Part shown: positions 1 to 64,000 of the stretch, one piece after another | Layout: each line of letters opens with the position of its first letter | How positions within the stretch are numbered: position 1 is the stretch's first letter | Source of the DNA: Candidatus Cloacimonadota bacterium | Lineage (GTDB): Bacteria; Cloacimonadota; Cloacimonadia; JGIOTU-2 | Direction of reading: 5' to 3' | Length of the DNA: 64,000 bases | NCBI GenBank assembly: GCA_049903315.1 | Contig: JBNGBT010000001.1 | Coordinates: forward strand, 160,001-224,000 | Translations under genes and position numbers: made by a program | The notes under the pieces: model-generated | Told to the model about the DNA's origin: nothing | The model's database searches: none | What the model saw: the letters and a program-made list of their open reading frames with translations, nothing else

Positions 1-192
1 AAGCGTGGTGATATCATAAGAAGTATCGATTCGCAGAATATAAAAGATGTAAACGATGCGGAGATTGCTGTATCCGATCTCAGGATTGGCGAGGATATTG
101 AGATCGAGATCATCCGTGACGGTAAAGAAATGATAAAAGAACTCACCCCCCAGGAATATCAGGACAAGACAAGCCCTTCTTCCAAATTGTAG
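1..192 (+). CDS. 3' end of a PDZ-domain protein (probably HtrA/DegP-like protease), partial
   Basis: Frame 1 translated by hand: KRGDIIRSIDSQNIKDVNDAEIAVSDLRIGEDIEIEIIRDGKEMIKELTP...*, matching the PDZ C-terminal pattern (GD.I..I.....I.RDG); TAG at 190-192. Confidence 0.7.
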   Translation, partial: KRGDIIRSIDSQNIKDVNDAEIAVSDLRIGEDIEIEIIRDGKEMIKELTPQEYQDKTSPSSKL

Positions 193-197
193 AAAAC

Positions 198-1769
198 ATG
201 ACAAAAAGCAAAGAGAACCTCACACAGGATGTTGGAAAAATTTCCAGCGGCACTTTTCTCAGCAGAGTTTCCGGATTAATCCGGGATATTTTCCTTACAC
301 ATTTTCTTGGTGCGACGGCAATTGCGGACAGTTTTGGCGTGGCGTTTGTTATTCCAAATATGCTTCGGGGGTTATTTGGAGAAGGTTCTCTCGCTGCAGC
401 GTTCATACCTACATATACTGAAATAAAAGAAAATCGTTCGAAAGAGGAAGCAATCGCTTTTGCACTGAACCTTTTATCGATATTAGTGCTCATTCTTATT
501 GGACTGGTTTTACTTGGCTTGTTGCTTGCACCATACATAATACGCATTATGGCTCCGGGTTTCAGTGTGAAAGTGCAAGAATTGACCATCCATCTTACGC
601 GGATTCTTTTCCCATACCTTTTCCTCATCGGCTTGACATCAAGTATTATTGCTATCCTGAACGCGCATAAAATATTTTTCTTCCCATCACTTTCTCCGCT
701 CATGCTGAATCTCGGTATAATTTTGCCGATACTTTTTGTGTCATTTTTTACTAAAACTGATATCGTATATCGTGCTTATCTTTTTTCAGCTGGTGTGATC
801 CTCGGAGGAATATTTCAGCTTTTTGTAAATATCCGACTTCTTAAAACCATCGGGTATACGCTTAAGTTCAAGATCAATTTTAAGCAGAAGGAACTTAAGG
901 GAGTGTGGAACAGGATGATACCGGGAATACTTAGTCTGGGAATAAGAGAAGTGAATGTTGTAGTGGACACCTTGCTTGCTTCTCTGCTTATTACCGGAAG
1001 TGTGGCAGCACTGCAATATGGTAACCGACTGATGCAGCTTCCTCTCGGGGTATTTGGTGTCGCGATCGGGGCTGCGGTTCTGCCTATGTTCTCACGTCAA
1101 ACTGCCCACAAAAAGCCGGACGAACTTATTCATTCCATACAGGAAGCATTCCAGATGATCATGATCATCATGATGCCGATCATTGCACTTATTTTGGTAG
1201 TCGGTAAAGATGCGATCGCACTTGTCTTTTTGCATGGTGCTTTTGACCAAACAGCACTCATAATGACCTATTCTGCTCTTGCTTTTTATTCAATCGGCTT
1301 GATCTCTCACAGTTCAGTGAAAATATTTGCTTCTGCATTCTTCGCGCTCAAGAACACCAAAACACCGATGATCATTGCAGGAATCGCAGTGATCTGTAAT
1401 ATAATCCTCAATCTTATTTTGATGCGGTTGCTTCAGTTAAGAGGACTTGCACTTGCAACATCCATTGCTGCAACTCTTCAGGCAACGATTCTCTTTTTCA
1501 CACTTCAGGTGAAGATAGGGCGTATCTCATTTAGAAAAATTGGAATTACTTTTATAAAAGTTGTAGTATTATCAGTGGTTGTTGGACTGGCTGCATATTA
1601 TTTGAATATCCTATCACATCACTATTTGCCGGCGGAGAGAATTATTATTTTCGTTAAATTACTCTTAATATTTATTGTGAGTGCAATACTCTATTTGTTT
1701 GGATTGAAACTGCTTAACGTGACTGATCTGATAAAAATCAAACAATCCATTTTCAGAAAAAATAAATGA
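198..1769 (+). CDS. murJ: Lipid II flippase MurJ (MviN)
   Basis: SRVSGLIRD, IPNMLRGLFGEGSLAAAFIP, RLMQLPLGVFG motifs; multi-TM, 523 aa. Confidence 0.95.
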   Translation: MTKSKENLTQDVGKISSGTFLSRVSGLIRDIFLTHFLGATAIADSFGVAFVIPNMLRGLFGEGSLAAAFIPTYTEIKENRSKEEAIAFALNLLSILVLILIGLVLLGLLLAPYIIRIMAPGFSVKVQELTIHLTRILFPYLFLIGLTSSIIAILNAHKIFFFPSLSPLMLNLGIILPILFVSFFTKTDIVYRAYLFSAGVILGGIFQLFVNIRLLKTIGYTLKFKINFKQKELKGVWNRMIPGILSLGIREVNVVVDTLLASLLITGSVAALQYGNRLMQLPLGVFGVAIGAAVLPMFSRQTAHKKPDELIHSIQEAFQMIMIIMMPIIALILVVGKDAIALVFLHGAFDQTALIMTYSALAFYSIGLISHSSVKIFASAFFALKNTKTPMIIAGIAVICNIILNLILMRLLQLRGLALATSIAATLQATILFFTLQVKIGRISFRKIGITFIKVVVLSVVVGLAAYYLNILSHHYLPAERIIIFVKLLLIFIVSAILYLFGLKLLNVTDLIKIKQSIFRKNK

Positions 1770-3583
1770 AACCTGCTGTTCAGGAAAAGCTCAAACTGAT
1801 CCCTTATAATCCGGGTGTGTACCTGATGAAAAACAGTAAAGGCACGATCATTTATGTAGGAAAAGCAAAAAACTTGAAAAAGCGCGTTTCATCCTATTTT
1901 AACAGAAACAATTTTGATCATCCCCGCACTGAAGTGCTTGTGAGTAGAATCGCAAACATTGATTATATCGTAACCCGCAGTGAGCTCGACGCACTTATTT
2001 TGGAAGATACACTCATCAAGAAACATCGTCCAAAGTTTAATGTATCCTTAAAGGACGACAAACGCTATCCTTACCTGAAAATCACGATGAAAGATGCATT
2101 TCCGCGAGTGGTTGTGACACGAAGCATAGAAAGGGATGGCGCAAAGTATTTCGGTCCCTACACAGAAGCCCATTCAATTCGGAACACGCTGAATCTTCTT
2201 GAGAAAATATTCAAGTTAAGAACATGCAATAAATATATTCCCAAAAAAGCATACAAGAAAATTTCTGATGATCGGGCTTGCCTGAACTTCCAGATAAACA
2301 AATGTGATGCCCCCTGTATCGGCAATATTTCATATGATGAGTATCGTGAAAGGATCAACCAGGTAGTTCTGTTCCTGAAGGGAAAAACTGATGATATTAT
2401 TTCTCAACTTAGATCACAAATGGAAAAAGCTGCGATAAACCAGCAGTATGAAAAGGCATCTCAGTACCGTGACCAGATACTGGAGATTTCACATGTAACC
2501 AAAAAGCAAATCATGAGTAACCAATCTTTGTCTGATGCTGATGTAATCGGTATTGCCCGATATGAATCGGAGTGCTGCAGTGTGATACTGAAAATCCGAG
2601 ACGGCAAATTGATAAAAAAGGAACACTATTTCCTAGAAAATACAGAGCAGGAAAAACTGGCTCTCATTCTCTCGCGGTTTATTACTCACTATTATAACTA
2701 CCGGGAAGATATACCTCCAATAATGATGATCCAGCAGGAACCTGAGGATAATCAGTTGCTCGAGGAGTTATTAAAAACGAAGATTCATATTCCGCAACGA
2801 GGAGATAAGAAGAAGCTTCTGGACATGGCAATACATAATGCATTTTTACTTGTCGAAGAAAAGAAACTCGCACATATCAAATCATCTCAGCGTACAGTTT
2901 TTGCAGTTAAGGAGTTAAAAGAAAGACTCCATCTTGGACGACTCCCAAGAAAGATCGCTGCGTTCGATGTGTCCAACCTTTTTGGTAAAGAAGCAGTAGC
3001 TTCTATGGTATTTTTTGATAATGGCAAACCAAAAAAAAGCCAATATCGCAGATTTAAGATCAAGCTGGTGCCCGGCATTGATGATTACAAAATGATGAAT
3101 GAAGCAGTGTCGCGCTATCTTACTCATCTCGATGACGAGAATGTTGATAAACCGGATATTATTCTCATCGATGGGGGGAAGGGACAGCTTTCCGCGGCAG
3201 AGAAAGCACTGGAAAATACAACACATTCGATCTCACTTTTTTCTCTTGCAAAGCGCTTAGAAGAAATTTTTAAACCAGGAAAAAAAGAACCAATAATAAT
3301 TCCCAAAATCTCTTATGCGCTCAAACTCCTTCAGCAAATACGGGATGAAGCTCATCGATTTGCTATTACATATCATAAAAATTTGCGAGATAAAAAAACA
3401 CATTATTCTGAATTAGACGGGATTAACGGTATCGGTGAAAAGAGAAAAATGCTTCTTCTCTCGTATTTTGGCTCTGTTCAAAAAATACGCGATGCAACGA
3501 TAGGGGATTTATCTTCAGTGCCTGGGATAAGCGATAAGATTGCCCAAAAAATTCTAACTTCTCTTCATGCAAGCTCATCTTAA
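1766..3583 (+). CDS. uvrC: Excinuclease ABC subunit C
   Basis: GIY-YIG (PGVYLM..IIYVGKAKNL..RV), DGGKGQL, RDEAHRFAI, C-terminal HhH; ATGA overlap with murJ. Confidence 0.97.
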   Translation: MKPAVQEKLKLIPYNPGVYLMKNSKGTIIYVGKAKNLKKRVSSYFNRNNFDHPRTEVLVSRIANIDYIVTRSELDALILEDTLIKKHRPKFNVSLKDDKRYPYLKITMKDAFPRVVVTRSIERDGAKYFGPYTEAHSIRNTLNLLEKIFKLRTCNKYIPKKAYKKISDDRACLNFQINKCDAPCIGNISYDEYRERINQVVLFLKGKTDDIISQLRSQMEKAAINQQYEKASQYRDQILEISHVTKKQIMSNQSLSDADVIGIARYESECCSVILKIRDGKLIKKEHYFLENTEQEKLALILSRFITHYYNYREDIPPIMMIQQEPEDNQLLEELLKTKIHIPQRGDKKKLLDMAIHNAFLLVEEKKLAHIKSSQRTVFAVKELKERLHLGRLPRKIAAFDVSNLFGKEAVASMVFFDNGKPKKSQYRRFKIKLVPGIDDYKMMNEAVSRYLTHLDDENVDKPDIILIDGGKGQLSAAEKALENTTHSISLFSLAKRLEEIFKPGKKEPIIIPKISYALKLLQQIRDEAHRFAITYHKNLRDKKTHYSELDGINGIGEKRKMLLLSYFGSVQKIRDATIGDLSSVPGISDKIAQKILTSLHASSS

Positions 3584-3594
3584 AATCTTTTGCA

Positions 3595-3625
3595 CAAAAA
3601 AAGAGGTGATTTGAAAATCACCTCT
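3595..3625 (-). terminator. Intrinsic terminator between convergent genes
   Basis: AGAGGTGATTT/AAATCACCTCT stem with an A-run on its left (U-tract on minus strand). Confidence 0.7.
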
Positions 3626-3650
3626 AAGAAATATGTGAGATATAGAATCT

Positions 3651-3986
3651 CTAATGTTCAAGAGATCGGCTTTTTATATCATTAAAATTTCTGTCTTCAA
3701 ATTTTACATTAACCCCATCGAATTGCCGCTTGATATCCTCAATTTCTACAGCCGGATTTGTGCTATAAATCAGTTTTATATGATTATACCGGTTACAGAT
3801 CGTGATGATGTTTTGAGAGGGATTCTTTTCCATGATGATATAAATGTGGTGAAGATCGTTACGTTCTTCAAGATAATGTTCGAGTTTGATAATATCATCA
3901 CCCTGAATGTCTTGTGCATAGATAAATGAAATTACTTTTTTGTGGCTTTTTGGGGAAACTTTGCTGCGTGTAAATTTACCTTTCAT
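3651..3986 (-). CDS. Hypothetical protein
   Basis: 111 aa ORF with GGAGG RBS; no recognisable motif. Confidence 0.65.
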   Translation of the reverse strand: MKGKFTRSKVSPKSHKKVISFIYAQDIQGDDIIKLEHYLEERNDLHHIYIIMEKNPSQNIITICNRYNHIKLIYSTNPAVEIEDIKRQFDGVNVKFEDRNFNDIKSRSLEH

Positions 3987-4042
3987 GACACCTCCGAATT
4001 TTGGTAAAAAATAGTATTCTCAACAGAATTTTCAAATAGCTC

Positions 4043-4414
4043 CTATGTTTTTTTTGCTATTGCCTTTTTGATCATATGAATAAGGTCATCTACCTCAAAC
4101 GGCTTAAATATTATATCGTGCAAGCCATCCTTCTTGGCTTTGACCAGTACATGATTCGGATCATATCCAAATCCCGTCATCATAACTATTGGTATCGTAT
4201 CGTCAAAATTGCGTATCTGTGAATAGAGCTCATACCCATCCATATCCGGCATTGCAATATCGCTGAGTACAAGATCGACATGCTGTTCACGGATGGTTTG
4301 CAGTGCATCAAAGCCATTATTTACAGTGATCACATTGTAGTTTCTTTTCGGGAGCACATAAGAAAGAAAATCTAAAGTATCCTGCTCGTCATCAACGATG
4401 AGTATGGTTTTCAT
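4043..4414 (-). CDS. Single-domain response regulator (REC)
   Basis: [23 protein letters not shown] motifs. Confidence 0.93.
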
Positions 4415-5301
4415 AAAGATGTTTTTCCTGTGATCCTTGTGTATGCCTGCATGTATTTTTCGCGTGTTTTTTCTATGATGTTTTCTGGAAGATGAAGAAT
4501 TTTGTCATCTGCTGCAATCTGTTTTTTATGTTGAATTCCCTTTGATAGAAGATAATCACGCACAAATTGCTTATCGAAACTTTTCTGAGATTTGCCCGGT
4601 TCATACTCATCTTTATCCCAGAAACGTGATGAGTCCGGTGTGAAAATTTCATCAATAAGAATGATCTTATTGTTATAGAGTCCGAACTCAAACTTTGTAT
4701 CAGCGAGGATGATATTTTTTTTCATGAGAATATCATGTGCAAATGAGTATAATTGAAGGCATGTTTCCCTGATCTTTTCGGCAAGGACTGGATCAACCAG
4801 ATGTGTCATTTCCTCAAAGCTTATATTTTCGTCATGTCCCTTTTCTGCTTTCGTGGAAGGAGTGAAAAGTGGTTTGGGGAGTTTTTCTGATTCAATAATA
4901 CCTTCCGGCAATTTTATGCCGCAGACCTTTCCCGTCTTTTGATATTCCTTCCAGCCACTGCCAGCAAGGTAACCCCGAACAATGCATTCAATAGAAAATT
5001 TCTCTGCTTTTTTGACCAGCATTGAGCGCTTTTCTACTTCATCCGAAACGTCCCGGATACCTTTGGGAAAGTCTTTTACATCAGTAGAAATAATATGATT
5101 CGGGATGATAGAAGCAGTCTGTTCAAACCAGTATGAAGAGAGTTGCGTAAGAATTATGCCTTTATCAGGAATTTTATCGGGAAGAATATAATCAAAAGCA
5201 GAAATCCTATCTGTTGCAATAATGAGAAGCTCGTTACCCAGATCGAAAATATCCCGTACCTTTCCCCGCTTGAGAGGAAACCTGTCTCTAAGTCGTACCA
5301 T
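4411..5301 (-). CDS. purC: SAICAR synthetase
   Basis: [50 protein letters not shown]. Confidence 0.97.
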
Positions 5302-5310
5302 TATTAGCGA

Positions 5311-5736
5311 TCATTCCCCTTGTTTTTCTTTTTCTATATGATATGAATGAGTGATTTCTGAAGATTTCTCAAGCATTGCAGTTACTCCGCAATAGCGCTC
5401 CTGCGAAAGCTTGATGGCTTTTTCAACTTTGGCTTCGTCGATGTCATCTCCAATAATTGTGTACACTATATGGATTTTTGAGAAAATTTTTGGATGCTCT
5501 GTTGTGGTTTCTGCTTCAGCAGAAACGGTGAAATTTTTAAAGGGCACTCTCATTTTCCTAAGAAGAGATACCACATCCATGCCTGTGCAGCTAATCAAGC
5601 CCATGAGAACCAGTTCTTTTGGTCTGGAACCCTGATCGTAGCTCATGTCTTTGCCAGCATCGAGTATTATTGCATGATTGGAATCTGCGACTGCGCTGAA
5701 TTGTAGCTTATCGATTAATGTCACTTTTGCTTTCAT
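5311..5736 (-). CDS. OsmC/YhfA family protein
   Basis: G.RPKEL...GL.SCTGMD and LS.ERYC.V two-Cys motifs; likely start is MKAKV at 5736. Confidence 0.88.
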   Translation of the reverse strand: MKAKVTLIDKLQFSAVADSNHAIILDAGKDMSYDQGSRPKELVLMGLISCTGMDVVSLLRKMRVPFKNFTVSAEAETTTEHPKIFSKIHIVYTIIGDDIDEAKVEKAIKLSQERYCGVTAMLEKSSEITHSYHIEKEKQGE

Positions 5737-5846
5737 ATTACACAAGAAGCATAAAATGAATGGAAAATTTGTCAAATTTATTTTGTTTATTTTTAAAAAA
5801 ATAGATAAATTGACAGAAAGGGTTGCTATACCTACAAAATCTTATC

Positions 5847-6989
5847 ATGAAAAAAATTATAATCATATTGCTCATATTCACCATTCCTGTGATATGCGAG
5901 GCAGTTATGAACTTTGAAGAATTTCTTGATGTACTGAATTCATCTCCAATTCCTATGAAATATAAATTCATTGATGATTTTATAAGTTCGGTTCATTCAT
6001 TTCCAATCATAGAACAAGATACTCTTGTACATTTCATAACCCGGCTGAAAGCGCGTTCCGTTTTTCTTGCAGGTGATTTTAATAATTGGAAACCGGATAT
6101 TGAGTGTAAAAATGTACCTTATACTGATCTGTGGTATTACACAACCCCGTTTGAACCTGATGCACGGTTGGATTACAAATTTGTGATCAATGGAGATACC
6201 TGGATACTTGATCTGCTCAATCCACAAAAAATTCCTGGTGGGTTTGGAGATAATTCCGAGCTCCTGATGCCGGATTATAAGGTCGTTCATGAGATTAAAT
6301 ATTATGATGATATTGCTCATGGCACATTGAAGGATACGGCTCTTTATTGCGAATATCTCAAGCAAGACCGAGAAGTAGTTTTGTATTTGCCATATAACTA
6401 TTCCGAGTATGAAAAGCTGCCCTTCATATTATTTCAGGATGGGGGAGATTATCTGAATTTTGCCATGACAAAAAATATACTGGATTACTTGATATATCAT
6501 GAAATGATCGAGCCAGTAGTCGGAGTGTTCATATCTCCCGTAGAAAGGAATGAAGAGTATGCAGGTGATTTAAAGATCGAGTATGGAAACTTCATCGCTC
6601 ATATTGTATTTCCCTTCCTCTATAGTAGTTATCACATTTCTAGTGACCCCGAAGATCATGCAGTAATAGGTGCATCAAATGGAGGGAATATTTCATTGTG
6701 GCTTGGATTTCATTATCCTGAGCGTTTCCGAAAGATCGGAGCTCAGTCATCGTATGTGGAAGAGAGATTACAGAGAGAATTCCAAAATGCCGAGAAATTA
6801 CCCCTCACTATCTCTATTGATATGGGCAAATACGACATTCCGATACTGGAGGAGCTTATTGCTCAGTTTATCCCCATACTTTCAGAAAAAGGATATTCCT
6901 ACACGTACAAAGAATTCCCGGAAGGGCATAGTTGGGGAAACTGGCGCGGTCACGTGGGTGATATTTTGATAGAGTTTTTTGGCAGATAG
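5847..6989 (+). CDS. Exported Fes/enterochelin-esterase-like alpha/beta hydrolase with N-terminal CBM48-like domain
   Basis: Signal peptide MKKIIIILL; VFLAGDFNNW and YKFVING (CBM48-like); GASNGG nucleophile elbow; GHSWGNW catalytic His. Confidence 0.82.
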   Translation: MKKIIIILLIFTIPVICEAVMNFEEFLDVLNSSPIPMKYKFIDDFISSVHSFPIIEQDTLVHFITRLKARSVFLAGDFNNWKPDIECKNVPYTDLWYYTTPFEPDARLDYKFVINGDTWILDLLNPQKIPGGFGDNSELLMPDYKVVHEIKYYDDIAHGTLKDTALYCEYLKQDREVVLYLPYNYSEYEKLPFILFQDGGDYLNFAMTKNILDYLIYHEMIEPVVGVFISPVERNEEYAGDLKIEYGNFIAHIVFPFLYSSYHISSDPEDHAVIGASNGGNISLWLGFHYPERFRKIGAQSSYVEERLQREFQNAEKLPLTISIDMGKYDIPILEELIAQFIPILSEKGYSYTYKEFPEGHSWGNWRGHVGDILIEFFGR

Positions 6990-6993
6990 CTTT

Positions 6994-7476
6994 CTAAAAA
7001 AACTGAGGGAAGAATATCAGGAGTAGCTGAATTATTATATTTGAGTATAAACCTGCTGCAATGTCATCAGCAAGAACACCCCATCCGTGCGGGAGGTTTT
7101 GAAGTTGGTTGATGGGGGTCGGTTTTACAATATCAAACACGCGGAAAAGAACAAGTGCATAGATGAATACCATCAAGGTGTGAGGGAGGAACATCACTGC
7201 GAAGAAAAAACCGATAACTTCATCAATCGTGATCTTTCTGCTGTCATGCCCCATATCCTTCTCGGCACTTTTTATTATGGGTATGAAAATCAGACTCACT
7301 ATAAGAACTATTCCGATCAGCAATAAACCGCCAAATGCACTGAGTGGGGGAATAAGATAGAAATACAAGAAAGCAGTAATAATCGAAGTAATAGTGCCAG
7401 ATAAAACAGGGAAATATCCGACAAAACCAAATGAAACCAGGAGATTTCTAAAGAATTTCAGCATACTCAAACTCAA
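6994..7476 (-). CDS. pgpA: Phosphatidylglycerophosphatase A
   Basis: GYFP..SGT, ITIDEVIG, FRVFDIVKP, GVLADDIAAG. Confidence 0.93.
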   Translation of the reverse strand: MSLSMLKFFRNLLVSFGFVGYFPVLSGTITSIITAFLYFYLIPPLSAFGGLLLIGIVLIVSLIFIPIIKSAEKDMGHDSRKITIDEVIGFFFAVMFLPHTLMVFIYALVLFRVFDIVKPTPINQLQNLPHGWGVLADDIAAGLYSNIIIQLLLIFFPQFF

Positions 7477-8738
7477 TAGAGTGAGTCCGTCTCGATCCTT
7501 TCAATATCAGCACCGAGCAAGGCAAGTTTGTTTTCAAGATGCTCATACCCGCGGTCAAGATGATACACTCGCGATATTCTTGTTTCTCCTTCTGATGCAA
7601 GCGCAGCAGTCACAAGTGCAGCAGCAGCACGAATATCAGGAGCCATGACCGGTGCGCCGGAGAGCTTGTTCCCCCCATTTATGCTGATCCTGCTTCCGGA
7701 TAATTTTATATCTGCTCCCAAACGTTGGAGTTCGCTGATGTACATAAATCTATCTGAGAAAATATTCTCATTTATAATACTTTTTCCTTCGATGGTTGAT
7801 AATAGTGCAGCAAAAAGCGGCTGAAGATCCGTAGGAAATGCCGGGTATGGATTGGTCGAGATCTCAATTGGTTTTCTCTTGTCTTTATTATATATCGTTA
7901 TTGCACGCCCGTCTATTTCTATAGTATATCCGATATCACGGAGTTTGTTCAGCACAATGCCCGAATGTTCCGGCATGCAGTTCGTTACAGTAATTTTTCC
8001 ATTCGTGATTGCACCAGCAACCAGGAGTGTCCCCACCTCAATCCTGTCCGGAATAAGGGAATAGTCAACTGGATTAAGCTCCTTCACTCCATTCACGGTA
8101 ATACTTTCTGTGCCGTGCCCTTCTACATGAGCTCCCATTTTATTTAAGAAGTCTCCAAGACTGCTGATCTCAGGCTCGCATGCAGCATTTTGTATGACAG
8201 TCGTGCCTTCCGCAAGAACTGCAGCCATCAGAACATTTGCAGTTGCGCCGACTGTTTTGTTTTCAAAATATATTTGTGCACCCTGCAAGCCCTTGGTTCT
8301 GGCATAGATATAACCGTGTTTTATCTGTATGGTCACATTGAGTTTATGAAGTGCTTCCAGGTGATAATCAATAGGACGTGCTCCGAGAGCGCATCCACCG
8401 GGGAAGGATACCTTTGCCTCTCCACAGCGAGCAAGGAGGGGACCAAGTGCATAGATCGAGGCGCGCATTGTTTTCACAAGCTCATAAGGGGCTTCGTGAT
8501 TTTTTTCTTTTTTTGTGATGATCCTCAGCTCGTGGTCAGTAAATTCTGCTTCGGTACTGATCGTTCTGAGCAGCTTGATCATCGTTCGAATGTCTGAGAG
8601 ATTTGGAATATTTTTTATATGATACTCGCCATCAGCGAGGAGGGTTGCAGCCAGAATGGGCAGTCCGGCATTTTTGGAACCGTTCGCAGCAATTGTTCCT
8701 GAAAGTTTGCGTCCGCCGCGTACTAAAATTTCATCCAT
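7473..8738 (-). CDS. murA: UDP-N-acetylglucosamine 1-carboxyvinyltransferase
   Basis: GSKNA.LP, MRASI, PGGCALGARPID.H, PDRIE, FPTDLQ, HLDRGYE. Confidence 0.97.
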   Translation of the reverse strand: MDEILVRGGRKLSGTIAANGSKNAGLPILAATLLADGEYHIKNIPNLSDIRTMIKLLRTISTEAEFTDHELRIITKKEKNHEAPYELVKTMRASIYALGPLLARCGEAKVSFPGGCALGARPIDYHLEALHKLNVTIQIKHGYIYARTKGLQGAQIYFENKTVGATANVLMAAVLAEGTTVIQNAACEPEISSLGDFLNKMGAHVEGHGTESITVNGVKELNPVDYSLIPDRIEVGTLLVAGAITNGKITVTNCMPEHSGIVLNKLRDIGYTIEIDGRAITIYNKDKRKPIEISTNPYPAFPTDLQPLFAALLSTIEGKSIINENIFSDRFMYISELQRLGADIKLSGSRISINGGNKLSGAPVMAPDIRAAAALVTAALASEGETRISRVYHLDRGYEHLENKLALLGADIERIETDSLY

Positions 8739-8758
8739 GTATAACCAACTTCTAAAAA

Positions 8759-9637
8759 TTATTTTTTAAGTATGACAACTCGGTCGAAATCATTGTAGTC
8801 TTTTTTCGTGTCAATGATTTTGTAATTACATTCCTCTGCAAGCAAAGACAAACCATCTTTTTGATATGCTCCAATTTCAAAGAAGATCCGACCATCCTCT
8901 TTGAGAAAATTTTCTGCATTCAGTAAGATTTTATGATAGAATTCCATTCCGTCTTCTTTTGCAAAGAGTGCACCTTTTGGCTCATGATCTCGGACTTCTT
9001 CTGGTAAATCTTTGAACTCCTCTTCGCTGATATATGGTGGATTGGAGATTATGCAGTCGTAAGTACCCGTTACTTTATCAAAGATATCAGATCGCACTAA
9101 TGAGATATTCTGTATTTTTAGATGATCTATATTTTTTTTTGCGAGTTGTAATGCTCTTTCAGAAATATCCGTTGCAACGATGTGAATGTCTTTTTCCGAC
9201 TCTTTGAATGAATTGCTGATTGAGATTGGAATATTACCTGTACCTGTACCAATATCAAGAAGTGACCATGATTTTTGATTGGATTGTTTTATATGTGAAA
9301 TAACTGCATCGACCAGGATTTCGGTTTCAGGACGTGGAATGAGCACTCCTTCTTCGACGAAGAAAGGAATTCCATAAAATTCTGTAGAACCAAGAAGATA
9401 TTGAACCGGATAATGTGAAGCTCTTTTTTTGATAAGTTTTTTTATGTGTGATAGATCTTTTTCTGAAAGTGGTCTATCATATTTCATATATAAGTCAAGG
9501 CGTGAACATTCAAGAACATGAGCAATGAGCAGTTCTGCATTCAAGTGTGGAGAAGGTATTTCCTTTTCTGAAAAATAGTCCGATGTCCAGAAGAGTACGT
9601 CCTTCACTGTCCATATTTTACTGTCTTGCGATGCCAT
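8759..9637 (-). CDS. prmC: Release factor glutamine methyltransferase
   Basis: PVQYLLG, LIPRPETE, LDIGTGTG, SNPPYI, EIG..Q. Confidence 0.95.
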   Translation of the reverse strand: MASQDSKIWTVKDVLFWTSDYFSEKEIPSPHLNAELLIAHVLECSRLDLYMKYDRPLSEKDLSHIKKLIKKRASHYPVQYLLGSTEFYGIPFFVEEGVLIPRPETEILVDAVISHIKQSNQKSWSLLDIGTGTGNIPISISNSFKESEKDIHIVATDISERALQLAKKNIDHLKIQNISLVRSDIFDKVTGTYDCIISNPPYISEEEFKDLPEEVRDHEPKGALFAKEDGMEFYHKILLNAENFLKEDGRIFFEIGAYQKDGLSLLAEECNYKIIDTKKDYNDFDRVVILKK

Positions 9638-9753
9638 AGTATGAGTAACGAAACACAGGGTGAATTGTTGTCAAATTTATATGAGATTGATTAAGTTTTG
9701 ATGAATTATTTTACCGTTCAAATTGAACTTTGTGTCGAGAGAATGATGTGAAT

Positions 9754-11031
9754 TTATTTCATCAGCACACATTTTTTCAATGCTTCGGTTTTACCATTCA
9801 CATTCAGTTTATAGAAATACAAACCGGATTTTACCGAATTTCCTGATTCATCTTCTCCATTCCATGATACTGAATGTTCACCTGTCGGTATCGCTTGATC
9901 AACTAGAGTTTTCACTTTCTGTCCTTTTAAGTTATAGATTATAATTTCTGTGTTCTTTGAGCTCTGTTGCGTGAAAAATACTATTTCAGTAGTTGTATTG
10001 AAAGGGTTAGGACTATTTTGTGAAAGCAAAGATTCCGCAGCCTGATTCGAAGGTTCATCTATTCCGACGGTTGTCCATGTACCTGATGAGAGGTCGTAGA
10101 TGCAAAGGTCAGCACATGCTGCACCAAATTCATCAAGGCCGCCATAAAGAATAAGTACAGAATCAGGCTGATAAAAAGCCATTCCAGCATGATATCGCGC
10201 GACAGGGCAATCAGGGAGTTGTGTCCATGTCTCAGTTGTCATATCAAATTCATAAAAATCTGGCAGAACACCCTTATCAGCATTCAGGCCGCCGTTAACC
10301 CACATTTTCCCACCTTGGTATGTCCCTGCTTGATATGCCCTTGCACCCGGGTTGGCGCCGGAAGTATACACATAGTGAAATTCGTTGTCATTGGGGAGAG
10401 TGTATTTACGCACATCGCTGCGGAAGTCATTCTGGTTCCATCTGACCCCTCCATATAGATAGAGATCATTATTATTCATTCCACCGCTTTGTCCTGCTGA
10501 AGGAGCATGTATTTCCTTTTCTGTCCAGGTGTTTGTTGACATATCGTAACTCCAGAAATCCATCTTATTAGAGCCACTCGCATCTGTGCCGCCATAGAGA
10601 TAAAGATCGTTGCCATCTCCGACGAGAGAATGGTCTTTACGCGCCACAGGCAAGGTTGTTCCACCCTGAGGCCATTCTGACCATGTGTTCGTATACGGGT
10701 TATAAGACCACAAACTATTACTTAATCCATATGTGCTCTGTCCACCATAAACATACATGACTGCATCCAGATATGCGGCCTGGTCCTTGCTTGCAGGAGG
10801 TGGATCAGTGATAGGGACTACATTATTCCATCCATTTGCATCATAAGCAAAAAGGTCATCTTTTAGGTCTCCCTGAGCGCCTTCTCCACCGAAAAGCATT
10901 ACTCGTCCATCAGGCAGAGTTACCATACCGTGTCCATGACGTGCTCCGGGGTGATCATCTTTTTGGCTGAGTAAAAACGAGTTGGGGAAAATGATCATGA
11001 GCATACAAATTATTATTGTTTTACATTTCAT
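9754..11031 (-). CDS. Secreted Kelch-repeat beta-propeller protein with FlgD/T9SS-like C-terminal sorting domain
   Basis: Signal peptide; six (L/Y)xGG...Y....W Kelch repeats; QNSPNPFN...IYNLKGQKV...WNG.D...GLYFY. Confidence 0.85.
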   Translation of the reverse strand: MKCKTIIICMLMIIFPNSFLLSQKDDHPGARHGHGMVTLPDGRVMLFGGEGAQGDLKDDLFAYDANGWNNVVPITDPPPASKDQAAYLDAVMYVYGGQSTYGLSNSLWSYNPYTNTWSEWPQGGTTLPVARKDHSLVGDGNDLYLYGGTDASGSNKMDFWSYDMSTNTWTEKEIHAPSAGQSGGMNNNDLYLYGGVRWNQNDFRSDVRKYTLPNDNEFHYVYTSGANPGARAYQAGTYQGGKMWVNGGLNADKGVLPDFYEFDMTTETWTQLPDCPVARYHAGMAFYQPDSVLILYGGLDEFGAACADLCIYDLSSGTWTTVGIDEPSNQAAESLLSQNSPNPFNTTTEIVFFTQQSSKNTEIIIYNLKGQKVKTLVDQAIPTGEHSVSWNGEDESGNSVKSGLYFYKLNVNGKTEALKKCVLMK

Positions 11032-11123
11032 TTTTGACTCCTCTGTTATTGATTTACTTCATTTAACTATATTTTCTGAATAATCATCAGATTTTAGTCA
11101 AGTATTAAAATTCATGTGAGTAT

Positions 11124-11154
11124 AAAAAAAACGCACACCGAGTTCGATGTGCGT
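11124..11154 (-). terminator. Intrinsic terminator after the last C25 gene
   Basis: Minus strand ACGCACATCGA/TCGGTGTGCGT stem followed by a T-run. Confidence 0.75.
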
Positions 11155-11181
11155 CTAACATATATCGTAATAGTGCGGAGA

Positions 11182-14100
11182 TTATTTCATTAAGACCATT
11201 TTCTTTGTGATTTGCTTTTCGCTGGTTTCAAGCTTGTAGAAATACACGCCGTTGGCAACGGTTTTATCATGGTTATCTTTGCCATCCCATACAAAGTCCA
11301 TAACAGTTCCTTTCGGGCTTGTTTCCGGGACGAATGTTTTCACGAGTTGCCCTTTGATGTTATATATCTTCAACTCAGCCTTATGCGAATTTGCAGGAAG
11401 TGAGAAGGAAATAGTTGTTGAAGCAGTAACAGGATTTGGGAAATTCTGGTCGAGTTTGAATTGACTGATCATATAAGGATCGTCATTCGAGGTCATGGGA
11501 ATTTCATAACTGGAAGTGGGATCACCAATGAGAATATCATCAACATGGATACCGTCTTCTTGAACATAACCGTCTGAATCCATATAGAATCGGACATAAA
11601 CCTGTGGCTCACCTGCGAAATCAGAAAGGTCGGATGTTTCTGCCACCCAATCTACTTGTGTGCCGTCATAGAGCGGTTCCCCAGTTGGTTGGTAACTTCC
11701 TGTGCCGGGCTCCGTGTATTCACCTTCAAGTGCTGTCCATGTAGTTCCATTTGTCGATGCCTGTACTTGGGCATAGTCATAGTTGGGTTCTATATCCCAT
11801 TTTACATTGAAGTACAAGCTTGCACTGCCTTCCAGGCTGCTCAGATTGATGGGATTTGTGAGCTGCAAAATAGCCGTTGTCCAGGAAGGATAACTACCAC
11901 CGGGGCTGTCTGTAAAGGAATGGGTTGGTGAAACATAGTCTTCTTCAGTTGCTCCCCAATCAGCAGAAGTCCATTGAGCAGTGCCATCTTCTGCATCATC
12001 AAAGAGTTGTGCAAACCCAAGATGATAATCATATTGTGCATCACCGCTTACTGTCAATGTTCCAACATAAGGGACATGACCTTCGGCAGTGACATAGAGA
12101 TTATATGTAAAGTTTGGAAGGCTGACTTCATAGCTTCCTGCAGATGACTGTACAGAAGCAAATTCCTCGCCGTTATCTATTCGCAAATATGAAAGTGTCG
12201 CATTGTTTATCATCATGAAATCATTAAAGACATTCCCCGAAATGAATCCGCTCTCTACTGGATCTAGTACGATATCATGTGCATTCGAACCGTATCCTAA
12301 GAAATAATTGAATTCCTGGTAGGGATCATAGCCCCATTTGTTTATATAAATATCATAGTATTCTACCGCATAGTCTTCGGAAGATGAGTAAATTCCGGAT
12401 GCATCTGTCGTTGAAATAAATACAGGATCATCTTGATTAGGATTAGCTCCGTGTTCATAGAAGCTGACTTCAGCATTGGATACAAGAGAGCCGTTTTGAC
12501 TTTCTGTGACTATGCCGGACACATTTCCATATGCAACGATTACAGGGAAGATCTCTTGATATATATTATATCCTGATTTCGCAATGATTGCATCCACTGG
12601 AGTCAGTGTCGAAGGTGTGACATTATACGTGATGTCGTCAGCAGCACTGAATCCTCCGCCATCGACATTCACCCATAAAGTATAATTATCTTCATCAGCA
12701 GAAGCTTCAATTGTGCCTTCGAGGTTCAATGCAAATGTGTCTGCAAGACCAAAGTCTGTGGTCACGTTCAAACTCGGATTGGTCAGATCAAGCGCAGTGA
12801 CATCCACCTCTTCATGGAAAAGATAATAATCATCGCCCGGATTCTTTCCATATATCTGAAGTGTGGGACCATAATTGTAGTTCACATTAAGAACTGCTGT
12901 ACCTGTAACATCAGTAACTTCTGTTGCAGAGGTATAATTCAGCCCTTCTGCCCATACATCTACTCCAACCTGAGGTGAAATGCTGTCCGGTGCCATAACT
13001 TCGACAGTAACCAGCGACTGGGTATTGACATTGATCGTACCGGGATTAATGGTTACGACACTTGCAGTAACTATAATGTCACCTACATATTTATGATAAT
13101 TGTGGGCAACGACTGCAATATGAAGAATTCCTGCTTCACTTGGAACTGTATCAAATATAAGTGTGCCTGTTCCGAGGATATTGATCTGAGCATATCCGTA
13201 AATTGTATCATCGTCATATACAACGACTCTGGATCCGGCAGGAGCTGAAATATCTATTTGCGGGACACCAGCCATTATGGTTTGAGGATAAACCGGTACG
13301 AGTAATGACGGTTCGGCAGTCCATAATTCGAGTGCAGGATCGCCAAGCTCGTTAAGTTGGTAATAGCACCATCTTATGAGTTCGTCGGTGTTAATAAAGG
13401 GGAGGGTTTGCTCTTTGGAAAGCTGATTTGCTCCGCTGACAGAGTAAACACCTGTATCAAAATAGACATCGATATACTGTCTATGGAAATGCTGAGATGC
13501 ACCATCTGTTCCACCTTGCTGTCCCCATCCATACCTGCTGTTTCCGACGAATGAAGATGCAGCTGTAGACATATTAGTAATAATTTCGTAGAAGCAGTCT
13601 GAGCCATAATAGCCCGATGAAGTTCTGTTATCTATTGAGCCGGAATAACATGCTTGAGAATATCCATTATAGAAGTTGTGAGTAATACCATCGTTGGTAA
13701 GATTATAGGTTGTAAGATCGCCATTATCGATATTCAGGCAGTGTGTTGTGGAGCCGTGTCCGAGGTGATTAAGGAAATTCGGTCCAAGATTCAATTCATT
13801 ATAGAGATCGCTTGAAGACCAGTTATAGTTTATCTGGTAGAGTGTTGTTACCGCCCAGCTGCCAGGGATTCCTACAGTTGTGTAGCCATTTGAAGAACTT
13901 CCTATGAGGAGTTCATTCATATACGTACCGCCGTAGGTGCCTGGCCAAAGATTTTCACCAACCATCAGAGAAGATTCGAGATCACCCAAAATAGGTGATT
14001 CCAGGTATCTCTGGATCTTATTTATTTGATTTGCAATCTCAGTGCTGTTATTTGCGGCTATTCTGCCGATATACACTTCTGCAAGCATGTCGGCTTCATT

Positions 14101-15117
14101 CTCTTCACCCCACAAAGAATTGTTGTTATTATTCCAATCAGGACCTATTCCTGCTGCTGCAGTACGGTCAAGACAGCCATAATACATATCTGCGGGAATG
14201 TCGTCGTCCTCATAGCCGTAGCCCGGATCAACATACATACCCCTATCAGGTATGATGTCAGTATCTGCACCCATGAGCACATATTTGACAGGATAGTCAG
14301 TATATTCTGCAATCACATAGTTTCTGATCTGATCTCCGACATCCACACCCGGATAATTGAGCATAATATCACTCACAAGAGTGATCGTTGATTTCAGTCC
14401 TCTCATTGCGTGGAAATCTGCAAGTGGCTGAAAATCGTCCTCGAAGCTGCTACTGGTAATGATGATATAATCATATCCGTCAGCTTTTGTTTGGGGAACG
14501 GTATAAGTGCCAAGCATGTCAATATTATCCACAAGTGCAGCAAGTCTGGTTTCTATTTCAGGATTATTGTGTAAAAATTTTTGAGCATTTTCTGCTGCTG
14601 CATCATAGGATGTTTCAAGTGTGACAACTGCCTTTTTGTAATAACTCAGCTCCTTTGTTGAAGGCATATAGGAAAGGGGAGTAACTGCAAAAGAACCGAT
14701 AGAATATCCTGCGAGATAATGAGTAGTATAATCATTATACTGCTTGGTTGGGAAAGGTGAATCACTTGAATAAATAGTCTGGTCCGGAGGAGTGAATTCT
14801 GCCTGATCTAATAATGAAAGGGGCATGGGTTGTTGCTTGGGATAAATGGTGTAGTTTCCAAGAGGAGTTTTTTCAAAGAATTCAATTGTGATATCAGAAA
14901 CAGCCTGCATTTGAGGAAGAAGGAGATTGATGCCAATATAGGGCAATGAGGGTTCGCCGGGATTTCCAAGATGGTAACTATCTTCCAATTGAAGAATGGC
15001 ATATTCACCATCGATTTCTACTTCTGGAGCATCAAAGTAATAGGTCTTTGTTATCATATCTGCAAAACTGATGGATGTAATAAAAAGAATGATGATTAGA
15101 ATACTAATTTTTTTCAT
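11182..15117 (-). CDS. Gingipain-family C25 cysteine peptidase (third subtype) with C-terminal sorting domain
   Basis: Propeptide (GEPSLP), IPADMYY, NHLGHGS (His), SQACYSG (Cys), GNSRYGW, LGDPAL; C-terminal NFPNPV...GVYFY. Confidence 0.9.
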   Translation of the reverse strand: MKKISILIIILFITSISFADMITKTYYFDAPEVEIDGEYAILQLEDSYHLGNPGEPSLPYIGINLLLPQMQAVSDITIEFFEKTPLGNYTIYPKQQPMPLSLLDQAEFTPPDQTIYSSDSPFPTKQYNDYTTHYLAGYSIGSFAVTPLSYMPSTKELSYYKKAVVTLETSYDAAAENAQKFLHNNPEIETRLAALVDNIDMLGTYTVPQTKADGYDYIIITSSSFEDDFQPLADFHAMRGLKSTITLVSDIMLNYPGVDVGDQIRNYVIAEYTDYPVKYVLMGADTDIIPDRGMYVDPGYGYEDDDIPADMYYGCLDRTAAAGIGPDWNNNNNSLWGEENEADMLAEVYIGRIAANNSTEIANQINKIQRYLESPILGDLESSLMVGENLWPGTYGGTYMNELLIGSSSNGYTTVGIPGSWAVTTLYQINYNWSSSDLYNELNLGPNFLNHLGHGSTTHCLNIDNGDLTTYNLTNDGITHNFYNGYSQACYSGSIDNRTSSGYYGSDCFYEIITNMSTAASSFVGNSRYGWGQQGGTDGASQHFHRQYIDVYFDTGVYSVSGANQLSKEQTLPFINTDELIRWCYYQLNELGDPALELWTAEPSLLVPVYPQTIMAGVPQIDISAPAGSRVVVYDDDTIYGYAQINILGTGTLIFDTVPSEAGILHIAVVAHNYHKYVGDIIVTASVVTINPGTINVNTQSLVTVEVMAPDSISPQVGVDVWAEGLNYTSATEVTDVTGTAVLNVNYNYGPTLQIYGKNPGDDYYLFHEEVDVTALDLTNPSLNVTTDFGLADTFALNLEGTIEASADEDNYTLWVNVDGGGFSAADDITYNVTPSTLTPVDAIIAKSGYNIYQEIFPVIVAYGNVSGIVTESQNGSLVSNAEVSFYEHGANPNQDDPVFISTTDASGIYSSSEDYAVEYYDIYINKWGYDPYQEFNYFLGYGSNAHDIVLDPVESGFISGNVFNDFMMINNATLSYLRIDNGEEFASVQSSAGSYEVSLPNFTYNLYVTAEGHVPYVGTLTVSGDAQYDYHLGFAQLFDDAEDGTAQWTSADWGATEEDYVSPTHSFTDSPGGSYPSWTTAILQLTNPINLSSLEGSASLYFNVKWDIEPNYDYAQVQASTNGTTWTALEGEYTEPGTGSYQPTGEPLYDGTQVDWVAETSDLSDFAGEPQVYVRFYMDSDGYVQEDGIHVDDILIGDPTSSYEIPMTSNDDPYMISQFKLDQNFPNPVTASTTISFSLPANSHKAELKIYNIKGQLVKTFVPETSPKGTVMDFVWDGKDNHDKTVANGVYFYKLETSEKQITKKMVLMK

Positions 15118-15141
15118 ACTGATGTCCTTACTTTTATTTTT

Positions 15142-16578
15142 TTATTTTTCTAATTTTCCATTTTTAAAAATAATTTTATTATCAACTTTAATGGTTTTAT
15201 CAAGCATATAGAATTGTGCGATCATATTAGAGTCAATATTGCTGGCTTCGAGTTCGTCCCAGCCAACCTGCAAAGTGAGCGCACCAAATATTTTTGTATT
15301 AATGTATGGATGGTAAATATTTTTATGAAGTGCAGGATTCATCCCTATTGTGAACGAGCCAACAAGTTTTTTGTCTCCGGTGGCATTTTTGAAAAGGGTT
15401 TGAAGTTTCTCATCATCTTCTTTTGCCTTCATCTTTGTAATCTTATTTTCATGAATTGTGATGTCAACATCTTCAAAGAGTGTATCATAGAGATAAGCAA
15501 AATCTGTGTGGAATTTCCCATTGATCATGCCTTTTTCAAGCAAGCCGACAACCAGTCCACCAGGAAGTTCGGAGTCAGTGGCAAGAGAATTTGCAATTCC
15601 ATCTTTTATCTGAAGAACTCGTTCCTCGGGAAGTTTCATGTCGAGCAGACTCCCGTTCCCATCTTCAATGGAAATTGTGTTGGATGTTGCAAGAAGATCC
15701 TTGACCCGAAGACAGTTCTTCGTGAGTTCTTTAGGTTCTTCATTGAGTGCCCGCCAGTACATCTCACTTCTCAGTTCAGCATCAGCTTTCTGAAAATTAT
15801 TATATATCGTATCTATTGTAAGGAAGCGGACATCGGTTTCGTAGGTTTTGCGCACATTTTCCCGTTTTGCTTCTTCGATAAGATTGCTTTTTTCGATAAG
15901 CTCTTCACTGAGCGTTTCATCTTCAATCTCATCGAGGAATTCTCCGGAAAAGATAATATGGGCATCAGCTTCATTAATAAGAAAATCACTTATGACATCC
16001 TTGGTTGCACAGGTAAGGGGTACATGACGGATGAAGTTATACTCCATCCGCTTCGTCCAGAAAACAGGTATTGCATAAGCTCCCTGACGAGCAATTTCCA
16101 CCATAAGATCTTCGACCAGCTTCCTGTGCATGGGCTGGTAACTTATTACCACTTTTTCATTTTCTTTTATAGCAAGGTTGTGAGTAATAATCTTATGTGC
16201 AATATCCCTGAAACTGATTTTGATGACTTGTTCTCTTCGCCATTCATCAATTTCCTGGCTGAGCACAGCATGAATGACATTGGATTTTTTTAAATTAACT
16301 TCACCAAGTGAAACGTCAACGAAATAATTCCTTGCAACAGCACGATAATATTTTTTAATCGTGCCACGGACATGTTCAGATTCGACCAATTCTATAAGTC
16401 CAGCACTTTCAAGCTGTTGCATGTCATACCAAAGTGCATTGGGTTTGATGTTGAATTTCAATGCAAGTTCTTGTGCCGTATATTCTCTGTCAACCATGTG
16501 GCGAAGAATTTTCAAACGTCTATCAGAGGACAGGGTCTTGATTCCTTCGAGCGTTGAGATATAAAAAATTTCCTGCAT
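15142..16578 (-). CDS. ArsR-type wHTH regulator fused to an M29 aminopeptidase-like domain lacking metal ligands
   Basis: N-term L...RRLKILRHM...TAQELA......L.SAGLIE....RG..KKYY; C-term resembles AmpT/AmpS fold (L.IKENEKVVI, LPGG, G.F.IG.NP, DNKIIFKNG). Confidence 0.75.
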   Translation of the reverse strand: MQEIFYISTLEGIKTLSSDRRLKILRHMVDREYTAQELALKFNIKPNALWYDMQQLESAGLIELVESEHVRGTIKKYYRAVARNYFVDVSLGEVNLKKSNVIHAVLSQEIDEWRREQVIKISFRDIAHKIITHNLAIKENEKVVISYQPMHRKLVEDLMVEIARQGAYAIPVFWTKRMEYNFIRHVPLTCATKDVISDFLINEADAHIIFSGEFLDEIEDETLSEELIEKSNLIEEAKRENVRKTYETDVRFLTIDTIYNNFQKADAELRSEMYWRALNEEPKELTKNCLRVKDLLATSNTISIEDGNGSLLDMKLPEERVLQIKDGIANSLATDSELPGGLVVGLLEKGMINGKFHTDFAYLYDTLFEDVDITIHENKITKMKAKEDDEKLQTLFKNATGDKKLVGSFTIGMNPALHKNIYHPYINTKIFGALTLQVGWDELEASNIDSNMIAQFYMLDKTIKVDNKIIFKNGKLEK

Positions 16579-16609
16579 AAATTACACTTTCTTCATACTT
16601 CAGAAGTGA

Positions 16610-16637
16610 ACTTGCGGGAGTATTTCATCCCGCAAGT
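16610..16637. other. Strong intergenic hairpin between Rgp-like gene and regulator
   Basis: ACTTGCGGGA-gtatttca-TCCCGCAAGT, 10-bp perfect stem; weak U-tract on the minus strand. Confidence 0.65.
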
Positions 16638-16648
16638 CATTTTATTAT

Positions 16649-19600
16649 TTACTGCAATAAGAGTAATTTCTTCGTAATTTCTTTCTTGTCAGTAGTGAGT
16701 CTATAGAAATAAACTCCGTTTGCTACTGGTTTGTTTACATTATCCTTACAATCCCATTCGAAAGTGAAGAGAGGTCCTTCATCGATATTGGGAGTGAAGG
16801 TTTTCACAAGTTGCCCTTTCACATTATAAATGGAAAGTTCTGCTGTCTGAATATTCTGCGGAAGTGCAAAGGAGAAGGTCGTGGAATTGTGTACAGGATT
16901 TGGGAAGTTCTGATGCAGCGATACTATTTCAGTAGGGCGAGGATCGTCGTTACTGACTATTGGAATTTCATAACTTGTGCTTGGATCGCCGATGAGTACA
17001 TCGTCTATATACCAGCCATAATATGTATGCACCGAATAGTCAGATGCAAATGTCCAGCGCAATGTTGCCGTGTTACCGGCATGAGCTGAAAGGTCAAATT
17101 CAACCTGCTCCCAATCGGCAATCTGACCACCGAAGCCCGGAGCACTCAGAGCGCTGATATTGCCGCTGTAACCGCCCTCAGGTGTGATGAGATTATAACC
17201 TACTCCGCCATTTGTGGAGATCGTAACATTTCCGCCATCATACAGAGTTGAGGTCCCTTCGAAATTATAATAATGCCAGAAATAAAGTGTGGCGTCTGCA
17301 GGAACAGTGAATTCTGGAGAGTACAGGAACCAGTCCACATTATCCTGATAGGTTCCTCCAAGAACTGTTCCCCAGAGATTTATTCCGGAGTGAGCAGTGA
17401 TACCACCGGCAGTTGGTTGTCCCCACTGCCATCCACTCGGATCACTGCTTACAAAATTCCCATCATTTGGCTCAAAATCAGAAAAGAGAGTTGCATAGCC
17501 AAGATGATAATCAATGATCATATCACCATTCACAAGCAAACTGCCTGAATATGGAACGTATCCCTGTGCAGAGACATAGATATTGTAGTTGAAATGCGGA
17601 AGAGAGACACTATACGCTCCATAAGAGATATCTGAAACTGCATACTCGTCTCCATTATCCGATCTATAATAATGTATGGTACCATTTGCAATATTTGCAA
17701 AGTCACCGTAAACGGTGCCGGACACATTTCCACTTTCAACCGGATCAAGCTGCATATCATGAGAATTTGCCCCATACCCGAGGAAGTAGCTAAGTTCCTG
17801 ATAGGGATTAAATCCCCAATGGTCTATATAAATATCGTAATTATCAACAGCTTGCTCGGAAGGTACATTGTAAAATCCAGAAGAGTTTGTCGTTGCAATG
17901 AAAAGAGGATCATCTTCAGGAACTGCACCTTCTTCATAGAAGCGCACCTCTGCATTAGAGATCGCAGTGCCGTTATCACTATCAGTGAGTGTTCCGGAAA
18001 CAGTGCCAAATGCCACAATTACTGTGAAATCTTCTTCATAAATATTGTACCCGGATTTCGAGATTATTGAATGAACGTTTCCCAATTCATCAGGGGTCAT
18101 TAACAACGAGCTGCCGGCTGTGTTTGCGTAGCCATTTTCATTCAGCTTTGCCCAGAGTGTTGTCCCGTCGTCAGTGCAGTACTGGTTGATAGACGCTTCC
18201 ATGTTCATAGCAAGGGTGTCATACAATCCAAAGGTCGTTGTCACATCAATATCAGGATCTGTTAAGCTGAGAGCATTTACCGTGAGTGATTCATCGAAGA
18301 GGAGGTAATCTTCATCAGGTCGTTGACCGCAGATTTGAAGCGCAGGTCCAAATTGATAATTGATAGAAAGTACTGCCTCTCCATTTGAATCAGTGGCTAT
18401 CACTGAAGATGTATAATCGAGTCCTTCTGCCCATACATTTACGCCTACTTCAGGATTGATGCCATCGCTGTCCATAACGGTCACAGTAACATTTGTTGCC
18501 TGATTGACATTAATAATATGAGGAGTGATATCTACCTGAACTGGGACGATCGCATCAAGAAGTGCGGTATAAGGTATTGTATTGTAAGCAGTGACGGTTA
18601 GGGTCATTTGTCCGGGAGTCACCAGCGGCTCATCGAGAGTAATAGTTGCATGACCAGTGAAATCTGTATTACCGTAACCATACAGAGTGCCATCCATATA
18701 CAACCCGATAAGTGCGCCTTCAATGCCGACCACTTCGACGTCATAAGTAGTTGAGCCGAGGGGGATAATAGGATTATGATTCACTGTCATTAATGCTGGA
18801 GTATCTGTTCGAAGTTTTACTGAGGGATCTCCGAAAACTGTCCAGTACTGAAATTCGTTTGTTCCGCCAGATGGATTTTCATCCATCATTTGCATTGCAC
18901 CACTGAAAAAATAGTTACCGACAGTCGTGACTTTTTCATTTGCAAGGAACATATTTGCGTGATACTCAGCGATCATAGGTGGGAGCCAGCTCTGACTGAT
19001 AACTGATGCATACACGCCAATCGAGCCGGTTGGAATTCCGCTCGAATTATTTGTGGCACGTGCCCATGCTTCAGCAAAACAGGTGGAGCCGGTGAAATTA
19101 CCATTCAAACAGGCAACACACAGGACTGTGGGATACATATAATTATTAGTAAGTGAATTAATATTTGTGGTTGAGAATCCGGTTGTGCCCCAAGATGTTG
19201 TTGAGCCATGACCGCAGTAATTAACAACACTGCGCCCATTATTTATTGCGTTGGCCACATCAGAAGCTGTTCCTGACGGATCATAGATCTGGTCTACCGA
19301 GGTGTAGTTCCATGCAAGTAATGAATCGCGGATGTGATCCATCATAACATAGTCAGCCCAGCCATTATATCCAATACCTGAACCTTGAGAAGAAGCTACA
19401 CCGACACCTTTATGCATCCAGTCACCGGAAATAAATGGATCAGATTCATAGTAGAGCACGCGGTTGACCTGGGTTTCTACATGTGTGCCGGTCTCAGCCG
19501 AGAATCTCCCGACAAATGCATCAGGATAAGAATCTCCGCCCTCAAGGCAGGCATACAAAGGATCTTTATTGTTTTCGCAGGGAACAACTTGCGGAGCATC

Positions 19601-20527
19601 ACCTACAATAAGAATGAAGGCAAGATTCCATGTGTTATAGAGATTTTGAATGTAATTTTTGATGGCGGTATAGTTATTTCCAATAGTGCCTACATTCACC
19701 ATCTGGGTTGGAATACCCTTTTTATTTTTCCATTCATACAAGGGCTGCATTTCGTCTGCAAAATCATCATAAGTAATAATGACCATTGATCCGACTGCAG
19801 GTGTGGGAACGTGTCTGTGATACTGTGACGCACGTTCATAATTTATGAATTGGGTTTTATACACCTCAAGAAATGAAGCAGCTACACTCTCGCATTCAAA
19901 TAAACCCTTATCCTTCACATTGACATCACTATAACCATTCTCAGTCACTTTGATGTTTATAGTAGTGTACACACGAAGTTTGTGCTGTACAGGATTATAT
20001 TGAAAGGGTTGCACTTGAATGACCATTCCGCGTGCATCCCGCAAAATGTAAGGATCTCCAGCAAAAGCGATCTCCTGCGGATACCACACATCTTCATTAT
20101 ATATAGGATCAAATGTGTACGGTACATCTTCAGGATTGATTTCACGAGAGAAGTTTCCTTTTGAAGGGATCACGTAGATATTTTCAAATTCTTCATATTG
20201 AGAGTTTACGACAGCAACTTCCATATTTGAGCGTGGAGGAATAAGGACACTTCTATTAATATGCGGAAGTTCCGGATATCCCCGATTAAGAAGAATGCCT
20301 TCATGAGGTATGATGATTTGCGAGTATTCTTTTCCATCAATCAGCACTTCTTCTTTATTAAAACCATTGATTGAATATGTGAGATCAATGAGGTTATCAT
20401 TTGATGTGAGCACCTCGACCTCAACGGCATTTTCTTTGTCGCCATTGAGCGGTATCCATGTGTGCTGTCCTGCAAATAGAGAAGATGCAAGAAGCAGTAG
20501 ACTAATAAGAATGACAAATTTTTTCAT
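16649..20527 (-). CDS. Arg-gingipain (Rgp)-like C25 cysteine peptidase with C-terminal sorting domain
   Basis: NYCGHGSTTSWGT, CVACLNG, CFAEAW, SQSW.PPM, WTVFGDPS match RgpB catalytic-domain motifs; Rgp-type propeptide (PSKGN..R...P..VPY.F). Confidence 0.9.
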   Translation of the reverse strand: MKKFVILISLLLLASSLFAGQHTWIPLNGDKENAVEVEVLTSNDNLIDLTYSINGFNKEEVLIDGKEYSQIIIPHEGILLNRGYPELPHINRSVLIPPRSNMEVAVVNSQYEEFENIYVIPSKGNFSREINPEDVPYTFDPIYNEDVWYPQEIAFAGDPYILRDARGMVIQVQPFQYNPVQHKLRVYTTINIKVTENGYSDVNVKDKGLFECESVAASFLEVYKTQFINYERASQYHRHVPTPAVGSMVIITYDDFADEMQPLYEWKNKKGIPTQMVNVGTIGNNYTAIKNYIQNLYNTWNLAFILIVGDAPQVVPCENNKDPLYACLEGGDSYPDAFVGRFSAETGTHVETQVNRVLYYESDPFISGDWMHKGVGVASSQGSGIGYNGWADYVMMDHIRDSLLAWNYTSVDQIYDPSGTASDVANAINNGRSVVNYCGHGSTTSWGTTGFSTTNINSLTNNYMYPTVLCVACLNGNFTGSTCFAEAWARATNNSSGIPTGSIGVYASVISQSWLPPMIAEYHANMFLANEKVTTVGNYFFSGAMQMMDENPSGGTNEFQYWTVFGDPSVKLRTDTPALMTVNHNPIIPLGSTTYDVEVVGIEGALIGLYMDGTLYGYGNTDFTGHATITLDEPLVTPGQMTLTVTAYNTIPYTALLDAIVPVQVDITPHIINVNQATNVTVTVMDSDGINPEVGVNVWAEGLDYTSSVIATDSNGEAVLSINYQFGPALQICGQRPDEDYLLFDESLTVNALSLTDPDIDVTTTFGLYDTLAMNMEASINQYCTDDGTTLWAKLNENGYANTAGSSLLMTPDELGNVHSIISKSGYNIYEEDFTVIVAFGTVSGTLTDSDNGTAISNAEVRFYEEGAVPEDDPLFIATTNSSGFYNVPSEQAVDNYDIYIDHWGFNPYQELSYFLGYGANSHDMQLDPVESGNVSGTVYGDFANIANGTIHYYRSDNGDEYAVSDISYGAYSVSLPHFNYNIYVSAQGYVPYSGSLLVNGDMIIDYHLGYATLFSDFEPNDGNFVSSDPSGWQWGQPTAGGITAHSGINLWGTVLGGTYQDNVDWFLYSPEFTVPADATLYFWHYYNFEGTSTLYDGGNVTISTNGGVGYNLITPEGGYSGNISALSAPGFGGQIADWEQVEFDLSAHAGNTATLRWTFASDYSVHTYYGWYIDDVLIGDPSTSYEIPIVSNDDPRPTEIVSLHQNFPNPVHNSTTFSFALPQNIQTAELSIYNVKGQLVKTFTPNIDEGPLFTFEWDCKDNVNKPVANGVYFYRLTTDKKEITKKLLLLQ

Positions 20528-20539
20528 TGAGGGTCCTCC

Positions 20540-23500
20540 CTAACGTAACAATATCATTTTTTTAGTTATTTCTTTATTATCGGTTGTTAATCTATAGAAA
20601 TAGATTCCATTGGCAACCGGCTTTTCAGTCATATCCTTGCCATCCCACTGAAGCTCATGAAGAGGGCCGGTGGATAGATCAGGAATGAAGGATTGTACGA
20701 GTTGTCCTTTGATGTTATAGATCTTCAGTTCGGCTTTTGCGGCATTAACAGGCAGCATGAATGATATCGTGGTTGAGTTGAGAACAGGATTTGGGAAGTT
20801 CTGCTGGAGTTTTGTCGTCACAATTTGAGGAATTGGATCATTATCAAAATAGATTTCCTGCCAGCTTGAATTAGGATCTCCATAGAGCACATCATCGATG
20901 TACCAGCCATAATAATCATGAACTGAATAGTCTGTGCCAAAATGCCAACGGAGGATAGCATTATCACCCGTATAACCGCTGATATCAAATTCAACCTGCT
21001 CCCATTCATCGATCTGACTGCCAAAACCTTGTTCGCCATCAAGTCCGCTGATAGATCCAGTATATCCTCCTACTGGTGTTATGACGTCAAAGCTAACTCC
21101 TCCATTTGTCGAGATGGACACATTTCCACCATCATAGTATGTGGAGGTTCCTTCAAAATCATAGAAATGCCAGAAAGTTAACATACCTGAACCGTTTATC
21201 GAAAATGTTGGAGAATCAAGAGTCCAGTCTACATTATCGACACCATAGTACCCATCGATCACTGTAGCCCAGCAATGTGTGCCGGAATGTGCGTATATCT
21301 CACCACCTGAAGGTATGCCCCATTGCCAGCCGTTTGGATTATTACTCACAAAATTTCCATCATTTTGCTCGAAGTCAGCAAAAATCGCTGCATACCCAAG
21401 ATGATAATTTATTCCCATATCACCTTCAACCGTTAGGGTTCCCGAATATGGGACATGCTGAGGTGAAGAAACATAAACATTGTAAGTAAAGTTTGGAAGT
21501 ATTACTTCGTAGGTTCCATCGCTCAAATCAACTGTTGCATATTCTTCACCATTGTCGCTGCGGTAATAGCTAAGAGTGCCAGTACTGAGAATAATGAAGT
21601 CACTGACAAGTTGACCAGAAATCATACTGCTTTCAACAGGGTCCATAACAATATTATGTGTGTTTGCACTATAGTTGAGGAAAAAGCCAAGTTCCTGATA
21701 TGGGTCAAAGCCCCATTTATCAATATATATATCATAGTGATCAACTGGATATTCAGAAGTTATTTCATAATAGCCTGATCCATCAGTAATATCGCTGAAA
21801 AGAGGTGGCTCAGTAGGATCTCCACCCTGCTCATAGAATCGGACTTCAGCATTCGCAATGGCAACAGCATTATCAGAATCTGTTACAATACCCGAAACAG
21901 TACCGAATACTTCGATAGTTGTATAGGTTTCCTGATACATATTGTATCCCGATTTCATAATACCGGCTTTGATGTCTGTAATGCATGTAGGCGTATATGT
22001 TATTTGATCTGAGGAAGAATAGATGGATGTATCAATTTCAACAACGTAAAGTCCATATGTGCAATCTGTCTCATCCTGTGAGAAGAGTACAGTGCCGGGA
22101 AGATTCAATCCGAAAGTGTCTTCAAGACCAAAAGTTGTTGTAACCCATATTGAAGGGTTGGTAAAGTCCATTCCGCCAGTAACCCCCAAAGGTTCTTCAA
22201 GAAGGTTATATCCATCTCCGGTTCTCCACCCTATCACATTAAGGATCATGTCACCACCGTATTCACCACCAAAATTTAATGTACAGCTTCCAGAGGTATT
22301 GGTCATGCCCGAAGTTGTTCCATACACACCAGGTCCGGTAATGAGAATGTTCACATTAGGAATAGGTGTCGTGCCATCATCTTCAAACACATCAATTGTA
22401 ACATCTGTCAATGTATTGATCGGAACAGAAGTTGGGGTAATATTCACTACTGCAGGTGTAGCGACAACAACAGTTGTGCGCACGGGTTGATATTGAGGTT
22501 TAGTGACGACAATATTAGCTGTACCTGCTGTAGTAAAAGGATCGATAGTTACTTCTGCAGTCCCGAAATCATTTGCCAGTGCTGCGCCGTGAAGCACACC
22601 GTTCATAGAGATTGCAACATAAGAGCCAGGATCTGCTTGCACGGTAAAGCTTGTCGAGCCAATAGGTAAGAGTCCGGGGAATGAAACACTGTTTGTGCTT
22701 CCCTGAGTAAGATATGTTACGACAGAGGGATCTCCGAGAATGTTATATGCCTGCCAATAATAGGTAGGATTAGAATGTTGCGGATATCCTTGTATGTCGA
22801 CTTCTGTAACTGCAAGATTGCCACAAAAGAGTATTGCATCATTACATACATAATCAGAAACGAATGGTGCATCATAAGCGCCCCATGAGGTTTCTGCATA
22901 GGTGGGCACATAACCGCCGCCAGGATTGCCGAAAGCTCCTACTGCCCAATAAAAATCCTCATACCAATAAGAGGAAGGGGCAGAAGCAATATAACCGATC
23001 GAGCCCGTTGGTTCACCGGTAGCAGTATCTGTAGCACGGGCAAAAGTTTCGCCGAAACATTCAGAGTACCCGAAATCACCCGACAGACAGCAGTTTCCGA
23101 TTGTAAGAGGAAGCTTGCCTACATTAGTAAGCGCATTCACCATTGATTGACTAAAATTGGGATTACTCCAGCTTGTCTGGCTGCCATGAGCAGTGTAGTT
23201 GATGAAAGAAATTCCATCATTTACGGTATCATAGCATCCTGTATAGGAAGTAAGATAAGCATGAACATCATTGAATCCATGCAAAGCATTGAAATAATTT
23301 TCAGTTCCGTAATGAACTGTTGGCTGACCGACACTTGGGTTCCAAGAACCATCAGCACCTGCGATCAATGTTACGTCATCAAGGAAAGCGGGAACAGGAA
23401 ATTGATATTGTTCATATTCAATGGTTCTGTCAACCTGAGTTTCAAGCTGAGCAACAGTAGTAGCGGAAAATCTTCCGTAATACATTTCCGGGAACATGTC

Positions 23501-24520
23501 GCCGTCAACGCTACAATAATAGAGGTCAGTAACTTTATTTGTGGATGTTCCGATCTCTGAAGGAATCTGTCCGGTATCACCAACAAAGAGCACGAAACTC
23601 GGAGCTGGATCGGAGGGGGTTCCTGCATTGTATTGATTATGAATCCAGGTTTTGATTTGAGCTACCGAGCCGCCGATAATGTCTGTATATCCAACAATAA
23701 CATTAAATCCTTTTTGGGCTTTCCAATCAATGAAATCCTCAAGAGTTGTTTCAAACATTCTATCAGCAACAATAAGATACTTTACAGGGTAGGTTACAAG
23801 ATCCGGATGAGCTGGATAGCCGTGATCTCTACCATTAAATAGTCTGTCATTGATAACATTGAAATAAGGTGAAGCAGTTGCTGCTTTTGTGTATTCTGTT
23901 TGTGCGATATCAGGATTATGAAAGTGTACATTTACCTGAATGTCGTTATAGACCTTAATCTTTTCCTGAACAGGATTGTATTTAACAGGAGCAATGACAA
24001 TACGAGCTATGCGATATCCACGAAGTGTTCCGACAACTTCTACGGTTGCAAGTTCGACATCTTTAAAGGAATCTGTAGAATAAATATCTTCATTAAATTC
24101 AAAAGGAACGGTAGAGGGATCAGTATTCTTGGAATAGGAGGGTTGAACTGGAGCAATAGAATGAATAATTCCATATTCACTCAGATCGTATTCCTGCATT
24201 GTGTAATCAAGCACTTCTATGGAAACTTCTGCTCCAAAAGGAATATCAATCAATTTTTTGATTGCGGGAAGTTTGGGTGATCCAATTTCTCCTATGAAAT
24301 AACCATCTCGGATTGCAAGTTCTGTGAACTCTCCACCTTTACTGGTGATATCCATAGTAGATATTTCTGAAAATTCAAAGGTAACATCTAGGTCATTATA
24401 AGAATTTTCAGTGATTTCAAATTTAGTTTCTGCTTTGTCCAATGCAATGGGTGAATTGCTTGCGAAAGCGAGCGAAGCCACAAAGGTGAACAGCAGAACA
24501 AATAACAGTGTTTTCTTCAT
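20540..24520 (-). CDS. Lys-gingipain (Kgp)-like C25 cysteine peptidase with C-terminal sorting domain
   Basis: TDLYY, PEMYYGRFSA, NYTAHGSQTSW, IGNCC, SYWYEDFYWAVGA, YYWQAY..LGD match Kgp catalytic-domain motifs. Confidence 0.9.
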   Translation of the reverse strand: MKKTLLFVLLFTFVASLAFASNSPIALDKAETKFEITENSYNDLDVTFEFSEISTMDITSKGGEFTELAIRDGYFIGEIGSPKLPAIKKLIDIPFGAEVSIEVLDYTMQEYDLSEYGIIHSIAPVQPSYSKNTDPSTVPFEFNEDIYSTDSFKDVELATVEVVGTLRGYRIARIVIAPVKYNPVQEKIKVYNDIQVNVHFHNPDIAQTEYTKAATASPYFNVINDRLFNGRDHGYPAHPDLVTYPVKYLIVADRMFETTLEDFIDWKAQKGFNVIVGYTDIIGGSVAQIKTWIHNQYNAGTPSDPAPSFVLFVGDTGQIPSEIGTSTNKVTDLYYCSVDGDMFPEMYYGRFSATTVAQLETQVDRTIEYEQYQFPVPAFLDDVTLIAGADGSWNPSVGQPTVHYGTENYFNALHGFNDVHAYLTSYTGCYDTVNDGISFINYTAHGSQTSWSNPNFSQSMVNALTNVGKLPLTIGNCCLSGDFGYSECFGETFARATDTATGEPTGSIGYIASAPSSYWYEDFYWAVGAFGNPGGGYVPTYAETSWGAYDAPFVSDYVCNDAILFCGNLAVTEVDIQGYPQHSNPTYYWQAYNILGDPSVVTYLTQGSTNSVSFPGLLPIGSTSFTVQADPGSYVAISMNGVLHGAALANDFGTAEVTIDPFTTAGTANIVVTKPQYQPVRTTVVVATPAVVNITPTSVPINTLTDVTIDVFEDDGTTPIPNVNILITGPGVYGTTSGMTNTSGSCTLNFGGEYGGDMILNVIGWRTGDGYNLLEEPLGVTGGMDFTNPSIWVTTTFGLEDTFGLNLPGTVLFSQDETDCTYGLYVVEIDTSIYSSSDQITYTPTCITDIKAGIMKSGYNMYQETYTTIEVFGTVSGIVTDSDNAVAIANAEVRFYEQGGDPTEPPLFSDITDGSGYYEITSEYPVDHYDIYIDKWGFDPYQELGFFLNYSANTHNIVMDPVESSMISGQLVSDFIILSTGTLSYYRSDNGEEYATVDLSDGTYEVILPNFTYNVYVSSPQHVPYSGTLTVEGDMGINYHLGYAAIFADFEQNDGNFVSNNPNGWQWGIPSGGEIYAHSGTHCWATVIDGYYGVDNVDWTLDSPTFSINGSGMLTFWHFYDFEGTSTYYDGGNVSISTNGGVSFDVITPVGGYTGSISGLDGEQGFGSQIDEWEQVEFDISGYTGDNAILRWHFGTDYSVHDYYGWYIDDVLYGDPNSSWQEIYFDNDPIPQIVTTKLQQNFPNPVLNSTTISFMLPVNAAKAELKIYNIKGQLVQSFIPDLSTGPLHELQWDGKDMTEKPVANGIYFYRLTTDNKEITKKMILLR

Positions 24521-24725
24521 CGAAAACCTCCATATTTTTATCTTTAATATTTTAAAATAAGTTTATTCAAAAAAATTTGATTAAAATCTCGCTCTTCGAA
24601 GAAGATTGTCAAGTGAAATTAGTTTTTTAATGAATTTTTTTATAAATATTAATATTAAATAAGTAAAACAAAAATTATTGACATTATTATAGATAATAAA
24701 ATTAAATTGTGTGGAGGTAAGCAAA

Positions 24726-25064
24726 ATGGAAACAAAAGATATGATAAAAAAAGTCAAAGGTGAAGTCAGCAGTGTGCTTTCAACTGTGGCAAACAAAGCT
24801 GAGTTTATAGCCAAAATGTCTAAATTGAAGATTGAAATTACCCACAAAAATGCAAAGGTTAACAGCAATTTGAAGGATATTGGCGAGTATATTTATAGTA
24901 AGAAATCTGAATTTACAAATGATAAATATATTGCTGAAATTTTAAAAGAAGTAGAAGAAATTAAGCAATCAATTGAAGAGATAAAATCGAGAATTGAAGA
25001 TATCAAGATATTAGAAAAAGAGAAGCATAGTCAAAGCGAAAAGCGAAAGAATTCCCAAGAGTGA
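24726..25064 (+). CDS. Hypothetical coiled-coil protein
   Basis: GGAGG RBS before ATG 24726; K/E-rich helical ORF. Confidence 0.7.
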   Translation: METKDMIKKVKGEVSSVLSTVANKAEFIAKMSKLKIEITHKNAKVNSNLKDIGEYIYSKKSEFTNDKYIAEILKEVEEIKQSIEEIKSRIEDIKILEKEKHSQSEKRKNSQE

Positions 25065-25090
25065 TAAAATAAAGGAAGAGCAGCAGAGAA

Positions 25091-25507
25091 TTGAAACGAT
25101 TAATGGCATTAGATTATGGAGAACGGCGTATCGGGATCGCTCTTTCTGATCCCGACCAACTTATTACTTTTCCTTATCAGACAATTGATACAAAAAAAAC
25201 TCCGGACGTAGTGAAAGAGATAGTCGGAATAATCAAGGAACAGGATGTCGGGGCACTTATTATCGGCAATCCATTGAACAGTCTTGGGGCTGATTCTAAA
25301 AAATCAAAAGATGTGAAAACATTTATTACAATGCTTTCACACCATATTTCAATCCCGATCACATTGTGGGATGAATCCTATACAACGAGAGCAGCGATTA
25401 CTCTTATGAACCGGGCGAACAAGAAACTAAAAAAAAACCGGGATAAAGTTGATCAACTTGCTGCTTCCTTGCTTCTGCAAGATTATCTTGAGCATCATAG
25501 CGAATAG
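25091..25507 (+). CDS. ruvX: YqgF/RuvX family pre-16S rRNA nuclease
   Basis: LALDYG.RRIGIA.SD, WDE.YTT, VD.LAA..LLQ.YL. Confidence 0.92.
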   Translation: MKRLMALDYGERRIGIALSDPDQLITFPYQTIDTKKTPDVVKEIVGIIKEQDVGALIIGNPLNSLGADSKKSKDVKTFITMLSHHISIPITLWDESYTTRAAITLMNRANKKLKKNRDKVDQLAASLLLQDYLEHHSE

Positions 25508-25516
25508 CATAACTTT

Positions 25517-26488
25517 ATGAAAAAAGCTTTTTTGGTAGTATTAATATTTGTTTTTCTTTATTTTGTGTATTTTACCATTATGAGCTTGTATGTAAAATAT
25601 CCGATACTTAATAAAACAATAGATATCCAAAAGGGTTCATCAGTATTTCAAGTCGCAAAGAAACTTGAAGAAAAAGAAATAATTTCATCTGCAACACTCT
25701 TTCTCGTAGCAAACAAATTATTGCCGGGCGACAAGCAGATTCGGTATGGCAAATTCAATTTTACCGGGAAATATTCTTTTGTTGAAGTGCTTCATAAACT
25801 CACAAGCGGCGAGGTTGTGACCAATCGTATTACTATACCAGAAGGATACACCGTCCGTCGTGTTGCAAGTTTGCTCGCACGTCAGGAATTGGCAGATTAT
25901 AGTATTTTTATGTCACTTTGCTCGGATTCCTCGTACATTAACAGTCTGGGATTGCCGATACAGAATCTTGAGGGATTTCTCTTTCCTGAAACATATTACA
26001 TTCCATATTTTGCTGATGAAGAATATATCATTAAAATGATGGTCGATGATTTCTTTTTGCAATTTGAAAATGTTCATCCGAACCCACTTTCTTTTGACTC
26101 GTTATATGATGTGGTAATCATGGCCTCGATTGTTGAGAGGGAAGCAATTTATGATGACGAAAGACCGCTTATTGCTGGAGTGTATAATAAAAGGTTGAAA
26201 GAGCGGATGCTCTTACAGGCAGATCCTACAGTTGCCTATGCTTTGGAATTGAATCGGATTTCCCGCAAGAAAATATATTATGACGATCTTAAGATAGAAT
26301 CAGATTATAATACATATTTGTATAGAGGACTTCCACCGACACCGATCTGCAATCCCGGTATTCAGTCAATTCTTGCTGCTCTTCACCCACAAGATACAGA
26401 ATATTTATTCTTTTTTGCAGGGAAAAATAAAAGGCATATATTTTCCAAAACATATAGGGAACATTTGCAGAAGTTGAATAGGATTTAA
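25517..26488 (+). CDS. mltG: Endolytic transglycosylase MltG
   Basis: TIPEG, LEGFLFPETY, ASIVERE, LQADPTV, YNTY...GLPPTPICNPG. Confidence 0.95.
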   Translation: MKKAFLVVLIFVFLYFVYFTIMSLYVKYPILNKTIDIQKGSSVFQVAKKLEEKEIISSATLFLVANKLLPGDKQIRYGKFNFTGKYSFVEVLHKLTSGEVVTNRITIPEGYTVRRVASLLARQELADYSIFMSLCSDSSYINSLGLPIQNLEGFLFPETYYIPYFADEEYIIKMMVDDFFLQFENVHPNPLSFDSLYDVVIMASIVEREAIYDDERPLIAGVYNKRLKERMLLQADPTVAYALELNRISRKKIYYDDLKIESDYNTYLYRGLPPTPICNPGIQSILAALHPQDTEYLFFFAGKNKRHIFSKTYREHLQKLNRI

Positions 26489-26535
26489 TCTTCTGAATGT
26501 TGGATTTTTAATATGAGGTGATTTTTTCTCGTTAT

Positions 26536-26562
26536 CTCGTTCCTAAGTTGCACTTGGGAACG
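26536..26562. repeat. Isolated REP-like hairpin
   Basis: CT-CGTTCCTAAGT-tgc-ACTTGGGAACG; same architecture as the hairpins flanking the RAYT gene. Confidence 0.55.
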
Positions 26563-26663
26563 GCACTTATTATTTAAGAATTACCAATTCCAGCTTGGCA
26601 TTCAGAGGATTTGAGTTCAATCAAAAATCTTAAATCGGTGTTCGATATTCTTAGATCAAATAA

Positions 26664-28406
26664 TTACCGGACCTTCATCATTTTTTGAGTAAAGGTTTTG
26701 CCATTAAGATTTATCCTATAGAAATATACACCAGCGGGAACACTTTTTCCGGAATGGTCTGAACCATCCCATTGTATTGAGACAATCTCATTTGCTGATT
26801 GTGCGGATAGTATTTTCACAAGCTGTCCTCTCACATTATAAATTCCAATTTTGATGTCGTCGGATGTGTGATTTTTGAGTGTAAAAGCAATAGTCGTGTT
26901 TCCGCTAAATGGATTGGGATAATTTGTGGCTTCTGTGATCATATTGTGCTGTGGTTCATCTATAGAAACAGAGTTCATCACATAGAAGGAATATGCCATT
27001 GGCGCACCGATGTAAGGATTGTTCTCACTTCTACCGGAGTTGTCTGCTGCGTGAATATAGTAATTTATAATTGTTCCGTTTGACTGTGCAGGAATGCTTG
27101 CCGAGAAGAAGTTTCCAAAAATTTGATGTAAAGGAAGAGTATTGAACTGAATATCGGTTGAGCGTTTCCAATACACAAGGAGAGAGTCTGAAATCAATGA
27201 TTCTCCGCTATACGCAAAAATGCTGGTCGTGATGGTAATATCATCAGACGTACTGATAGTATCTGCAAGAGGGGTATGGTAGATATAGAGCATTCCCTGA
27301 TCTGTAACGCCCATTGTGCGGCAGTGAAGTGCATCAGTCGATTGCCATGAGCCCGTAAAACCAAGTACTTCATAACCGGGCATAGCTGATTCGTAAGATG
27401 CGAGTGCGGGTGCATCATAAGCACTACCTGTGATCGGCACGAGTACTTTATTATTTAAAATGAGCGAGTTTGTGTATGGCTGATTATTTGGCGTATTCAC
27501 ACGCGGAACTTCGTAGTTTGTGCCATAACAACTCGGCTGAGATTCAAAATAATCAACCGCTGCTTCGATCTCATCATATTGGGAATGATATGTGGGAACT
27601 TCACGAATGAGTATTTGCGTTGGGCTGAGATATTTTCCCCAGCAATCAACATGTTTTATATATTCTCCATTTACATCAGGAACAACATGATACGTTTCTA
27701 TGCCGAGATAATCATTAACAAGCGTGTTGATTTCTGCGTGGGTCAAACCGGAATTTTCTTCCCATATCAGATCTGTAGAAACTGATATGCCGTGCCCATC
27801 TGTCATATAATTGCCACCTGTTGCAGTCAACCCCATATTATATACATTAATTCCGAAATATGTCGCGCAGAAAGTGGGTATAGCATTATCGTTTGGACGG
27901 GGTCGGTTATAGGTGAAATTTGTGATTCCGGCCTCATTGTTACCATTAAAAATAAACCAGGGACCATAATCGCGAATCCAGTATGAATCCGAACTTGTAA
28001 TAAGAAATTCGACATTGCTCATATTCACACCGGCATTATTGAACGTGTTATATGCAGTGGTTTGAGAGCTGGATGAAACTATGCAATAGACCATCACGTC
28101 TTCAGCCATTTCTGCAACAATTGCCGTCGAGATGCCAAGGGGATAGCGTATCAGAACTCCCTGCATAGGATCAAATTCTGAAGGTTGACGTACTGGTCCA
28201 GGGGGCTCGAGTGTAGGAAGGAAATCCTTCCCGATCTCGTCGAGGTGGAGTTTTTCATCTTCCGTCAGCCAGATTGGAAGTTCACCAGGATGCTCATCTT
28301 GCCATTGCTCAGCATGGGGGATTTCTGCATAGAGAATAATGGATTTTGCGAAAAGTGTCACATTAAGACAAAGTAAAGAAGTTATGATAAAGAATATCTT
28401 CTTCAT
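26664..28406 (-). CDS. Secreted peptidylarginine/agmatine deiminase-family enzyme with C-terminal sorting domain
   Basis: Signal peptide; WIRDYGP, GGNYMTDG, HVDCW, YTNSLI, ALHCRT (catalytic Cys); NYPNPF...GVYFY C-terminus. Confidence 0.88.
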   Translation of the reverse strand: MKKIFFIITSLLCLNVTLFAKSIILYAEIPHAEQWQDEHPGELPIWLTEDEKLHLDEIGKDFLPTLEPPGPVRQPSEFDPMQGVLIRYPLGISTAIVAEMAEDVMVYCIVSSSSQTTAYNTFNNAGVNMSNVEFLITSSDSYWIRDYGPWFIFNGNNEAGITNFTYNRPRPNDNAIPTFCATYFGINVYNMGLTATGGNYMTDGHGISVSTDLIWEENSGLTHAEINTLVNDYLGIETYHVVPDVNGEYIKHVDCWGKYLSPTQILIREVPTYHSQYDEIEAAVDYFESQPSCYGTNYEVPRVNTPNNQPYTNSLILNNKVLVPITGSAYDAPALASYESAMPGYEVLGFTGSWQSTDALHCRTMGVTDQGMLYIYHTPLADTISTSDDITITTSIFAYSGESLISDSLLVYWKRSTDIQFNTLPLHQIFGNFFSASIPAQSNGTIINYYIHAADNSGRSENNPYIGAPMAYSFYVMNSVSIDEPQHNMITEATNYPNPFSGNTTIAFTLKNHTSDDIKIGIYNVRGQLVKILSAQSANEIVSIQWDGSDHSGKSVPAGVYFYRINLNGKTFTQKMMKVR

Positions 28407-28593
28407 TAAAAAACCTCGAATAAATTTTTAATTTTGTTGGAAATTCCTGCAGGTGATTTTTTTGTCAATTCTCTTATTGAATAAAAAAACTTGCGTTGAA
28501 ATATTTACTTTTCAATATCTTGCATACTGAAAATATCCTTCAGCATGAGTTTGTTTGCATAACTGTGAGAAAAATAAATATTTGCAACCGAGT

Positions 28594-29028
28594 ATGTTTA
28601 AACGTTTTATAAAATTTACAATTAGAGGTTTGGTCGGAACAGTGGTTGACACCGCTGTTCTATGGCTGCTGACGACCTATGCTTTTCACACATACTTCTC
28701 AAAATACATACTCGCTCCTTCCATATCTTTCGAGATTGGCATACTTGTGGGATATGTGATCATCTATTTTTGGATATGGAATCATCGAGTACTCAACAAT
28801 TTTAAAGATTTTGTTCGACGAATTCCGAAGTATAATTTGGCAGTTTTATTCTCATTTGGCGTGAAACTCATTCTTCTAAATATCATTAAACAGATTTTTC
28901 ATTTCGATGTGGTGATATGTAACCTCATTGCACTTTTTTTCTCTGGATTTATAAATTTCTTTACCAACGAAAAGATCGTTTTCAAAGAGAAGAAAACAGT
29001 CGTCGAAGATCTATACGAAAATTTATAA
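28594..29028 (+). CDS. GtrA family membrane protein
   Basis: RFIKF...G..GT.VD..V, NF..N...VF; four TM segments; start may be further upstream (TTG 28555). Confidence 0.82.
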   Translation: MFKRFIKFTIRGLVGTVVDTAVLWLLTTYAFHTYFSKYILAPSISFEIGILVGYVIIYFWIWNHRVLNNFKDFVRRIPKYNLAVLFSFGVKLILLNIIKQIFHFDVVICNLIALFFSGFINFFTNEKIVFKEKKTVVEDLYENL

Positions 29029-29110
29029 ACGAAACTTTTTTACAATCTTAGGATCATACATAATTTCTATAATTAACCTCTATATTGTGGTTTAGGATAC
29101 TGTTATAAAA

Positions 29111-29137
29111 TTAGCACTCGTGCCATAAGAGTGCTAA
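29111..29137. promoter_or_regulatory. CIRCE element (HrcA operator)
   Basis: Perfect TTAGCACTC-N9-GAGTGCTAA upstream of hsp20. Confidence 0.95.
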
Positions 29138-29144
29138 ATATTAT

Positions 29145-29172
29145 TTGACATTCAATTTCATCGTATTATATT
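29145..29172 (+). promoter_or_regulatory. sigma70-type promoter for hsp20
   Basis: TTGACA-N16-TATATT just downstream of CIRCE. Confidence 0.6.
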
Positions 29173-29232
29173 ATTTTGTAAATCGTGAAAGATAATAGAC
29201 GTGAAACCAAAAATAATGAAAGGAGGTTTAAG

Positions 29233-29646
29233 ATGGCTATTATCAGATATCAACCCTTCAGGAACATGCTGGACAGTTTACTCAAGGATAACGAATTCAT
29301 GCCCGGCTTCCAGGATACCAATTTCAGAATGCCTGTTGATATTTATGAAAAAGATGGCAATGTCAGTATTGATTTTGAACTTCCCGGTCTTGATAAAAAG
29401 GATATAAATATCGAACTTGAGGGAAACAATCTTACTGTTTCTGGTAAAATGCAAAAGGATAATGAAGTGAAAGAAGAAAACTACTATCGCTGTGAGCGTT
29501 CATACGGTGAGTTTTCCCGATCTTTTACCATTCCTGACGGGATCAAGGAAAAAGATCTCAAAGCATCATATAAAGATGGTGTATTAAAGGTCACATTCCC
29601 CAAAACCAAAGAGATTGAAAAAAAGAAAAAGATTGAGGTCTCATAA
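29233..29646 (+). CDS. Small heat shock protein Hsp20
   Basis: PVDIYE, ELPG, ERSYGEFSRSF, ASYKDGVLKV; AGGAGG RBS before ATG 29233. Confidence 0.95.
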   Translation: MAIIRYQPFRNMLDSLLKDNEFMPGFQDTNFRMPVDIYEKDGNVSIDFELPGLDKKDINIELEGNNLTVSGKMQKDNEVKEENYYRCERSYGEFSRSFTIPDGIKEKDLKASYKDGVLKVTFPKTKEIEKKKKIEVS

Positions 29647-29660
29647 AGTCCTGGTACTCC

Positions 29661-29698
29661 AAAGCCTGTTCGTCATGTGCGGATGGGCTTTTTTTTTA
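29661..29698 (+). terminator. Intrinsic terminator after hsp20
   Basis: AAAGCCTGTTCG/CGGATGGGCTTT stem (G-U pairs) followed by a T-run. Confidence 0.8.
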
Positions 29699-29710
29699 TC
29701 AGTAGAAAAT

Positions 29711-29739
29711 TTGACATCACATCATAAAAAGAATAAGAT
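29711..29739 (+). promoter_or_regulatory. sigma70-type promoter for grx-trxB-trxA
   Basis: TTGACA-N17-TAAGAT. Confidence 0.65.
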
Positions 29740-29855
29740 TTAAAAAATTAAATAGGATAATAATATTGTGAACTACAAAAACGCGAAATACAAAACCCAA
29801 AATAGAATAATGTTAAACAATTGCATTTCGTGGCTTTTAAAATATAGGAGATGAA

Positions 29856-30113
29856 ATGAATACTCAAACAGCAAGTGTGGTCGTGTTTTCCACTCCCATG
29901 TGTTCCTGGTGTAGAAAGACCAAGGATTATCTCAGAAAGCACAATATACGTTTTAAGGATATCGACGTTGCTAGGGATCAGGCTGCTGCGCGCGATATGG
30001 TTCGAAGAACCGGACAGCAGGGAGTACCGGTCATCATGATAAACAATCGTGCCATTGTCGGATTTGATAAGAATAAAATAGACAACTTATTGGGAATTAA
30101 AGATAGAAGCTAA
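29856..30113 (+). CDS. Glutaredoxin-like (NrdH/YruB) protein
   Basis: CSWC motif, GQQGVPVI, IVGFD. Confidence 0.9.
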   Translation: MNTQTASVVVFSTPMCSWCRKTKDYLRKHNIRFKDIDVARDQAAARDMVRRTGQQGVPVIMINNRAIVGFDKNKIDNLLGIKDRS

Positions 30114-30114
30114 A

Positions 30115-31059
30115 ATGAAAGGCGAAAATATGTATGATCTTATTATTATTGGAGGTGGTCCTGCTGGACTTACTGCGGGTCTCTATGCCGCACGATACAA
30201 ATTAAAAACGATTCTCATAGAAAAAGCTCCCTTTGCAGGCGGACAGCTTTTAAAAACATCTTATATCGAAAATTATCCGGGTTTTGATGAAGCTGTTCTC
30301 GGGTACGATCTTGCAACAAAAATGGAAAATCAGGCAATTCGTTTCGGGCTGGAAGTAATCAAGGAAACCGTTACTAAAATAGAATTAACTGATGAGAAGA
30401 AAAGTGTTTATACAGAAGAGAATGAATACCATACAAAGACAGCGATTATTTCAACCGGGTCAGAACCAAGGATGCTGGGTATCCCGGGGGAGATGGAATT
30501 TTATGGAAGGGGAGTATCCTATTGCGGAACCTGCGATGCACCTTTTTTTAAGGATAAAGTTGTTGCAGTGATCGGAGGAGGGAATACCGCGATCGAGGAA
30601 TCTCTTCACATTGCAAAATATGCATCAAAGGTATATATTATCCACAGAAGGGATGAACTCCGCGCAGATAAAATATGCCAGGAAAAAGCTTTTGCCGAAG
30701 AGAGGATTGAAGTCGTATGGAACTCGATAATTAAATCAATAGATTTTCAAACTGCTGGAGATAGACAAATTACTATTTTTAATAAGAAAACTGAAAAAGA
30801 AAGTAAATTAAAAGTTGACGGAGTTTTTGTTTTTATTGGTTTGAATCCAAATACAGATCTCTTCAAAGGACAGATCGATCTAACAAAAGATGGATTCATC
30901 GCTCAGAAAGCAGGCGAAGATATGAAAACAAATATTGCCGGAGTCTTTGCTGCTGGTGATGTGCGTGATAAGGTGTTGAGACAAATTGTCAATGCTGCCG
31001 GTGATGGAGCTGTAGCAGCTTTTGAAGCGAATAAATATTTAACTGAACATAGTATCTAA
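30115..31059 (+). CDS. trxB: Thioredoxin reductase
   Basis: GGGPAG, GVSYCGTCD, GGGNTA, HRRDELRA, FAAGDV. Confidence 0.95.
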   Translation: MKGENMYDLIIIGGGPAGLTAGLYAARYKLKTILIEKAPFAGGQLLKTSYIENYPGFDEAVLGYDLATKMENQAIRFGLEVIKETVTKIELTDEKKSVYTEENEYHTKTAIISTGSEPRMLGIPGEMEFYGRGVSYCGTCDAPFFKDKVVAVIGGGNTAIEESLHIAKYASKVYIIHRRDELRADKICQEKAFAEERIEVVWNSIIKSIDFQTAGDRQITIFNKKTEKESKLKVDGVFVFIGLNPNTDLFKGQIDLTKDGFIAQKAGEDMKTNIAGVFAAGDVRDKVLRQIVNAAGDGAVAAFEANKYLTEHSI

Positions 31060-31077
31060 AATAATAAGGAGTAAGTA

Positions 31078-31395
31078 ATGGCGTTAGCATTAACTGAAGG
31101 AAATTTCGAAAAAATCGTGAATTCGGGAAAAGTTGTCGTAGTAGATTTCTGGGCGGAATGGTGTATGCCCTGCAAAATGATAGGTCCAATCATTGATGAA
31201 CTCTCAAATGAAATGGACACCGATAAGGTTACAATGGCAAAATGTGACGTTGACAGCGAAAGAAATATTGCGATCAAATTCAGCATCACGAGTATTCCCA
31301 GTATTCTCTTTTTCAAGGATGGAAAGGTTATGGATCAGGTTGTTGGAGCAGTCCCCAAACGCATGATTGTCGATAAAATCAATGAACTGATATAA
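31078..31395 (+). CDS. trxA: Thioredoxin
   Basis: VDFWAEWCMPCK, I.SIP. Confidence 0.95.
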   Translation: MALALTEGNFEKIVNSGKVVVVDFWAEWCMPCKMIGPIIDELSNEMDTDKVTMAKCDVDSERNIAIKFSITSIPSILFFKDGKVMDQVVGAVPKRMIVDKINELI

Positions 31396-31419
31396 TGTAT
31401 TAACTACTTAAATTCTTAC

Positions 31420-31460
31420 AATCAACTCGGGAGTACGTCTTCTGAGTTGATTTATTTTTT
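31420..31460 (+). terminator. Probable terminator after trxA
   Basis: AATCAACTCGGGA/TTCTGAGTTGATT stem followed by a T-rich tract. Confidence 0.6.
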
Positions 31461-31468
31461 TAAACAAC

Positions 31469-31939
31469 ATGAAAGAAATTACTTTTACACTCAATGACAA
31501 GAAAGTTGCGCTCACAATCGATCCTATCAAGCGACTCATTGATGTCCTGAGAGAAGATTTTCGTCTGACAGGAACAAAAGAGGGATGCGGCATCGGAGAG
31601 TGTGGTGCCTGCACAGTGATCGTTGATAAAAAAGCAGTATGCTCTTGCATGATGCTTGCAGGTCAGGTTCAGGGAAAAGAAGTTATCACTATAGAAGGCA
31701 TTGAAAAAGAAGGTGAACTCTCTCCTTTGCAGAAAAATTTTATAAAGTATGGCGCTATTCAATGCGGATTTTGTACACCCGGCATGATCATGAGTGCCAC
31801 TGCTTTGCTGATGGAAAATCCCCATCCTACTAAAGAAGAAATCCGAATCGCTCTCTCTGGAAATCTTTGCAGATGTACTGGATATATGCAAATCATAGAA
31901 GCAATACAAGCAACAGTAAAAGAGCAGGAAGCTCAATAA
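31469..31939 (+). CDS. 2Fe-2S subunit of the xanthine/CO dehydrogenase family (XdhC/CoxS-like)
   Basis: TGTKEGCGIGECGACTV, QCGFCTPG, GNLCRCTGY. Confidence 0.93.
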   Translation: MKEITFTLNDKKVALTIDPIKRLIDVLREDFRLTGTKEGCGIGECGACTVIVDKKAVCSCMMLAGQVQGKEVITIEGIEKEGELSPLQKNFIKYGAIQCGFCTPGMIMSATALLMENPHPTKEEIRIALSGNLCRCTGYMQIIEAIQATVKEQEAQ

Positions 31940-31951
31940 TAAGAGAACACT

Positions 31952-34900
31952 ATGTCAGATAAAATGATTTCATTACCCTTTGAGAAATTACTCACCTGGA
32001 TATTTCAGGAATATGAGCAAAACAAAACAATATTTGGTATTCACGACACCCAATTTTATTTTAAGAAGAATAATAACTATTACAATGTTTTGAATGCTTC
32101 AATAGAAGAACCGATCGGACCGGCTGCAGGACCGCACACACAGCTTGCTCAGAATATTATTGTGTCATATCTTTGTGGGGGAAGATTCTTCGAGCTGAAA
32201 ACTGTGCAGAAACTAGATGAACTTGAGATCGAGAAACCTTGTATAGATGCGCCGGACGAAGGATATAATACTGAGTGGTCGACCGAATTGACAGTCCCAC
32301 AAGCGTATGACGAATATCTGAAAGCGTGGTTTGTGCTTCATATCATAAAAGAAGTGTTTAAGCTTTCGGAAAATGAGCAATCGGGATTCCTTTTCAATAT
32401 GAGTGTGGGCTATGATCTCGCAGGCATTAAAACTAAAAAGATAGATGATTTTATAGAGCACCTTAAAAATGCCGAAAAAAATCCTTTATTTAATGAATAT
32501 AAAAAAATTATTAGAAAATTTGCTCAGCACAATCCTGAATATTCAAAAAGTATCGAGGAAGTACTCTCAAAAATATTTCCTCTTATTTCTGATTCGATCA
32601 CACTGTCCACAATGCATGGTTGCCCACCGGATGAAATCGAGTCAATTTGTGAATATCTTCTCACAGAGAAAAAACTGCACACATTTGTAAAACTGAATCC
32701 GACACTGCTTGGTTATGACCGGGTTCGGGAAATCTTGGACGGACAGGGATTTTCCGATATTGCACTTCACCGCGATTCCTTTGAAAAAGACCTGCAGTTC
32801 GATGCAGCAGTTCCCATGCTCATTCGTCTTATGAAGGTAGCTGAAGTTGAAAACAAGAAGTTTGGGGTGAAGCTCTCGAATACGCTTGCAGTCGGCAATA
32901 ATGATACACGACTGCCTGGTGATGAGAAGTATATGTCCGGCAGAGCGCTGTATCCGATCACTATCACACTTGCTGCTGAGATCGCACATGCATTCGATGG
33001 AAAATTGCCAATCTCGTATTCCGGTGGTGCCTCATTTTGGAACATTGTCGATATATTGGAGACTGGTATCAAACCAATTACATTCGCCACAGTTCTGCTT
33101 AAACCGGGCGGGTATGTGCGTCTAAAGCAGCTTGCTGAAATAATCGAGAATAATCATATAGAAAATAAAATTTTTATTGATTTTAAGAGATTAAAAGAGT
33201 TAGCAGAGCGTGCTCTTACAAATCAGCAATTTACAAAAAGAGAATTTGCATCATCTGATTTGAAGATTAAAAAAGAATTAACTCCATTCGATTGTTTTAT
33301 AGCTCCCTGCAAAGAACGATGCCCGATCCATCAAGATGTACCGGAATACATTCGAGCAATCGAGGAAGAACGTTTTGATGATGCGCTGAAAATCATATAT
33401 GAAAAGAATCCTTTGCCTAATATCACAGGATATATCTGCGACCATCAATGCCAAACGAAGTGTGCGAGGTGGAATTACGAAAATTCTGTAGCGATACGGG
33501 AATTGAAAAAAGTAGCAGCAGAGAAAGGCACAGTTCGAAACCCGAAACTCGATACTCGAAACTCGGGTAAAAGTGTTGCCATTCTCGGTGCTGGTCCGGC
33601 AGGTTTAGCAGGGGCATATTTCTTAAGAAAATACGGATTTGAAGTGACCATTTTTGAAAAGGAAGCACATGCAGGCGGAACAGTTCGCAATGTGATACCT
33701 GATTTTAGAATACCGGATGATTTCATTCAAAAAGATATTGAATTCCTGGAAAGTTTAGGTGTCGAATTCCAATTTAATTATCAAAACGACGCTTTTCTTG
33801 AAGACTTCTCTGAACGTGGTTTCAATTATGTTGTTATTGGAATAGGAGCACATATTCCACGTATGTTGGATTGGTGTACTGAAAAAGAAAATGTATTTGA
33901 AGCACTCTCATTTTTGAGAGCACTGAAATCCGGAGATGAGATTACGCTTGGTAAAAAAGTCGCAATCATTGGTGGGGGAAATTCTGCTATGGATGCTGCC
34001 CGGGCAGCGAAGAGAGTTGCAGGTGTGCAAGAAGTATCGATTTTGTATCGACGTACAGAAGAATATATGCCGGCAGACAAAGAGGAATTTGATAATGCAC
34101 TCAATGAAGGGGTAGAATTTATAGAACTTATCAATCCCATTGATTTTGAGAACTCGCAGCTATTGTGCCAGAGAATGGAACTTGGCGATGCGGATGAAAG
34201 CGGACGAAGAACACCACTTCCGATTGAGAACGCACAGGAAATATATGAATTTAATTCGGTTGTTATGGCTATCGGCGAAGCTGTTGACCATGACCTTCTC
34301 GAACAAAATGGACTTGCGTTTGAAAAAGGAAAACCTGTTTACAATTTGGATACTCTTGAGACATCGATAGAGAATGTGTTTATCGGCGGCGATGCCTTAC
34401 GTGGACCTTCCACAGTGGTAGAGTCTATAGCAGATGGCAAACGGGCTGCTGAAGCCATTTTGGAGAAAGAGAAGATTATATTTAATGATGCGTCAGATAT
34501 AGAATTTGATAAAGTGAAGAGATTCGAGCAACTGATAACGCATCAGGGATATCTTCAAATAGAAAAAGAAGAGTTGCATTCTCCGGATGAGATAATAACA
34601 GAATCAAACAGGTGCCTGCAATGCGATTTCCTCTGTGCAAAATGTGTAGAAGTGTGTCCAAATAGGGCAAATGTACTAATAAATCTGATTGGAGAAGATC
34701 ATCCTTTCAAAAATGATTTCCAGATAGTTCATATTGATGATTTCTGCAATGAATGTGGAAACTGCGCTACATTCTGTCCATATGATAATGGAAAACCATA
34801 TAAAGAGAAATTTACACTTTACTGCTCCGAGAGGTCTTTCATAGAAAGCTCTAATGATGGTGTCATTTTCAATAATACTCATTTGAAAGTGAGAATAAGT

Positions 34901-35023
34901 GATTGTGTATATGAAGGAAATGTGAGCAAGAATAAAATTCAGTGGCATTCAAGGATTAATATTGAAAATCTTGACCGTATTGAATACATTTTAAAAAAAA
35001 TATACGAGAGTTATCTCATTTAG
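31952..35023 (+). CDS. ygfK: YgfK-family flavo-iron-sulfur oxidoreductase (annotated elsewhere as putative selenate reductase)
   Basis: GPAAGPHTQLAQN, ELKTVQ, EGYNTEWSTEL, KLNPTLLG, GltD-like GAGPAG/GGGNSAMD, CVEVCPNRAN, CNECGNC..FCP. Confidence 0.9.
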   Translation: MSDKMISLPFEKLLTWIFQEYEQNKTIFGIHDTQFYFKKNNNYYNVLNASIEEPIGPAAGPHTQLAQNIIVSYLCGGRFFELKTVQKLDELEIEKPCIDAPDEGYNTEWSTELTVPQAYDEYLKAWFVLHIIKEVFKLSENEQSGFLFNMSVGYDLAGIKTKKIDDFIEHLKNAEKNPLFNEYKKIIRKFAQHNPEYSKSIEEVLSKIFPLISDSITLSTMHGCPPDEIESICEYLLTEKKLHTFVKLNPTLLGYDRVREILDGQGFSDIALHRDSFEKDLQFDAAVPMLIRLMKVAEVENKKFGVKLSNTLAVGNNDTRLPGDEKYMSGRALYPITITLAAEIAHAFDGKLPISYSGGASFWNIVDILETGIKPITFATVLLKPGGYVRLKQLAEIIENNHIENKIFIDFKRLKELAERALTNQQFTKREFASSDLKIKKELTPFDCFIAPCKERCPIHQDVPEYIRAIEEERFDDALKIIYEKNPLPNITGYICDHQCQTKCARWNYENSVAIRELKKVAAEKGTVRNPKLDTRNSGKSVAILGAGPAGLAGAYFLRKYGFEVTIFEKEAHAGGTVRNVIPDFRIPDDFIQKDIEFLESLGVEFQFNYQNDAFLEDFSERGFNYVVIGIGAHIPRMLDWCTEKENVFEALSFLRALKSGDEITLGKKVAIIGGGNSAMDAARAAKRVAGVQEVSILYRRTEEYMPADKEEFDNALNEGVEFIELINPIDFENSQLLCQRMELGDADESGRRTPLPIENAQEIYEFNSVVMAIGEAVDHDLLEQNGLAFEKGKPVYNLDTLETSIENVFIGGDALRGPSTVVESIADGKRAAEAILEKEKIIFNDASDIEFDKVKRFEQLITHQGYLQIEKEELHSPDEIITESNRCLQCDFLCAKCVEVCPNRANVLINLIGEDHPFKNDFQIVHIDDFCNECGNCATFCPYDNGKPYKEKFTLYCSERSFIESSNDGVIFNNTHLKVRISDCVYEGNVSKNKIQWHSRINIENLDRIEYILKKIYESYLI
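33535..33565 (+). repeat. Heptamer tandem repeat inside ygfK
   Basis: TCGAAAC CCGAAAC TCGATAC TCGAAAC TCG. Confidence 0.7.
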
Positions 35024-35035
35024 TTTTGAGATGTC

Positions 35036-35269
35036 ATGAAACGACCCATGACTGTAAAACCAGAGGAATCTATGGCTGAAGATGTAAAAATTGCATGTGA
35101 AAATTGTGTCTACTGGCACAATCGTCATTGCGAGAATTTCTCATCCAAATGGATGGGAATGGTCACCGCAAAGAATCAAAACTGCGGTTATTTCAAACAA
35201 AAACCTAAAAAGAAGGAAGAAAAAAAAGAAACCAAATCAGAAGAATCTTCTGAAAAAAATGAAAAGTAA
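35036..35269 (+). CDS. Small Cys-rich hypothetical protein
   Basis: CENC...C...C pattern followed by a K/E-rich tail. Confidence 0.55.
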   Translation: MKRPMTVKPEESMAEDVKIACENCVYWHNRHCENFSSKWMGMVTAKNQNCGYFKQKPKKKEEKKETKSEESSEKNEK

Positions 35270-35283
35270 GAAAGGAAGGTCAC

Positions 35284-35793
35284 ATGGCAAAGACAATTGG
35301 TAAAGGTTCATGGATAATTACGTTAAAAGGGATAGTTGCGTTAATTTTTGGATTAATCGCACTTTTTTATCCCGGAATGACTCTTGCTGTGCTCACACAG
35401 GTTTTTGGATTTATGCTTCTTATTGCGGGTGTTGTCTTTATTGTTGGAGCGATATTTCATACAAAGCATAATAAGAGCTGGAGTTCATGGCTTTTTGAAG
35501 GTATTATCGATCTCATAATGGGATTGATCATCATTGCATTCCCGATTTTTGCTGTTGGTGCATTTATGATCTTGATTGCTATCTGGGCTCTTATTATGGG
35601 GATTTGGAGGATTTATCTTGCATTTAAATTCACATCTCAACGAGGAATATTGCTATTCGGTGGAATTATTTCTCTCATTTTTGGTATTCTTGTCCTTATT
35701 AATCCCTTTGCAGGTGCAGGAGCAATAATGATCGTGATCGGTATCTGGGCAATTATTTTCGGACTTTCAGTGATTTTCCGATCATTTAACTAA
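35284..35793 (+). CDS. HdeD/DUF308 family membrane protein
   Basis: Repeated GI..LI.G.I....P hydrophobic units; GGAAGG RBS. Confidence 0.88.
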   Translation: MAKTIGKGSWIITLKGIVALIFGLIALFYPGMTLAVLTQVFGFMLLIAGVVFIVGAIFHTKHNKSWSSWLFEGIIDLIMGLIIIAFPIFAVGAFMILIAIWALIMGIWRIYLAFKFTSQRGILLFGGIISLIFGILVLINPFAGAGAIMIVIGIWAIIFGLSVIFRSFN

Positions 35794-35852
35794 GTATTTA
35801 ATAAAACGTATTCATGAATAATCTCGGAAGCTGGGGCTTACACAGTTATGTG

Positions 35853-35973
35853 CTTTACCAATTTAGGAATTGGTAAAGAGCAGAGCAGGAATAGAGGATT
35901 TATATTGAGTATAAAAGGTTGGTTTTATACATCAATGCCCACCCTCTCTTTACCAAGCCCCAGCTTGGTAAAG
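35853..35973. repeat. REP hairpin pair upstream of RAYT
   Basis: 35853-35880 CTTTACCAATTtaggAATTGGTAAAGAG (minus orientation) and 35946-35973 CTCTTTACCAAGCcccaGCTTGGTAAAG. Confidence 0.85.
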
Positions 35974-35992
35974 CAAGCTGAGTGATATTGAT

Positions 35993-36532
35993 ATGAGAAG
36001 CTCTTACAGATTCTCAGAAGATGCGTCTGAGCTTTATTTTGTGACATTTACAATTGTTGAATGGATACCGATATTTATAAAACAGAGATATTGCGATATC
36101 ATTATTCGCAATCTGGAATTCTATAGAAGAGAACAAGGACTAAGGATTCATTACCTTGTAATAATGCCTGAGCATATCCATATTATTTTGTCTTCCGAAA
36201 AAGATGTTGGGAATATAATTCATAACTTAAAAAGTTATACAGCAAAAGATATAATATTTAGCTTGAAAAATGACAAACATAAATGGATTTTAAATTTATT
36301 GAAGTATTATAAGAAACAGCATAAAGCTCAGTCAGAATATCAACTATGGCAAGAAGGAAGCCATCCAGAAATGATTATCTCCGAGAAGATGCTTATACAA
36401 AAGATAGAGTATATACATTTCAATCCAGTGAAGGCAGGATTAGTTAGAGAACCTGAAGATTGGATATATTCTAGTGCGAGTTATTTTGCAGGTAAAGATT
36501 CGATAATGGAATTTGATGAGATTGAATTATAG
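35993..36532 (+). mobile_element. REP-associated tyrosine transposase (RAYT, Y1 HUH family)
   Basis: YFVTF, VIMPEHIH (HUH), WQEGSH, YIHFNPVKAGLV..PEDW.YSS; REP hairpins on both sides. Confidence 0.9.
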
Positions 36533-36590
36533 TTATTGAGAATGTGGTGCTTCTTTTATATCATTTGTCTTGTAGAAGCGGGGGCTTGTA

Positions 36591-36679
36591 CTTTACCAAC
36601 TAAGGAGTTGGTAAAGAGTATGAAAATATATGAAATAAATATCTATTAAATCTCTTTACCAAGCCCCAGCTTGGTAAAG
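36591..36679. repeat. REP hairpin pair downstream of RAYT
   Basis: 36591-36618 CTTTACCAACTaaggAGTTGGTAAAGAG and 36652-36679, which is identical to 35946-35973. Confidence 0.85.
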
Positions 36680-36954
36680 AAGGAGTTACATACATCGAAT
36701 AATTTGACATAAAATACATGCATCAAAATAAACTTGATTTTCTAAATTTACAAGGAGATGCTGGATAATGAATACTGGCAGTAGCGGTTACAGTATATTG
36801 ATCTTGATCTACAAGACAAGGCGATTGTCCTGTATTTTCTAGCGCAGGAACACCTTCTTAATTACGATACAGCACAATAATAATATCAAAAAATATATTA
36901 GATCCGTAATTACATTATATGTATATGTATTTTTATCGGATCAAGGAGTAAAAA

Positions 36955-38031
36955 ATGCGAACAAATAAATTCTTGGGCAGAGATTGGCTCAGCCCTGAAA
37001 TCGACTACACAAAAGAAGAATGGGAATCAATGCTTCGGCTTGCAGAAGAGTTGAAAACACGTTATGCAATTAACGAAGATACTTCTCATATTCTTAAAGG
37101 GAAAACACTTTATACAATGTTTTTCAACAGCTCGCTTCGAACAAGAAGCACATTTGCTGCAGGCATTCAGCAGCTTGGTGGATATCACGTAGATCTTGAA
37201 CCGGGAAAGACATACACACCGGCAAGAAAGGGTTTTGAAATACCCTATAAAACAGAACGAATCTGCGACGTTGCACAGGTGCTTAGCAGAACAGGCGACG
37301 CAATAGCGATCCGTATGTATGGTGCTCCCTCACAATGGATATATGGTTTTGCTCATGAAACTATGAAGGAATTTGCCTATTACTCAGATATTCCAATCAT
37401 TAATATGGAGTGTGACAAATATCATCCATGCCAGGCATTGGCTGACATGCTCACGATCAAAGAAAAATTCCATGAATTCAAAGGGAAGAAATTCGTCATA
37501 AGCTGGGCATATTCCGGTTCAACTTCTAAGCCCTTTGCTGTTCCTCAAAGTCTTGCACTTGCACCTTCGCTACTTGGAATGGATGTAGTTCTTGCACGTC
37601 CCAAAGGATTCGAACTCGATCCTGAAGTAACAAAGAAATGCCATGAATATGCTGCACAGAACGGTAGCACCTTTGAAGAAACAGATGATATGGAAGCCGC
37701 ATTTGAAGGCGCACATGTTGTGTATCCGAAATCATGGGGAGCGCTTCCTTACTTTGCTCAAGTCGATAAGAATGGCAAAAAGGTCAAAGAAGAAAACCTC
37801 GCTGGAATGAAAGATCTTTTCGAGAAAAACAAGCACTGGATCTGCGATGAAAAGAAAATGAAGCTCATCGATAAGAATGGTGTTTACATGCATTGCTTAC
37901 CTGCAGACCGAGATATGGAAGTTACTGATGCCGTGATCGATGGACCTCAGAGTGTTGTCTATGACGAAGCTGAAAACCGTCTTCATGCTCAGAAAGCGAT
38001 CATGACACTTCTCATGGGCGGAAGATTGTAA
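36955..38031 (+). CDS. Transcarbamylase, YgeW/AOTCase-like (non-canonical OTCase)
   Basis: SSLRTR, HPCQ, HCLP, EAENRLH; WAYS....KP.AVPQ and VYPKSW as in YgeW; no DxxxSMG. Confidence 0.85.
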   Translation: MRTNKFLGRDWLSPEIDYTKEEWESMLRLAEELKTRYAINEDTSHILKGKTLYTMFFNSSLRTRSTFAAGIQQLGGYHVDLEPGKTYTPARKGFEIPYKTERICDVAQVLSRTGDAIAIRMYGAPSQWIYGFAHETMKEFAYYSDIPIINMECDKYHPCQALADMLTIKEKFHEFKGKKFVISWAYSGSTSKPFAVPQSLALAPSLLGMDVVLARPKGFELDPEVTKKCHEYAAQNGSTFEETDDMEAAFEGAHVVYPKSWGALPYFAQVDKNGKKVKEENLAGMKDLFEKNKHWICDEKKMKLIDKNGVYMHCLPADRDMEVTDAVIDGPQSVVYDEAENRLHAQKAIMTLLMGGRL

Positions 38032-38053
38032 ATTTAAAATGTAAATAAAAAAT

Positions 38054-38204
38054 GAACCACGAAAGTCACGAAAAGCACAAAAAATATTCTCAACTTGATT
38101 TTCATAAATTCCATAGGATGAGATTGTAAGAGTTCAAATAAATTTATGACTCTTATAAATAATATTAGTTACTTCTTTCGTGAATTTTGTGTATTTCGTG
38201 GTTC
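38054..38204. repeat. MITE-like element with imperfect ~30-bp terminal inverted repeats
   Basis: Left GAACCACGAAAGTCACGAAAAGCACAAAA; right, reverse-complemented, GAACCACGAAATACACAAAATTCACGAAA. Confidence 0.6.
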
Positions 38205-38224
38205 CGAATTAAATAGGAGAAAAA

Positions 38225-39262
38225 ATGTTAATAGATTTAAAAGGGAAAGATGTTATCTGTAGCCAAGAACTTACACTGCCTCAGATTGAGGCGCTTCTTA
38301 AGCTTGCAAAAGAAATGAAGGCAGATCGGTTCGGTGATAAATATATTGAACTGTTGAAGGATCGAACATTCTTGATGTTTTTCTTTAACCCTTCATTACG
38401 TACACGTATTTCTTTTGAAGCAGCTGCGACTGAACTCGGCGGTCATGCTCAATTTCTCGAACCAAAAACAATGCGTCTAAAAAAAACAAGCAAAGGTGTA
38501 GAAGTTCAGGCAGGAGAAACGATCGAAGATGCAGCTCAGGTTCTAGATCGATATGCGTGCGGAATGGGTATCAGGATTCTTGAAACCTCAGTAGAAAATT
38601 ACGGTGATGGAGATGCACTGTTGCGTGAATACGCTCGCTGGATGGATGCTCCGATCATTAATATGGCTGATGATAAGTATCATCCATGCCAGGGATTATC
38701 AGATGTGATGGGCATGCAGGAGCACAAAGGCGATCTAACAGGAAAAACTGTTCTCATGACTTGGGCACACGGCGCTCTTGCACGTTCCTATTGCTCGGTG
38801 CATGAGAATCTTTTGATAACCTCACGATTGGGAATGAATGTTCGCCTTGCGTATCCTGAGAGATATGATCTGCCAGAAGAAGAAATAGAAAAAGTCCGCA
38901 TGAACTGCAAATTGAATAATAAGAAATTTGAGATCTGCCACGATCCCGATGAAGCATATACGGCTGATGTTGAGTTTGTGTACTCCCGAAACTGGTTTGG
39001 ACCGGATTTCTATGAAATAGGTAAAGAAGCTGAGATCGGAAGGGCGAGTAAACTCACAAACTGGATTTGCACTGAAGAGAGAATGAAGCGCACAAACAAC
39101 GGACTATTTGTACATCCCATGCCGGTTGATCGGGGCAAAGAAGTAACCGACGAAGTTGCAAGCGGTCCTCGATCCATTATAGTTGATATCGCAGAAAACC
39201 GCCTTCATACCCAGAAAGCAATCATGGCAATGACGATTGCGGGGATGAAGGTTGAAATTTGA
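38225..39262 (+). CDS. Second non-canonical transcarbamylase
   Basis: PSLRTR, HPCQ, HPMP in place of HCLP, AENRLH; no DxxxSMG. Confidence 0.85.
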   Translation: MLIDLKGKDVICSQELTLPQIEALLKLAKEMKADRFGDKYIELLKDRTFLMFFFNPSLRTRISFEAAATELGGHAQFLEPKTMRLKKTSKGVEVQAGETIEDAAQVLDRYACGMGIRILETSVENYGDGDALLREYARWMDAPIINMADDKYHPCQGLSDVMGMQEHKGDLTGKTVLMTWAHGALARSYCSVHENLLITSRLGMNVRLAYPERYDLPEEEIEKVRMNCKLNNKKFEICHDPDEAYTADVEFVYSRNWFGPDFYEIGKEAEIGRASKLTNWICTEERMKRTNNGLFVHPMPVDRGKEVTDEVASGPRSIIVDIAENRLHTQKAIMAMTIAGMKVEI

Positions 39263-39290
39263 AATAATACTGAAAACAATAATATATGAA

Positions 39291-39369
39291 ACCACAGAGA
39301 ACACAGAAAGAACCGAGAAAATCTCCTCTTGAGAGGAGTACTCCGCTTGCTGGCGGAGGGAGGTATGTT
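39291..39369. repeat. Cluster of short repeat and palindrome remnants
   Basis: ACCACAGAGAACACAGAAAG; CTCCTCT-tg-AGAGGAG; CTCCGC-ttgctg-GCGGAG. Confidence 0.5.
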
Positions 39370-39468
39370 TTATATAATATTTTCGAAAGAAAGTTATGCT
39401 TAATATGATATTTAATGATTTCATGTTTTAAGTTGATATTTACAATTTTATAAAATGGAGATAAAACA

Positions 39469-40440
39469 ATGACTGAAGATAAACGAAAACTCGTTGTCAT
39501 CGCACTTGGTGGCAATGCAATAAAACAGGCAGATGAAAAGGGCACAGCTGAAGAACAGTTCAATAATGTTGCAATTACGTGTGAGCAGCTTATCAGGATG
39601 AATGCCCTCAACTATAAACTGATTATAACTCATGGAAACGGACCACAGGCAGGTAATCTGCTTATACAACAGGAAGAAGCAAAGAATCTTGTCCCGCCAC
39701 AACCGCTCGATGTTGTTGGTGCAATGACGCAAGGTCAGATCGGGTATATGTTCCAGAATATTTTAAGGGACTATTTCCTCAGAAAAGGGAAAGATATTCC
39801 CATCACTACAGTTGTCACACAAGTGCTTGTGGATGAGAACGATCCTGATTTTAAGGATCCCTCTAAACCTGTTGGACCATTCTATCCAAAAGAAGTTGCA
39901 CTGGAGTTGAAAGAGAAAAAAGGGTATGTGGTAAAACAAGTTAAGCCAAATGGTGAAAAGACCTGGCGTCGTGTCGTTCCATCCCCTGAACCGATCAGAA
40001 TTATTGAAGCAGACTGCATCCGAGCGCTTGTAGCAGCACGTGCAATTATCATTGCTTCAGGTGGCGGGGGGGTGCCGGTCAAAAAGAATCCTGATGGAAC
40101 TTTTAGCGGACTCGAAGCAGTTATTGATAAAGATAAAGCCGGAAATGTACTCGCTCAAGCCGTTGATGCAGATATTTTCCTGATACTGACTGATGTACAG
40201 CATGCATGCATAAACTATGGCAAACCTGATGAAAAAACTCTGGCAGAAATCACCGTTGAAGAAGCCGAAAAGTATCTTGCCGAAGGTCACTTCCTTGCCG
40301 GCAGTATGGGACCGAAGATGCAGGCAGCAATACGCTTTGTAAAAGAAGGTGGAGATAAAGCGATCATCACATCCCTCGATCATGCAGTTGATGCGCTGGA
40401 AGGCAGGACCGGGACGATAATAAGAAAAAGACTCAAATAA
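39469..40440 (+). CDS. arcC: Carbamate kinase
   Basis: VIALGGNA, THGNGPQ.G, PSKPVGPFY, RRVVPSP.P, GGGGVPV, EAVIDKD, GSMGPK. Confidence 0.95.
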   Translation: MTEDKRKLVVIALGGNAIKQADEKGTAEEQFNNVAITCEQLIRMNALNYKLIITHGNGPQAGNLLIQQEEAKNLVPPQPLDVVGAMTQGQIGYMFQNILRDYFLRKGKDIPITTVVTQVLVDENDPDFKDPSKPVGPFYPKEVALELKEKKGYVVKQVKPNGEKTWRRVVPSPEPIRIIEADCIRALVAARAIIIASGGGGVPVKKNPDGTFSGLEAVIDKDKAGNVLAQAVDADIFLILTDVQHACINYGKPDEKTLAEITVEEAEKYLAEGHFLAGSMGPKMQAAIRFVKEGGDKAIITSLDHAVDALEGRTGTIIRKRLK

Positions 40441-40475
40441 TGAGTCTTTTTCTTAAAGATTTTTAAATTCTGTAT

Positions 40476-41537
40476 TTATTTCCAACCACCTTCATGATAT
40501 AAAGCATCTATTTCTGATTGATTCAAGGTTCTTTTATAAATTCTTATATCATCCATATCACCATAAAAATATGATTGATCTGAATGTTGTCTATAATCAG
40601 TCCCGAACCTGTCCTCTTCATCTGAAAAACGAACAAATGTTAGTGAAGGATTTCCATCTAGGTATGTTGATTTTTCTTCTCCATTCAAATATATTTTAAT
40701 ATTTGATGGATTATCAAAACATACTGTTAGCATAGTCCATTGCATTATAGGAATGGTATTGTTAGTAATGATTTTTTTTGTTGCATCATCACCAGCTCCT
40801 GCAGTTTGTGCAAAAGATGCAATAATTTTATTATCTGCATTTCTTCGAATCCAAAAGCCATAATAACTAGCCCAGTAACTATCATTATAATCACTTGAAT
40901 AAAAAGTCTCACTTCTTTGTAGATTTAAATTATTTGCATAGAACCAAATATTTACAGTCAAGGGAAAATTATTTATTGGTAATTTATTATCAGTTTCAAT
41001 ATAAGCATCAGATCCGTTATAATCAATAGCACTGTTTGAATTTCCGAATCTATCAGCAGAATAATTTACACCACCAATAGAATGAGCATTCCATCCATTT
41101 GCACTTGAGTCATTAGAGTTACCATTTAAAGGGTAATAGACTAAATAATCAGTTGGAATATTATTAGGTGTTTCAGTTAGAATAATAGAAATTGATTGGG
41201 AAATTGAGGAATTATTATTAGTATCAATTGCTTTAACATAAATCGAATGGTTTGTATCCTTCAATTCTCCAGTATCCCATGAATATTGATATGGTTCATT
41301 TTCATCAATAAATACAATACTTCCATCAATATAAAATCTTACTTCAAGAATTCCATTATTATCACTGGCTTCTGCAGTAATATTAATTGTTGATCCTTGT
41401 TCAAACTCAGCATTATTTGCAGGAAAGGTGATAGAAACCGTAGGCGCTGTTGAGTCTGTTTCGGTAGTTCTGTCACAGGAAAGAGACGACAAAGTCATTA
41501 GAATTAAAACAAACATAATAATTTTTGTTTTTTTCAT
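40476..41537 (-). CDS. Lipoprotein with bacterial Ig-like and LamG (concanavalin-like) domains
   Basis: Lipobox-like SLSC; D.TAPTVSITFP...PYQYSWDT; YYPLNGN.ND...DDIRIY.R.L. Confidence 0.82.
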   Translation of the reverse strand: MKKTKIIMFVLILMTLSSLSCDRTTETDSTAPTVSITFPANNAEFEQGSTINITAEASDNNGILEVRFYIDGSIVFIDENEPYQYSWDTGELKDTNHSIYVKAIDTNNNSSISQSISIILTETPNNIPTDYLVYYPLNGNSNDSSANGWNAHSIGGVNYSADRFGNSNSAIDYNGSDAYIETDNKLPINNFPLTVNIWFYANNLNLQRSETFYSSDYNDSYWASYYGFWIRRNADNKIIASFAQTAGAGDDATKKIITNNTIPIMQWTMLTVCFDNPSNIKIYLNGEEKSTYLDGNPSLTFVRFSDEEDRFGTDYRQHSDQSYFYGDMDDIRIYKRTLNQSEIDALYHEGGWK

Positions 41538-41571
41538 GATTTAAATACTCCTTTCTTTTACAAATCCAAAC

Positions 41572-41589
41572 TACAATTTCCGTGCCAAA
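41572..41589 (-). promoter_or_regulatory. sigma54 (-24/-12) promoter for the LamG lipoprotein gene
   Basis: Minus strand TTTGGCACG-GAAA-TTGTA; one mismatch to TGGCACG-N4-TTGC. Confidence 0.6.
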
Positions 41590-41650
41590 CACAAAATCCC
41601 CTTAAACTCGGCATTTCCACCTTTTCCAACAAATTATCAAATAATCATTT

Positions 41651-41986
41651 TGCCCGATTCCGACCACTTATATTAAATTATTGAGATGGAAAAATTATAG
41701 AAAAATGTTTATTAGCAGTACTTTATGGAATTATTCCATTGAGTGTCCGATTTGCAACACCATGTTGCAAATATGCAGCGCATCAAGAAATTTAATTAAT
41801 ATAAACTAATTGTATATTAAATCTGTTGCAATTCTGCAACGAGTGTTCGAAATCGATCAGGGGGTAATAAAGTGCTGTAATCTACTGAATAGAGGTGAAA
41901 TAAGTAATTTTTTTTGAGATTCTATTGCCCGAATTCGAGCAATTTTGGGTTTGTAGATTTCCCGCTTATGTTGCAAGTATGCTACA
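41651..41986. promoter_or_regulatory. Array of palindromic candidate enhancer (UAS) sites
   Basis: TGTTGCA-N4-TGCNRC(A/G) at 41763, 41824, 41969; TGYYCGA-led 16-bp imperfect palindromes at 41651, 41744, 41844, 41926. Confidence 0.65.
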
Positions 41987-42004
41987 CAGAGGATCTTAAC
42001 AATT

Positions 42005-42021
42005 TTGGCACAATATTTGCA
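42005..42021 (+). promoter_or_regulatory. sigma54 (-24/-12) promoter for the downstream gene run
   Basis: TTGGCAC-AATAT-TTGCA, consensus with correct spacing. Confidence 0.8.
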
Positions 42022-42134
42022 GTATTTTATAATATGTTAAAAGAATATAAATTTAGCAATAAAATCATAGTATTATTAACAAATAATTTTCAAATATAAG
42101 ATATCTAATAGAAAGTTTATAATGTAATATTGTT

Positions 42135-42386
42135 ATGAATGAGAAACTATTAAAAAGTTTAGAAAAAGTTAATTTAAAATTTAACGAAGATTTTGTTAGT
42201 GGAAAATTGAATGGATATAATATATTGATTGATGCTTCAAATGATGCTTTAAGAATTGTGCTGAATACTGAAATTGAAGAAGATAAAGGAAAACTTTATG
42301 AATATCTAGATATGAAGAAAAAGAAAATTTTCGCTTTGAAAAATTGTAAAGGATATGATTTCGTTTTGATTTTCTTAAAGATATAA
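42135..42386 (+). pseudogene. Short ORF, possibly a degraded gene
   Basis: 83 aa ORF followed by about 230 bp of stop-rich AT-rich sequence. Confidence 0.35.
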
Positions 42387-42620
42387 TTTATATTGCAAAC
42401 TTGAAGATGAAATAATCTATAGTTAAATGATTATGTATAAAAATGATTTAGAGAAGTTAAGATTATTGTCATAATCCTTGATGGTTAAATAATACATGAC
42501 AGTTATACGGCTCAGTTTTGAAATCAAATCGGCTTTATATATATTTAAGAGAATAATGATATATACTTGTAGTGTAATAAAAAGACAATGAAAGAAAAAA
42601 TTAAATTCCATGGAGGAAAA

Positions 42621-43568
42621 ATGGAAAAAAAGACCTTAGTTGGTATAGTCATTCTTGTATTGCTGGTAAGTGCATTATATGCACAGGTTGCTACAACCAC
42701 AATTGAAAAGATTGAAGCAAATCCCGGATCTTATTTCGGAAAAGAAGTTACTGTTCTTGGTTTCATTGAACTGTATGTCGACTCACCAGGTGGCACATAT
42801 TATTATCTTTTAAAAGGCGATTACGGTGGTGTAATAAAAGTAAACTGTTCAAAACAAGAGGAAACTAAAAAGAAATATTATGTAACAGGTCTCGTGCAAA
42901 AAGATTTGAAAACAACCCAACCAATCATTGTTGAAACAAAGATCATTCCTGTAATACCGATACCTGCTGAAGAGGAACCAATCGTAGATTACACGTGGAT
43001 ATACTATGTCTTTGGTGGCTTAGTGATAGTCTTAATAATTCTCATAATTGTACAGTTTGCTATCAAGAAAAAAGGGAAGATGGAACAAACCCTTAGTACT
43101 TCTTCCGATAGCTTCTCTTCAGAACTAAAAGCTCCCCCAACAATGCCCAGTCAGAATACAATGCCCCGAACTTCATCCCAGTTCTCTACTATTAAAATAA
43201 CCAATGCTGTACCTAAAACAATGAGATTCATTCCCGGAAAATTAAAAATTGTATCAGATAGAGATAAGGGTAAAGAGTTCAGGATTGCTGGATACCCAAC
43301 ACCTAAGGGAAATATAGTTACTATAGGAAGAGAAGCAGTAAAAGGTGATAGAGAATTTGCACATATTCAGATTGATGAAAAGTTCGGAACTGTTTCCAGA
43401 AAACAAGCTGAATTCAGAGAAAAGGATGGTAAACTCTATATTAAGAATTTGAGTAGTACTAATCTCACTCAAATCAATGGAAAAGAGATTGCCGCTAATG
43501 AAATTGTTGAAGTGAAGTTTGGTGATGTCGTTCGAATGGGCGAGATCGAGTTCGAATATTCAATGTAA
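42621..43568 (+). CDS. Membrane protein: signal peptide, small extracytoplasmic (OB-like) domain, TM, cytoplasmic FHA domain
   Basis: GGAGG RBS; TM WIYYVFGGLVIVLIILIIVQF; FHA motifs VTIGR, VSRKQA, STN.T.ING. Confidence 0.85.
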   Translation: MEKKTLVGIVILVLLVSALYAQVATTTIEKIEANPGSYFGKEVTVLGFIELYVDSPGGTYYYLLKGDYGGVIKVNCSKQEETKKKYYVTGLVQKDLKTTQPIIVETKIIPVIPIPAEEEPIVDYTWIYYVFGGLVIVLIILIIVQFAIKKKGKMEQTLSTSSDSFSSELKAPPTMPSQNTMPRTSSQFSTIKITNAVPKTMRFIPGKLKIVSDRDKGKEFRIAGYPTPKGNIVTIGREAVKGDREFAHIQIDEKFGTVSRKQAEFREKDGKLYIKNLSSTNLTQINGKEIAANEIVEVKFGDVVRMGEIEFEYSM

Positions 43569-43603
43569 ATAACCAGCTTATCAACAAATATTTGGAGCAA
43601 AAA

Positions 43604-44905
43604 ATGAAAATCAATTCATTTGGGTGGACCTATGTCGGTAGAAGAGAGCAAAATCAGGATTCGATTTTGCTCTTGGAGATAGATAAGACACGTAATATAT
43701 ATTTTTACGCTGTTGCCGATGGAATGGGAGGAATGGGGGGCGGAGAAGTTGCCAGTGAAATAGTGACGCGAATTTGTAAGAATTATCTCGAAGAGATATT
43801 CAAAATACATGAAAATCTTAAACTGAAAGAAATTCTTAATGAAGTGATTATTGAGATCGACAATGAGATCCTCAGAACGACAGAGGAAGACAAAAGCCTT
43901 TCTGGCATGGGATCCACCCTTACATGTCTTTTGATAGCTGGGAAAAATTACGTAGTGGGAAATGTTGGGGATAGTAGAACCTATATTTTAGATGGAAAAA
44001 ATATTCATCAATTATCAGTTGATCATTCATATATAGAGGAATATAAGCAAAAATATAATGGACAGGTTGATGAAGCTATACAGAAGAAATACGGGCATAT
44101 TGTTACAAAATCTTTGAGTGGCGTTCATGATGAACCTGATATTTTCCCCAAAGAAAAAGATAGTTATTTACTTGGGGAAGGAACTGCTTTCATGTTATGC
44201 TCTGATGGACTGCTTGTTAATAAAAACAATAATACAACAGGCAATTTCATTCATAAAGTTTGCATTGGGACAAAAAATCCAAAAGAAGCTGTAGAATATC
44301 TTATTAAACTAGCCTATCATTCTGGCTCAACAGATAATATTTCTGTGATATTTGTAGAAATAGGAGAACTGGCCAGGAAAAAGAAAGCGGATCTTCCAAA
44401 ATCTTTCTTCGTTGATCAGGTTGTTTCCAAAGTAAAATTAAAGCCTGTAAAGAGGTTGAAAGTTATTAATTTTGCTTTTATTATTGTTATATTAGCTGGG
44501 ATACTTTTTATTGGGTATAAAATACTACCAACAAAAAGTTACATTAATAGGGAATATAATATTGGCAAAAGTGAATTAGAAACACCAGATACTTCTAAGA
44601 CTTACAACAAAATACAGAAATTAGAATTCGTAAAAATCGATGTTGGTGACGAAATAAATATTGATGTTGGTCGAATTTCTTGGGAATTTAGTGGAGGTAA
44701 AAATCTTGAATACACATTACAAATTGAAAAAGACAATTCAATAGTAATAACATATGAAACAGAAATGATAGAAATTGAAATTAATAAAGTTTTCGATAAA
44801 GATAAAGACATAAAAAGAGGAGAAAAGTACAATTTTATTATCAATGCTAATTCAAGTGATGGGCAAACAGAACAAGGAATCAAAAAGAATGTATTATTAA
44901 AATAA
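43604..44905 (+). CDS. PP2C/PPM Ser/Thr phosphatase with TM and C-terminal extracytoplasmic domain
   Basis: R..NQD, VADGMGG, MGST, NVGDSRTY, LCSDGL, DNIS. Confidence 0.93.
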   Translation: MKINSFGWTYVGRREQNQDSILLLEIDKTRNIYFYAVADGMGGMGGGEVASEIVTRICKNYLEEIFKIHENLKLKEILNEVIIEIDNEILRTTEEDKSLSGMGSTLTCLLIAGKNYVVGNVGDSRTYILDGKNIHQLSVDHSYIEEYKQKYNGQVDEAIQKKYGHIVTKSLSGVHDEPDIFPKEKDSYLLGEGTAFMLCSDGLLVNKNNNTTGNFIHKVCIGTKNPKEAVEYLIKLAYHSGSTDNISVIFVEIGELARKKKADLPKSFFVDQVVSKVKLKPVKRLKVINFAFIIVILAGILFIGYKILPTKSYINREYNIGKSELETPDTSKTYNKIQKLEFVKIDVGDEINIDVGRISWEFSGGKNLEYTLQIEKDNSIVITYETEMIEIEINKVFDKDKDIKRGEKYNFIINANSSDGQTEQGIKKNVLLK

Positions 44906-44921
44906 AAGAATTAGGAGAAGC

Positions 44922-47462
44922 ATGAAAAAATATATTTTATTACTACTTTGCATCTTTCTGGCATTTTGTAAAGGTTCTCAATACGAATTCAAGACGACAG
45001 AACTAAAGATTAAAAGGATAGAAATAACCCAGTTACCAGATCTTACATTATTTTACAAGTGTTTTGTGAATGGTGAAGCTATTGCTGAAGACGAAAACTG
45101 TATAAAGAGTACTAATATAAGCTGTAACGATCAGAATTTTACCATTGACGACATATCGCTTTATACTCCCAATCTTGATGTATATTATATAACCAACTAT
45201 CTCAGCAACACTTCAATTCTGAATTACGAATCATCATTAAATAAAATACACTCTCAGTATAAAATCTATAAAAATGATATCAATTCCCTTTCAGAAATAC
45301 CAATCATGAATGCAGAGGTTATTAATCTACAGACATATTGGAAAAAATGTAGTAATTTCTTTGATAATACGTTTTCTTTTCTGCAGACACTTGATGATCA
45401 ATACTCATACAAATTATTCATATTTTTCATATCCAAAAATACAGATGAAAACGAAATAGCGAACAGGAAGTATGTGGAGAACATACAACAGGTGATTAAT
45501 AAGCACCCTAATTGGGGATTTGGAATTTTCTATGAAAAAGGTTTTGCAGAACAGATCAAAAACTTCAATATAAGCATTCCAGATCAATGTTTCTTTATTA
45601 AAGAGCTTATTGATGTTGAATACAAAGGTTCACAAGCACAGGAAAAAGAAATCAATAGTGCTGTAAGTTTGATGATGAACTCAAACTACAAAATAGATCT
45701 AAGATTTGATAATGAATATATTGTAGATCCTAATAGAGAAACATATGAAATTATCCTTTCTTCAAATTATAAGAATATACTCCTTAGTGACAATTATAGT
45801 TGGCATCCTGCTCTGTCTTTAATCAAAGAATATTATATACAATATGTGGAAAATTCGATAGCTGTATATGAAGAAGATGAAAATTATCCAGCGATGCTTG
45901 GCATAATATGGGATGAATACAGTAAAACGAAGTTCCCAGAATTAAAACAATTAGCGGTTAGTAAAATCAGAGAATGGCTTGTTTCTAACGTTGATTTACT
46001 AGAAAATCAATCACAATCAGAATTACTATTTCAGAGTGGATTTGATGCTCTATATATTGCTGATAATGTCTGGGAACTAACAAGTATCTGGTATTTAGGT
46101 TTAAAAGAGAAATTTTTAGTTCTTTACGCAGCTTATCAAAAAAATCAAAATCATAATTATAATGAGCGCATAGAGATATATAATAAAATACTTACCATTA
46201 ATCCAGATAATAAGGAGATGGAATTTGATCTTAACGAATGCATTGCCGATCAATATTTAGATGCATCAAATTATCCTAATGCTTTAGAGTATCTGCAAAA
46301 AGCTGTTGATATAAATAACACATCGGAAATTCGGACAAAACTTAAAACAAATCTTAAAAGAATAATTACTTCAGATTTCCAAAACAGAAACTATGAAGAG
46401 CTTTATTACTTAGCGGAAAAGTACAACATCTATATTAATGATCCAAAGGAGGATTTTAGAAGTATTACATACTGGGCTATTGCAGCAAGGAATATACACA
46501 AATCAGATTCAGCACTTGCAAAATTTAACATTTTACTTGATAATTGGCACCAGAATGATGTATTAGACTACGATGATTTGTTGAAGTATATGTTTAATGT
46601 TTATGCCGAGAATATGGATTTTGAAGAAGCATATGAGTTATTAAAGCAAGTCAGCATGGATATACAGGAGGACGAGCTTTACAAGGTGCCCGATCTTTTA
46701 TGGGCAATTGTCTATCTACGTAGTGTTTATTTGGAACCATTCATAAATGTGGTAAATAGATATTTTATGAATAATGGTCTACACAATATACAACCACTTG
46801 CGATGGAGTATGCAGATACTGATTTATCTCAATATTTGGAAAATATGTATATCTTAAACTCTAATGGTAATCTTAAAACAAACATATATGGTTTAGAAGG
46901 GAATATTAAATTACCTACTCACCTTAATAGATATACAAAGAAATATATCGAAGATGATATTACGAACTGGTATATACAACCAATTAGTAATGGATATTTT
47001 GTTGTGCAAACCAGTAATAACCTTACTCCTTCTGAAGAAGTGTGGTATAGGGATCTGCAGAACAATTTCTCGGAACCAGCGATCTGGAATGAAGCGAAAG
47101 AGTTTTTTACGGATGAATCAAGGATAACCTTGATCAAACTTACTTCAGTAATTATTGGAAATGATGTCGTGTATAATGGTGTTCAAAATATTCCCACATA
47201 TAGTCAAGTATTAGGTGAGTTCCCGGATTATAAATATTTTGTTATTCAGAATTCAGTCGAGAAGATTATATATAATTTGAACTTCGATACTGGAGATGCA
47301 CTATATTTTAATAATGGTTGGGAATCATCAAGTCAATCCCCCCTTCTATACCGACAAGAAATTGAATATGGTTTTAATAAGACCAAGTTATTAGATATAG
47401 CTTACCCATATTTCAAGTCCGGAAACTGGCAAGGTGTAATACGCTACGGATTCAAAGAATAA
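44922..47462 (+). CDS. Large exported (probable lipo)protein with TPR-like helices
   Basis: MKKYILLLLCIFLAFC signal; Y..ALEYLQKAV.IN and YNKIL.INPDN TPR-like segments. Confidence 0.65.
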   Translation: MKKYILLLLCIFLAFCKGSQYEFKTTELKIKRIEITQLPDLTLFYKCFVNGEAIAEDENCIKSTNISCNDQNFTIDDISLYTPNLDVYYITNYLSNTSILNYESSLNKIHSQYKIYKNDINSLSEIPIMNAEVINLQTYWKKCSNFFDNTFSFLQTLDDQYSYKLFIFFISKNTDENEIANRKYVENIQQVINKHPNWGFGIFYEKGFAEQIKNFNISIPDQCFFIKELIDVEYKGSQAQEKEINSAVSLMMNSNYKIDLRFDNEYIVDPNRETYEIILSSNYKNILLSDNYSWHPALSLIKEYYIQYVENSIAVYEEDENYPAMLGIIWDEYSKTKFPELKQLAVSKIREWLVSNVDLLENQSQSELLFQSGFDALYIADNVWELTSIWYLGLKEKFLVLYAAYQKNQNHNYNERIEIYNKILTINPDNKEMEFDLNECIADQYLDASNYPNALEYLQKAVDINNTSEIRTKLKTNLKRIITSDFQNRNYEELYYLAEKYNIYINDPKEDFRSITYWAIAARNIHKSDSALAKFNILLDNWHQNDVLDYDDLLKYMFNVYAENMDFEEAYELLKQVSMDIQEDELYKVPDLLWAIVYLRSVYLEPFINVVNRYFMNNGLHNIQPLAMEYADTDLSQYLENMYILNSNGNLKTNIYGLEGNIKLPTHLNRYTKKYIEDDITNWYIQPISNGYFVVQTSNNLTPSEEVWYRDLQNNFSEPAIWNEAKEFFTDESRITLIKLTSVIIGNDVVYNGVQNIPTYSQVLGEFPDYKYFVIQNSVEKIIYNLNFDTGDALYFNNGWESSSQSPLLYRQEIEYGFNKTKLLDIAYPYFKSGNWQGVIRYGFKE

Positions 47463-47511
47463 CGTTCTACAGCTGCTGACATGAGTAATCAAACAAGAAA
47501 TTGGAGTTTAC

Positions 47512-49047
47512 GTGCTAGTAGAAAAATTTAAGGAATATTATGGTTCTAAGTACTCAATTGAAAACCAATTGCATCAGTCAAACATGTCTTATATATATAA
47601 AGGACTGAAACTTGATACTGGTGAACCTGTAGCTATTAAGATACAAAAGCCGCAGATGAACGATCCGGAGACCAGCAAAAAACGTTTTTTCCTCGAACCC
47701 GAACTGCTTAATCAGTTCAGCCATCCCAATATTGTAAAAGTGCGGGAGATGGAGGGCAACGGTGAGGTCAACTATTTCTCTCTTGAGTACATCAATGGAC
47801 TGGATTTGTTCAAAACGGTAAATACCCAAGGTATAATTCCATACGATAAAGGAATCGAGATCATTAAGCAGGTTAATTCTGCATTAAAACATGTACACAA
47901 GCTTGGTAAGGTCCACAGAGATATAAAAACTTCAAACATTATGGTTGATCAGAGTGGCAGAGCTGTGCTTATTGATTTTGGCATTGCCCTGGATCTTCAT
48001 GCAACAACACGTTTAACTATACATGGCGACATTTTTGGAACTCCTGAATATATGTCTCCGGAACAGGCACGGGGTGAAAGAGACATTGATAAGTCAACGG
48101 ATATTTATTCAATTGGTATAGTCTTGTATGAGATCTTTACCGGTAAAATTCCTTTCAGGTCTGATAATCAAATCCGGACAATTGAACTTATAAAAAATAT
48201 GGATCCTGAACCACCTAAAAAACATAATCCTTCCATACCAAAGCATATAAATAATACGATCATGAAATGCATTGCAAAAAATCCCGCTGATCGTTTTCAG
48301 CATATTGAGGATATCAGCGATGCGCTAGAATCTGATAAGATAGTCATTTCACACCAGGACGAAAAGATAAAAACAGCTCGAAAAGCAGATACAAGAGACA
48401 AGCCTGATACGAAGGCAACTATAACAAGCAGTGAGATCAAGATAAAACGCGCAATCAATGCAATTATTGGTATTATTGTACTTGCCATGGTAATTTTTCC
48501 TGTATTTTTCGTAAAAGATACTGTTTTAAGAATAATCATTCCTTTAATGATAATCATACTTGGTAGTATAATATACATGCTGTCCCCATTTTTCCCAAAG
48601 AAAGCATTCAGAAGAATGCCTACACAGCAACCGGGAAATATTCAAGGCAATTCTTTCAATGATTTCTTTGTTCCTTCTCTCCAGAGGAACAGCTCCCGCA
48701 TTCCGGGTACTTTTAAAATAATTGATGGTCCTGATAAAGGCAAATGTTTTACTGTTCCGGGAATCATTGAATCGGGATTAATTCGTTCGACTTTTGGAAG
48801 AGGAGGTATTGAGTATCCACTTTCCCTGGCACATATTAAAATATATGATAGGGAAGATCTGAGGATGATTTCACGGTACCAAATGGAATTATTTTACAAT
48901 AACCGTGATGTGATACTTCGTAATAAAAGCCAAAATACCCCCGTATGCATTAATGATGATATTCTTTATAGCGACCAACACAGTGTACTAAATGATGGGG
49001 ACATCATAGAAATCTCTAAGATAAAGCTAAGGTACAACAGTCTATAA
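47512..49047 (+). CDS. Hanks-type Ser/Thr kinase with two TM helices and C-terminal FHA domain
   Basis: VAIK, HRDIKTSN, DFG, GTPEYMSPEQ; FHA-like FGR, ISR, N..V.IN. Confidence 0.9.
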   Translation: MLVEKFKEYYGSKYSIENQLHQSNMSYIYKGLKLDTGEPVAIKIQKPQMNDPETSKKRFFLEPELLNQFSHPNIVKVREMEGNGEVNYFSLEYINGLDLFKTVNTQGIIPYDKGIEIIKQVNSALKHVHKLGKVHRDIKTSNIMVDQSGRAVLIDFGIALDLHATTRLTIHGDIFGTPEYMSPEQARGERDIDKSTDIYSIGIVLYEIFTGKIPFRSDNQIRTIELIKNMDPEPPKKHNPSIPKHINNTIMKCIAKNPADRFQHIEDISDALESDKIVISHQDEKIKTARKADTRDKPDTKATITSSEIKIKRAINAIIGIIVLAMVIFPVFFVKDTVLRIIIPLMIIILGSIIYMLSPFFPKKAFRRMPTQQPGNIQGNSFNDFFVPSLQRNSSRIPGTFKIIDGPDKGKCFTVPGIIESGLIRSTFGRGGIEYPLSLAHIKIYDREDLRMISRYQMELFYNNRDVILRNKSQNTPVCINDDILYSDQHSVLNDGDIIEISKIKLRYNSL

Positions 49048-49066
49048 ATTAAATTGATGAGGTGAC

Positions 49067-49774
49067 ATGGAAATATATATAGGTAAAAGCAGCGATAATG
49101 ATTATAGGATTGAAGATCCACATGTTTCAAGAAAACACTGTAAGATAATTATTCAGAGTGGCAGAATGTACATTATAGATCTGAATTCCACCAACGGAAC
49201 ATACCTTGATGGACAGAAGATCAATCCCAACGAAAAATATTATATTGATAGTCGTTCTGAAATTCTTCTTGCAGGGACCAAAAAAATTGATTGGAACGTG
49301 ATAACTCGATACATTCCTGATGAAAATAAGACAGTAAGGATAAGCGAACCTGTTCAATTTCCGCCGAAAAACCACAAGTTACCTGGAGAGCAGCACAGTC
49401 ATAAGCAGGAACTCAGAAATGAATATTCTAGAAATAAACGGGAGAGAACAAGTCGAGATAATAGACAGTATGATAATTATCAGAAAAGAGGTTTTAGAGA
49501 TGAAGTGAATTATGCAGTACATGCAGGAAAATCTTATGTAGGATCAGCATTTATCACACTTGCACTTTATTATGTAGGTCTTTGGTTAGGGGGAGTTATA
49601 TGCAATATTATATATTTAGGACAAGCAAAAAAAACAAAAGAAATAATTGGCTCTAGTCCATCAGGATATGGGTGTTTGATCTTTTTAATATGGACCCACT
49701 TGATAATTCCTATACTAGTCCTATTGTTTTTATTAATAACTGGTTCATCAATATTGGTTGGGATATTTAATTAA
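49067..49774 (+). CDS. FHA-domain membrane protein
   Basis: IGK...ND..I....VSRKH....DLNSTNGT; C-terminal TM segments. Confidence 0.88.
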   Translation: MEIYIGKSSDNDYRIEDPHVSRKHCKIIIQSGRMYIIDLNSTNGTYLDGQKINPNEKYYIDSRSEILLAGTKKIDWNVITRYIPDENKTVRISEPVQFPPKNHKLPGEQHSHKQELRNEYSRNKRERTSRDNRQYDNYQKRGFRDEVNYAVHAGKSYVGSAFITLALYYVGLWLGGVICNIIYLGQAKKTKEIIGSSPSGYGCLIFLIWTHLIIPILVLLFLLITGSSILVGIFN

Positions 49775-50007
49775 TGAAATTAATAATTCTGTTCATGATA
49801 AAAATATATAGATTTATATATCATCCCATCAAACAAGGATTCCGTGATGCGGGGATCGAACTGAATAAATGCCAGTTTACACCGACCTGCTCGGAATATG
49901 CAATTATAGCACTAAACAAGTACCCTATAAAAAGAGCACTAAAGAAAATAATAAACCGCCTGAAGCGGTGCAGTTTTACCACGATTAATCAGATAGATTA
50001 CCCTTAA
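49774..50007 (+). CDS. yidD: YidD-like (membrane protein insertion efficiency factor family) protein
   Basis: IKIYR, CQFTPTCSEYA..A..KY, RLKRC; 77 aa. Confidence 0.8.
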   Translation: MKLIILFMIKIYRFIYHPIKQGFRDAGIELNKCQFTPTCSEYAIIALNKYPIKRALKKIINRLKRCSFTTINQIDYP

Positions 50008-50021
50008 AGATTGAGGTTTAC

Positions 50022-53000
50022 ATGCCAGAAACCAAACAGTGTCCATTTTGCTATGCAGAGATCCCAATCCATGCTCAAAAATGCCAGCATTGCGGAGAGT
50101 GGCTTTCTGATGAACATACACTTGGTCATACTACAATAATCTCGGCTTTTTCGTCCGAGTATGAGATAATAGAGGAAATCGGGCGCGGCGGCATGTCCAC
50201 GGTGTATAAAGCTCGCTATAAAAGATTGAATCGAATAGTTGCACTAAAAGTCATACCCAAAGCATTATCACATGATAAAGAGTATATCCAGCGGCTACAT
50301 CATGAAGCCAGAAATTCGGCACTTCTTATGCACGCTAACATTATTACTATTTTTGATGTTGGAGAAATGGGAGGATATCCTTTTATTTCAATGGAATATC
50401 TTGGTGGAAACACGCTTGCAAAATTAATCCGGGAGAAAGGACCTTTGCCCGAACAAAAAATCAAAGAGATCATTATACCTATTCTAGACGGACTACAACA
50501 TGCCCATTCAAAAGGAATAATACATCGAGATATTAAAAGTTCTAACATTATGTTCGATGAAACGGGAAGACCTGTATTGATGGATTTTGGGATTGCTAAG
50601 AGTAGTGAGGGGACTAAACTGACTCAAGCTGGAACTATTATAGGCACACCTGAGTTTATGAGTCCAGAGCAAGCTAATGCCGATGTTGATATAGATCACA
50701 GAACTGATATCTATTCTTTAGGTATCGTAATGTATGAAATGGCTACAGGAAGGCTGCCCTTCTTGAACGAAAATCCCTTTGCTGTTGTACATGATGTGTT
50801 GCATAAGCTACCATATGATCCAAGATTAATAAACAATTCAGTCTCTCTCTTTTTATCGAATGTCATCGGAAAAGCTGTCAATAAAGATCCTAAAAGAAGA
50901 TTCAAAACCTGTGGGGAGATGATACAAGTATTTGAAAAGACAAAAAAATATACCTTTACAAATGCCGATGTTGTATTTCGTGAAAAGAACAAAGTTAAGA
51001 AAACATCAAAAAAGGATTCAATCCAGATACCGAAAAGACTGATCTCAAATTTTATTATTATTGTTGGTATCCTATTGATTTTAATTATTGGATATATAGG
51101 CTATAATCATTTCTTTCCTTTAACCTCTATTCCAAGGGTGACCGGGCTTGATTATAAAGTTGGGATTATGCGTTTAAAATCTAATGGCTTTAGGCCTAAA
51201 GTAAGTAAATGGAAAAAAACGACAGATAAAAATAAATATGGGCTCATTTCGAATCAAATTCCACAAAATGGAGAGAAACGAAAAGGATCGAGTGTATATA
51301 TAGAGGTTTATAGAAAATACGTCTCAATTCCCAAACTTGATAACTTGTCAGCAAATCAAGCTACTGCTTCTCTTAAATCATTAGGTTTGAAAATAAGTAA
51401 GGTTAAATATTATTGGCATCCTACTATTCCAAAAGGTACTGCAATTGGGGTAGAAACTTCACAAAAAGAGCTTCCGGAGGGATCCACAGTTGTACTTAAG
51501 GTTTCAAATGGCGTAAAAAAAGAGCAGATACCAGATGTCATTGGTGACTCATATGTTAAAGCAAAGCGAGCTTTGCAAGAGCTAGGTTTTGTTATTAATG
51601 ATGTTAAAAGAATTGAAGATAAAAACGAGGATAAGGGTGATATAGTTCTCGGTATACAACCACAGTCTGGAGAATACCCCAGGGGTACAAAAATCGACCT
51701 TGTTCTTTCAAAAAAGATGGTAAAAGTACCTATCCTTAAGAAGCTCGATCTTGAAGTTGCGAAGAAGAAACTTGAGAAAGCCGGGCTTGACACGGGTTCT
51801 GTCACAAAGAAAATAAGTGATATTAATGAAAAGAATATAGTTATTTCTTATGAACCTAACGGAAGGGTCGCTTCCGGTTCAAAGGTGGATATGGTTATCA
51901 CATATGAGATGGTAAGTCTACCAGATCTCTCGGGACAGAACTATGAAACTGCAAAAAATAGATTACGAGGTCTTGGGCTTTATGCTTCAAAATCTCAGTA
52001 TGTAAAATCTGTATATGATGAACCTAATATAGTAGTTAGAACTAATCCTGGACCGGGTAGAGTGATCGAGGGAAGCACAATAGAATTATATCTCTCAGCT
52101 GCAATGGTAAATGTGCCTAATGTAGTGGGTCTCACATTATCGGAAGGAATGAATAAATTAGAGGGTGCAGGACTTCCTGTCGAAATGGGAGAGTATATAA
52201 AAAGTTATTCATATCCAGATGGCACTATTGCAGCTCAGTCAATACAGAATCAAAGGGTAATAACCGGCACAACCGTTAAACTGGATATATATAAGAAATA
52301 TGTTAAAATTCCGTATGTCCGAGGGCTAACACAAGATGAAGGTATTGATAAGATTCGTCAAGAGGGTTTGGATGTAACCGCAACAAAATTGACTTATGAT
52401 AATTCAATACCGATTAATCATGTTATAGGAATAGAAGGTCAAAAGGAAGAACTTCCAGACGGTTCAAAGATAGTAATTCTTGTTTCAAGAGGAGAAAAAA
52501 AAGAGGTTTATGTTGATGGTAAAACATTTACTATGGGAAATACAGATTTGAATGCTGCTAATGATGAGAAGCCAACCCATATTGTGTATCTTGGTGATTT
52601 CAATATTTGGAAGTATGAAATAACTAATCTGGAAGTTGCTACGATTTTTAACTGGGTTATGGATGAAAATCATCTTACTCATAACAATGGTAAATTATAT
52701 TCTATCGAAAATAAAACCCAATATTTAATTGATCTCAATGATAAAGATTGTAGATTAAAACTAGAGGGGAAAAATATCGCAGTAGAAGCAGGATTCGAAG
52801 ATCACCCTTGCGTAGAAATCACTCATTTTGGAGCTGCCGCATTCTGTAATTATTTAAGTATTCATGATGGCTTGAATCCATGTTATGATTTAACTAAGAC
52901 ACATTCTTGTAGATGGGATGAGAATGGGTATCGTCTTCCAACTGAAGCAGAATGGGAGTGTGCTGCTAAGATGGCTGAAAAAAATTCAACTACTCAACTA

Positions 53001-53336
53001 TATAATTATTCTGGTAGCAACAATATCAGTGAAATTGCCTGGTATGCCTCAAATGCCGGCCAGCATACACACGATATCGGACAGAAAATAGCCAATCAGC
53101 TTGGTCTTTATGATATGAGTGGTAATGTTTGGGAATGGTGCTGGGATTATTATGATGAAAATTATTACAGGAATAAAACAAAATATCATCCTACTGGTCC
53201 AACACAAGGTAATAGTTTTATAATACGTGGAGGTTCCTGGCAAACCGGCAGAGATGAATGTACTGTAACTAATCGAGGAAGTAATAAGGGAAATGGTGAT
53301 AAGGATATTGGATTTCGAATAGTAAGAAATCAGTAG
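50022..53336 (+). CDS. Zn-ribbon + Ser/Thr kinase + TM + about seven PASTA repeats + FGE-sulfatase (CLec-fold) domain
   Basis: CPFC..CQHC; GRGGMS.VY, VALK, HRDIKSSN, DFG; P.V.G-type PASTA repeats; RLPTEAEWE, GLYDMSGNVWEWC, RGGSW, GFR. Confidence 0.92.
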   Translation: MPETKQCPFCYAEIPIHAQKCQHCGEWLSDEHTLGHTTIISAFSSEYEIIEEIGRGGMSTVYKARYKRLNRIVALKVIPKALSHDKEYIQRLHHEARNSALLMHANIITIFDVGEMGGYPFISMEYLGGNTLAKLIREKGPLPEQKIKEIIIPILDGLQHAHSKGIIHRDIKSSNIMFDETGRPVLMDFGIAKSSEGTKLTQAGTIIGTPEFMSPEQANADVDIDHRTDIYSLGIVMYEMATGRLPFLNENPFAVVHDVLHKLPYDPRLINNSVSLFLSNVIGKAVNKDPKRRFKTCGEMIQVFEKTKKYTFTNADVVFREKNKVKKTSKKDSIQIPKRLISNFIIIVGILLILIIGYIGYNHFFPLTSIPRVTGLDYKVGIMRLKSNGFRPKVSKWKKTTDKNKYGLISNQIPQNGEKRKGSSVYIEVYRKYVSIPKLDNLSANQATASLKSLGLKISKVKYYWHPTIPKGTAIGVETSQKELPEGSTVVLKVSNGVKKEQIPDVIGDSYVKAKRALQELGFVINDVKRIEDKNEDKGDIVLGIQPQSGEYPRGTKIDLVLSKKMVKVPILKKLDLEVAKKKLEKAGLDTGSVTKKISDINEKNIVISYEPNGRVASGSKVDMVITYEMVSLPDLSGQNYETAKNRLRGLGLYASKSQYVKSVYDEPNIVVRTNPGPGRVIEGSTIELYLSAAMVNVPNVVGLTLSEGMNKLEGAGLPVEMGEYIKSYSYPDGTIAAQSIQNQRVITGTTVKLDIYKKYVKIPYVRGLTQDEGIDKIRQEGLDVTATKLTYDNSIPINHVIGIEGQKEELPDGSKIVILVSRGEKKEVYVDGKTFTMGNTDLNAANDEKPTHIVYLGDFNIWKYEITNLEVATIFNWVMDENHLTHNNGKLYSIENKTQYLIDLNDKDCRLKLEGKNIAVEAGFEDHPCVEITHFGAAAFCNYLSIHDGLNPCYDLTKTHSCRWDENGYRLPTEAEWECAAKMAEKNSTTQLYNYSGSNNISEIAWYASNAGQHTHDIGQKIANQLGLYDMSGNVWEWCWDYYDENYYRNKTKYHPTGPTQGNSFIIRGGSWQTGRDECTVTNRGSNKGNGDKDIGFRIVRNQ

Positions 53337-53346
53337 AAGGTGCTAC

Positions 53347-53597
53347 ATGGAAATTTTTCTAAAAATTATATTAAGTCTAATATTGGGAAACTGTATTATC
53401 CTAATTTCATGCACAAATGATCTAGTGGACTTTTCAGAGTTACAAATCCTGGACCAGCAGATACATGCGCCCTACAAAAAGATACCGGAGTATTCAGAAC
53501 AATATTTACCACACTATCCTTTGCTGCTATCGATGATACTGCGATAAGAATTATGTTATTGAACGATCTAATAAATTGGTTAATTAATGAAAAATAA
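53347..53597 (+). pseudogene. Internally deleted lipoprotein gene remnant
   Basis: Lipobox LISC at the start; from about 53421 a different frame reads ...CALQKDTGVFRTIFTTLSFAAIDDTAIRIMLLNDLINWLINEK*, a protein-like C-terminus. Confidence 0.55.
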
Positions 53598-53625
53598 TAA
53601 AAAAAAATTACTTTTGGAGGATCTC

Positions 53626-55557
53626 ATGAAAAAAATAATAATTGTTATTTTAATAGTATTAAATTTTGCACTACTGAAAGCAGAAACGGTCATTTTAAAA
53701 AACGATGAATCAATATATGGTAAGTTAGTAGGCAAGGCTGATAACATGATTTATTTAGAGTTAAACTATGCTAATGTTAAAATCCCATGGTCAAATATTA
53801 AACAAATTGATGGTTTTGCAGGTGAAATTACGAATGTTACATATAATAAAAAAGATTTTTTTAGGAGCGATCTTGATAAAGGCGAGTTCATTATGCTGGG
53901 TGAAATGTCTAAGCTCGAAAGGAATAAAGTCTGGGACACATCCATCTTTGGAAAAGAAAATTATATAAATGTTAAATTTAAAGTCAATGTAAAAGACTAT
54001 TATGTGAAAGTCAATGATAATGATCCACTCTTAATCAAGGAAAATTCGTTTGAAACCTTACTTAATAAAGACATTCCATATGTATTTAATTTTTACAAAG
54101 ATCGTTATGAAGATCATTATAAAGTAGTTACCTTAAATAAAGATGCAACAAAAGAAATACTTCTTAATTTCAATGGCGTTGAAAAACATTTCAATCTTCC
54201 CGGATATGTAACCATAGATTCATATCCTGAAAAGTCAATGATATATATTGATAATATTAAAATGGGATTTGCTCCCAAACAACTGCAAGTCACTTCAGGT
54301 GAGCATGCTCTAACCCTTCAAAAAGACTGGTATCAGCTTAAAAGACAGAAAATTATCGTAAAAGAGAAACAGACTTTGGATATTGGTACAGTTACTCTAA
54401 TTGAGGACTTTGGATATTTCTCAGTGACAACTGAACCCGAGGGAGCTGAAATACATTTAAACGATAAATATGTTGGATTGTCTCCTATTACAGAAAAGAA
54501 ATTAATTAGCGGTAATTATACAATTTCAGCTTTCTTAGACGATTATCATCCTAAAATTATAGCAATGACCCTGAAACGGTATGATGATATAACAATTCCT
54601 ATTGGTTTGGAACCAGCTTTTGGAAAACTTATCATAAAATCAACTTCCGTAAGCGATGCGTCCGTTTATATCAATGACGAATTAGTAGGTAAGACACCGT
54701 ACAATGATGTAAAATTTCCATCTGGCAAATATCTTATCAGCGTTGAAAAAGATAATTGGTTTGGAGAAGAGAGGGAAGTTGTAATAAAGGATGGTTGTAC
54801 AACAGAAGAGACTTTTAATCTATTTAAAAATTTCGGGAGAATTAGCGTTAATGCTCCTGGTTGTCAGATATATCTCGATGATGAGCTAATCGGCACTAAT
54901 TCTGTAGTTAAGGATGTCAAATCTGGTGATTATATTCTCAGAGCAACAAAAAAGGATCACTATGATGACAGTAAAGAGATTTCGATAGAAGCGAATGAAT
55001 CAAAGGAAATTCAGCTAAATCCACTTCCTATAATAGCGAGTCTTGATATACGAAGTGAACCTTATGCAACCAAGGGGGCGACTATCAAAATAGATGATAA
55101 AAACTGGCCTGAAGGAACACCTACAATAATAGAAACAACAATTGGGCAGCATAAAGTAAGTGTCAGTTATCCGGAATATATTACCCAAACGAAGAAGGTC
55201 GACTTGCAAAAAGGGGATTATAAGGAGTTGTTATTCAATATGACACTCTATAAAAACAGCGCAACATACAAATGGAAAAAATGGCGTACTTGGAAATGGT
55301 TATATTTTACTACAACTATAGTATGTTTGGGCACTGGCGGTGGATGTCATTATCTTGGAGAGCAAAATTACGACAAATATACTCATGCGACATCATCAAG
55401 TATAGCAGCAGTATATAAAGACAATTATGAAAAATGGTATAAATACAGAGATTACTCTTTTAAGATATCTATAGCTCCAGCCGTATTGTTCTTGTATAGT
55501 TGGATTAAAGAAGGCTATTATGCAGGAAAAGCTAAACATGAGATGGGAGATCAATAA
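53626..55557 (+). CDS. PEGA-repeat protein
   Basis: GGAGG RBS; signal peptide; repeated (S/T).P.GA.I.ID...G.TP......G.H/Y units. Confidence 0.88.
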   Translation: MKKIIIVILIVLNFALLKAETVILKNDESIYGKLVGKADNMIYLELNYANVKIPWSNIKQIDGFAGEITNVTYNKKDFFRSDLDKGEFIMLGEMSKLERNKVWDTSIFGKENYINVKFKVNVKDYYVKVNDNDPLLIKENSFETLLNKDIPYVFNFYKDRYEDHYKVVTLNKDATKEILLNFNGVEKHFNLPGYVTIDSYPEKSMIYIDNIKMGFAPKQLQVTSGEHALTLQKDWYQLKRQKIIVKEKQTLDIGTVTLIEDFGYFSVTTEPEGAEIHLNDKYVGLSPITEKKLISGNYTISAFLDDYHPKIIAMTLKRYDDITIPIGLEPAFGKLIIKSTSVSDASVYINDELVGKTPYNDVKFPSGKYLISVEKDNWFGEEREVVIKDGCTTEETFNLFKNFGRISVNAPGCQIYLDDELIGTNSVVKDVKSGDYILRATKKDHYDDSKEISIEANESKEIQLNPLPIIASLDIRSEPYATKGATIKIDDKNWPEGTPTIIETTIGQHKVSVSYPEYITQTKKVDLQKGDYKELLFNMTLYKNSATYKWKKWRTWKWLYFTTTIVCLGTGGGCHYLGEQNYDKYTHATSSSIAAVYKDNYEKWYKYRDYSFKISIAPAVLFLYSWIKEGYYAGKAKHEMGDQ

Positions 55558-57611
55558 TGAGAAATAAAATATATCTTGTAGTAATATGCATTATTGTAAG
55601 TATTATCATAACTTGTAAATCAACAACACCTTCGAATCCCTATGATCCCGGGTTTGATTTACCAGCTCCTACTAATTTTTCAGTTGAACAGACTGGTATT
55701 ACAACGACATCATTAACTTGGACTGATAACGCAGAAGGAGAGCAAGGTTATAAGATAGACAGGAAAGTAGATAATGGGTCATGGGTTATCGGGTACGCGC
55801 AAGTTGGAGAAAATATCCTGCAAATCAATGATTTGGGATTAACCCCAGAAGAAACATATTCATATCGTATTTATACCTATGCTGGAGAAAACACATCAAC
55901 TAGTCAGGAACAATCAATCGAACTTGACTTCCCGAATCCAAGTAACTTTACTATTAACCAGGATGACGTACATTCATTTATTCTCAAATGGAACTATTCA
56001 TCAACATGGCCAGAAGGTTATAAAATTGACCGCAAGATCGACAGCGGAAGTTGGGAAAATGAATTGGTAGCTCTGGATGTAAATACGAAACAATGGACTG
56101 ATAACAGCATTGGAAGGTCATATAATATAGTGTATTACCGGGTGTATGCTTATTATTTAGACTATATTTCAAAGAAAATTGAAGTAAACAGCGACATAGA
56201 TTTTCCCCCACCCTCTTCTCTAACAATTAATCAAACTAATCCAACAACCTGCAAACTTGAATGGCAAGATAACTCAAGCGGAGAACAGGGTTTCTATATT
56301 GATAGAAAGATAAATGATGGTTCGTGGATTTTGGATTATGCAACAGTCGGAGAAAACATAGAGATCTATACTAATTCGGGTTTGATTCCTGACAATACTT
56401 ATTCGTATAGAGTATGTGCTTACTATGGAGACAACAATACACCAGGGGTTGAAGAAAGTATCTCAATAGTTTTTTATGCCCCGACTAATTTATCTATTGA
56501 ACAAACTGGTGATACATCATGTAAATTAACCTGGGATGACAATTCAAGTGGTGAACAAGGTTTTAAGATAGATAGAAAGGTGAATAGTGGTTCGTGGAGT
56601 TACCATGCACAGGTTGGAGGTAATGTTGAAGAACATTCTGCAACAGGTTTAACAGCAGGAAATTCTTACACATACAGAGTATATGCATATTATCAAAGCG
56701 TTGAAACTGATTGTTCGAATGAAGTAAATATAGATTTAGATGAGCCGTTAGGTTCTCTGTCAGGTTATGTACGTGAAGCAATTACCCAAAATCCAATACA
56801 AGGTGCACATGTTGAAATTGGAAGTTGGTCAGCTATTACGAATTTAAATGGTTATTATTTGATTACAGATATTACACCAGGTTCCTATACTGTAGTATGC
56901 TCAGCACGTTACTATATATCACAATCAGAAACGGTTGAAGTAAATGGGGGAGAAACTGCTTCTCAAAATTTCATTCTCTCTTACAGTACTGAGATTTTGT
57001 CATATTATTATGCAGTCGAAGATGCCATCGGTTTAATTAACGGTGGAACGATGATTGTTGCTGTAAGGTTTACTTCAGATGAACTTGCAGATTATTATGA
57101 AAACTTTTGTATTAAACAGGTAGCTTTGTATATCTGGGATTTACCTACTTATGCTGTTTTAAAGATATGGGAAGGGGGTAATTATGGTAATCCTGGGTCG
57201 GTAGTTTATTCTGAGAATATTACAAGTCAGTTGTCACAAGAAAGTTGGATTGGGGTTAACCTTTCAGAGTTAATTGATCTTGTATCACAAAAGGAATATT
57301 GGGTAGGTTACGAAGTTATACACGAAGCGGATATTCATCCAGCGGGATCTGATATAGGTCCAGTGGTAGATGGAAAAGGTGACTGGATTTATATTAATGA
57401 TACATGGGATGAACTCCAAAATTACGGTTTCGAATTTAACTGGGCAATTAAAGCTATACTCATGGGGAATGCTGACAAAAACAACAATGAGTGTATTACA
57501 AAAAATTATAGTATTGAAATTATTAATAATGGCAGAAAAAAGAAAAACACAAATCAATTCAGTTCGAAAAAACAGGAAGATCTTAAATATGAGCTCTTAA
57601 ATAACAAATAA
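55557..57611 (+). CDS. FN3-repeat lipoprotein with carboxypeptidase-regulatory-like and C-terminal beta-sandwich domains
   Basis: IITC..NPYDP; four L.W.DN..GE.G..IDRK...Y.YRVYAY repeats; GSLSGYV...PI.GA.V. Confidence 0.85.
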   Translation: MRNKIYLVVICIIVSIIITCKSTTPSNPYDPGFDLPAPTNFSVEQTGITTTSLTWTDNAEGEQGYKIDRKVDNGSWVIGYAQVGENILQINDLGLTPEETYSYRIYTYAGENTSTSQEQSIELDFPNPSNFTINQDDVHSFILKWNYSSTWPEGYKIDRKIDSGSWENELVALDVNTKQWTDNSIGRSYNIVYYRVYAYYLDYISKKIEVNSDIDFPPPSSLTINQTNPTTCKLEWQDNSSGEQGFYIDRKINDGSWILDYATVGENIEIYTNSGLIPDNTYSYRVCAYYGDNNTPGVEESISIVFYAPTNLSIEQTGDTSCKLTWDDNSSGEQGFKIDRKVNSGSWSYHAQVGGNVEEHSATGLTAGNSYTYRVYAYYQSVETDCSNEVNIDLDEPLGSLSGYVREAITQNPIQGAHVEIGSWSAITNLNGYYLITDITPGSYTVVCSARYYISQSETVEVNGGETASQNFILSYSTEILSYYYAVEDAIGLINGGTMIVAVRFTSDELADYYENFCIKQVALYIWDLPTYAVLKIWEGGNYGNPGSVVYSENITSQLSQESWIGVNLSELIDLVSQKEYWVGYEVIHEADIHPAGSDIGPVVDGKGDWIYINDTWDELQNYGFEFNWAIKAILMGNADKNNNECITKNYSIEIINNGRKKKNTNQFSSKKQEDLKYELLNNK

Positions 57612-57620
57612 GGATTGACC

Positions 57621-59762
57621 ATGAACATTTTTAAATATCTGATTGTTTTATTATTGGTGAATATTTTATTTTTAGCAAAATGCACCACCCCCGAAACCAC
57701 AAATCCCTATGATCCTGGCTATGAGTTGCCAGCTCCAAGCAATTTTGATATTGCGCAGGAAACACTAACCTCCTGTGCCCTTACCTGGACTGATAATGCA
57801 GAAGGAGAGGAAGGATATAGGATAGAGAGAAAATCAGAGCAACGTAAGATATCTACTCAAAAAGGAAAATGTGAGACTAAAGGAGATTGGGAAAGATTAG
57901 TAGAATTAGATCCTAACACAGAACAGTTCCCGGATGAAGATGTGATGCCGGGTTATACCTATATCTACAGAGTGTATGCCTTTGCAGGGGAGAATGAATC
58001 CAATAAGCTTGAGAAAGAATTTATAGTTCAGTTCAATGCACCTAGTGGATTTAATGTTAAGCAGACAAGTCTTAGCTCATGTAAACTAAACTGGAATGAC
58101 AATTCTGAAGGAGAGTATGGCTTTATTATTGATAGAAAAGTAGATGGTGGATTCTGGGAAATAGGTTATGCAGATGTAGAAGAGAATATTAACGAATTTG
58201 ATGATACAGAGGTTTTACCTGAATCAATTTATACATATCGTATATATGGTTTTATCGAAGGGGCTACCTCGAGTAAGATAGAAAGTTCAGCAGAAATTAT
58301 ATTTGCAGAACCTACAGACCTATATATCTCACAGGATAATGTGCACACCTTTATCTTAACCTGGAACTATCCAACGGACTGGCCAGAAGGATACAAGATA
58401 GATAGAAAGATAGATGATGGAGAATGGGAGCAAGAGATAGGGCTGGTTAATGATGTATTAATAACTTTATGGGCTGATGATACTGTTGGAAGAAACTACA
58501 CTACGGTTTATTATAGGATGTATGCATACTGGAATGATTATACCTCAAACAAAGTTGAAGGTAATAGTAACATAGAGTTTGATGCTCCTACGAATTTAAA
58601 TTATGACAAGGTAACAATAAATTCAATAAAACTATCCTGGCAAGATAACAGTGATGGAGAGAGTGGATTTAAGATAGACAAAAAGGTTGGGGCTTCTAGT
58701 TGGGTAGAGGAATATGGTGAAGTAAGTGAGAATGATACTACCTGGACAGATATTGATGTAGAGGTCAATGAGGATTTACAGTATAGTGTATATGCCTATT
58801 GTGGAGATAACACATCTAATTCGATAGAGACTGATCTGATAGATAATACGATCCCAGCACCCGAAAACTTATCCTATGAAATCGAGAATGGTAATGATGT
58901 TCATTTGTATTGGGAATATACAACGTCTGGTATAGACGGATTTACATTAGAGCGGAAAGTTGATGATGAGTCCTGGGCTATGTTAGTAAATAATCTCTCT
59001 CCTGATTTGCGAGAATATCTTGATGAGGAGATTAGTATGGAAGATCATTATTCCTATAGAGTATTAGCATATTATGGTAATTATGAACCTTCTTATTCTA
59101 TAGAAATAGTGGTTAATTCTATTCCAACAAATGGACTAGTAGCATATTATCCTTTTAACGGTAATGCAAATGATGAAAGCGGGAATGGTCATAATGGTGA
59201 TTCCCAACCAAATGTTGATTTTTCAGCTGTCGATAGATTTGGAAACTCTAATAGTGCTATCTACATTGGTTCAAGTTATATCACTATTCCTGAAAATGTT
59301 GATTTAAATCTTCAAAGTCATACTATTTCAGCTTGGTCAAAATTCGAAAATGGGCATACAGGTTCTTTGGGAGGGATTTTCAATAACGGTTACAATTATG
59401 ATCATTATGCATTATGTGGAAACAATAGTCTTATTAGATCTTGGATAAATTATCCCAATAGTCCTGATGATGAACATATTTTCAATACAACAATTTTGGA
59501 AGATGAAGAATACCATCATTTGGCAGCAACTTATAATTTTGAGATTAGAACCTTATGGATAGATGGAAATTTAGTAAGTACCATGGTTTTCAATGAAACA
59601 ATTAATTATTCAAATAGTGAAAATTGTTATATTGGAATTAATTTTCCTGGAGGTGATGATTGGTTTCCTGGTTATTTAGACGACATTCGTATATACAATC
59701 GAGCCTTAACTGAACAAGAGATTCAGTCCTTATACCATGAAGGTGGTTGGGGATATAAATAG
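57621..59762 (+). CDS. FN3-repeat lipoprotein with C-terminal LamG domain
   Basis: LAKC..NPYDP; five FN3 repeats; GLVAYYPFNGNAND...LDDIRIYNRAL. Confidence 0.85.
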   Translation: MNIFKYLIVLLLVNILFLAKCTTPETTNPYDPGYELPAPSNFDIAQETLTSCALTWTDNAEGEEGYRIERKSEQRKISTQKGKCETKGDWERLVELDPNTEQFPDEDVMPGYTYIYRVYAFAGENESNKLEKEFIVQFNAPSGFNVKQTSLSSCKLNWNDNSEGEYGFIIDRKVDGGFWEIGYADVEENINEFDDTEVLPESIYTYRIYGFIEGATSSKIESSAEIIFAEPTDLYISQDNVHTFILTWNYPTDWPEGYKIDRKIDDGEWEQEIGLVNDVLITLWADDTVGRNYTTVYYRMYAYWNDYTSNKVEGNSNIEFDAPTNLNYDKVTINSIKLSWQDNSDGESGFKIDKKVGASSWVEEYGEVSENDTTWTDIDVEVNEDLQYSVYAYCGDNTSNSIETDLIDNTIPAPENLSYEIENGNDVHLYWEYTTSGIDGFTLERKVDDESWAMLVNNLSPDLREYLDEEISMEDHYSYRVLAYYGNYEPSYSIEIVVNSIPTNGLVAYYPFNGNANDESGNGHNGDSQPNVDFSAVDRFGNSNSAIYIGSSYITIPENVDLNLQSHTISAWSKFENGHTGSLGGIFNNGYNYDHYALCGNNSLIRSWINYPNSPDDEHIFNTTILEDEEYHHLAATYNFEIRTLWIDGNLVSTMVFNETINYSNSENCYIGINFPGGDDWFPGYLDDIRIYNRALTEQEIQSLYHEGGWGYK

Positions 59763-59771
59763 GAGATACTC

Positions 59772-61751
59772 ATGATTCATAATACTATGAAACAGAAATT
59801 ATTGTTAGCTTATATTTCTTTCGTTTTTATTTTAGTAAATTGTTCTCTTTTTGCTCAAAGCTCAATGCATATATGGGATCAGAACGACGGGAGTCTTAGT
59901 GATGGTGCAATCCATGGACAGGTTTGGTCAAACATTGGAGGACCAATCAAAGATGCACTTGTTTTTGTATCCAATCCAGAACTTTCACATCTCTATGGTG
60001 ATGATGTGAGTGCTGGTGGTGATAATTGGGGTGATTATTGGGTAGGGCCTCTCCCTTCAAATACTAATCTAGTAGTCTTTGCATATCATCTAGAAAGACC
60101 ATTTATTCTTAAATCAGAAGAATTTAATTTAAATTATAATGAAAATCGCGAAATAGAGTTGGATCTATCAATAGATTATACAGATCCAGGTTTTATCACT
60201 ATGAATAGTGATTTCGTTAATTATGGAAATGGGGGGGTATTACACTTAGCAGGTTTTATTTTAAGAATGATAACATTACTTCAACAATCTCAAAATAATA
60301 CTACAGCTCAAGCTATTATTGAACAGTTAGAATCATTGCAAACAAATAATCAAACGTCGTATGCAAATCCTACCCTCGGTTTCATCCTCGACTCATCAGG
60401 GAGCATGAGTGATAATGATCTGAATGATATTAGAAAAACTGCACTGATCAATATTATCAAAGATAGACTAACGGGAAATGAACAGGTACATATTGTGGAT
60501 TTTGACTCAGATGCCCATGTCTGTAATAGTAAAATATCAGGTTGGTCTAAAGATGAGCTCATAAGCGCTGCAAAGACGATCGACTCATCCGGTGGTACCA
60601 ATGTAGAAGCAGGACTGGACGTCATGAGTGCGTCACTCACAAAGAGTGGTTTTTCAAATAATACAGGAGTGATGTTATTAACTGACGGAAAGGGGGAATA
60701 CAAAGACGCAGCACAGTGGTATATGAATAAGGGGATAAAGGTTTATACCGTAAGCTTTGTGGGAGATGCCGATGAGGTACTTCTCAGGAATATCGCTCAC
60801 CAGACAGGTGGTATTTACATGCGCGCTGATACCGCAGACCAGATATGCAATCTTTTTAATCTGTTTTACGATCTTCTCACTGGGAGCAGTATGTTTGCCT
60901 TTCATCAGGATCTTATCCATCAGGGTGATGTGCTTGATTATTATTTCCCAATTGATAATGTTGAAGGAGATCTGTATTTTGCTACAAACTGGTCAGGGAG
61001 CAAAGTCGATATGAAAATAATCTCACCGTCAGGTAATGTGTATACCGTAAATGATGGTAAGGGTTCATGGAATATTGGTGATAATTATGCTACAGCTTCG
61101 ATCCCATCCAAAGAGATCGGTAATTGGGAAGTACAGTTAATAGGTTCGCAGATACCCCAGCAGGGTGAAGAGGTAAGTCTCGAGGTGCATGGTAAATCTG
61201 ATCTCCTGTTCAATATTGACATGAACACTCATCAGGGATTTGTTGATTTTACTATAGTCAGCGCAATGCAACATCTTGTAGGGAATTATTCCGCAAATGT
61301 CACAGTAAAAACACCAAATGGAAAAGTGCTAGATATCTCAGATAAATTAAATGGGAACAAGCTGAACTATTTTCCAATTTCGGGCAAAGGAAGTTATCAG
61401 TTCAGTTTTCATATCCAGGGCAGCAGAAACGATGGTACTAAATTCCAGAGACAACTTACACGCTACTATTTTGCTGGGGAGCATGCAATACCATACATAT
61501 CACCAATTACATATATTCTCGGTAATTGTGTATATGCTGATATAGGTAAGGTCGTAGGTAACTCACCAGGTATAAAATGTTATATATATCGAGGTGATGT
61601 GAATAATTATCAAAATTGCATCGCAGAAGGTTATGTAATCAACTGTAAAGATCTTGAATGTACTGCTGAGATCGATTATTATCTTCAAAATACAAAAGCT
61701 CAGGTCGGTGATATCCTTAAGCTTGATGAGGATGACTGGAGAGCTGATTGA
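59772..61751 (+). CDS. Exported von Willebrand factor A domain protein
   Basis: Signal peptide; MIDAS LDSSGSM, GGTN, LLTDG, IA..TGG. Confidence 0.88.
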   Translation: MIHNTMKQKLLLAYISFVFILVNCSLFAQSSMHIWDQNDGSLSDGAIHGQVWSNIGGPIKDALVFVSNPELSHLYGDDVSAGGDNWGDYWVGPLPSNTNLVVFAYHLERPFILKSEEFNLNYNENREIELDLSIDYTDPGFITMNSDFVNYGNGGVLHLAGFILRMITLLQQSQNNTTAQAIIEQLESLQTNNQTSYANPTLGFILDSSGSMSDNDLNDIRKTALINIIKDRLTGNEQVHIVDFDSDAHVCNSKISGWSKDELISAAKTIDSSGGTNVEAGLDVMSASLTKSGFSNNTGVMLLTDGKGEYKDAAQWYMNKGIKVYTVSFVGDADEVLLRNIAHQTGGIYMRADTADQICNLFNLFYDLLTGSSMFAFHQDLIHQGDVLDYYFPIDNVEGDLYFATNWSGSKVDMKIISPSGNVYTVNDGKGSWNIGDNYATASIPSKEIGNWEVQLIGSQIPQQGEEVSLEVHGKSDLLFNIDMNTHQGFVDFTIVSAMQHLVGNYSANVTVKTPNGKVLDISDKLNGNKLNYFPISGKGSYQFSFHIQGSRNDGTKFQRQLTRYYFAGEHAIPYISPITYILGNCVYADIGKVVGNSPGIKCYIYRGDVNNYQNCIAEGYVINCKDLECTAEIDYYLQNTKAQVGDILKLDEDDWRAD

Positions 61752-61855
61752 ATGATGTTACGCTGTTGTATTTGTCTTAAATTACAGGATCTCTTAAATT
61801 CTTTGTCAGATATGAATTTGTTCAAACCAATTCCCCTAATTTATAAAGAAGGTTT

Positions 61856-62743
61856 ATGAAAAGGATTTTGATTTTAGAAGACAACGAAGAATTAGCAAAT
61901 TATTATTCCAGGTTGGTCTTAAAGGAGGGATTCAAGACTAAGCACGCCTTAAACAGTAATGAATTTTTTAAATTATATGATACTTTCTTACCATCTATCA
62001 TTTTACTGGATATAAAACTTAATAATAGTAAATTAAGTGGGCTCGAAGTTTTTGTGAAGCTGGTAAAAAGTGGTGATTTCAAAGCAAAAGTCATTGTTAT
62101 TTCGGGGGAAGCATCACGAAGTGAGATTGCTCATGCAATAAAGTTAGGTGCCCATACCTTTATCGAAAAAACTGGTGATTTCAATGTTGATAAATTCCTT
62201 TCTGATGTAAGAGCGGCATATCAACTAAAAAGACAGGAGGAAGCAACAGATAAACTACTGCAGGAGAAGAAAAATCTTAGGCATTCATTATTGTATCAAT
62301 ATCCATTTATCGGTCAATCAAATACAATTGAAAAAGTTAAAAAGAATATTAAGAAGTTTGCAGAAGCTGATGTTGATGTAATGATACTCGGAGATACTGG
62401 TACGAGTAAAGAAGTAGTTGTACATCATTTATATTATCATTCGAAAAGAGCTGGAAAACCATTTGTGAAGGTAAATGCTGGTGGTTTACCCGAGAGTATA
62501 GTAGACCTTGAGTTATTTGGACATAAAAAAGGATCTTTTACTGATGCAAGGTTTGATAAAAGAGAATACTTTGAACAAGCAAATGGAGGATATTTGTTTT
62601 TAGATGAAATAGCAAATATCACACTACCAATACAGGTAAAAATACTTCAGGCAATTGAAAATATTGATTATTACTTACAAAATACTATAGCCTAGATCGG
62701 TGACATACTTAAACTTGACGAGGATGATTGGAAGTCTGAATAA
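61856..62743 (+). pseudogene. Truncated NtrC-type sigma54 activator (REC + partial AAA+) fused to a vWA-paralog 3' remnant
   Basis: ILILEDN, LLDI, IEK (REC); Walker A GDTGTSKE lacks the Gly before Lys; ELFGH.KGSFTDA, FLDEI; no R-finger or HTH; tail is homologous to 61671-61751. Confidence 0.8.
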
Positions 62744-62759
62744 AAACTTCAGAGGATAG

Positions 62760-64000
62760 ATGAACAAAATGAGAAAATTATTAAAACCTGAATATTTTAT
62801 TATACTTGCTATCATTCTAACTGCTATTTACTTTATATCGAGCCCGTTTCGTTTTTATAAGGGTGGTGAGTTATATCGAACTGAATTTACTCGAATTGAA
62901 TCTGCAGAAGTTGGCATTGTTAATCGTAATAATCCAAGTGAATATTTCATTGCCCATAGAGCACGCACAGGATTTTATGCAGAATTTCATAATTTTGATG
63001 GTACAATTCAATCAATCCATGAAATTTCTGGTGCAGCCCTACGAAACATTGGGCATCCCTTTTCAACAAATTTATGGGTAGGGGATAAAGCTTATTTTTC
63101 AGGTTTACGGTCTCAAGAAGATTTAGTAATTTGGGAAGTTGATTTCAATACAAAAAAGGTTCAAGAACATTTTGTAAAGAACCTCAATATTTTAAGATCT
63201 TTACAGGATACAATGATCGTGAAGAACGGATTTGCTTTTTATAAACCAAAAATAAATACGCAAAATGATAAAAAAATTGATTTGTATTTTGATGGGGAAG
63301 GATACAGATTACTATTCTCAGAGTCAACAGGGGATTCAATCTATTCTTATTTTGATGTAGAATTTCTTGAGAATCATTATGCATATCTGAAAGTATCGGA
63401 GTATCTGAATAATTATCTCAAACCTGAGAAAAAATTCACTTTGTACGATGTATTTGAGATAATAAACTTTTTCAACAGAAATAATTTCTATGATAAAAAA
63501 TACTTTGCTCACATGGACTACGTATGTGCTCCTGTAAGTTATATTTTATTGCAGAATAGTTTCGATGCAAATAATGATGGTAATAAAGACCTTTTAATAA
63601 GAGTGAATTTTTCTAGATTTTGTAATGATATGCTGATATGTTATGATCTACATAATGAAAGAATTCTATGGGAAAGAAATGATTTTCATAATGTAAAAAA
63701 TGTTCAAATTCTTGATTTAGAAAATGACGGAGAAGATGAATTGCTTTTTAGTACCTATGCGCCATGTAACGAAATTCCGATAAATTTTCATGAGCTCAAC
63801 ACTAAATTTCGTAATAGAAGTTATTTTTGTATCTTAAGTGCTCAAGATGGAAGTATAAAAGAGATTAATGGTAAACAAGCTCTTATCAAATCCCCAAGAG
63901 GATTTTATGAATTTAGATTTATTCCAATTAAAGAAAAAAATAAGATATTGTTGGGATTAATGGCAAGATCAGATTTTGAAGTTAAGAAATTGCTTGAGTT
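62760..64000 (+). CDS. Membrane-anchored protein with FG-GAP-like Ca-binding motifs, partial (possibly a sensor kinase N-terminus)
   Basis: Absent from the ORF track; hand translation is open to the window end: MNKMRKLLKPEYFIILAIILTAIYFISSP...FDANNDGNKDLL...LDLENDGEDELLF; GAGGA RBS. Confidence 0.75.
   Translation, partial: MNKMRKLLKPEYFIILAIILTAIYFISSPFRFYKGGELYRTEFTRIESAEVGIVNRNNPSEYFIAHRARTGFYAEFHNFDGTIQSIHEISGAALRNIGHPFSTNLWVGDKAYFSGLRSQEDLVIWEVDFNTKKVQEHFVKNLNILRSLQDTMIVKNGFAFYKPKINTQNDKKIDLYFDGEGYRLLFSESTGDSIYSYFDVEFLENHYAYLKVSEYLNNYLKPEKKFTLYDVFEIINFFNRNNFYDKKYFAHMDYVCAPVSYILLQNSFDANNDGNKDLLIRVNFSRFCNDMLICYDLHNERILWERNDFHNVKNVQILDLENDGEDELLFSTYAPCNEIPINFHELNTKFRNRSYFCILSAQDGSIKEINGKQALIKSPRGFYEFRFIPIKEKNKILLGLMARSDFEVKKLLE

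Follow-up and report, generated by a model that had tools for sequence, protein, structure and literature searches.

The locus described here poses the question of why a gene whose product joins a DNA-binding domain to what looks like an aminopeptidase should lie inside a run of genes for gingipain-like (C25) proteases, and of whether that aminopeptidase is still an enzyme or has become the sensory part of a transcriptional regulator. The window, by which we mean the whole stretch of 64,000 nucleotides analyzed from a Candidatus Cloacimonadota bacterium, contains at this locus the co-oriented gene order C25, C25, regulator, C25, with gaps of 12, 70 and 24 nt, and the following features:

20540..24520, minus strand: C25 gingipain-like protease gene 1, 1326 aa, with propeptide and T9SS-type CTD (ORF and Pfam)
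16649..20527, minus strand: C25 gingipain-like protease gene 2, 1292 aa (ORF and Pfam)
16610..16637, minus strand: stem-loop between gene 2 and the regulator, with no U-run on the coding strand (folding, z -5.1)
15142..16578, minus strand: regulator gene, 478 aa, winged helix plus ligand-less M29 fold (ORF, Pfam, structure match and profile alignment)
16315..16578, minus strand: winged-helix domain, residues 1-88, ArsR-like and closest to PH1932 (Pfam and structure match)
15145..16239, minus strand: M29/AmpS-T-fold domain, residues 114-478 (structure match, alignment and the residue list in the available text of PMC7023490)
11182..15117, minus strand: C25 gingipain-like protease gene 4, 1311 aa (ORF and Pfam)
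11129..11156, minus strand: stem resembling an intrinsic terminator, with a T run, at the end of the predicted operon of 13.4 kb (terminator scan and folding)

An initial annotation of this DNA had placed the regulator between two co-oriented C25 genes; the common orientation stands, and the run holds three such genes instead of two. By eye, His-Gly and Cys motifs occupy the catalytic positions in each of the three, while a regular expression recovers both motifs in two of them and only the His motif in the third. Homologues of SprA and PorV are present in the genome, and the CTD proteases thus have a likely export route; a T9SS may be present in the phylum according to the available part of PMC11285876. 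With 13 C25-domain ORFs and CTDs of the T9SS type in 175 of 2360 ORFs, the genome carries an unusually large secreted repertoire for a member of a phylum outside the Bacteroidota. Beyond the operon terminator lies a gene for a secreted Kelch-repeat CTD protein (9754-11031, minus strand), a slot that varies among relatives. One metatranscriptome contains 8% of the sequence words. Every bin of positions 9000-27000 is touched by its 63 contigs, most of which are 85-95% alike; these contigs show related organisms only and are not counted as evidence.

In the AlphaFold model, built from 109 sequences (pLDDT 87.8), the regulator is a complete M29 aminopeptidase fold fused to a winged-helix domain. 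Its residues 110-478 match NicX, PepS, AmpT and AmpS in Foldseek (E values of 3e-17 to 9e-13), and VIA Z scores for the C-terminal domain of this predicted model against the same four structures are 25-28. The comparison with AmpT and AmpS proposed in the initial annotation has thus confirmed the fold, with Z of 25-26 to AmpS, AmpT and PepS. Pfam places Peptidase_M29 (PF02073) at residues 124-404 (29.9 bits against a cut-off of 27) and HTH_20 at residues 16-65 (27.1 bits, cut-off 27). The N-terminal ArsR/HTH_20 winged helix that had been read from the bare sequence is borne out by this match and by structure: PH1932 (1uly) superposes on residues 1-88 with Z 10.4 and an rmsd of 1.4 Å over 87 residues, and ArsR structures reach Z of about 10. 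The metalloregulator family NF033788 of NCBIfam stays below threshold (27.3 bits, cut-off 55), and the translation and clade alignment contain no Cys and no conserved His within residues 1-120. By the features tested, the regulator is neither an active member of M29 nor an ArsR metalloregulator.

A search for the same fusion elsewhere, likewise suggested in the initial annotation, reveals it to be conserved. We found 41 homologues, 39 of them full-length at 48-96% identity, and a representative search added further ones. Across the Cloacimonadota, 170 of 232 genomes match the regulator at E<=1e-15 and about 111 of the 232 (a hand count) hold a near-full-length match at E<=1e-110, the remaining matches being stand-alone M29 proteins or fragments. 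The Eisenbacteria-labelled phylum (that of genome G232) yields matches in 24 of 31 genomes at E<=1e-60, and source names also put fusions in Zhaonella, Ca. Aegiribacteria and Planctomycetota. The GTDB loci were sorted into three groups. Group A comprises 17 Cloacimonadota loci with a protein of 478 aa, Ca. Celaenobacter antarcticus (90%) being one of them; group B comprises 26 loci with a protein of about 490 aa, and many of these bear the label Eisenbacteria; group C, with a protein of about 455 aa, comprises 29 Cloacimonadota loci. The protein of Ca. Syntrophosphaera (L044) is of the 455-aa type. An Atlas cluster that includes members of the family comprises 388 proteins, 90% of them with PF02073, and database labels of family members read either aminopeptidase or ArsR regulator. 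A scan of metagenomes with the fusion P0050 returned no full-length fusion among 45 loci, and a plasmid search with the same query returned no record covering 80% of it. In a FastTree tree of the M29 parts (101 of 146 sequences, leaving out 45 near-redundant fusion rows), a support of 56 cannot settle a single origin of the fusion, and no order of events is therefore claimed.

Several features of these relatives deserve mention in their own right. Metal ligands are partly or mostly missing from 27 of 37 stand-alone M29-fold relatives (among them P0076, P0084, P0091, P0094, P0097, P0106, P0109, P0110, P0113, P0114 and P0116); 26 of the 27 form one clade (support 97), many start by eye with a signal-peptide-like segment, and on their sequences they may represent a family of exported, non-catalytic binding proteins. 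Two genomes of the genus of this one, G220 and G212, carry a second, 455-aa-type regulator together with a 1030-aa adhesin-like gene (L196:560-5032 and L197:5243-9701), and G220 also carries the operator form of the 455-aa group. The regulator appears to be split into two frames in the assemblies of L031, L077, G017 and G074. Finally, the stem-loop ahead of the regulator is kept in all 10 group A sequences folded, although the sequences themselves are unrelated (z from -2.2 to -7.6 in 9 relatives), and it may stabilize the upstream message or dampen expression of the regulator.

The M29 catalytic set comprises E250, E316, H345, Y352, H378 and D380 in LmAmpII, where every single mutant is inactive (available text of PMC7023490). 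A profile-profile alignment of the regulator with 10 ligand-intact short M29 proteins (probability 99.96) runs without a gap across residues 345-477 and places L342 and S408 at the two Glu metal positions, T435 and I453 at the two His positions and Q455 at the Asp position, with the Glu of the DEK motif becoming T428. The position of the catalytic Tyr of AmpS and LmAmpII, 7 after the His, is taken by E442; a Tyr is also missing there from the short ligand-intact relatives. The initial annotation had claimed the loss of all six ligands from motifs read by eye: these are all in the translation, and the alignment upholds every replacement. The scaffold motifs LP.G, IG.NP and G..L..G are common to the regulator and M29 enzymes. 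The regulator is almost certainly devoid of peptidase activity. Not one of the 109 aligned fusion rows retains all five metal ligands: 61 retain none, and one, two, three or four are left in 42, 2, 3 and 1 rows, respectively. The fusions with 3-4 of the five (P0044, P0050, whose cluster includes Zhaonella formicivorans, P0055 and P0058) are possible intermediates between enzyme and sensor. Strong purifying selection is evident on the M29 part, with dN/dS of 0.05-0.07 in all 8 orthologue pairs. Residues at the former active site differ between clades, so that no single ligand pocket is conserved. The same genome encodes a separate M29 protein of 684 aa with a long N-terminal extension (L081:7368-9422, minus strand), between lysS and apparent phosphonate-type ABC transporter genes (names by eye); its intactness rests on ligand motifs visible by eye, since the multiple alignment misplaced its C-terminal ligands and put only 2 of 5 in register.

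Two further features lie upstream of the first C25 gene:

24562..24585, no strand assigned: predicted operator, a 24-bp palindrome with 1 mismatch to TTTATTCAAA-N4-TTTGAATAAA (comparison of upstream regions and genome scan)
24607..24612, minus strand: TTGACA, putative -35 box, which starts 27 nt ahead of the palindrome, a spacing that most sites share

The starting point of the motif was a block after TTGACA conserved upstream of the first C25 gene in five relatives; searching this genome for the block at <=2 mismatches led to four other intergenic regions, from which it was symmetrized to the consensus above. The 2.96 Mb of the genome contain four sites with <=2 mismatches (3 with 1 mismatch, 1 with 2), and all four are intergenic; the expectation, computed by shuffling intergenic DNA 30 times, is 0.07. 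A further 4 sites have 3 mismatches, and 1 of these is intergenic. A matrix derived from 20 palindrome sites of other genera (threshold 12 bits) retrieves exactly 5 sites, again all intergenic, though these counts are not fully independent because the consensus was refined here and the matrix sites were picked with it. The five lie at 24562-24585 in the window, at the head of an LVIVD-C25-C25-CTD-M14-...-C25 run, before a single C25 gene, before pgsB-pgsC and before an M14 carboxypeptidase gene. The four sites other than the one in the window have the genome coordinates C22:278630, C22:332138, C33:110885 and C33:276709 (G000). Seven of the 13 C25 genes stand in co-oriented runs behind the three best sites, and the other six have no palindrome site. 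The initial annotation had suggested EMSA on the 24521-24725 intergenic region; the conserved palindrome lies in this very region, and also before other peptidase operons. A sigma-70 consensus scan did not call the operon promoter, and the start site is therefore inferred from the spacing to TTGACA. The motifs of the 455-aa clade and of the Eisenbacteria-type group have no exact match upstream of genes in this genome.

The presence of the palindrome at pgsB-pgsC and the poly-gamma-glutamate system genes (L114:1673-4870; G000 C22:332172 onward), seen also in G222 and G229, would couple a capsule or matrix polymer to the protease regulon. Another gene close to the C25 operon, at a distance of 2 kb (window 26664-28406, minus strand), encodes a Porphyromonas-type peptidylarginine deiminase with a T9SS-type CTD; it adjoins the C25 operon in locus L002 too, and no palindrome was found at the gene in the window at <=3 mismatches.

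The operator extends beyond this genome. At <=2 mismatches the palindrome occurs in all 20 other genomes of family f1 (1-8 copies each), in 23 of 62 genomes of f15 (1-2 copies), in 1 of 98 of f5 and in 59 of 232 overall, while a reversed-pattern control scores in 3 of 21 f1 genomes. Loci could be obtained for 30 of 44 sites in 10 relatives, which as kin genomes are not independent. Of these sites, 13 stand before a C25 gene and 7 before the LVIVD gene, with which a C25 operon begins in the present genome; M14 genes follow 2 sites, pgsB follows 2, other genes follow 3, and 3 lack an assignable gene. In 23 of the 30 the palindrome starts 25-28 nt after TTGAC, so that it overlies the place where the -10 box and the start are expected; repressors of the ArsR family have as their binding sites inverted repeats that overlap the start site (available text of PMC8790569). 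The ArsR motif ATCAA-N6-TTGAT found no confirmation in the available texts of PMC3598800 and PMC8790569 and plays no role in the operator argument. In G211, which has the regulator, the single palindrome site precedes a gene outside the C25/LVIVD/M14/pgsB set.

Group C regulator genes lead their operons and have TRGTCWAAWWNWTCTTGAC upstream, which shares its half-site, TTRGTCAA, with variants of group A (for example TTTAGTCAAA) but has a spacer that is shorter by 1 nt. This pattern has 52 exact matches in the 232 genomes, some of which contributed to it, and 49 of them lie 47-133 nt upstream of a regulator gene; in five near-complete genomes of the clade no copy of the motif was found away from the regulator locus. 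When the pattern is relaxed, it turns up in the 220 nt upstream of 12 out of 13 additional regulator genes, which come from six families, and in none of 400 control upstream regions. Group B possesses a different element, conserved but not palindromic, directly behind the -10 box, with 5 of 6 sites at the regulator in the genomes used to derive it; in L033 and L036 this element forms a tandem pair upstream of the regulator. Autoregulation through a family-typical half-site would be the simplest reading of these sequences.

Our preferred reading, to which we give a probability of about 0.55, is that the regulator is a dimeric one-component repressor acting on the 24-bp palindrome and released once its former active site has taken up an amino acid or short peptide. 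A dimer would sit on the palindrome at the promoter of its own C25 operon, blocking transcription, and would also repress the other palindrome-headed operons of the genome, until an amino acid or short peptide in the former active site released it from the DNA. M29 enzymes open and close around their active site (available text of PMC7023490), a movement that could be coupled to the HTH pair. The components of this reading differ in strength. It is very probable that the regulator binds the palindrome and represses. That the dead M29 domain binds an effector seems reasonably likely by analogy with CgnE, which derives from M29, has a broken metal site and binds its peptide (KD 1.8 uM; available text of PMC10070186). 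The chances that this effector is an amino acid or peptide are about even. Release of repression is modestly favored over co-repression because the same operator precedes the poly-gamma-glutamate operon, whose expression would be expected at times of amino-acid abundance. No match to Opp/Dpp (PF00496), POT (PF00854) or OPT (PF03169) transporters was found in the genome (96% complete), which makes a free amino acid or cytoplasmic peptide likelier than an imported oligopeptide.

A different account, unlikely but by no means negligible, is that the regulator represses through the palindrome while its dead M29 domain is mainly a dimerization scaffold or reads another signal, which could be a protein partner, the state of the envelope or of secretion, a small molecule of another kind, or a metal bound by a new acidic cluster. 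The neighborhoods of the regulator in the wider family lend it some weight. In group A the next downstream gene encodes a C25 protease in 14 of 17 loci and an S8 protease with CTD in 1, the rest being another gene and a contig end (1 each). In group C, on the other hand, 26 of 29 loci have a 1087-aa CTD protein with a gingipain-type adhesin domain, and in group B 13 of 26 have a CTD protein, mostly with an InhA-like MAM domain (9 loci are cut and 4 have another gene); no peptidase family match was found among these neighbors in either group, and a domain search found no C25 domain in the 55 loci of both. Outside those 55, locus L187 has a C25 gene upstream of the regulator. Set against the genomic background of CTD proteins given above, these counts indicate that the family-wide link is to secreted T9SS-type cargo and that the protease link belongs to group A only. 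The synteny with C25 genes put forward in the initial annotation holds accordingly for group A and fails for groups B and C, and the control of secreted protease genes that it proposed gains a computed operator link in group A and none in B and C, where the neighbors are adhesin-like.

The versatility of the M29 fold, which also serves the dioxygenase NicX, the top structural match, is equally compatible with another signal, as are the absence of a recognizable peptide importer and the retention of H423, D441, E442, E444 and D449 in 18-20 of 20 clade members. A scaffold role would suit the dimerization of M29 enzymes through their N-terminal part (available text of PMC10070186), the part that is better conserved here (69% versus 57% identity); purifying selection nevertheless acts on the catalytic domain as a whole (dN/dS 0.07-0.15). 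Against another signal, peptidase operons account for four of the five targets in this genome, and the product of the fifth is an amino-acid polymer; the Lys of the DEK motif, too, persists throughout the three clades as it does in intact enzymes.

Less plausible still is that another transcription factor of family f1 binds the palindrome and the fusion regulates something else. There are two other HTH_20 matches in the genome, and the palindrome and the paralogous-clade motif do not have the same spacer length, the difference being 1 nt. The regulator was found in 19 of the 20 other f1 genomes, and co-occurrence there is weak evidence because operator and regulator are both nearly universal; G210 (88% complete) and G214 (54%) have 2-mismatch sites and no regulator match. 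Nonetheless, the half-site is found directly ahead of the regulator gene in as many as six families, is also present where it is not the -35 box (L190, L191, L194-L196), accompanies the second-clade copy in G220 (L196), and the palindrome in the window fronts the very operon that contains the regulator. These observations argue for the fusion itself as the protein that binds the operator.

It is highly improbable that the C-terminal domain remains an enzyme through shifted or new catalytic residues, making the protein a bifunctional regulator-enzyme. Many members are named aminopeptidase in databases, a few distant fusions keep 3-4 ligands, as mentioned above, and conserved acidic residues lie near the site in sequence. 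Ligands recovered by a shifted alignment, which the initial annotation had named as a way for its proposal to fail, were looked for, but none falls in register in the ungapped stretch. The ligand strands contain no conserved His, and different clades show different replacements; moreover, the iron ligands of NicX align to these same lost positions. Pfam scores barely over their cut-offs might point to a fusion that arose by chance or is decaying, or to an assembly artefact, but this is refuted by full-length homologues at 48-96% identity, by the presence of the fusion in about 111 of 232 genomes and by a dN/dS of about 0.06.

Several known systems resemble the regulator in part. The M29 aminopeptidases AmpS (1zjc), AmpT (2ayi), PepS (4icq) and LmAmpII share the two-domain fold of residues 110-478, but the regulator is only 12-13% identical to them, lacks all six EEHYHD residues and has an N-terminal DNA-binding domain. 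CgnE and CgnB of crocagin biosynthesis (6zsu, 6zsv) have an M29-derived fold like that of the regulator (Z 15-16) and lack aminopeptidase activity, CgnE having lost metal ligands (available text of PMC10070186). These two are stand-alone monomers in RiPP biosynthesis with no additional domains and lack the N-terminal dimer region, whereas the regulator has the full M29 N-terminal region, an HTH and C25 neighbors; CgnE has lost two ligands and the regulator all of them. NicX, a 2,5-dihydroxypyridine dioxygenase (7cn3) and the best structural match (Z 28.4), illustrates that the fold can be repurposed, but it is an enzyme that keeps metal ligands at the positions lost here and has no DNA-binding domain. 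With ArsR/SmtB and PH1932/Phr-type repressors the regulator shares the winged-helix fold, an inverted repeat at the promoter and predicted autoregulation; unlike them, it has no Cys and no His cluster in its HTH and carries a 365-aa effector-type domain. The one-component regulators of the GabR/MocR type combine an HTH with a catalytically disabled enzyme fold as sensor, with another enzyme fold and HTH class than those seen here, and GabR appears only as a weak row in the Foldseek results for the model. Two features of a one-component regulator with an enzyme-derived sensor are present, namely an HTH and an enzyme-like domain in one conserved polypeptide and, by computation, a conserved operator at its own and target promoters.

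Our verdict, drawn from sequence comparison, is that the HTH-M29 fusion would constitute an undescribed family of pseudo-peptidase one-component regulators with a predicted regulon. The literature searched, chiefly open-access main texts and abstracts, yielded no description of such a fusion or of any M29-based sensor regulator, nor of a regulator of Cloacimonadota secreted proteases; the available text of PMC3598800 holds nothing relevant to the fusion or its operator. In anaerobic digesters and in lakes, proteins are among the substrates of Cloacimonadota, and secreted peptidases and poly-gamma-glutamate genes have been reported in them (PMC8542988), the word 'regulator' being absent from the available main text of that source. 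More tentatively, and with rather less than even odds, we suggest that a multi-phylum family has turned an aminopeptidase site into a peptide or amino-acid sensor, which in this organism would act as the master switch of extracellular proteolysis (seven gingipain-like proteases and M14 carboxypeptidases) and poly-gamma-glutamate synthesis through one 24-bp operator, responding to the products of those same proteases. Testing the predictions on regulator, operator and regulon does not require a culture of the organism, since in vitro assays or a reporter host would serve, and the partly degraded fusions that keep 3-4 of 5 ligands are still available for studying the transition from enzyme to sensor. 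If the reading is correct, M29 would join the enzyme folds that have been recycled as sensors, and several hundred proteins now annotated as aminopeptidases, as in the Atlas cluster of 388, would likely be transcription factors.

Follow-up and report, generated by a model that had tools for sequence, protein, structure and literature searches.

A predicted membrane-tethered kinase, phosphatase and FHA-adaptor unit on an insertion in a Cloacimonadota genome

For most bacterial sets of Ser/Thr kinase, PP2C phosphatase and FHA genes, outputs have been assigned only for type VI secretion system (T6SS) firing and for Gram-positive wall control. What might such a set do in a Candidatus Cloacimonadota bacterium, where the original prediction placed it in a run of signaling and surface-protein genes and proposed a trans-envelope sensing, adhesion or conflict apparatus? 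We address this question for a 64,000-nucleotide stretch of DNA (the window) and for related loci in other genomes.

An eleven-gene run within a larger insertion

All 11 open reading frames (g1 to g11) are present on the plus strand, with gaps of -1 to 49 bp except for 289 bp after g7, and ORFs together with Pfam matches confirm the tight packing and gene order that had been claimed. The matches comprise FHA (g1 and g5), PP2C, two Pkinase domains, YidD, seven PASTA repeats plus FGE-sulfatase, PEGA, fn3 in two genes and VWA; the FHA domain of g4 falls just short of the cut-off (Pfam E 0.0011). Catalytic motifs are intact in both kinases and in the phosphatase. The idea of a membrane-tethered set of writers, eraser and readers is supported, and such a set is also conserved elsewhere.

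The run lies in a block of approximately 26.5 kb (40441..64000 in the window, neither strand; C11:200440-226990 in the genome), delimited by relatives' loci and GC content, which is an insertion absent from close relatives. Genes for carbamate kinase and for a threonine-synthase-like protein flank it, and it overruns the window end by about 3 kb. At the nine carbamate kinase loci of relatives that were examined, the threonine-synthase-like gene comes next in four, and island genes were found in none. The AT-richer composition noted earlier is real (33.6% GC versus 39.0% for the remaining contig), but the proposed limits of 42621..61751 were too narrow on either side. Contigs from four runs in four studies, each possibly a source of the assembly, span 39000-58990 with no listed difference. 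DNA repeats of the region reflect FN3 and kinase paralogy, and housekeeping genes lie beyond the island.

Outside the run, a divergent lipoprotein-like gene (40476..41537, minus strand) matches Big_7 and Laminin_G_3 in Pfam, and its LamG part is 34% identical to g10. Downstream are a truncated receiver and sigma54-activator gene (61856..62695, plus strand; 69% identity to an intact copy 3.5 kb further on), the 5′ part of a gene for an 866-aa membrane histidine kinase (62760..64000, plus strand) and, after that gene and past the window, an intact receiver-AAA-HTH sigma54 activator (C11:225357-226763).

The predicted consensus sigma54 site 5′ of the run was found as an exact TGGCAC-N5-TTGCA match to the -24/-12 element (42006..42021, plus strand), a candidate promoter 600 bp upstream of g1. 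Between them lies an 83-aa ORF (42135..42386, plus strand; 22.6% GC) that matches no family and is possibly a remnant. When the bases of the 1,083-bp intergenic region were shuffled 20,000 times, an exact site arose in only 13 cases; at one mismatch, sites are not above chance in the window (three observed versus 1.73 expected). A second, divergent sigma54-like site with one mismatch (41572..41587, minus strand) is located 35 bp 5′ of the LamG gene. Three palindromic boxes of the TGTTGCA-N4-TGCAACA type at 41763, 41824 and 41969 (41763..41986, neither strand) are candidate activator binding sites; four copies with at most one mismatch occur genome-wide, two of them here, and the third box has two mismatches. 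With RpoN encoded in the genome and an activator linked, the parts of a sigma54 promoter are present at the sequence level, and the island's two-component pair would likely switch the operon on via sigma54 in this genome. The idea that the whole family is under sigma54 control was considered and rejected, as the exact site is upstream of 0 of 22 other loci and a weak variant precedes one.

Among the exported products, g3 (44922..47462) had been described as a TPR-like lipoprotein. The TPR solenoid stands (Pfam matches are sub-cut-off only), but the lipoprotein cysteine is absent in two of three homologs, and a predicted C-terminal Cache/PAS-like domain is added; there is no TM segment. The model is weak (pLDDT 60; Cache match Z 8.0-8.5), and the unmodelled N-terminal residues 1-294 are below pLDDT 50. 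Foldseek with this model gave no match at E ≤ 0.001, nor did the ESM Atlas yield a usable match for the N-terminal part. Database searches with g3 returned one other protein only, and its distant homologs came from the loci described below. If modeled correctly, g3 would be a Cache-type sensor that has neither membrane nor cytoplasmic part and signals to a Ser/Thr kinase through protein contact.

The remaining surface genes encode an exported PEGA-repeat protein (g8, 53587..55557, likely start 53626), two fn3-repeat lipoprotein-like proteins, one with a CarboxypepD_reg domain (g9, 55557..57611) and one with Laminin_G_3 (g10, 57615..59762), and an exported vWA protein with a DxSxS motif at D207-S211 (g11, 59772..61751), whose homologs in loci L054 and L053 show 35-37% identity. 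A TssR-like identity for g11 was rejected, since pairwise comparison with the TssR of locus L095 gave no significant similarity. The YidD-family paralog g6 (49774..50007) is a weaker match than another YidD on contig C70, which also carries a type II/IV ATPase pair unlinked to the island.

A small conserved core with variable surroundings

What is conserved is not the whole 11-gene run but a unit of three parts: an OB-TM-FHA adaptor, a PP2C phosphatase and a membrane kinase. The adaptor gene g1 (42621..43568), our marker, had been read as TM-FHA; both features hold, but the signal peptide was missed, as was an OB fold predicted to be exported (residues 22-112), and conserved threonine motifs (T190, T200) precede the FHA domain. 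The OB model (pLDDT 95.6, Z 14.3) best matches nucleic-acid-binding OB domains; YgiW, not the best match, aligns with Z 11.5 and rmsd 2.1 over 80 residues at 25% identity. ESM Atlas searches with the ectodomain gave only sub-0.9 leads, in OB-like clusters, and BOF is absent among the 25 of 97 Pfam families listed for 112 members. The modeled OB fold alone does not give the ligand of g1.

The FHA residues G236, R237, S259 and N281 are kept in at least 90% of 95 adaptor sequences, and a pre-FHA T-[IVLM]-x-[IVLFM] motif is present in 122 of 126 adaptor proteins, whereas a control window contains it in 5 of 125. Complex prediction for the PP2C domain with the cytoplasmic part of g1 scored 0.01. 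A literature search of main texts, with most subscription papers outside its scope, turned up neither an OB-TM-FHA protein nor the unit; loci of this kind could appear in the supplements to PMC7159879 and PMC11341870.

The phosphatase of this core is g2 (43592..44905), with a TM segment and a small fn3-like ectodomain. Two kinases follow. One, g4 (47512..49047), combines a kinase domain, whose degenerate glycine loop has lost its glycines, with a TM hairpin and an FHA domain related to that of g1. The other, g7 (50022..53336), has a Zn ribbon, kinase domain, TM segment, seven PASTA repeats and an FGE/CLec domain (Pfam E 1.6e-40; best solved match TvpA). FGE domains have a motif with two cysteines, and g7 lacks it. 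Action of a retroelement on this domain was rejected, as the genome has no RVT_1 and the last 240 nt of g7 are not repeated. Between the kinases, g5 (49067..49774) had been called FHA-TM; its FHA domain stands, with a linker that carries a T-V-R-I motif and with two hydrophobic segments.

Across loci with at least 500 bp downstream of the marker, PP2C adjoins the adaptor gene in 29 of 33 (23 of 26 after near-copies were merged and two loci added). Of 15 loci, 13 have a membrane kinase no more than 5 kb away. Trees built with few outgroups, and with PpkA and PknB references left out, separate 19 core-linked kinases from 14 others on a 100/97 branch, and 25 core-linked PP2Cs from 13 others at 89/88, which is under the support mark. 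Although rare, the unit occurs here and there in Cloacimonadota, Bacteroidota and Ignavibacteriota; among 232 Cloacimonadota genomes one has the marker, and among 10 genomes of the genus none does.

What surrounds this core varies. Linked kinase ectodomains carry PASTA, FGE, TPR, WD40, PEGA or Fib_succ_major, and most lack PASTA. Downstream surface genes likewise differ by locus (FGE/CLec, PEGA, vWA, TssR/TssP-like, ABC pair, adhesin). Recurrence with the core was seen for g3 in four other loci, for g11-type vWA in two and for PEGA proteins in a few; the first two reach distant genomes, YidD and g5 recur in L006 only, and the FN3 lipoproteins show no such conservation. TssR is located 3′ of the core in L025, L026 and L028 (near-copies) and in L095, TM-PKD (TssP-like) proteins take this place in some Bacteroidota loci, and an ABC pair sits beside a T9SS-tailed adhesin in genome G434. 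In annotated loci, the genes that accompany the core include none for a transcription factor or an enzyme as output. Only the adaptor, phosphatase and kinase recur widely, and the full FHA-PP2C-kinase-YidD-PEGA-FN3-vWA set as one conserved apparatus is not supported.

A possible trans-envelope switch and its competitors

We propose, with moderate confidence, that the unit is a horizontally acquired, patchily spread local switch that senses contact or envelope damage across the envelope and positions exported surface proteins. The kinase ectodomain (PASTA, FGE/CLec) would be engaged by a ligand, by a partner such as g3 or g8-g11, or by envelope damage, and the kinase would dimerize on the model of TagQ/TagR-PpkA. 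Its targets might then be the kinase itself and, in g1, the conserved T-x-x-hydrophobic motif at T190. Contacts of FHA domains with phosphothreonine could cluster g1, g4, g5 and the kinase in the inner membrane, where the grouped OB domains would offer co-encoded surface or adhesion proteins a patch on which to dock in the periplasm; PP2C would reset the switch. Two loci count against this: L048, where the core lies between unrelated genes with no downstream cargo, and L011, where no kinase occurs within 5.8 kb. Also, because cargo differs between loci, it may be made up of mere island neighbors.

A broader and doubtful version would make OB-TM-FHA a transmembrane phospho-adaptor that returns a phosphothreonine signal outward, so that surface machines of exchangeable type (adhesins, vWA and Cache proteins, or anchors like TssR/TssP) could dock in the periplasm. 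The unit would then be a sister of the T6SS tit-for-tat pathway that has no weapon and serves FCB bacteria in contact sensing and adhesion. The role of such switches outside T6SS becomes directly testable, because the marker gene is specific, a candidate phospho-site exists in 122 of 126 adaptors and the three-protein core can be rebuilt in vitro.

Somewhat less probable than the local switch, but a serious possibility, is a general envelope sensor like PknB/Stk1. Its substrates would be cytoplasmic proteins of division, wall synthesis or metabolism whose genes lie elsewhere, and the surface genes would be unrelated passengers of a lipoprotein-rich island. Passage of the PknB/Stk1 model NF033483 by g7 (503 versus 450 bits), with its seven PASTA repeats, also fits a general cell-wall sensor, and the order of TM-FHA, PP2C-TM, kinase and PASTA kinase mirrors an actinobacterial cluster. 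Furthermore, the island holds two of three Pkinase matches, the sole PP2C_2 match (g2) and both FHA matches of the genome, and g9 and g10 have closer paralogs elsewhere in it. However, the insertion lacks rodA and pbpA, the scarcity of the marker is unlike that of a housekeeping regulator, PASTA is missing from most linked kinases, and g3 and g11-type vWA keep company with the core in distant genomes.

Improbable is defense of the KKP/PD-T4-6 type, in which attack upsets the kinase/phosphatase balance and toxic kinase activity halts the cell. Patchy horizontal spread and the PfkB-like kinase-FHA fusion of g4 would agree with it, as would FGE/CLec, PEGA and PASTA domains, known from the MoxR-vWA conflict systems of PMC7159879. 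Both kinases match PADLOC PD-T4-6 models, but the other 10 proteins match nothing, and we take these as generic kinase-domain matches rather than a defense system. No kinase-CSD, MoxR, nuclease, prophage or integrase gene was found in the insertion, whose only AAA+ domains are sigma54 activators, nor was a reverse transcriptase or template repeat found; enhancer-dependent sigma54 control would also be unlike a constitutive defense cassette. Of the functions first suggested, sensing or adhesion fits the evidence, while conflict has no effector gene in support.

We consider it very unlikely that the unit is the regulatory arm of a T6SS beyond the window, despite sharing enzyme and reader classes with PpkA/PppA/Fha1, despite TssR in four loci (DNA of L025 and L028 is known only as far as TssR) and despite a VipB gene in genome G235, because the present genome (G000, 96.4% complete) has no VipB, TssC, Hcp or sheath match, the DNA after the island is housekeeping, a TssC search that matches 16 of 121 Bacteroidota genomes and no control genomes found neither TssC nor, with Hcp sought as well, Hcp in G434, and VipB of G235 is encoded on a different contig, together with separate FHA and PP2C genes that fall outside the core-linked group. 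The original statement that T6SS and division genes are not visible holds.

Comparison with known systems

Like the periplasmic OB-fold proteins YgiW/SipA (PMC6370654), g1 has an OB fold predicted to be exported, but here it is tethered via a TM helix to an FHA domain. The kinase-kinase-phosphatase (KKP) modules of PMC11341870, in which PfkB is a kinase-FHA fusion, share horizontal spread and a PP2C followed by two kinases, one FHA-fused. Unlike them, the island has no CSD match or prophage genes, all parts are membrane-bound or exported, and g3 intervenes, so no adjacent triplet of 900-1300-bp genes exists; the kinase genes are 1.5 and 3.3 kb. The TerY-P triad places a cytoplasmic TerY-vWA beside PP2C and kinase, whereas the vWA protein here, g11, begins with a hydrophobic signal, and its gene is 15 kb away from that of PP2C. 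In contrast to the ternary systems described in PMC7159879, no MoxR AAA+ ATPase adjoins the g11 gene.

PMC6554272 gives the actinobacterial cluster as fhaA-fhaB-pstP-rodA-pbpA-pknA-pknB. As there, a membrane FHA gene is directly 5′ of a membrane PP2C, followed by two kinases, one of which is a PASTA kinase passing the Stk1/PknB model. Surface cargo replaces the wall enzymes, however, the unit is accessory and rare rather than phylum-wide, and FhaB model scores reach 27.9-48.7 bits against a cut-off of 125.

For the Pseudomonas aeruginosa H1-T6SS, PMC13713981 describes a threonine phosphorylation pathway of TagQ/R/S/T-PpkA-PppA-Fha1, in which TagR has an FGE domain and kinase dimerization involves TagQ/TagR-PpkA. 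Here too, an inner-membrane Hanks kinase, PP2C and FHA protein share one locus, an FGE-family domain is on the sensing side, and partners are lipoprotein-like, with ABC partners in G434; no TagS/TagT-like ABC pair was found in the island. Differences from H1-T6SS are the membrane anchor and predicted exported OB fold of the FHA protein, an FGE domain that some loci fuse to the kinase and others leave free, and TagH model scores of 20.6-38.8 bits (cut-off 120). The Bacteroidota T6SS-iii membrane complex comprises TssN/Q/O/P/R (PMC10781749); its TssR and TM-PKD components, found after the core in some loci of Bacteroidota, are absent from the window. By analogy, the switch likely resembles one that fires type VI secretion, yet no such weapon was found, and the cargo repeats parts of its sensing and anchoring kit (FGE, vWA, TssR, TM-PKD and ABC pair). 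If the adaptor relays outward, this T6SS sensing kit would have been reused for adhesion or contact.

The gene run and its insertion

The original prediction described 11 co-oriented genes at positions 42621..61751 of the window, and all are present in the order and with the domains it gave. The gene run is real. Contigs of four studies match positions 39000-58990 with no listed differences, each of which studies may be the source of the assembly. The kinases encoded by g4 and g7 retain the VAIK lysine and the HRD, DFG and GTP-E motifs, although g4 has lost the glycine loop, and the PP2C encoded by g2 keeps its metal-binding motifs. The window corresponds to C11:160001-224000 of genome G000, whose MurA falls in a cluster with named members from Cloacimonadota. 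Of that genome's three Pkinase matches, two fall in this block, as do both of its FHA matches and its sole PP2C_2 match. Just one intergenic gap in the run is long (53337-53625); it contains a gene fragment that is 60% identical across 52 residues to a protein encoded on contig C2.

The run lies within a larger inserted block. We inspected nine carbamate kinase loci of relatives and found that in four (G217, G219, G213 and G229) a threonine-synthase-like gene sits directly next to carbamate kinase, whereas in G000 the same gene is displaced by 26.5 kb. The other five loci have different neighbors, and island genes occur at none of the nine. The GC content of the insert is 33.6%, compared to 39.0% for the rest of the contig. 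A divergent LamG lipoprotein-like gene opens the insert, and at its other end a truncated copy of the activator precedes a histidine kinase gene and an intact sigma54 activator of receiver-AAA-HTH type. Within 61856-62743, a remnant of 15 codons after the truncated activator gene matches the C terminus of g11 (exported vWA) and suggests an earlier duplication and deletion that would have fused two related vWA-regulator segments.

The sigma54 site near g1 is a credible candidate promoter because RpoN is encoded in G000, an activator is linked, the site is exact and rare, and palindromes lie nearby. It is one of 12 exact -24/-12 sites genome-wide, four of which are intergenic, and base shuffles of its intergenic region produced an exact site in 13 of 20,000 cases. 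A second sigma54-like site has the opposite orientation. A palindromic box that occurs four times in the genome (at most one mismatch) has two of its copies between these sites. The candidate promoter is local to G000: none of 22 other loci has an exact site upstream.

Several other features were recorded. Xanthine-dehydrogenase-like and selenate-reductase-like (YgfK) genes are followed by a tandem pair of carbamoyltransferase-like genes and a carbamate kinase gene (36955-40440), all names read from the sequence. Large exported proteins with similar C-terminal sorting tails cluster at 9754-28406; by sequence, they resemble gingipain/C25-type peptidases, a kelch protein and an agmatine-deiminase-like protein. 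GC content is lowest in the genome at C44:5000-71000, where it falls to 28.6%, below that of the island.

A conserved adaptor, phosphatase and kinase core

The marker of the unit is the adaptor encoded by g1, which combines a signal peptide, an ectodomain, a TM helix and an FHA domain. A word-indexed search returned 27 other homologues, and a profile search at E<=1e-30 yielded 260 clusters formed at 50% identity; most of the 150 that were listed cover the profile from end to end. The ectodomain was aligned between g1 and 111 homologues, selected as unfused and near full length. Its predicted model (pLDDT 95.6) is an OB fold, resembling an MCM N-domain (Z 14.3, rmsd 1.6, 87 residues) and YgiW (Z 11.5); no well-fitting Pfam model for this region was found among the matches listed.

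The FHA residues G236, R237, S259 and N281, positions that bind phosphothreonine in FHA domains, are kept in 90% or more of the 95 sequences compared, and T190 and T200 are likewise conserved. The pre-FHA anchor was found in 126 of 168 proteins, and among these, the only ones scored, T-[IVLM]-x-[IVLFM] occurs just before the anchor in 122; a control window has it in 5 of 125. We take this motif to fit the pT+3 preference of FHA domains. A similar motif ends five of nine PP2Cs lacking a TM helix, versus one of 14 with a TM helix, but these five count as one event because they form a single clade. Variants include P0123, in which an FtsX domain precedes the fused adaptor; in locus L022, an FHA-FHA-ABC transporter (L022:4002-6305); and a protein of the adaptor's FHA clade in which a multi-TM region replaces the OB fold (L024:1068-2339).

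Scans yielded 39 metagenome and nine genome loci. Setting aside ten that were too incomplete or generic FHA, and five more with <500 bp downstream, left 33. A PP2C gene adjoins the adaptor in 29 of these, and a kinase lies within 5 kb in 13 of the 15 loci with at least 5 kb downstream. With genomes G434 and G774 added and near-copies merged, PP2C is adjacent in 23 of 26, and a kinase takes its place in two of the three exceptions. In trees that left out near-duplicate loci and used a small set of available outgroups, 19 linked kinases separate from 14 others (branch support 100/97). The 25 linked PP2Cs fall on one side at 89/88, which is under the support mark, and a PP2C near the VipB gene of genome G235, included among the outgroups, lies outside this group.

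By their record titles, carriers include Ignavibacteria and Bacteroidales. One archaeal and one actinobacterial bin also carry loci, and these may be misbinned; L047 is an FCB-type locus on a contig from a Pacearchaeota-titled bin, probably misbinned. The marker gene is rare, with counts per genome set of 1/232, 2/301, 1/167, 2/301 and 1/77, each including the seed genome of the search and many genomes being incomplete.

Other kinases were noted in the group. The native Ser/Thr kinase of the group is a protein of ~1,840 aa that carries a Hanks kinase domain at its N terminus (G000 C44:114566-120088, minus strand); it is present in most relatives searched. G213, a genome of the same genus, has nine kinase matches (L081-L084), with many Zn-ribbon kinase-PEGA-FGE receptors alongside a PP2C and FHA genes. 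Its kinases belong to a different clade. In a same-genus genome, the Zn-ribbon kinase-FGE/PEGA, PP2C and FHA genes sit in separate loci that lack the OB-TM-FHA adaptor.

Variable ectodomains and cargo

Most linked kinases have a Zn ribbon at the N terminus and PASTA, FGE, TPR, WD40, PEGA or Fib_succ_major domains at the other end. The genes downstream of the core are mostly exported (FGE, PEGA, CsgG, caspase, WD40, vWA and beta-barrels). Locus L006 repeats the order g1-g2-g3-kinase-g4-g5-g6-g7. Homologues of g3 occur in L006, L021 and L049 and partially in L032; its predicted model is weak overall (pLDDT 60, TPR helices seen), and the modelled C-terminal domain aligns with WalK, CHASE4 and other Cache/PAS sensors (Z 8.0-8.5). 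Loci L054 and L053 also carry a vWA gene of the g11 type. In G434 (L095:2931-18274), directly after the core come a T9SS-tailed Calx-beta adhesin, a barrel and a TM-PKD (TssP-like) protein, then TssR, a TssR-N protein, an ABC pair and lastly housekeeping genes. TssC and Hcp had no match in G434; a TssC search was positive in 16 of 121 genomes of its order.

Several findings count against all 11 genes forming a single apparatus: L048 has no cargo downstream of its core, L006 is the sole other locus with YidD and g5, and g6 is a second YidD copy in G000. The two FN3 lipoproteins (g9/g10) also have paralogues on other contigs.

Proposed signaling output and known systems

In its anatomy, the unit combines a receptor kinase whose binding head can be exchanged, an eraser and a membrane-spanning reader. 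No T6SS core was found in the G000 assembly (2.96 Mb, 96.4% complete), and the core is not accompanied by any DNA-binding output in the annotated loci. We therefore infer, at roughly even odds, a local, post-translational output: the kinase would phosphorylate T190, the adaptor would cluster, and its OB domains would recruit or position surface proteins. This last step is plausible by analogy, because binding to peptides and to outer-membrane proteins is described for exported OB proteins (PMC6370654).

A PknB-like general sensor whose surface cargo are passengers is possible, but we favor it less. A KKP-like defence module is improbable; the G000 unit falls outside KKP by the membership tests (PMC11341870). 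A T6SS regulator is very unlikely, given that no T6SS core was found.

In a main-text literature search, we found no account of an OB-TM-FHA adaptor or of the core unit, which has a clear marker gene, a testable phospho-site (T190) and an output that we infer. The actinobacterial fhaB-pstP-pkn cluster has a like layout, yet the G000 unit does not qualify as a member (PMC6554272), nor does it as a MoxR-vWA system (PMC7159879). The closest worked-out logic is that of the P. aeruginosa T6SS threonine pathway, although here too the unit falls outside by the membership tests. In that pathway, membrane damage brings TagQ and TagR together in a complex, a model has TagR dimerizing PpkA through its FGE domain, and PpkA phosphorylates Fha1 only (PMC13713981).
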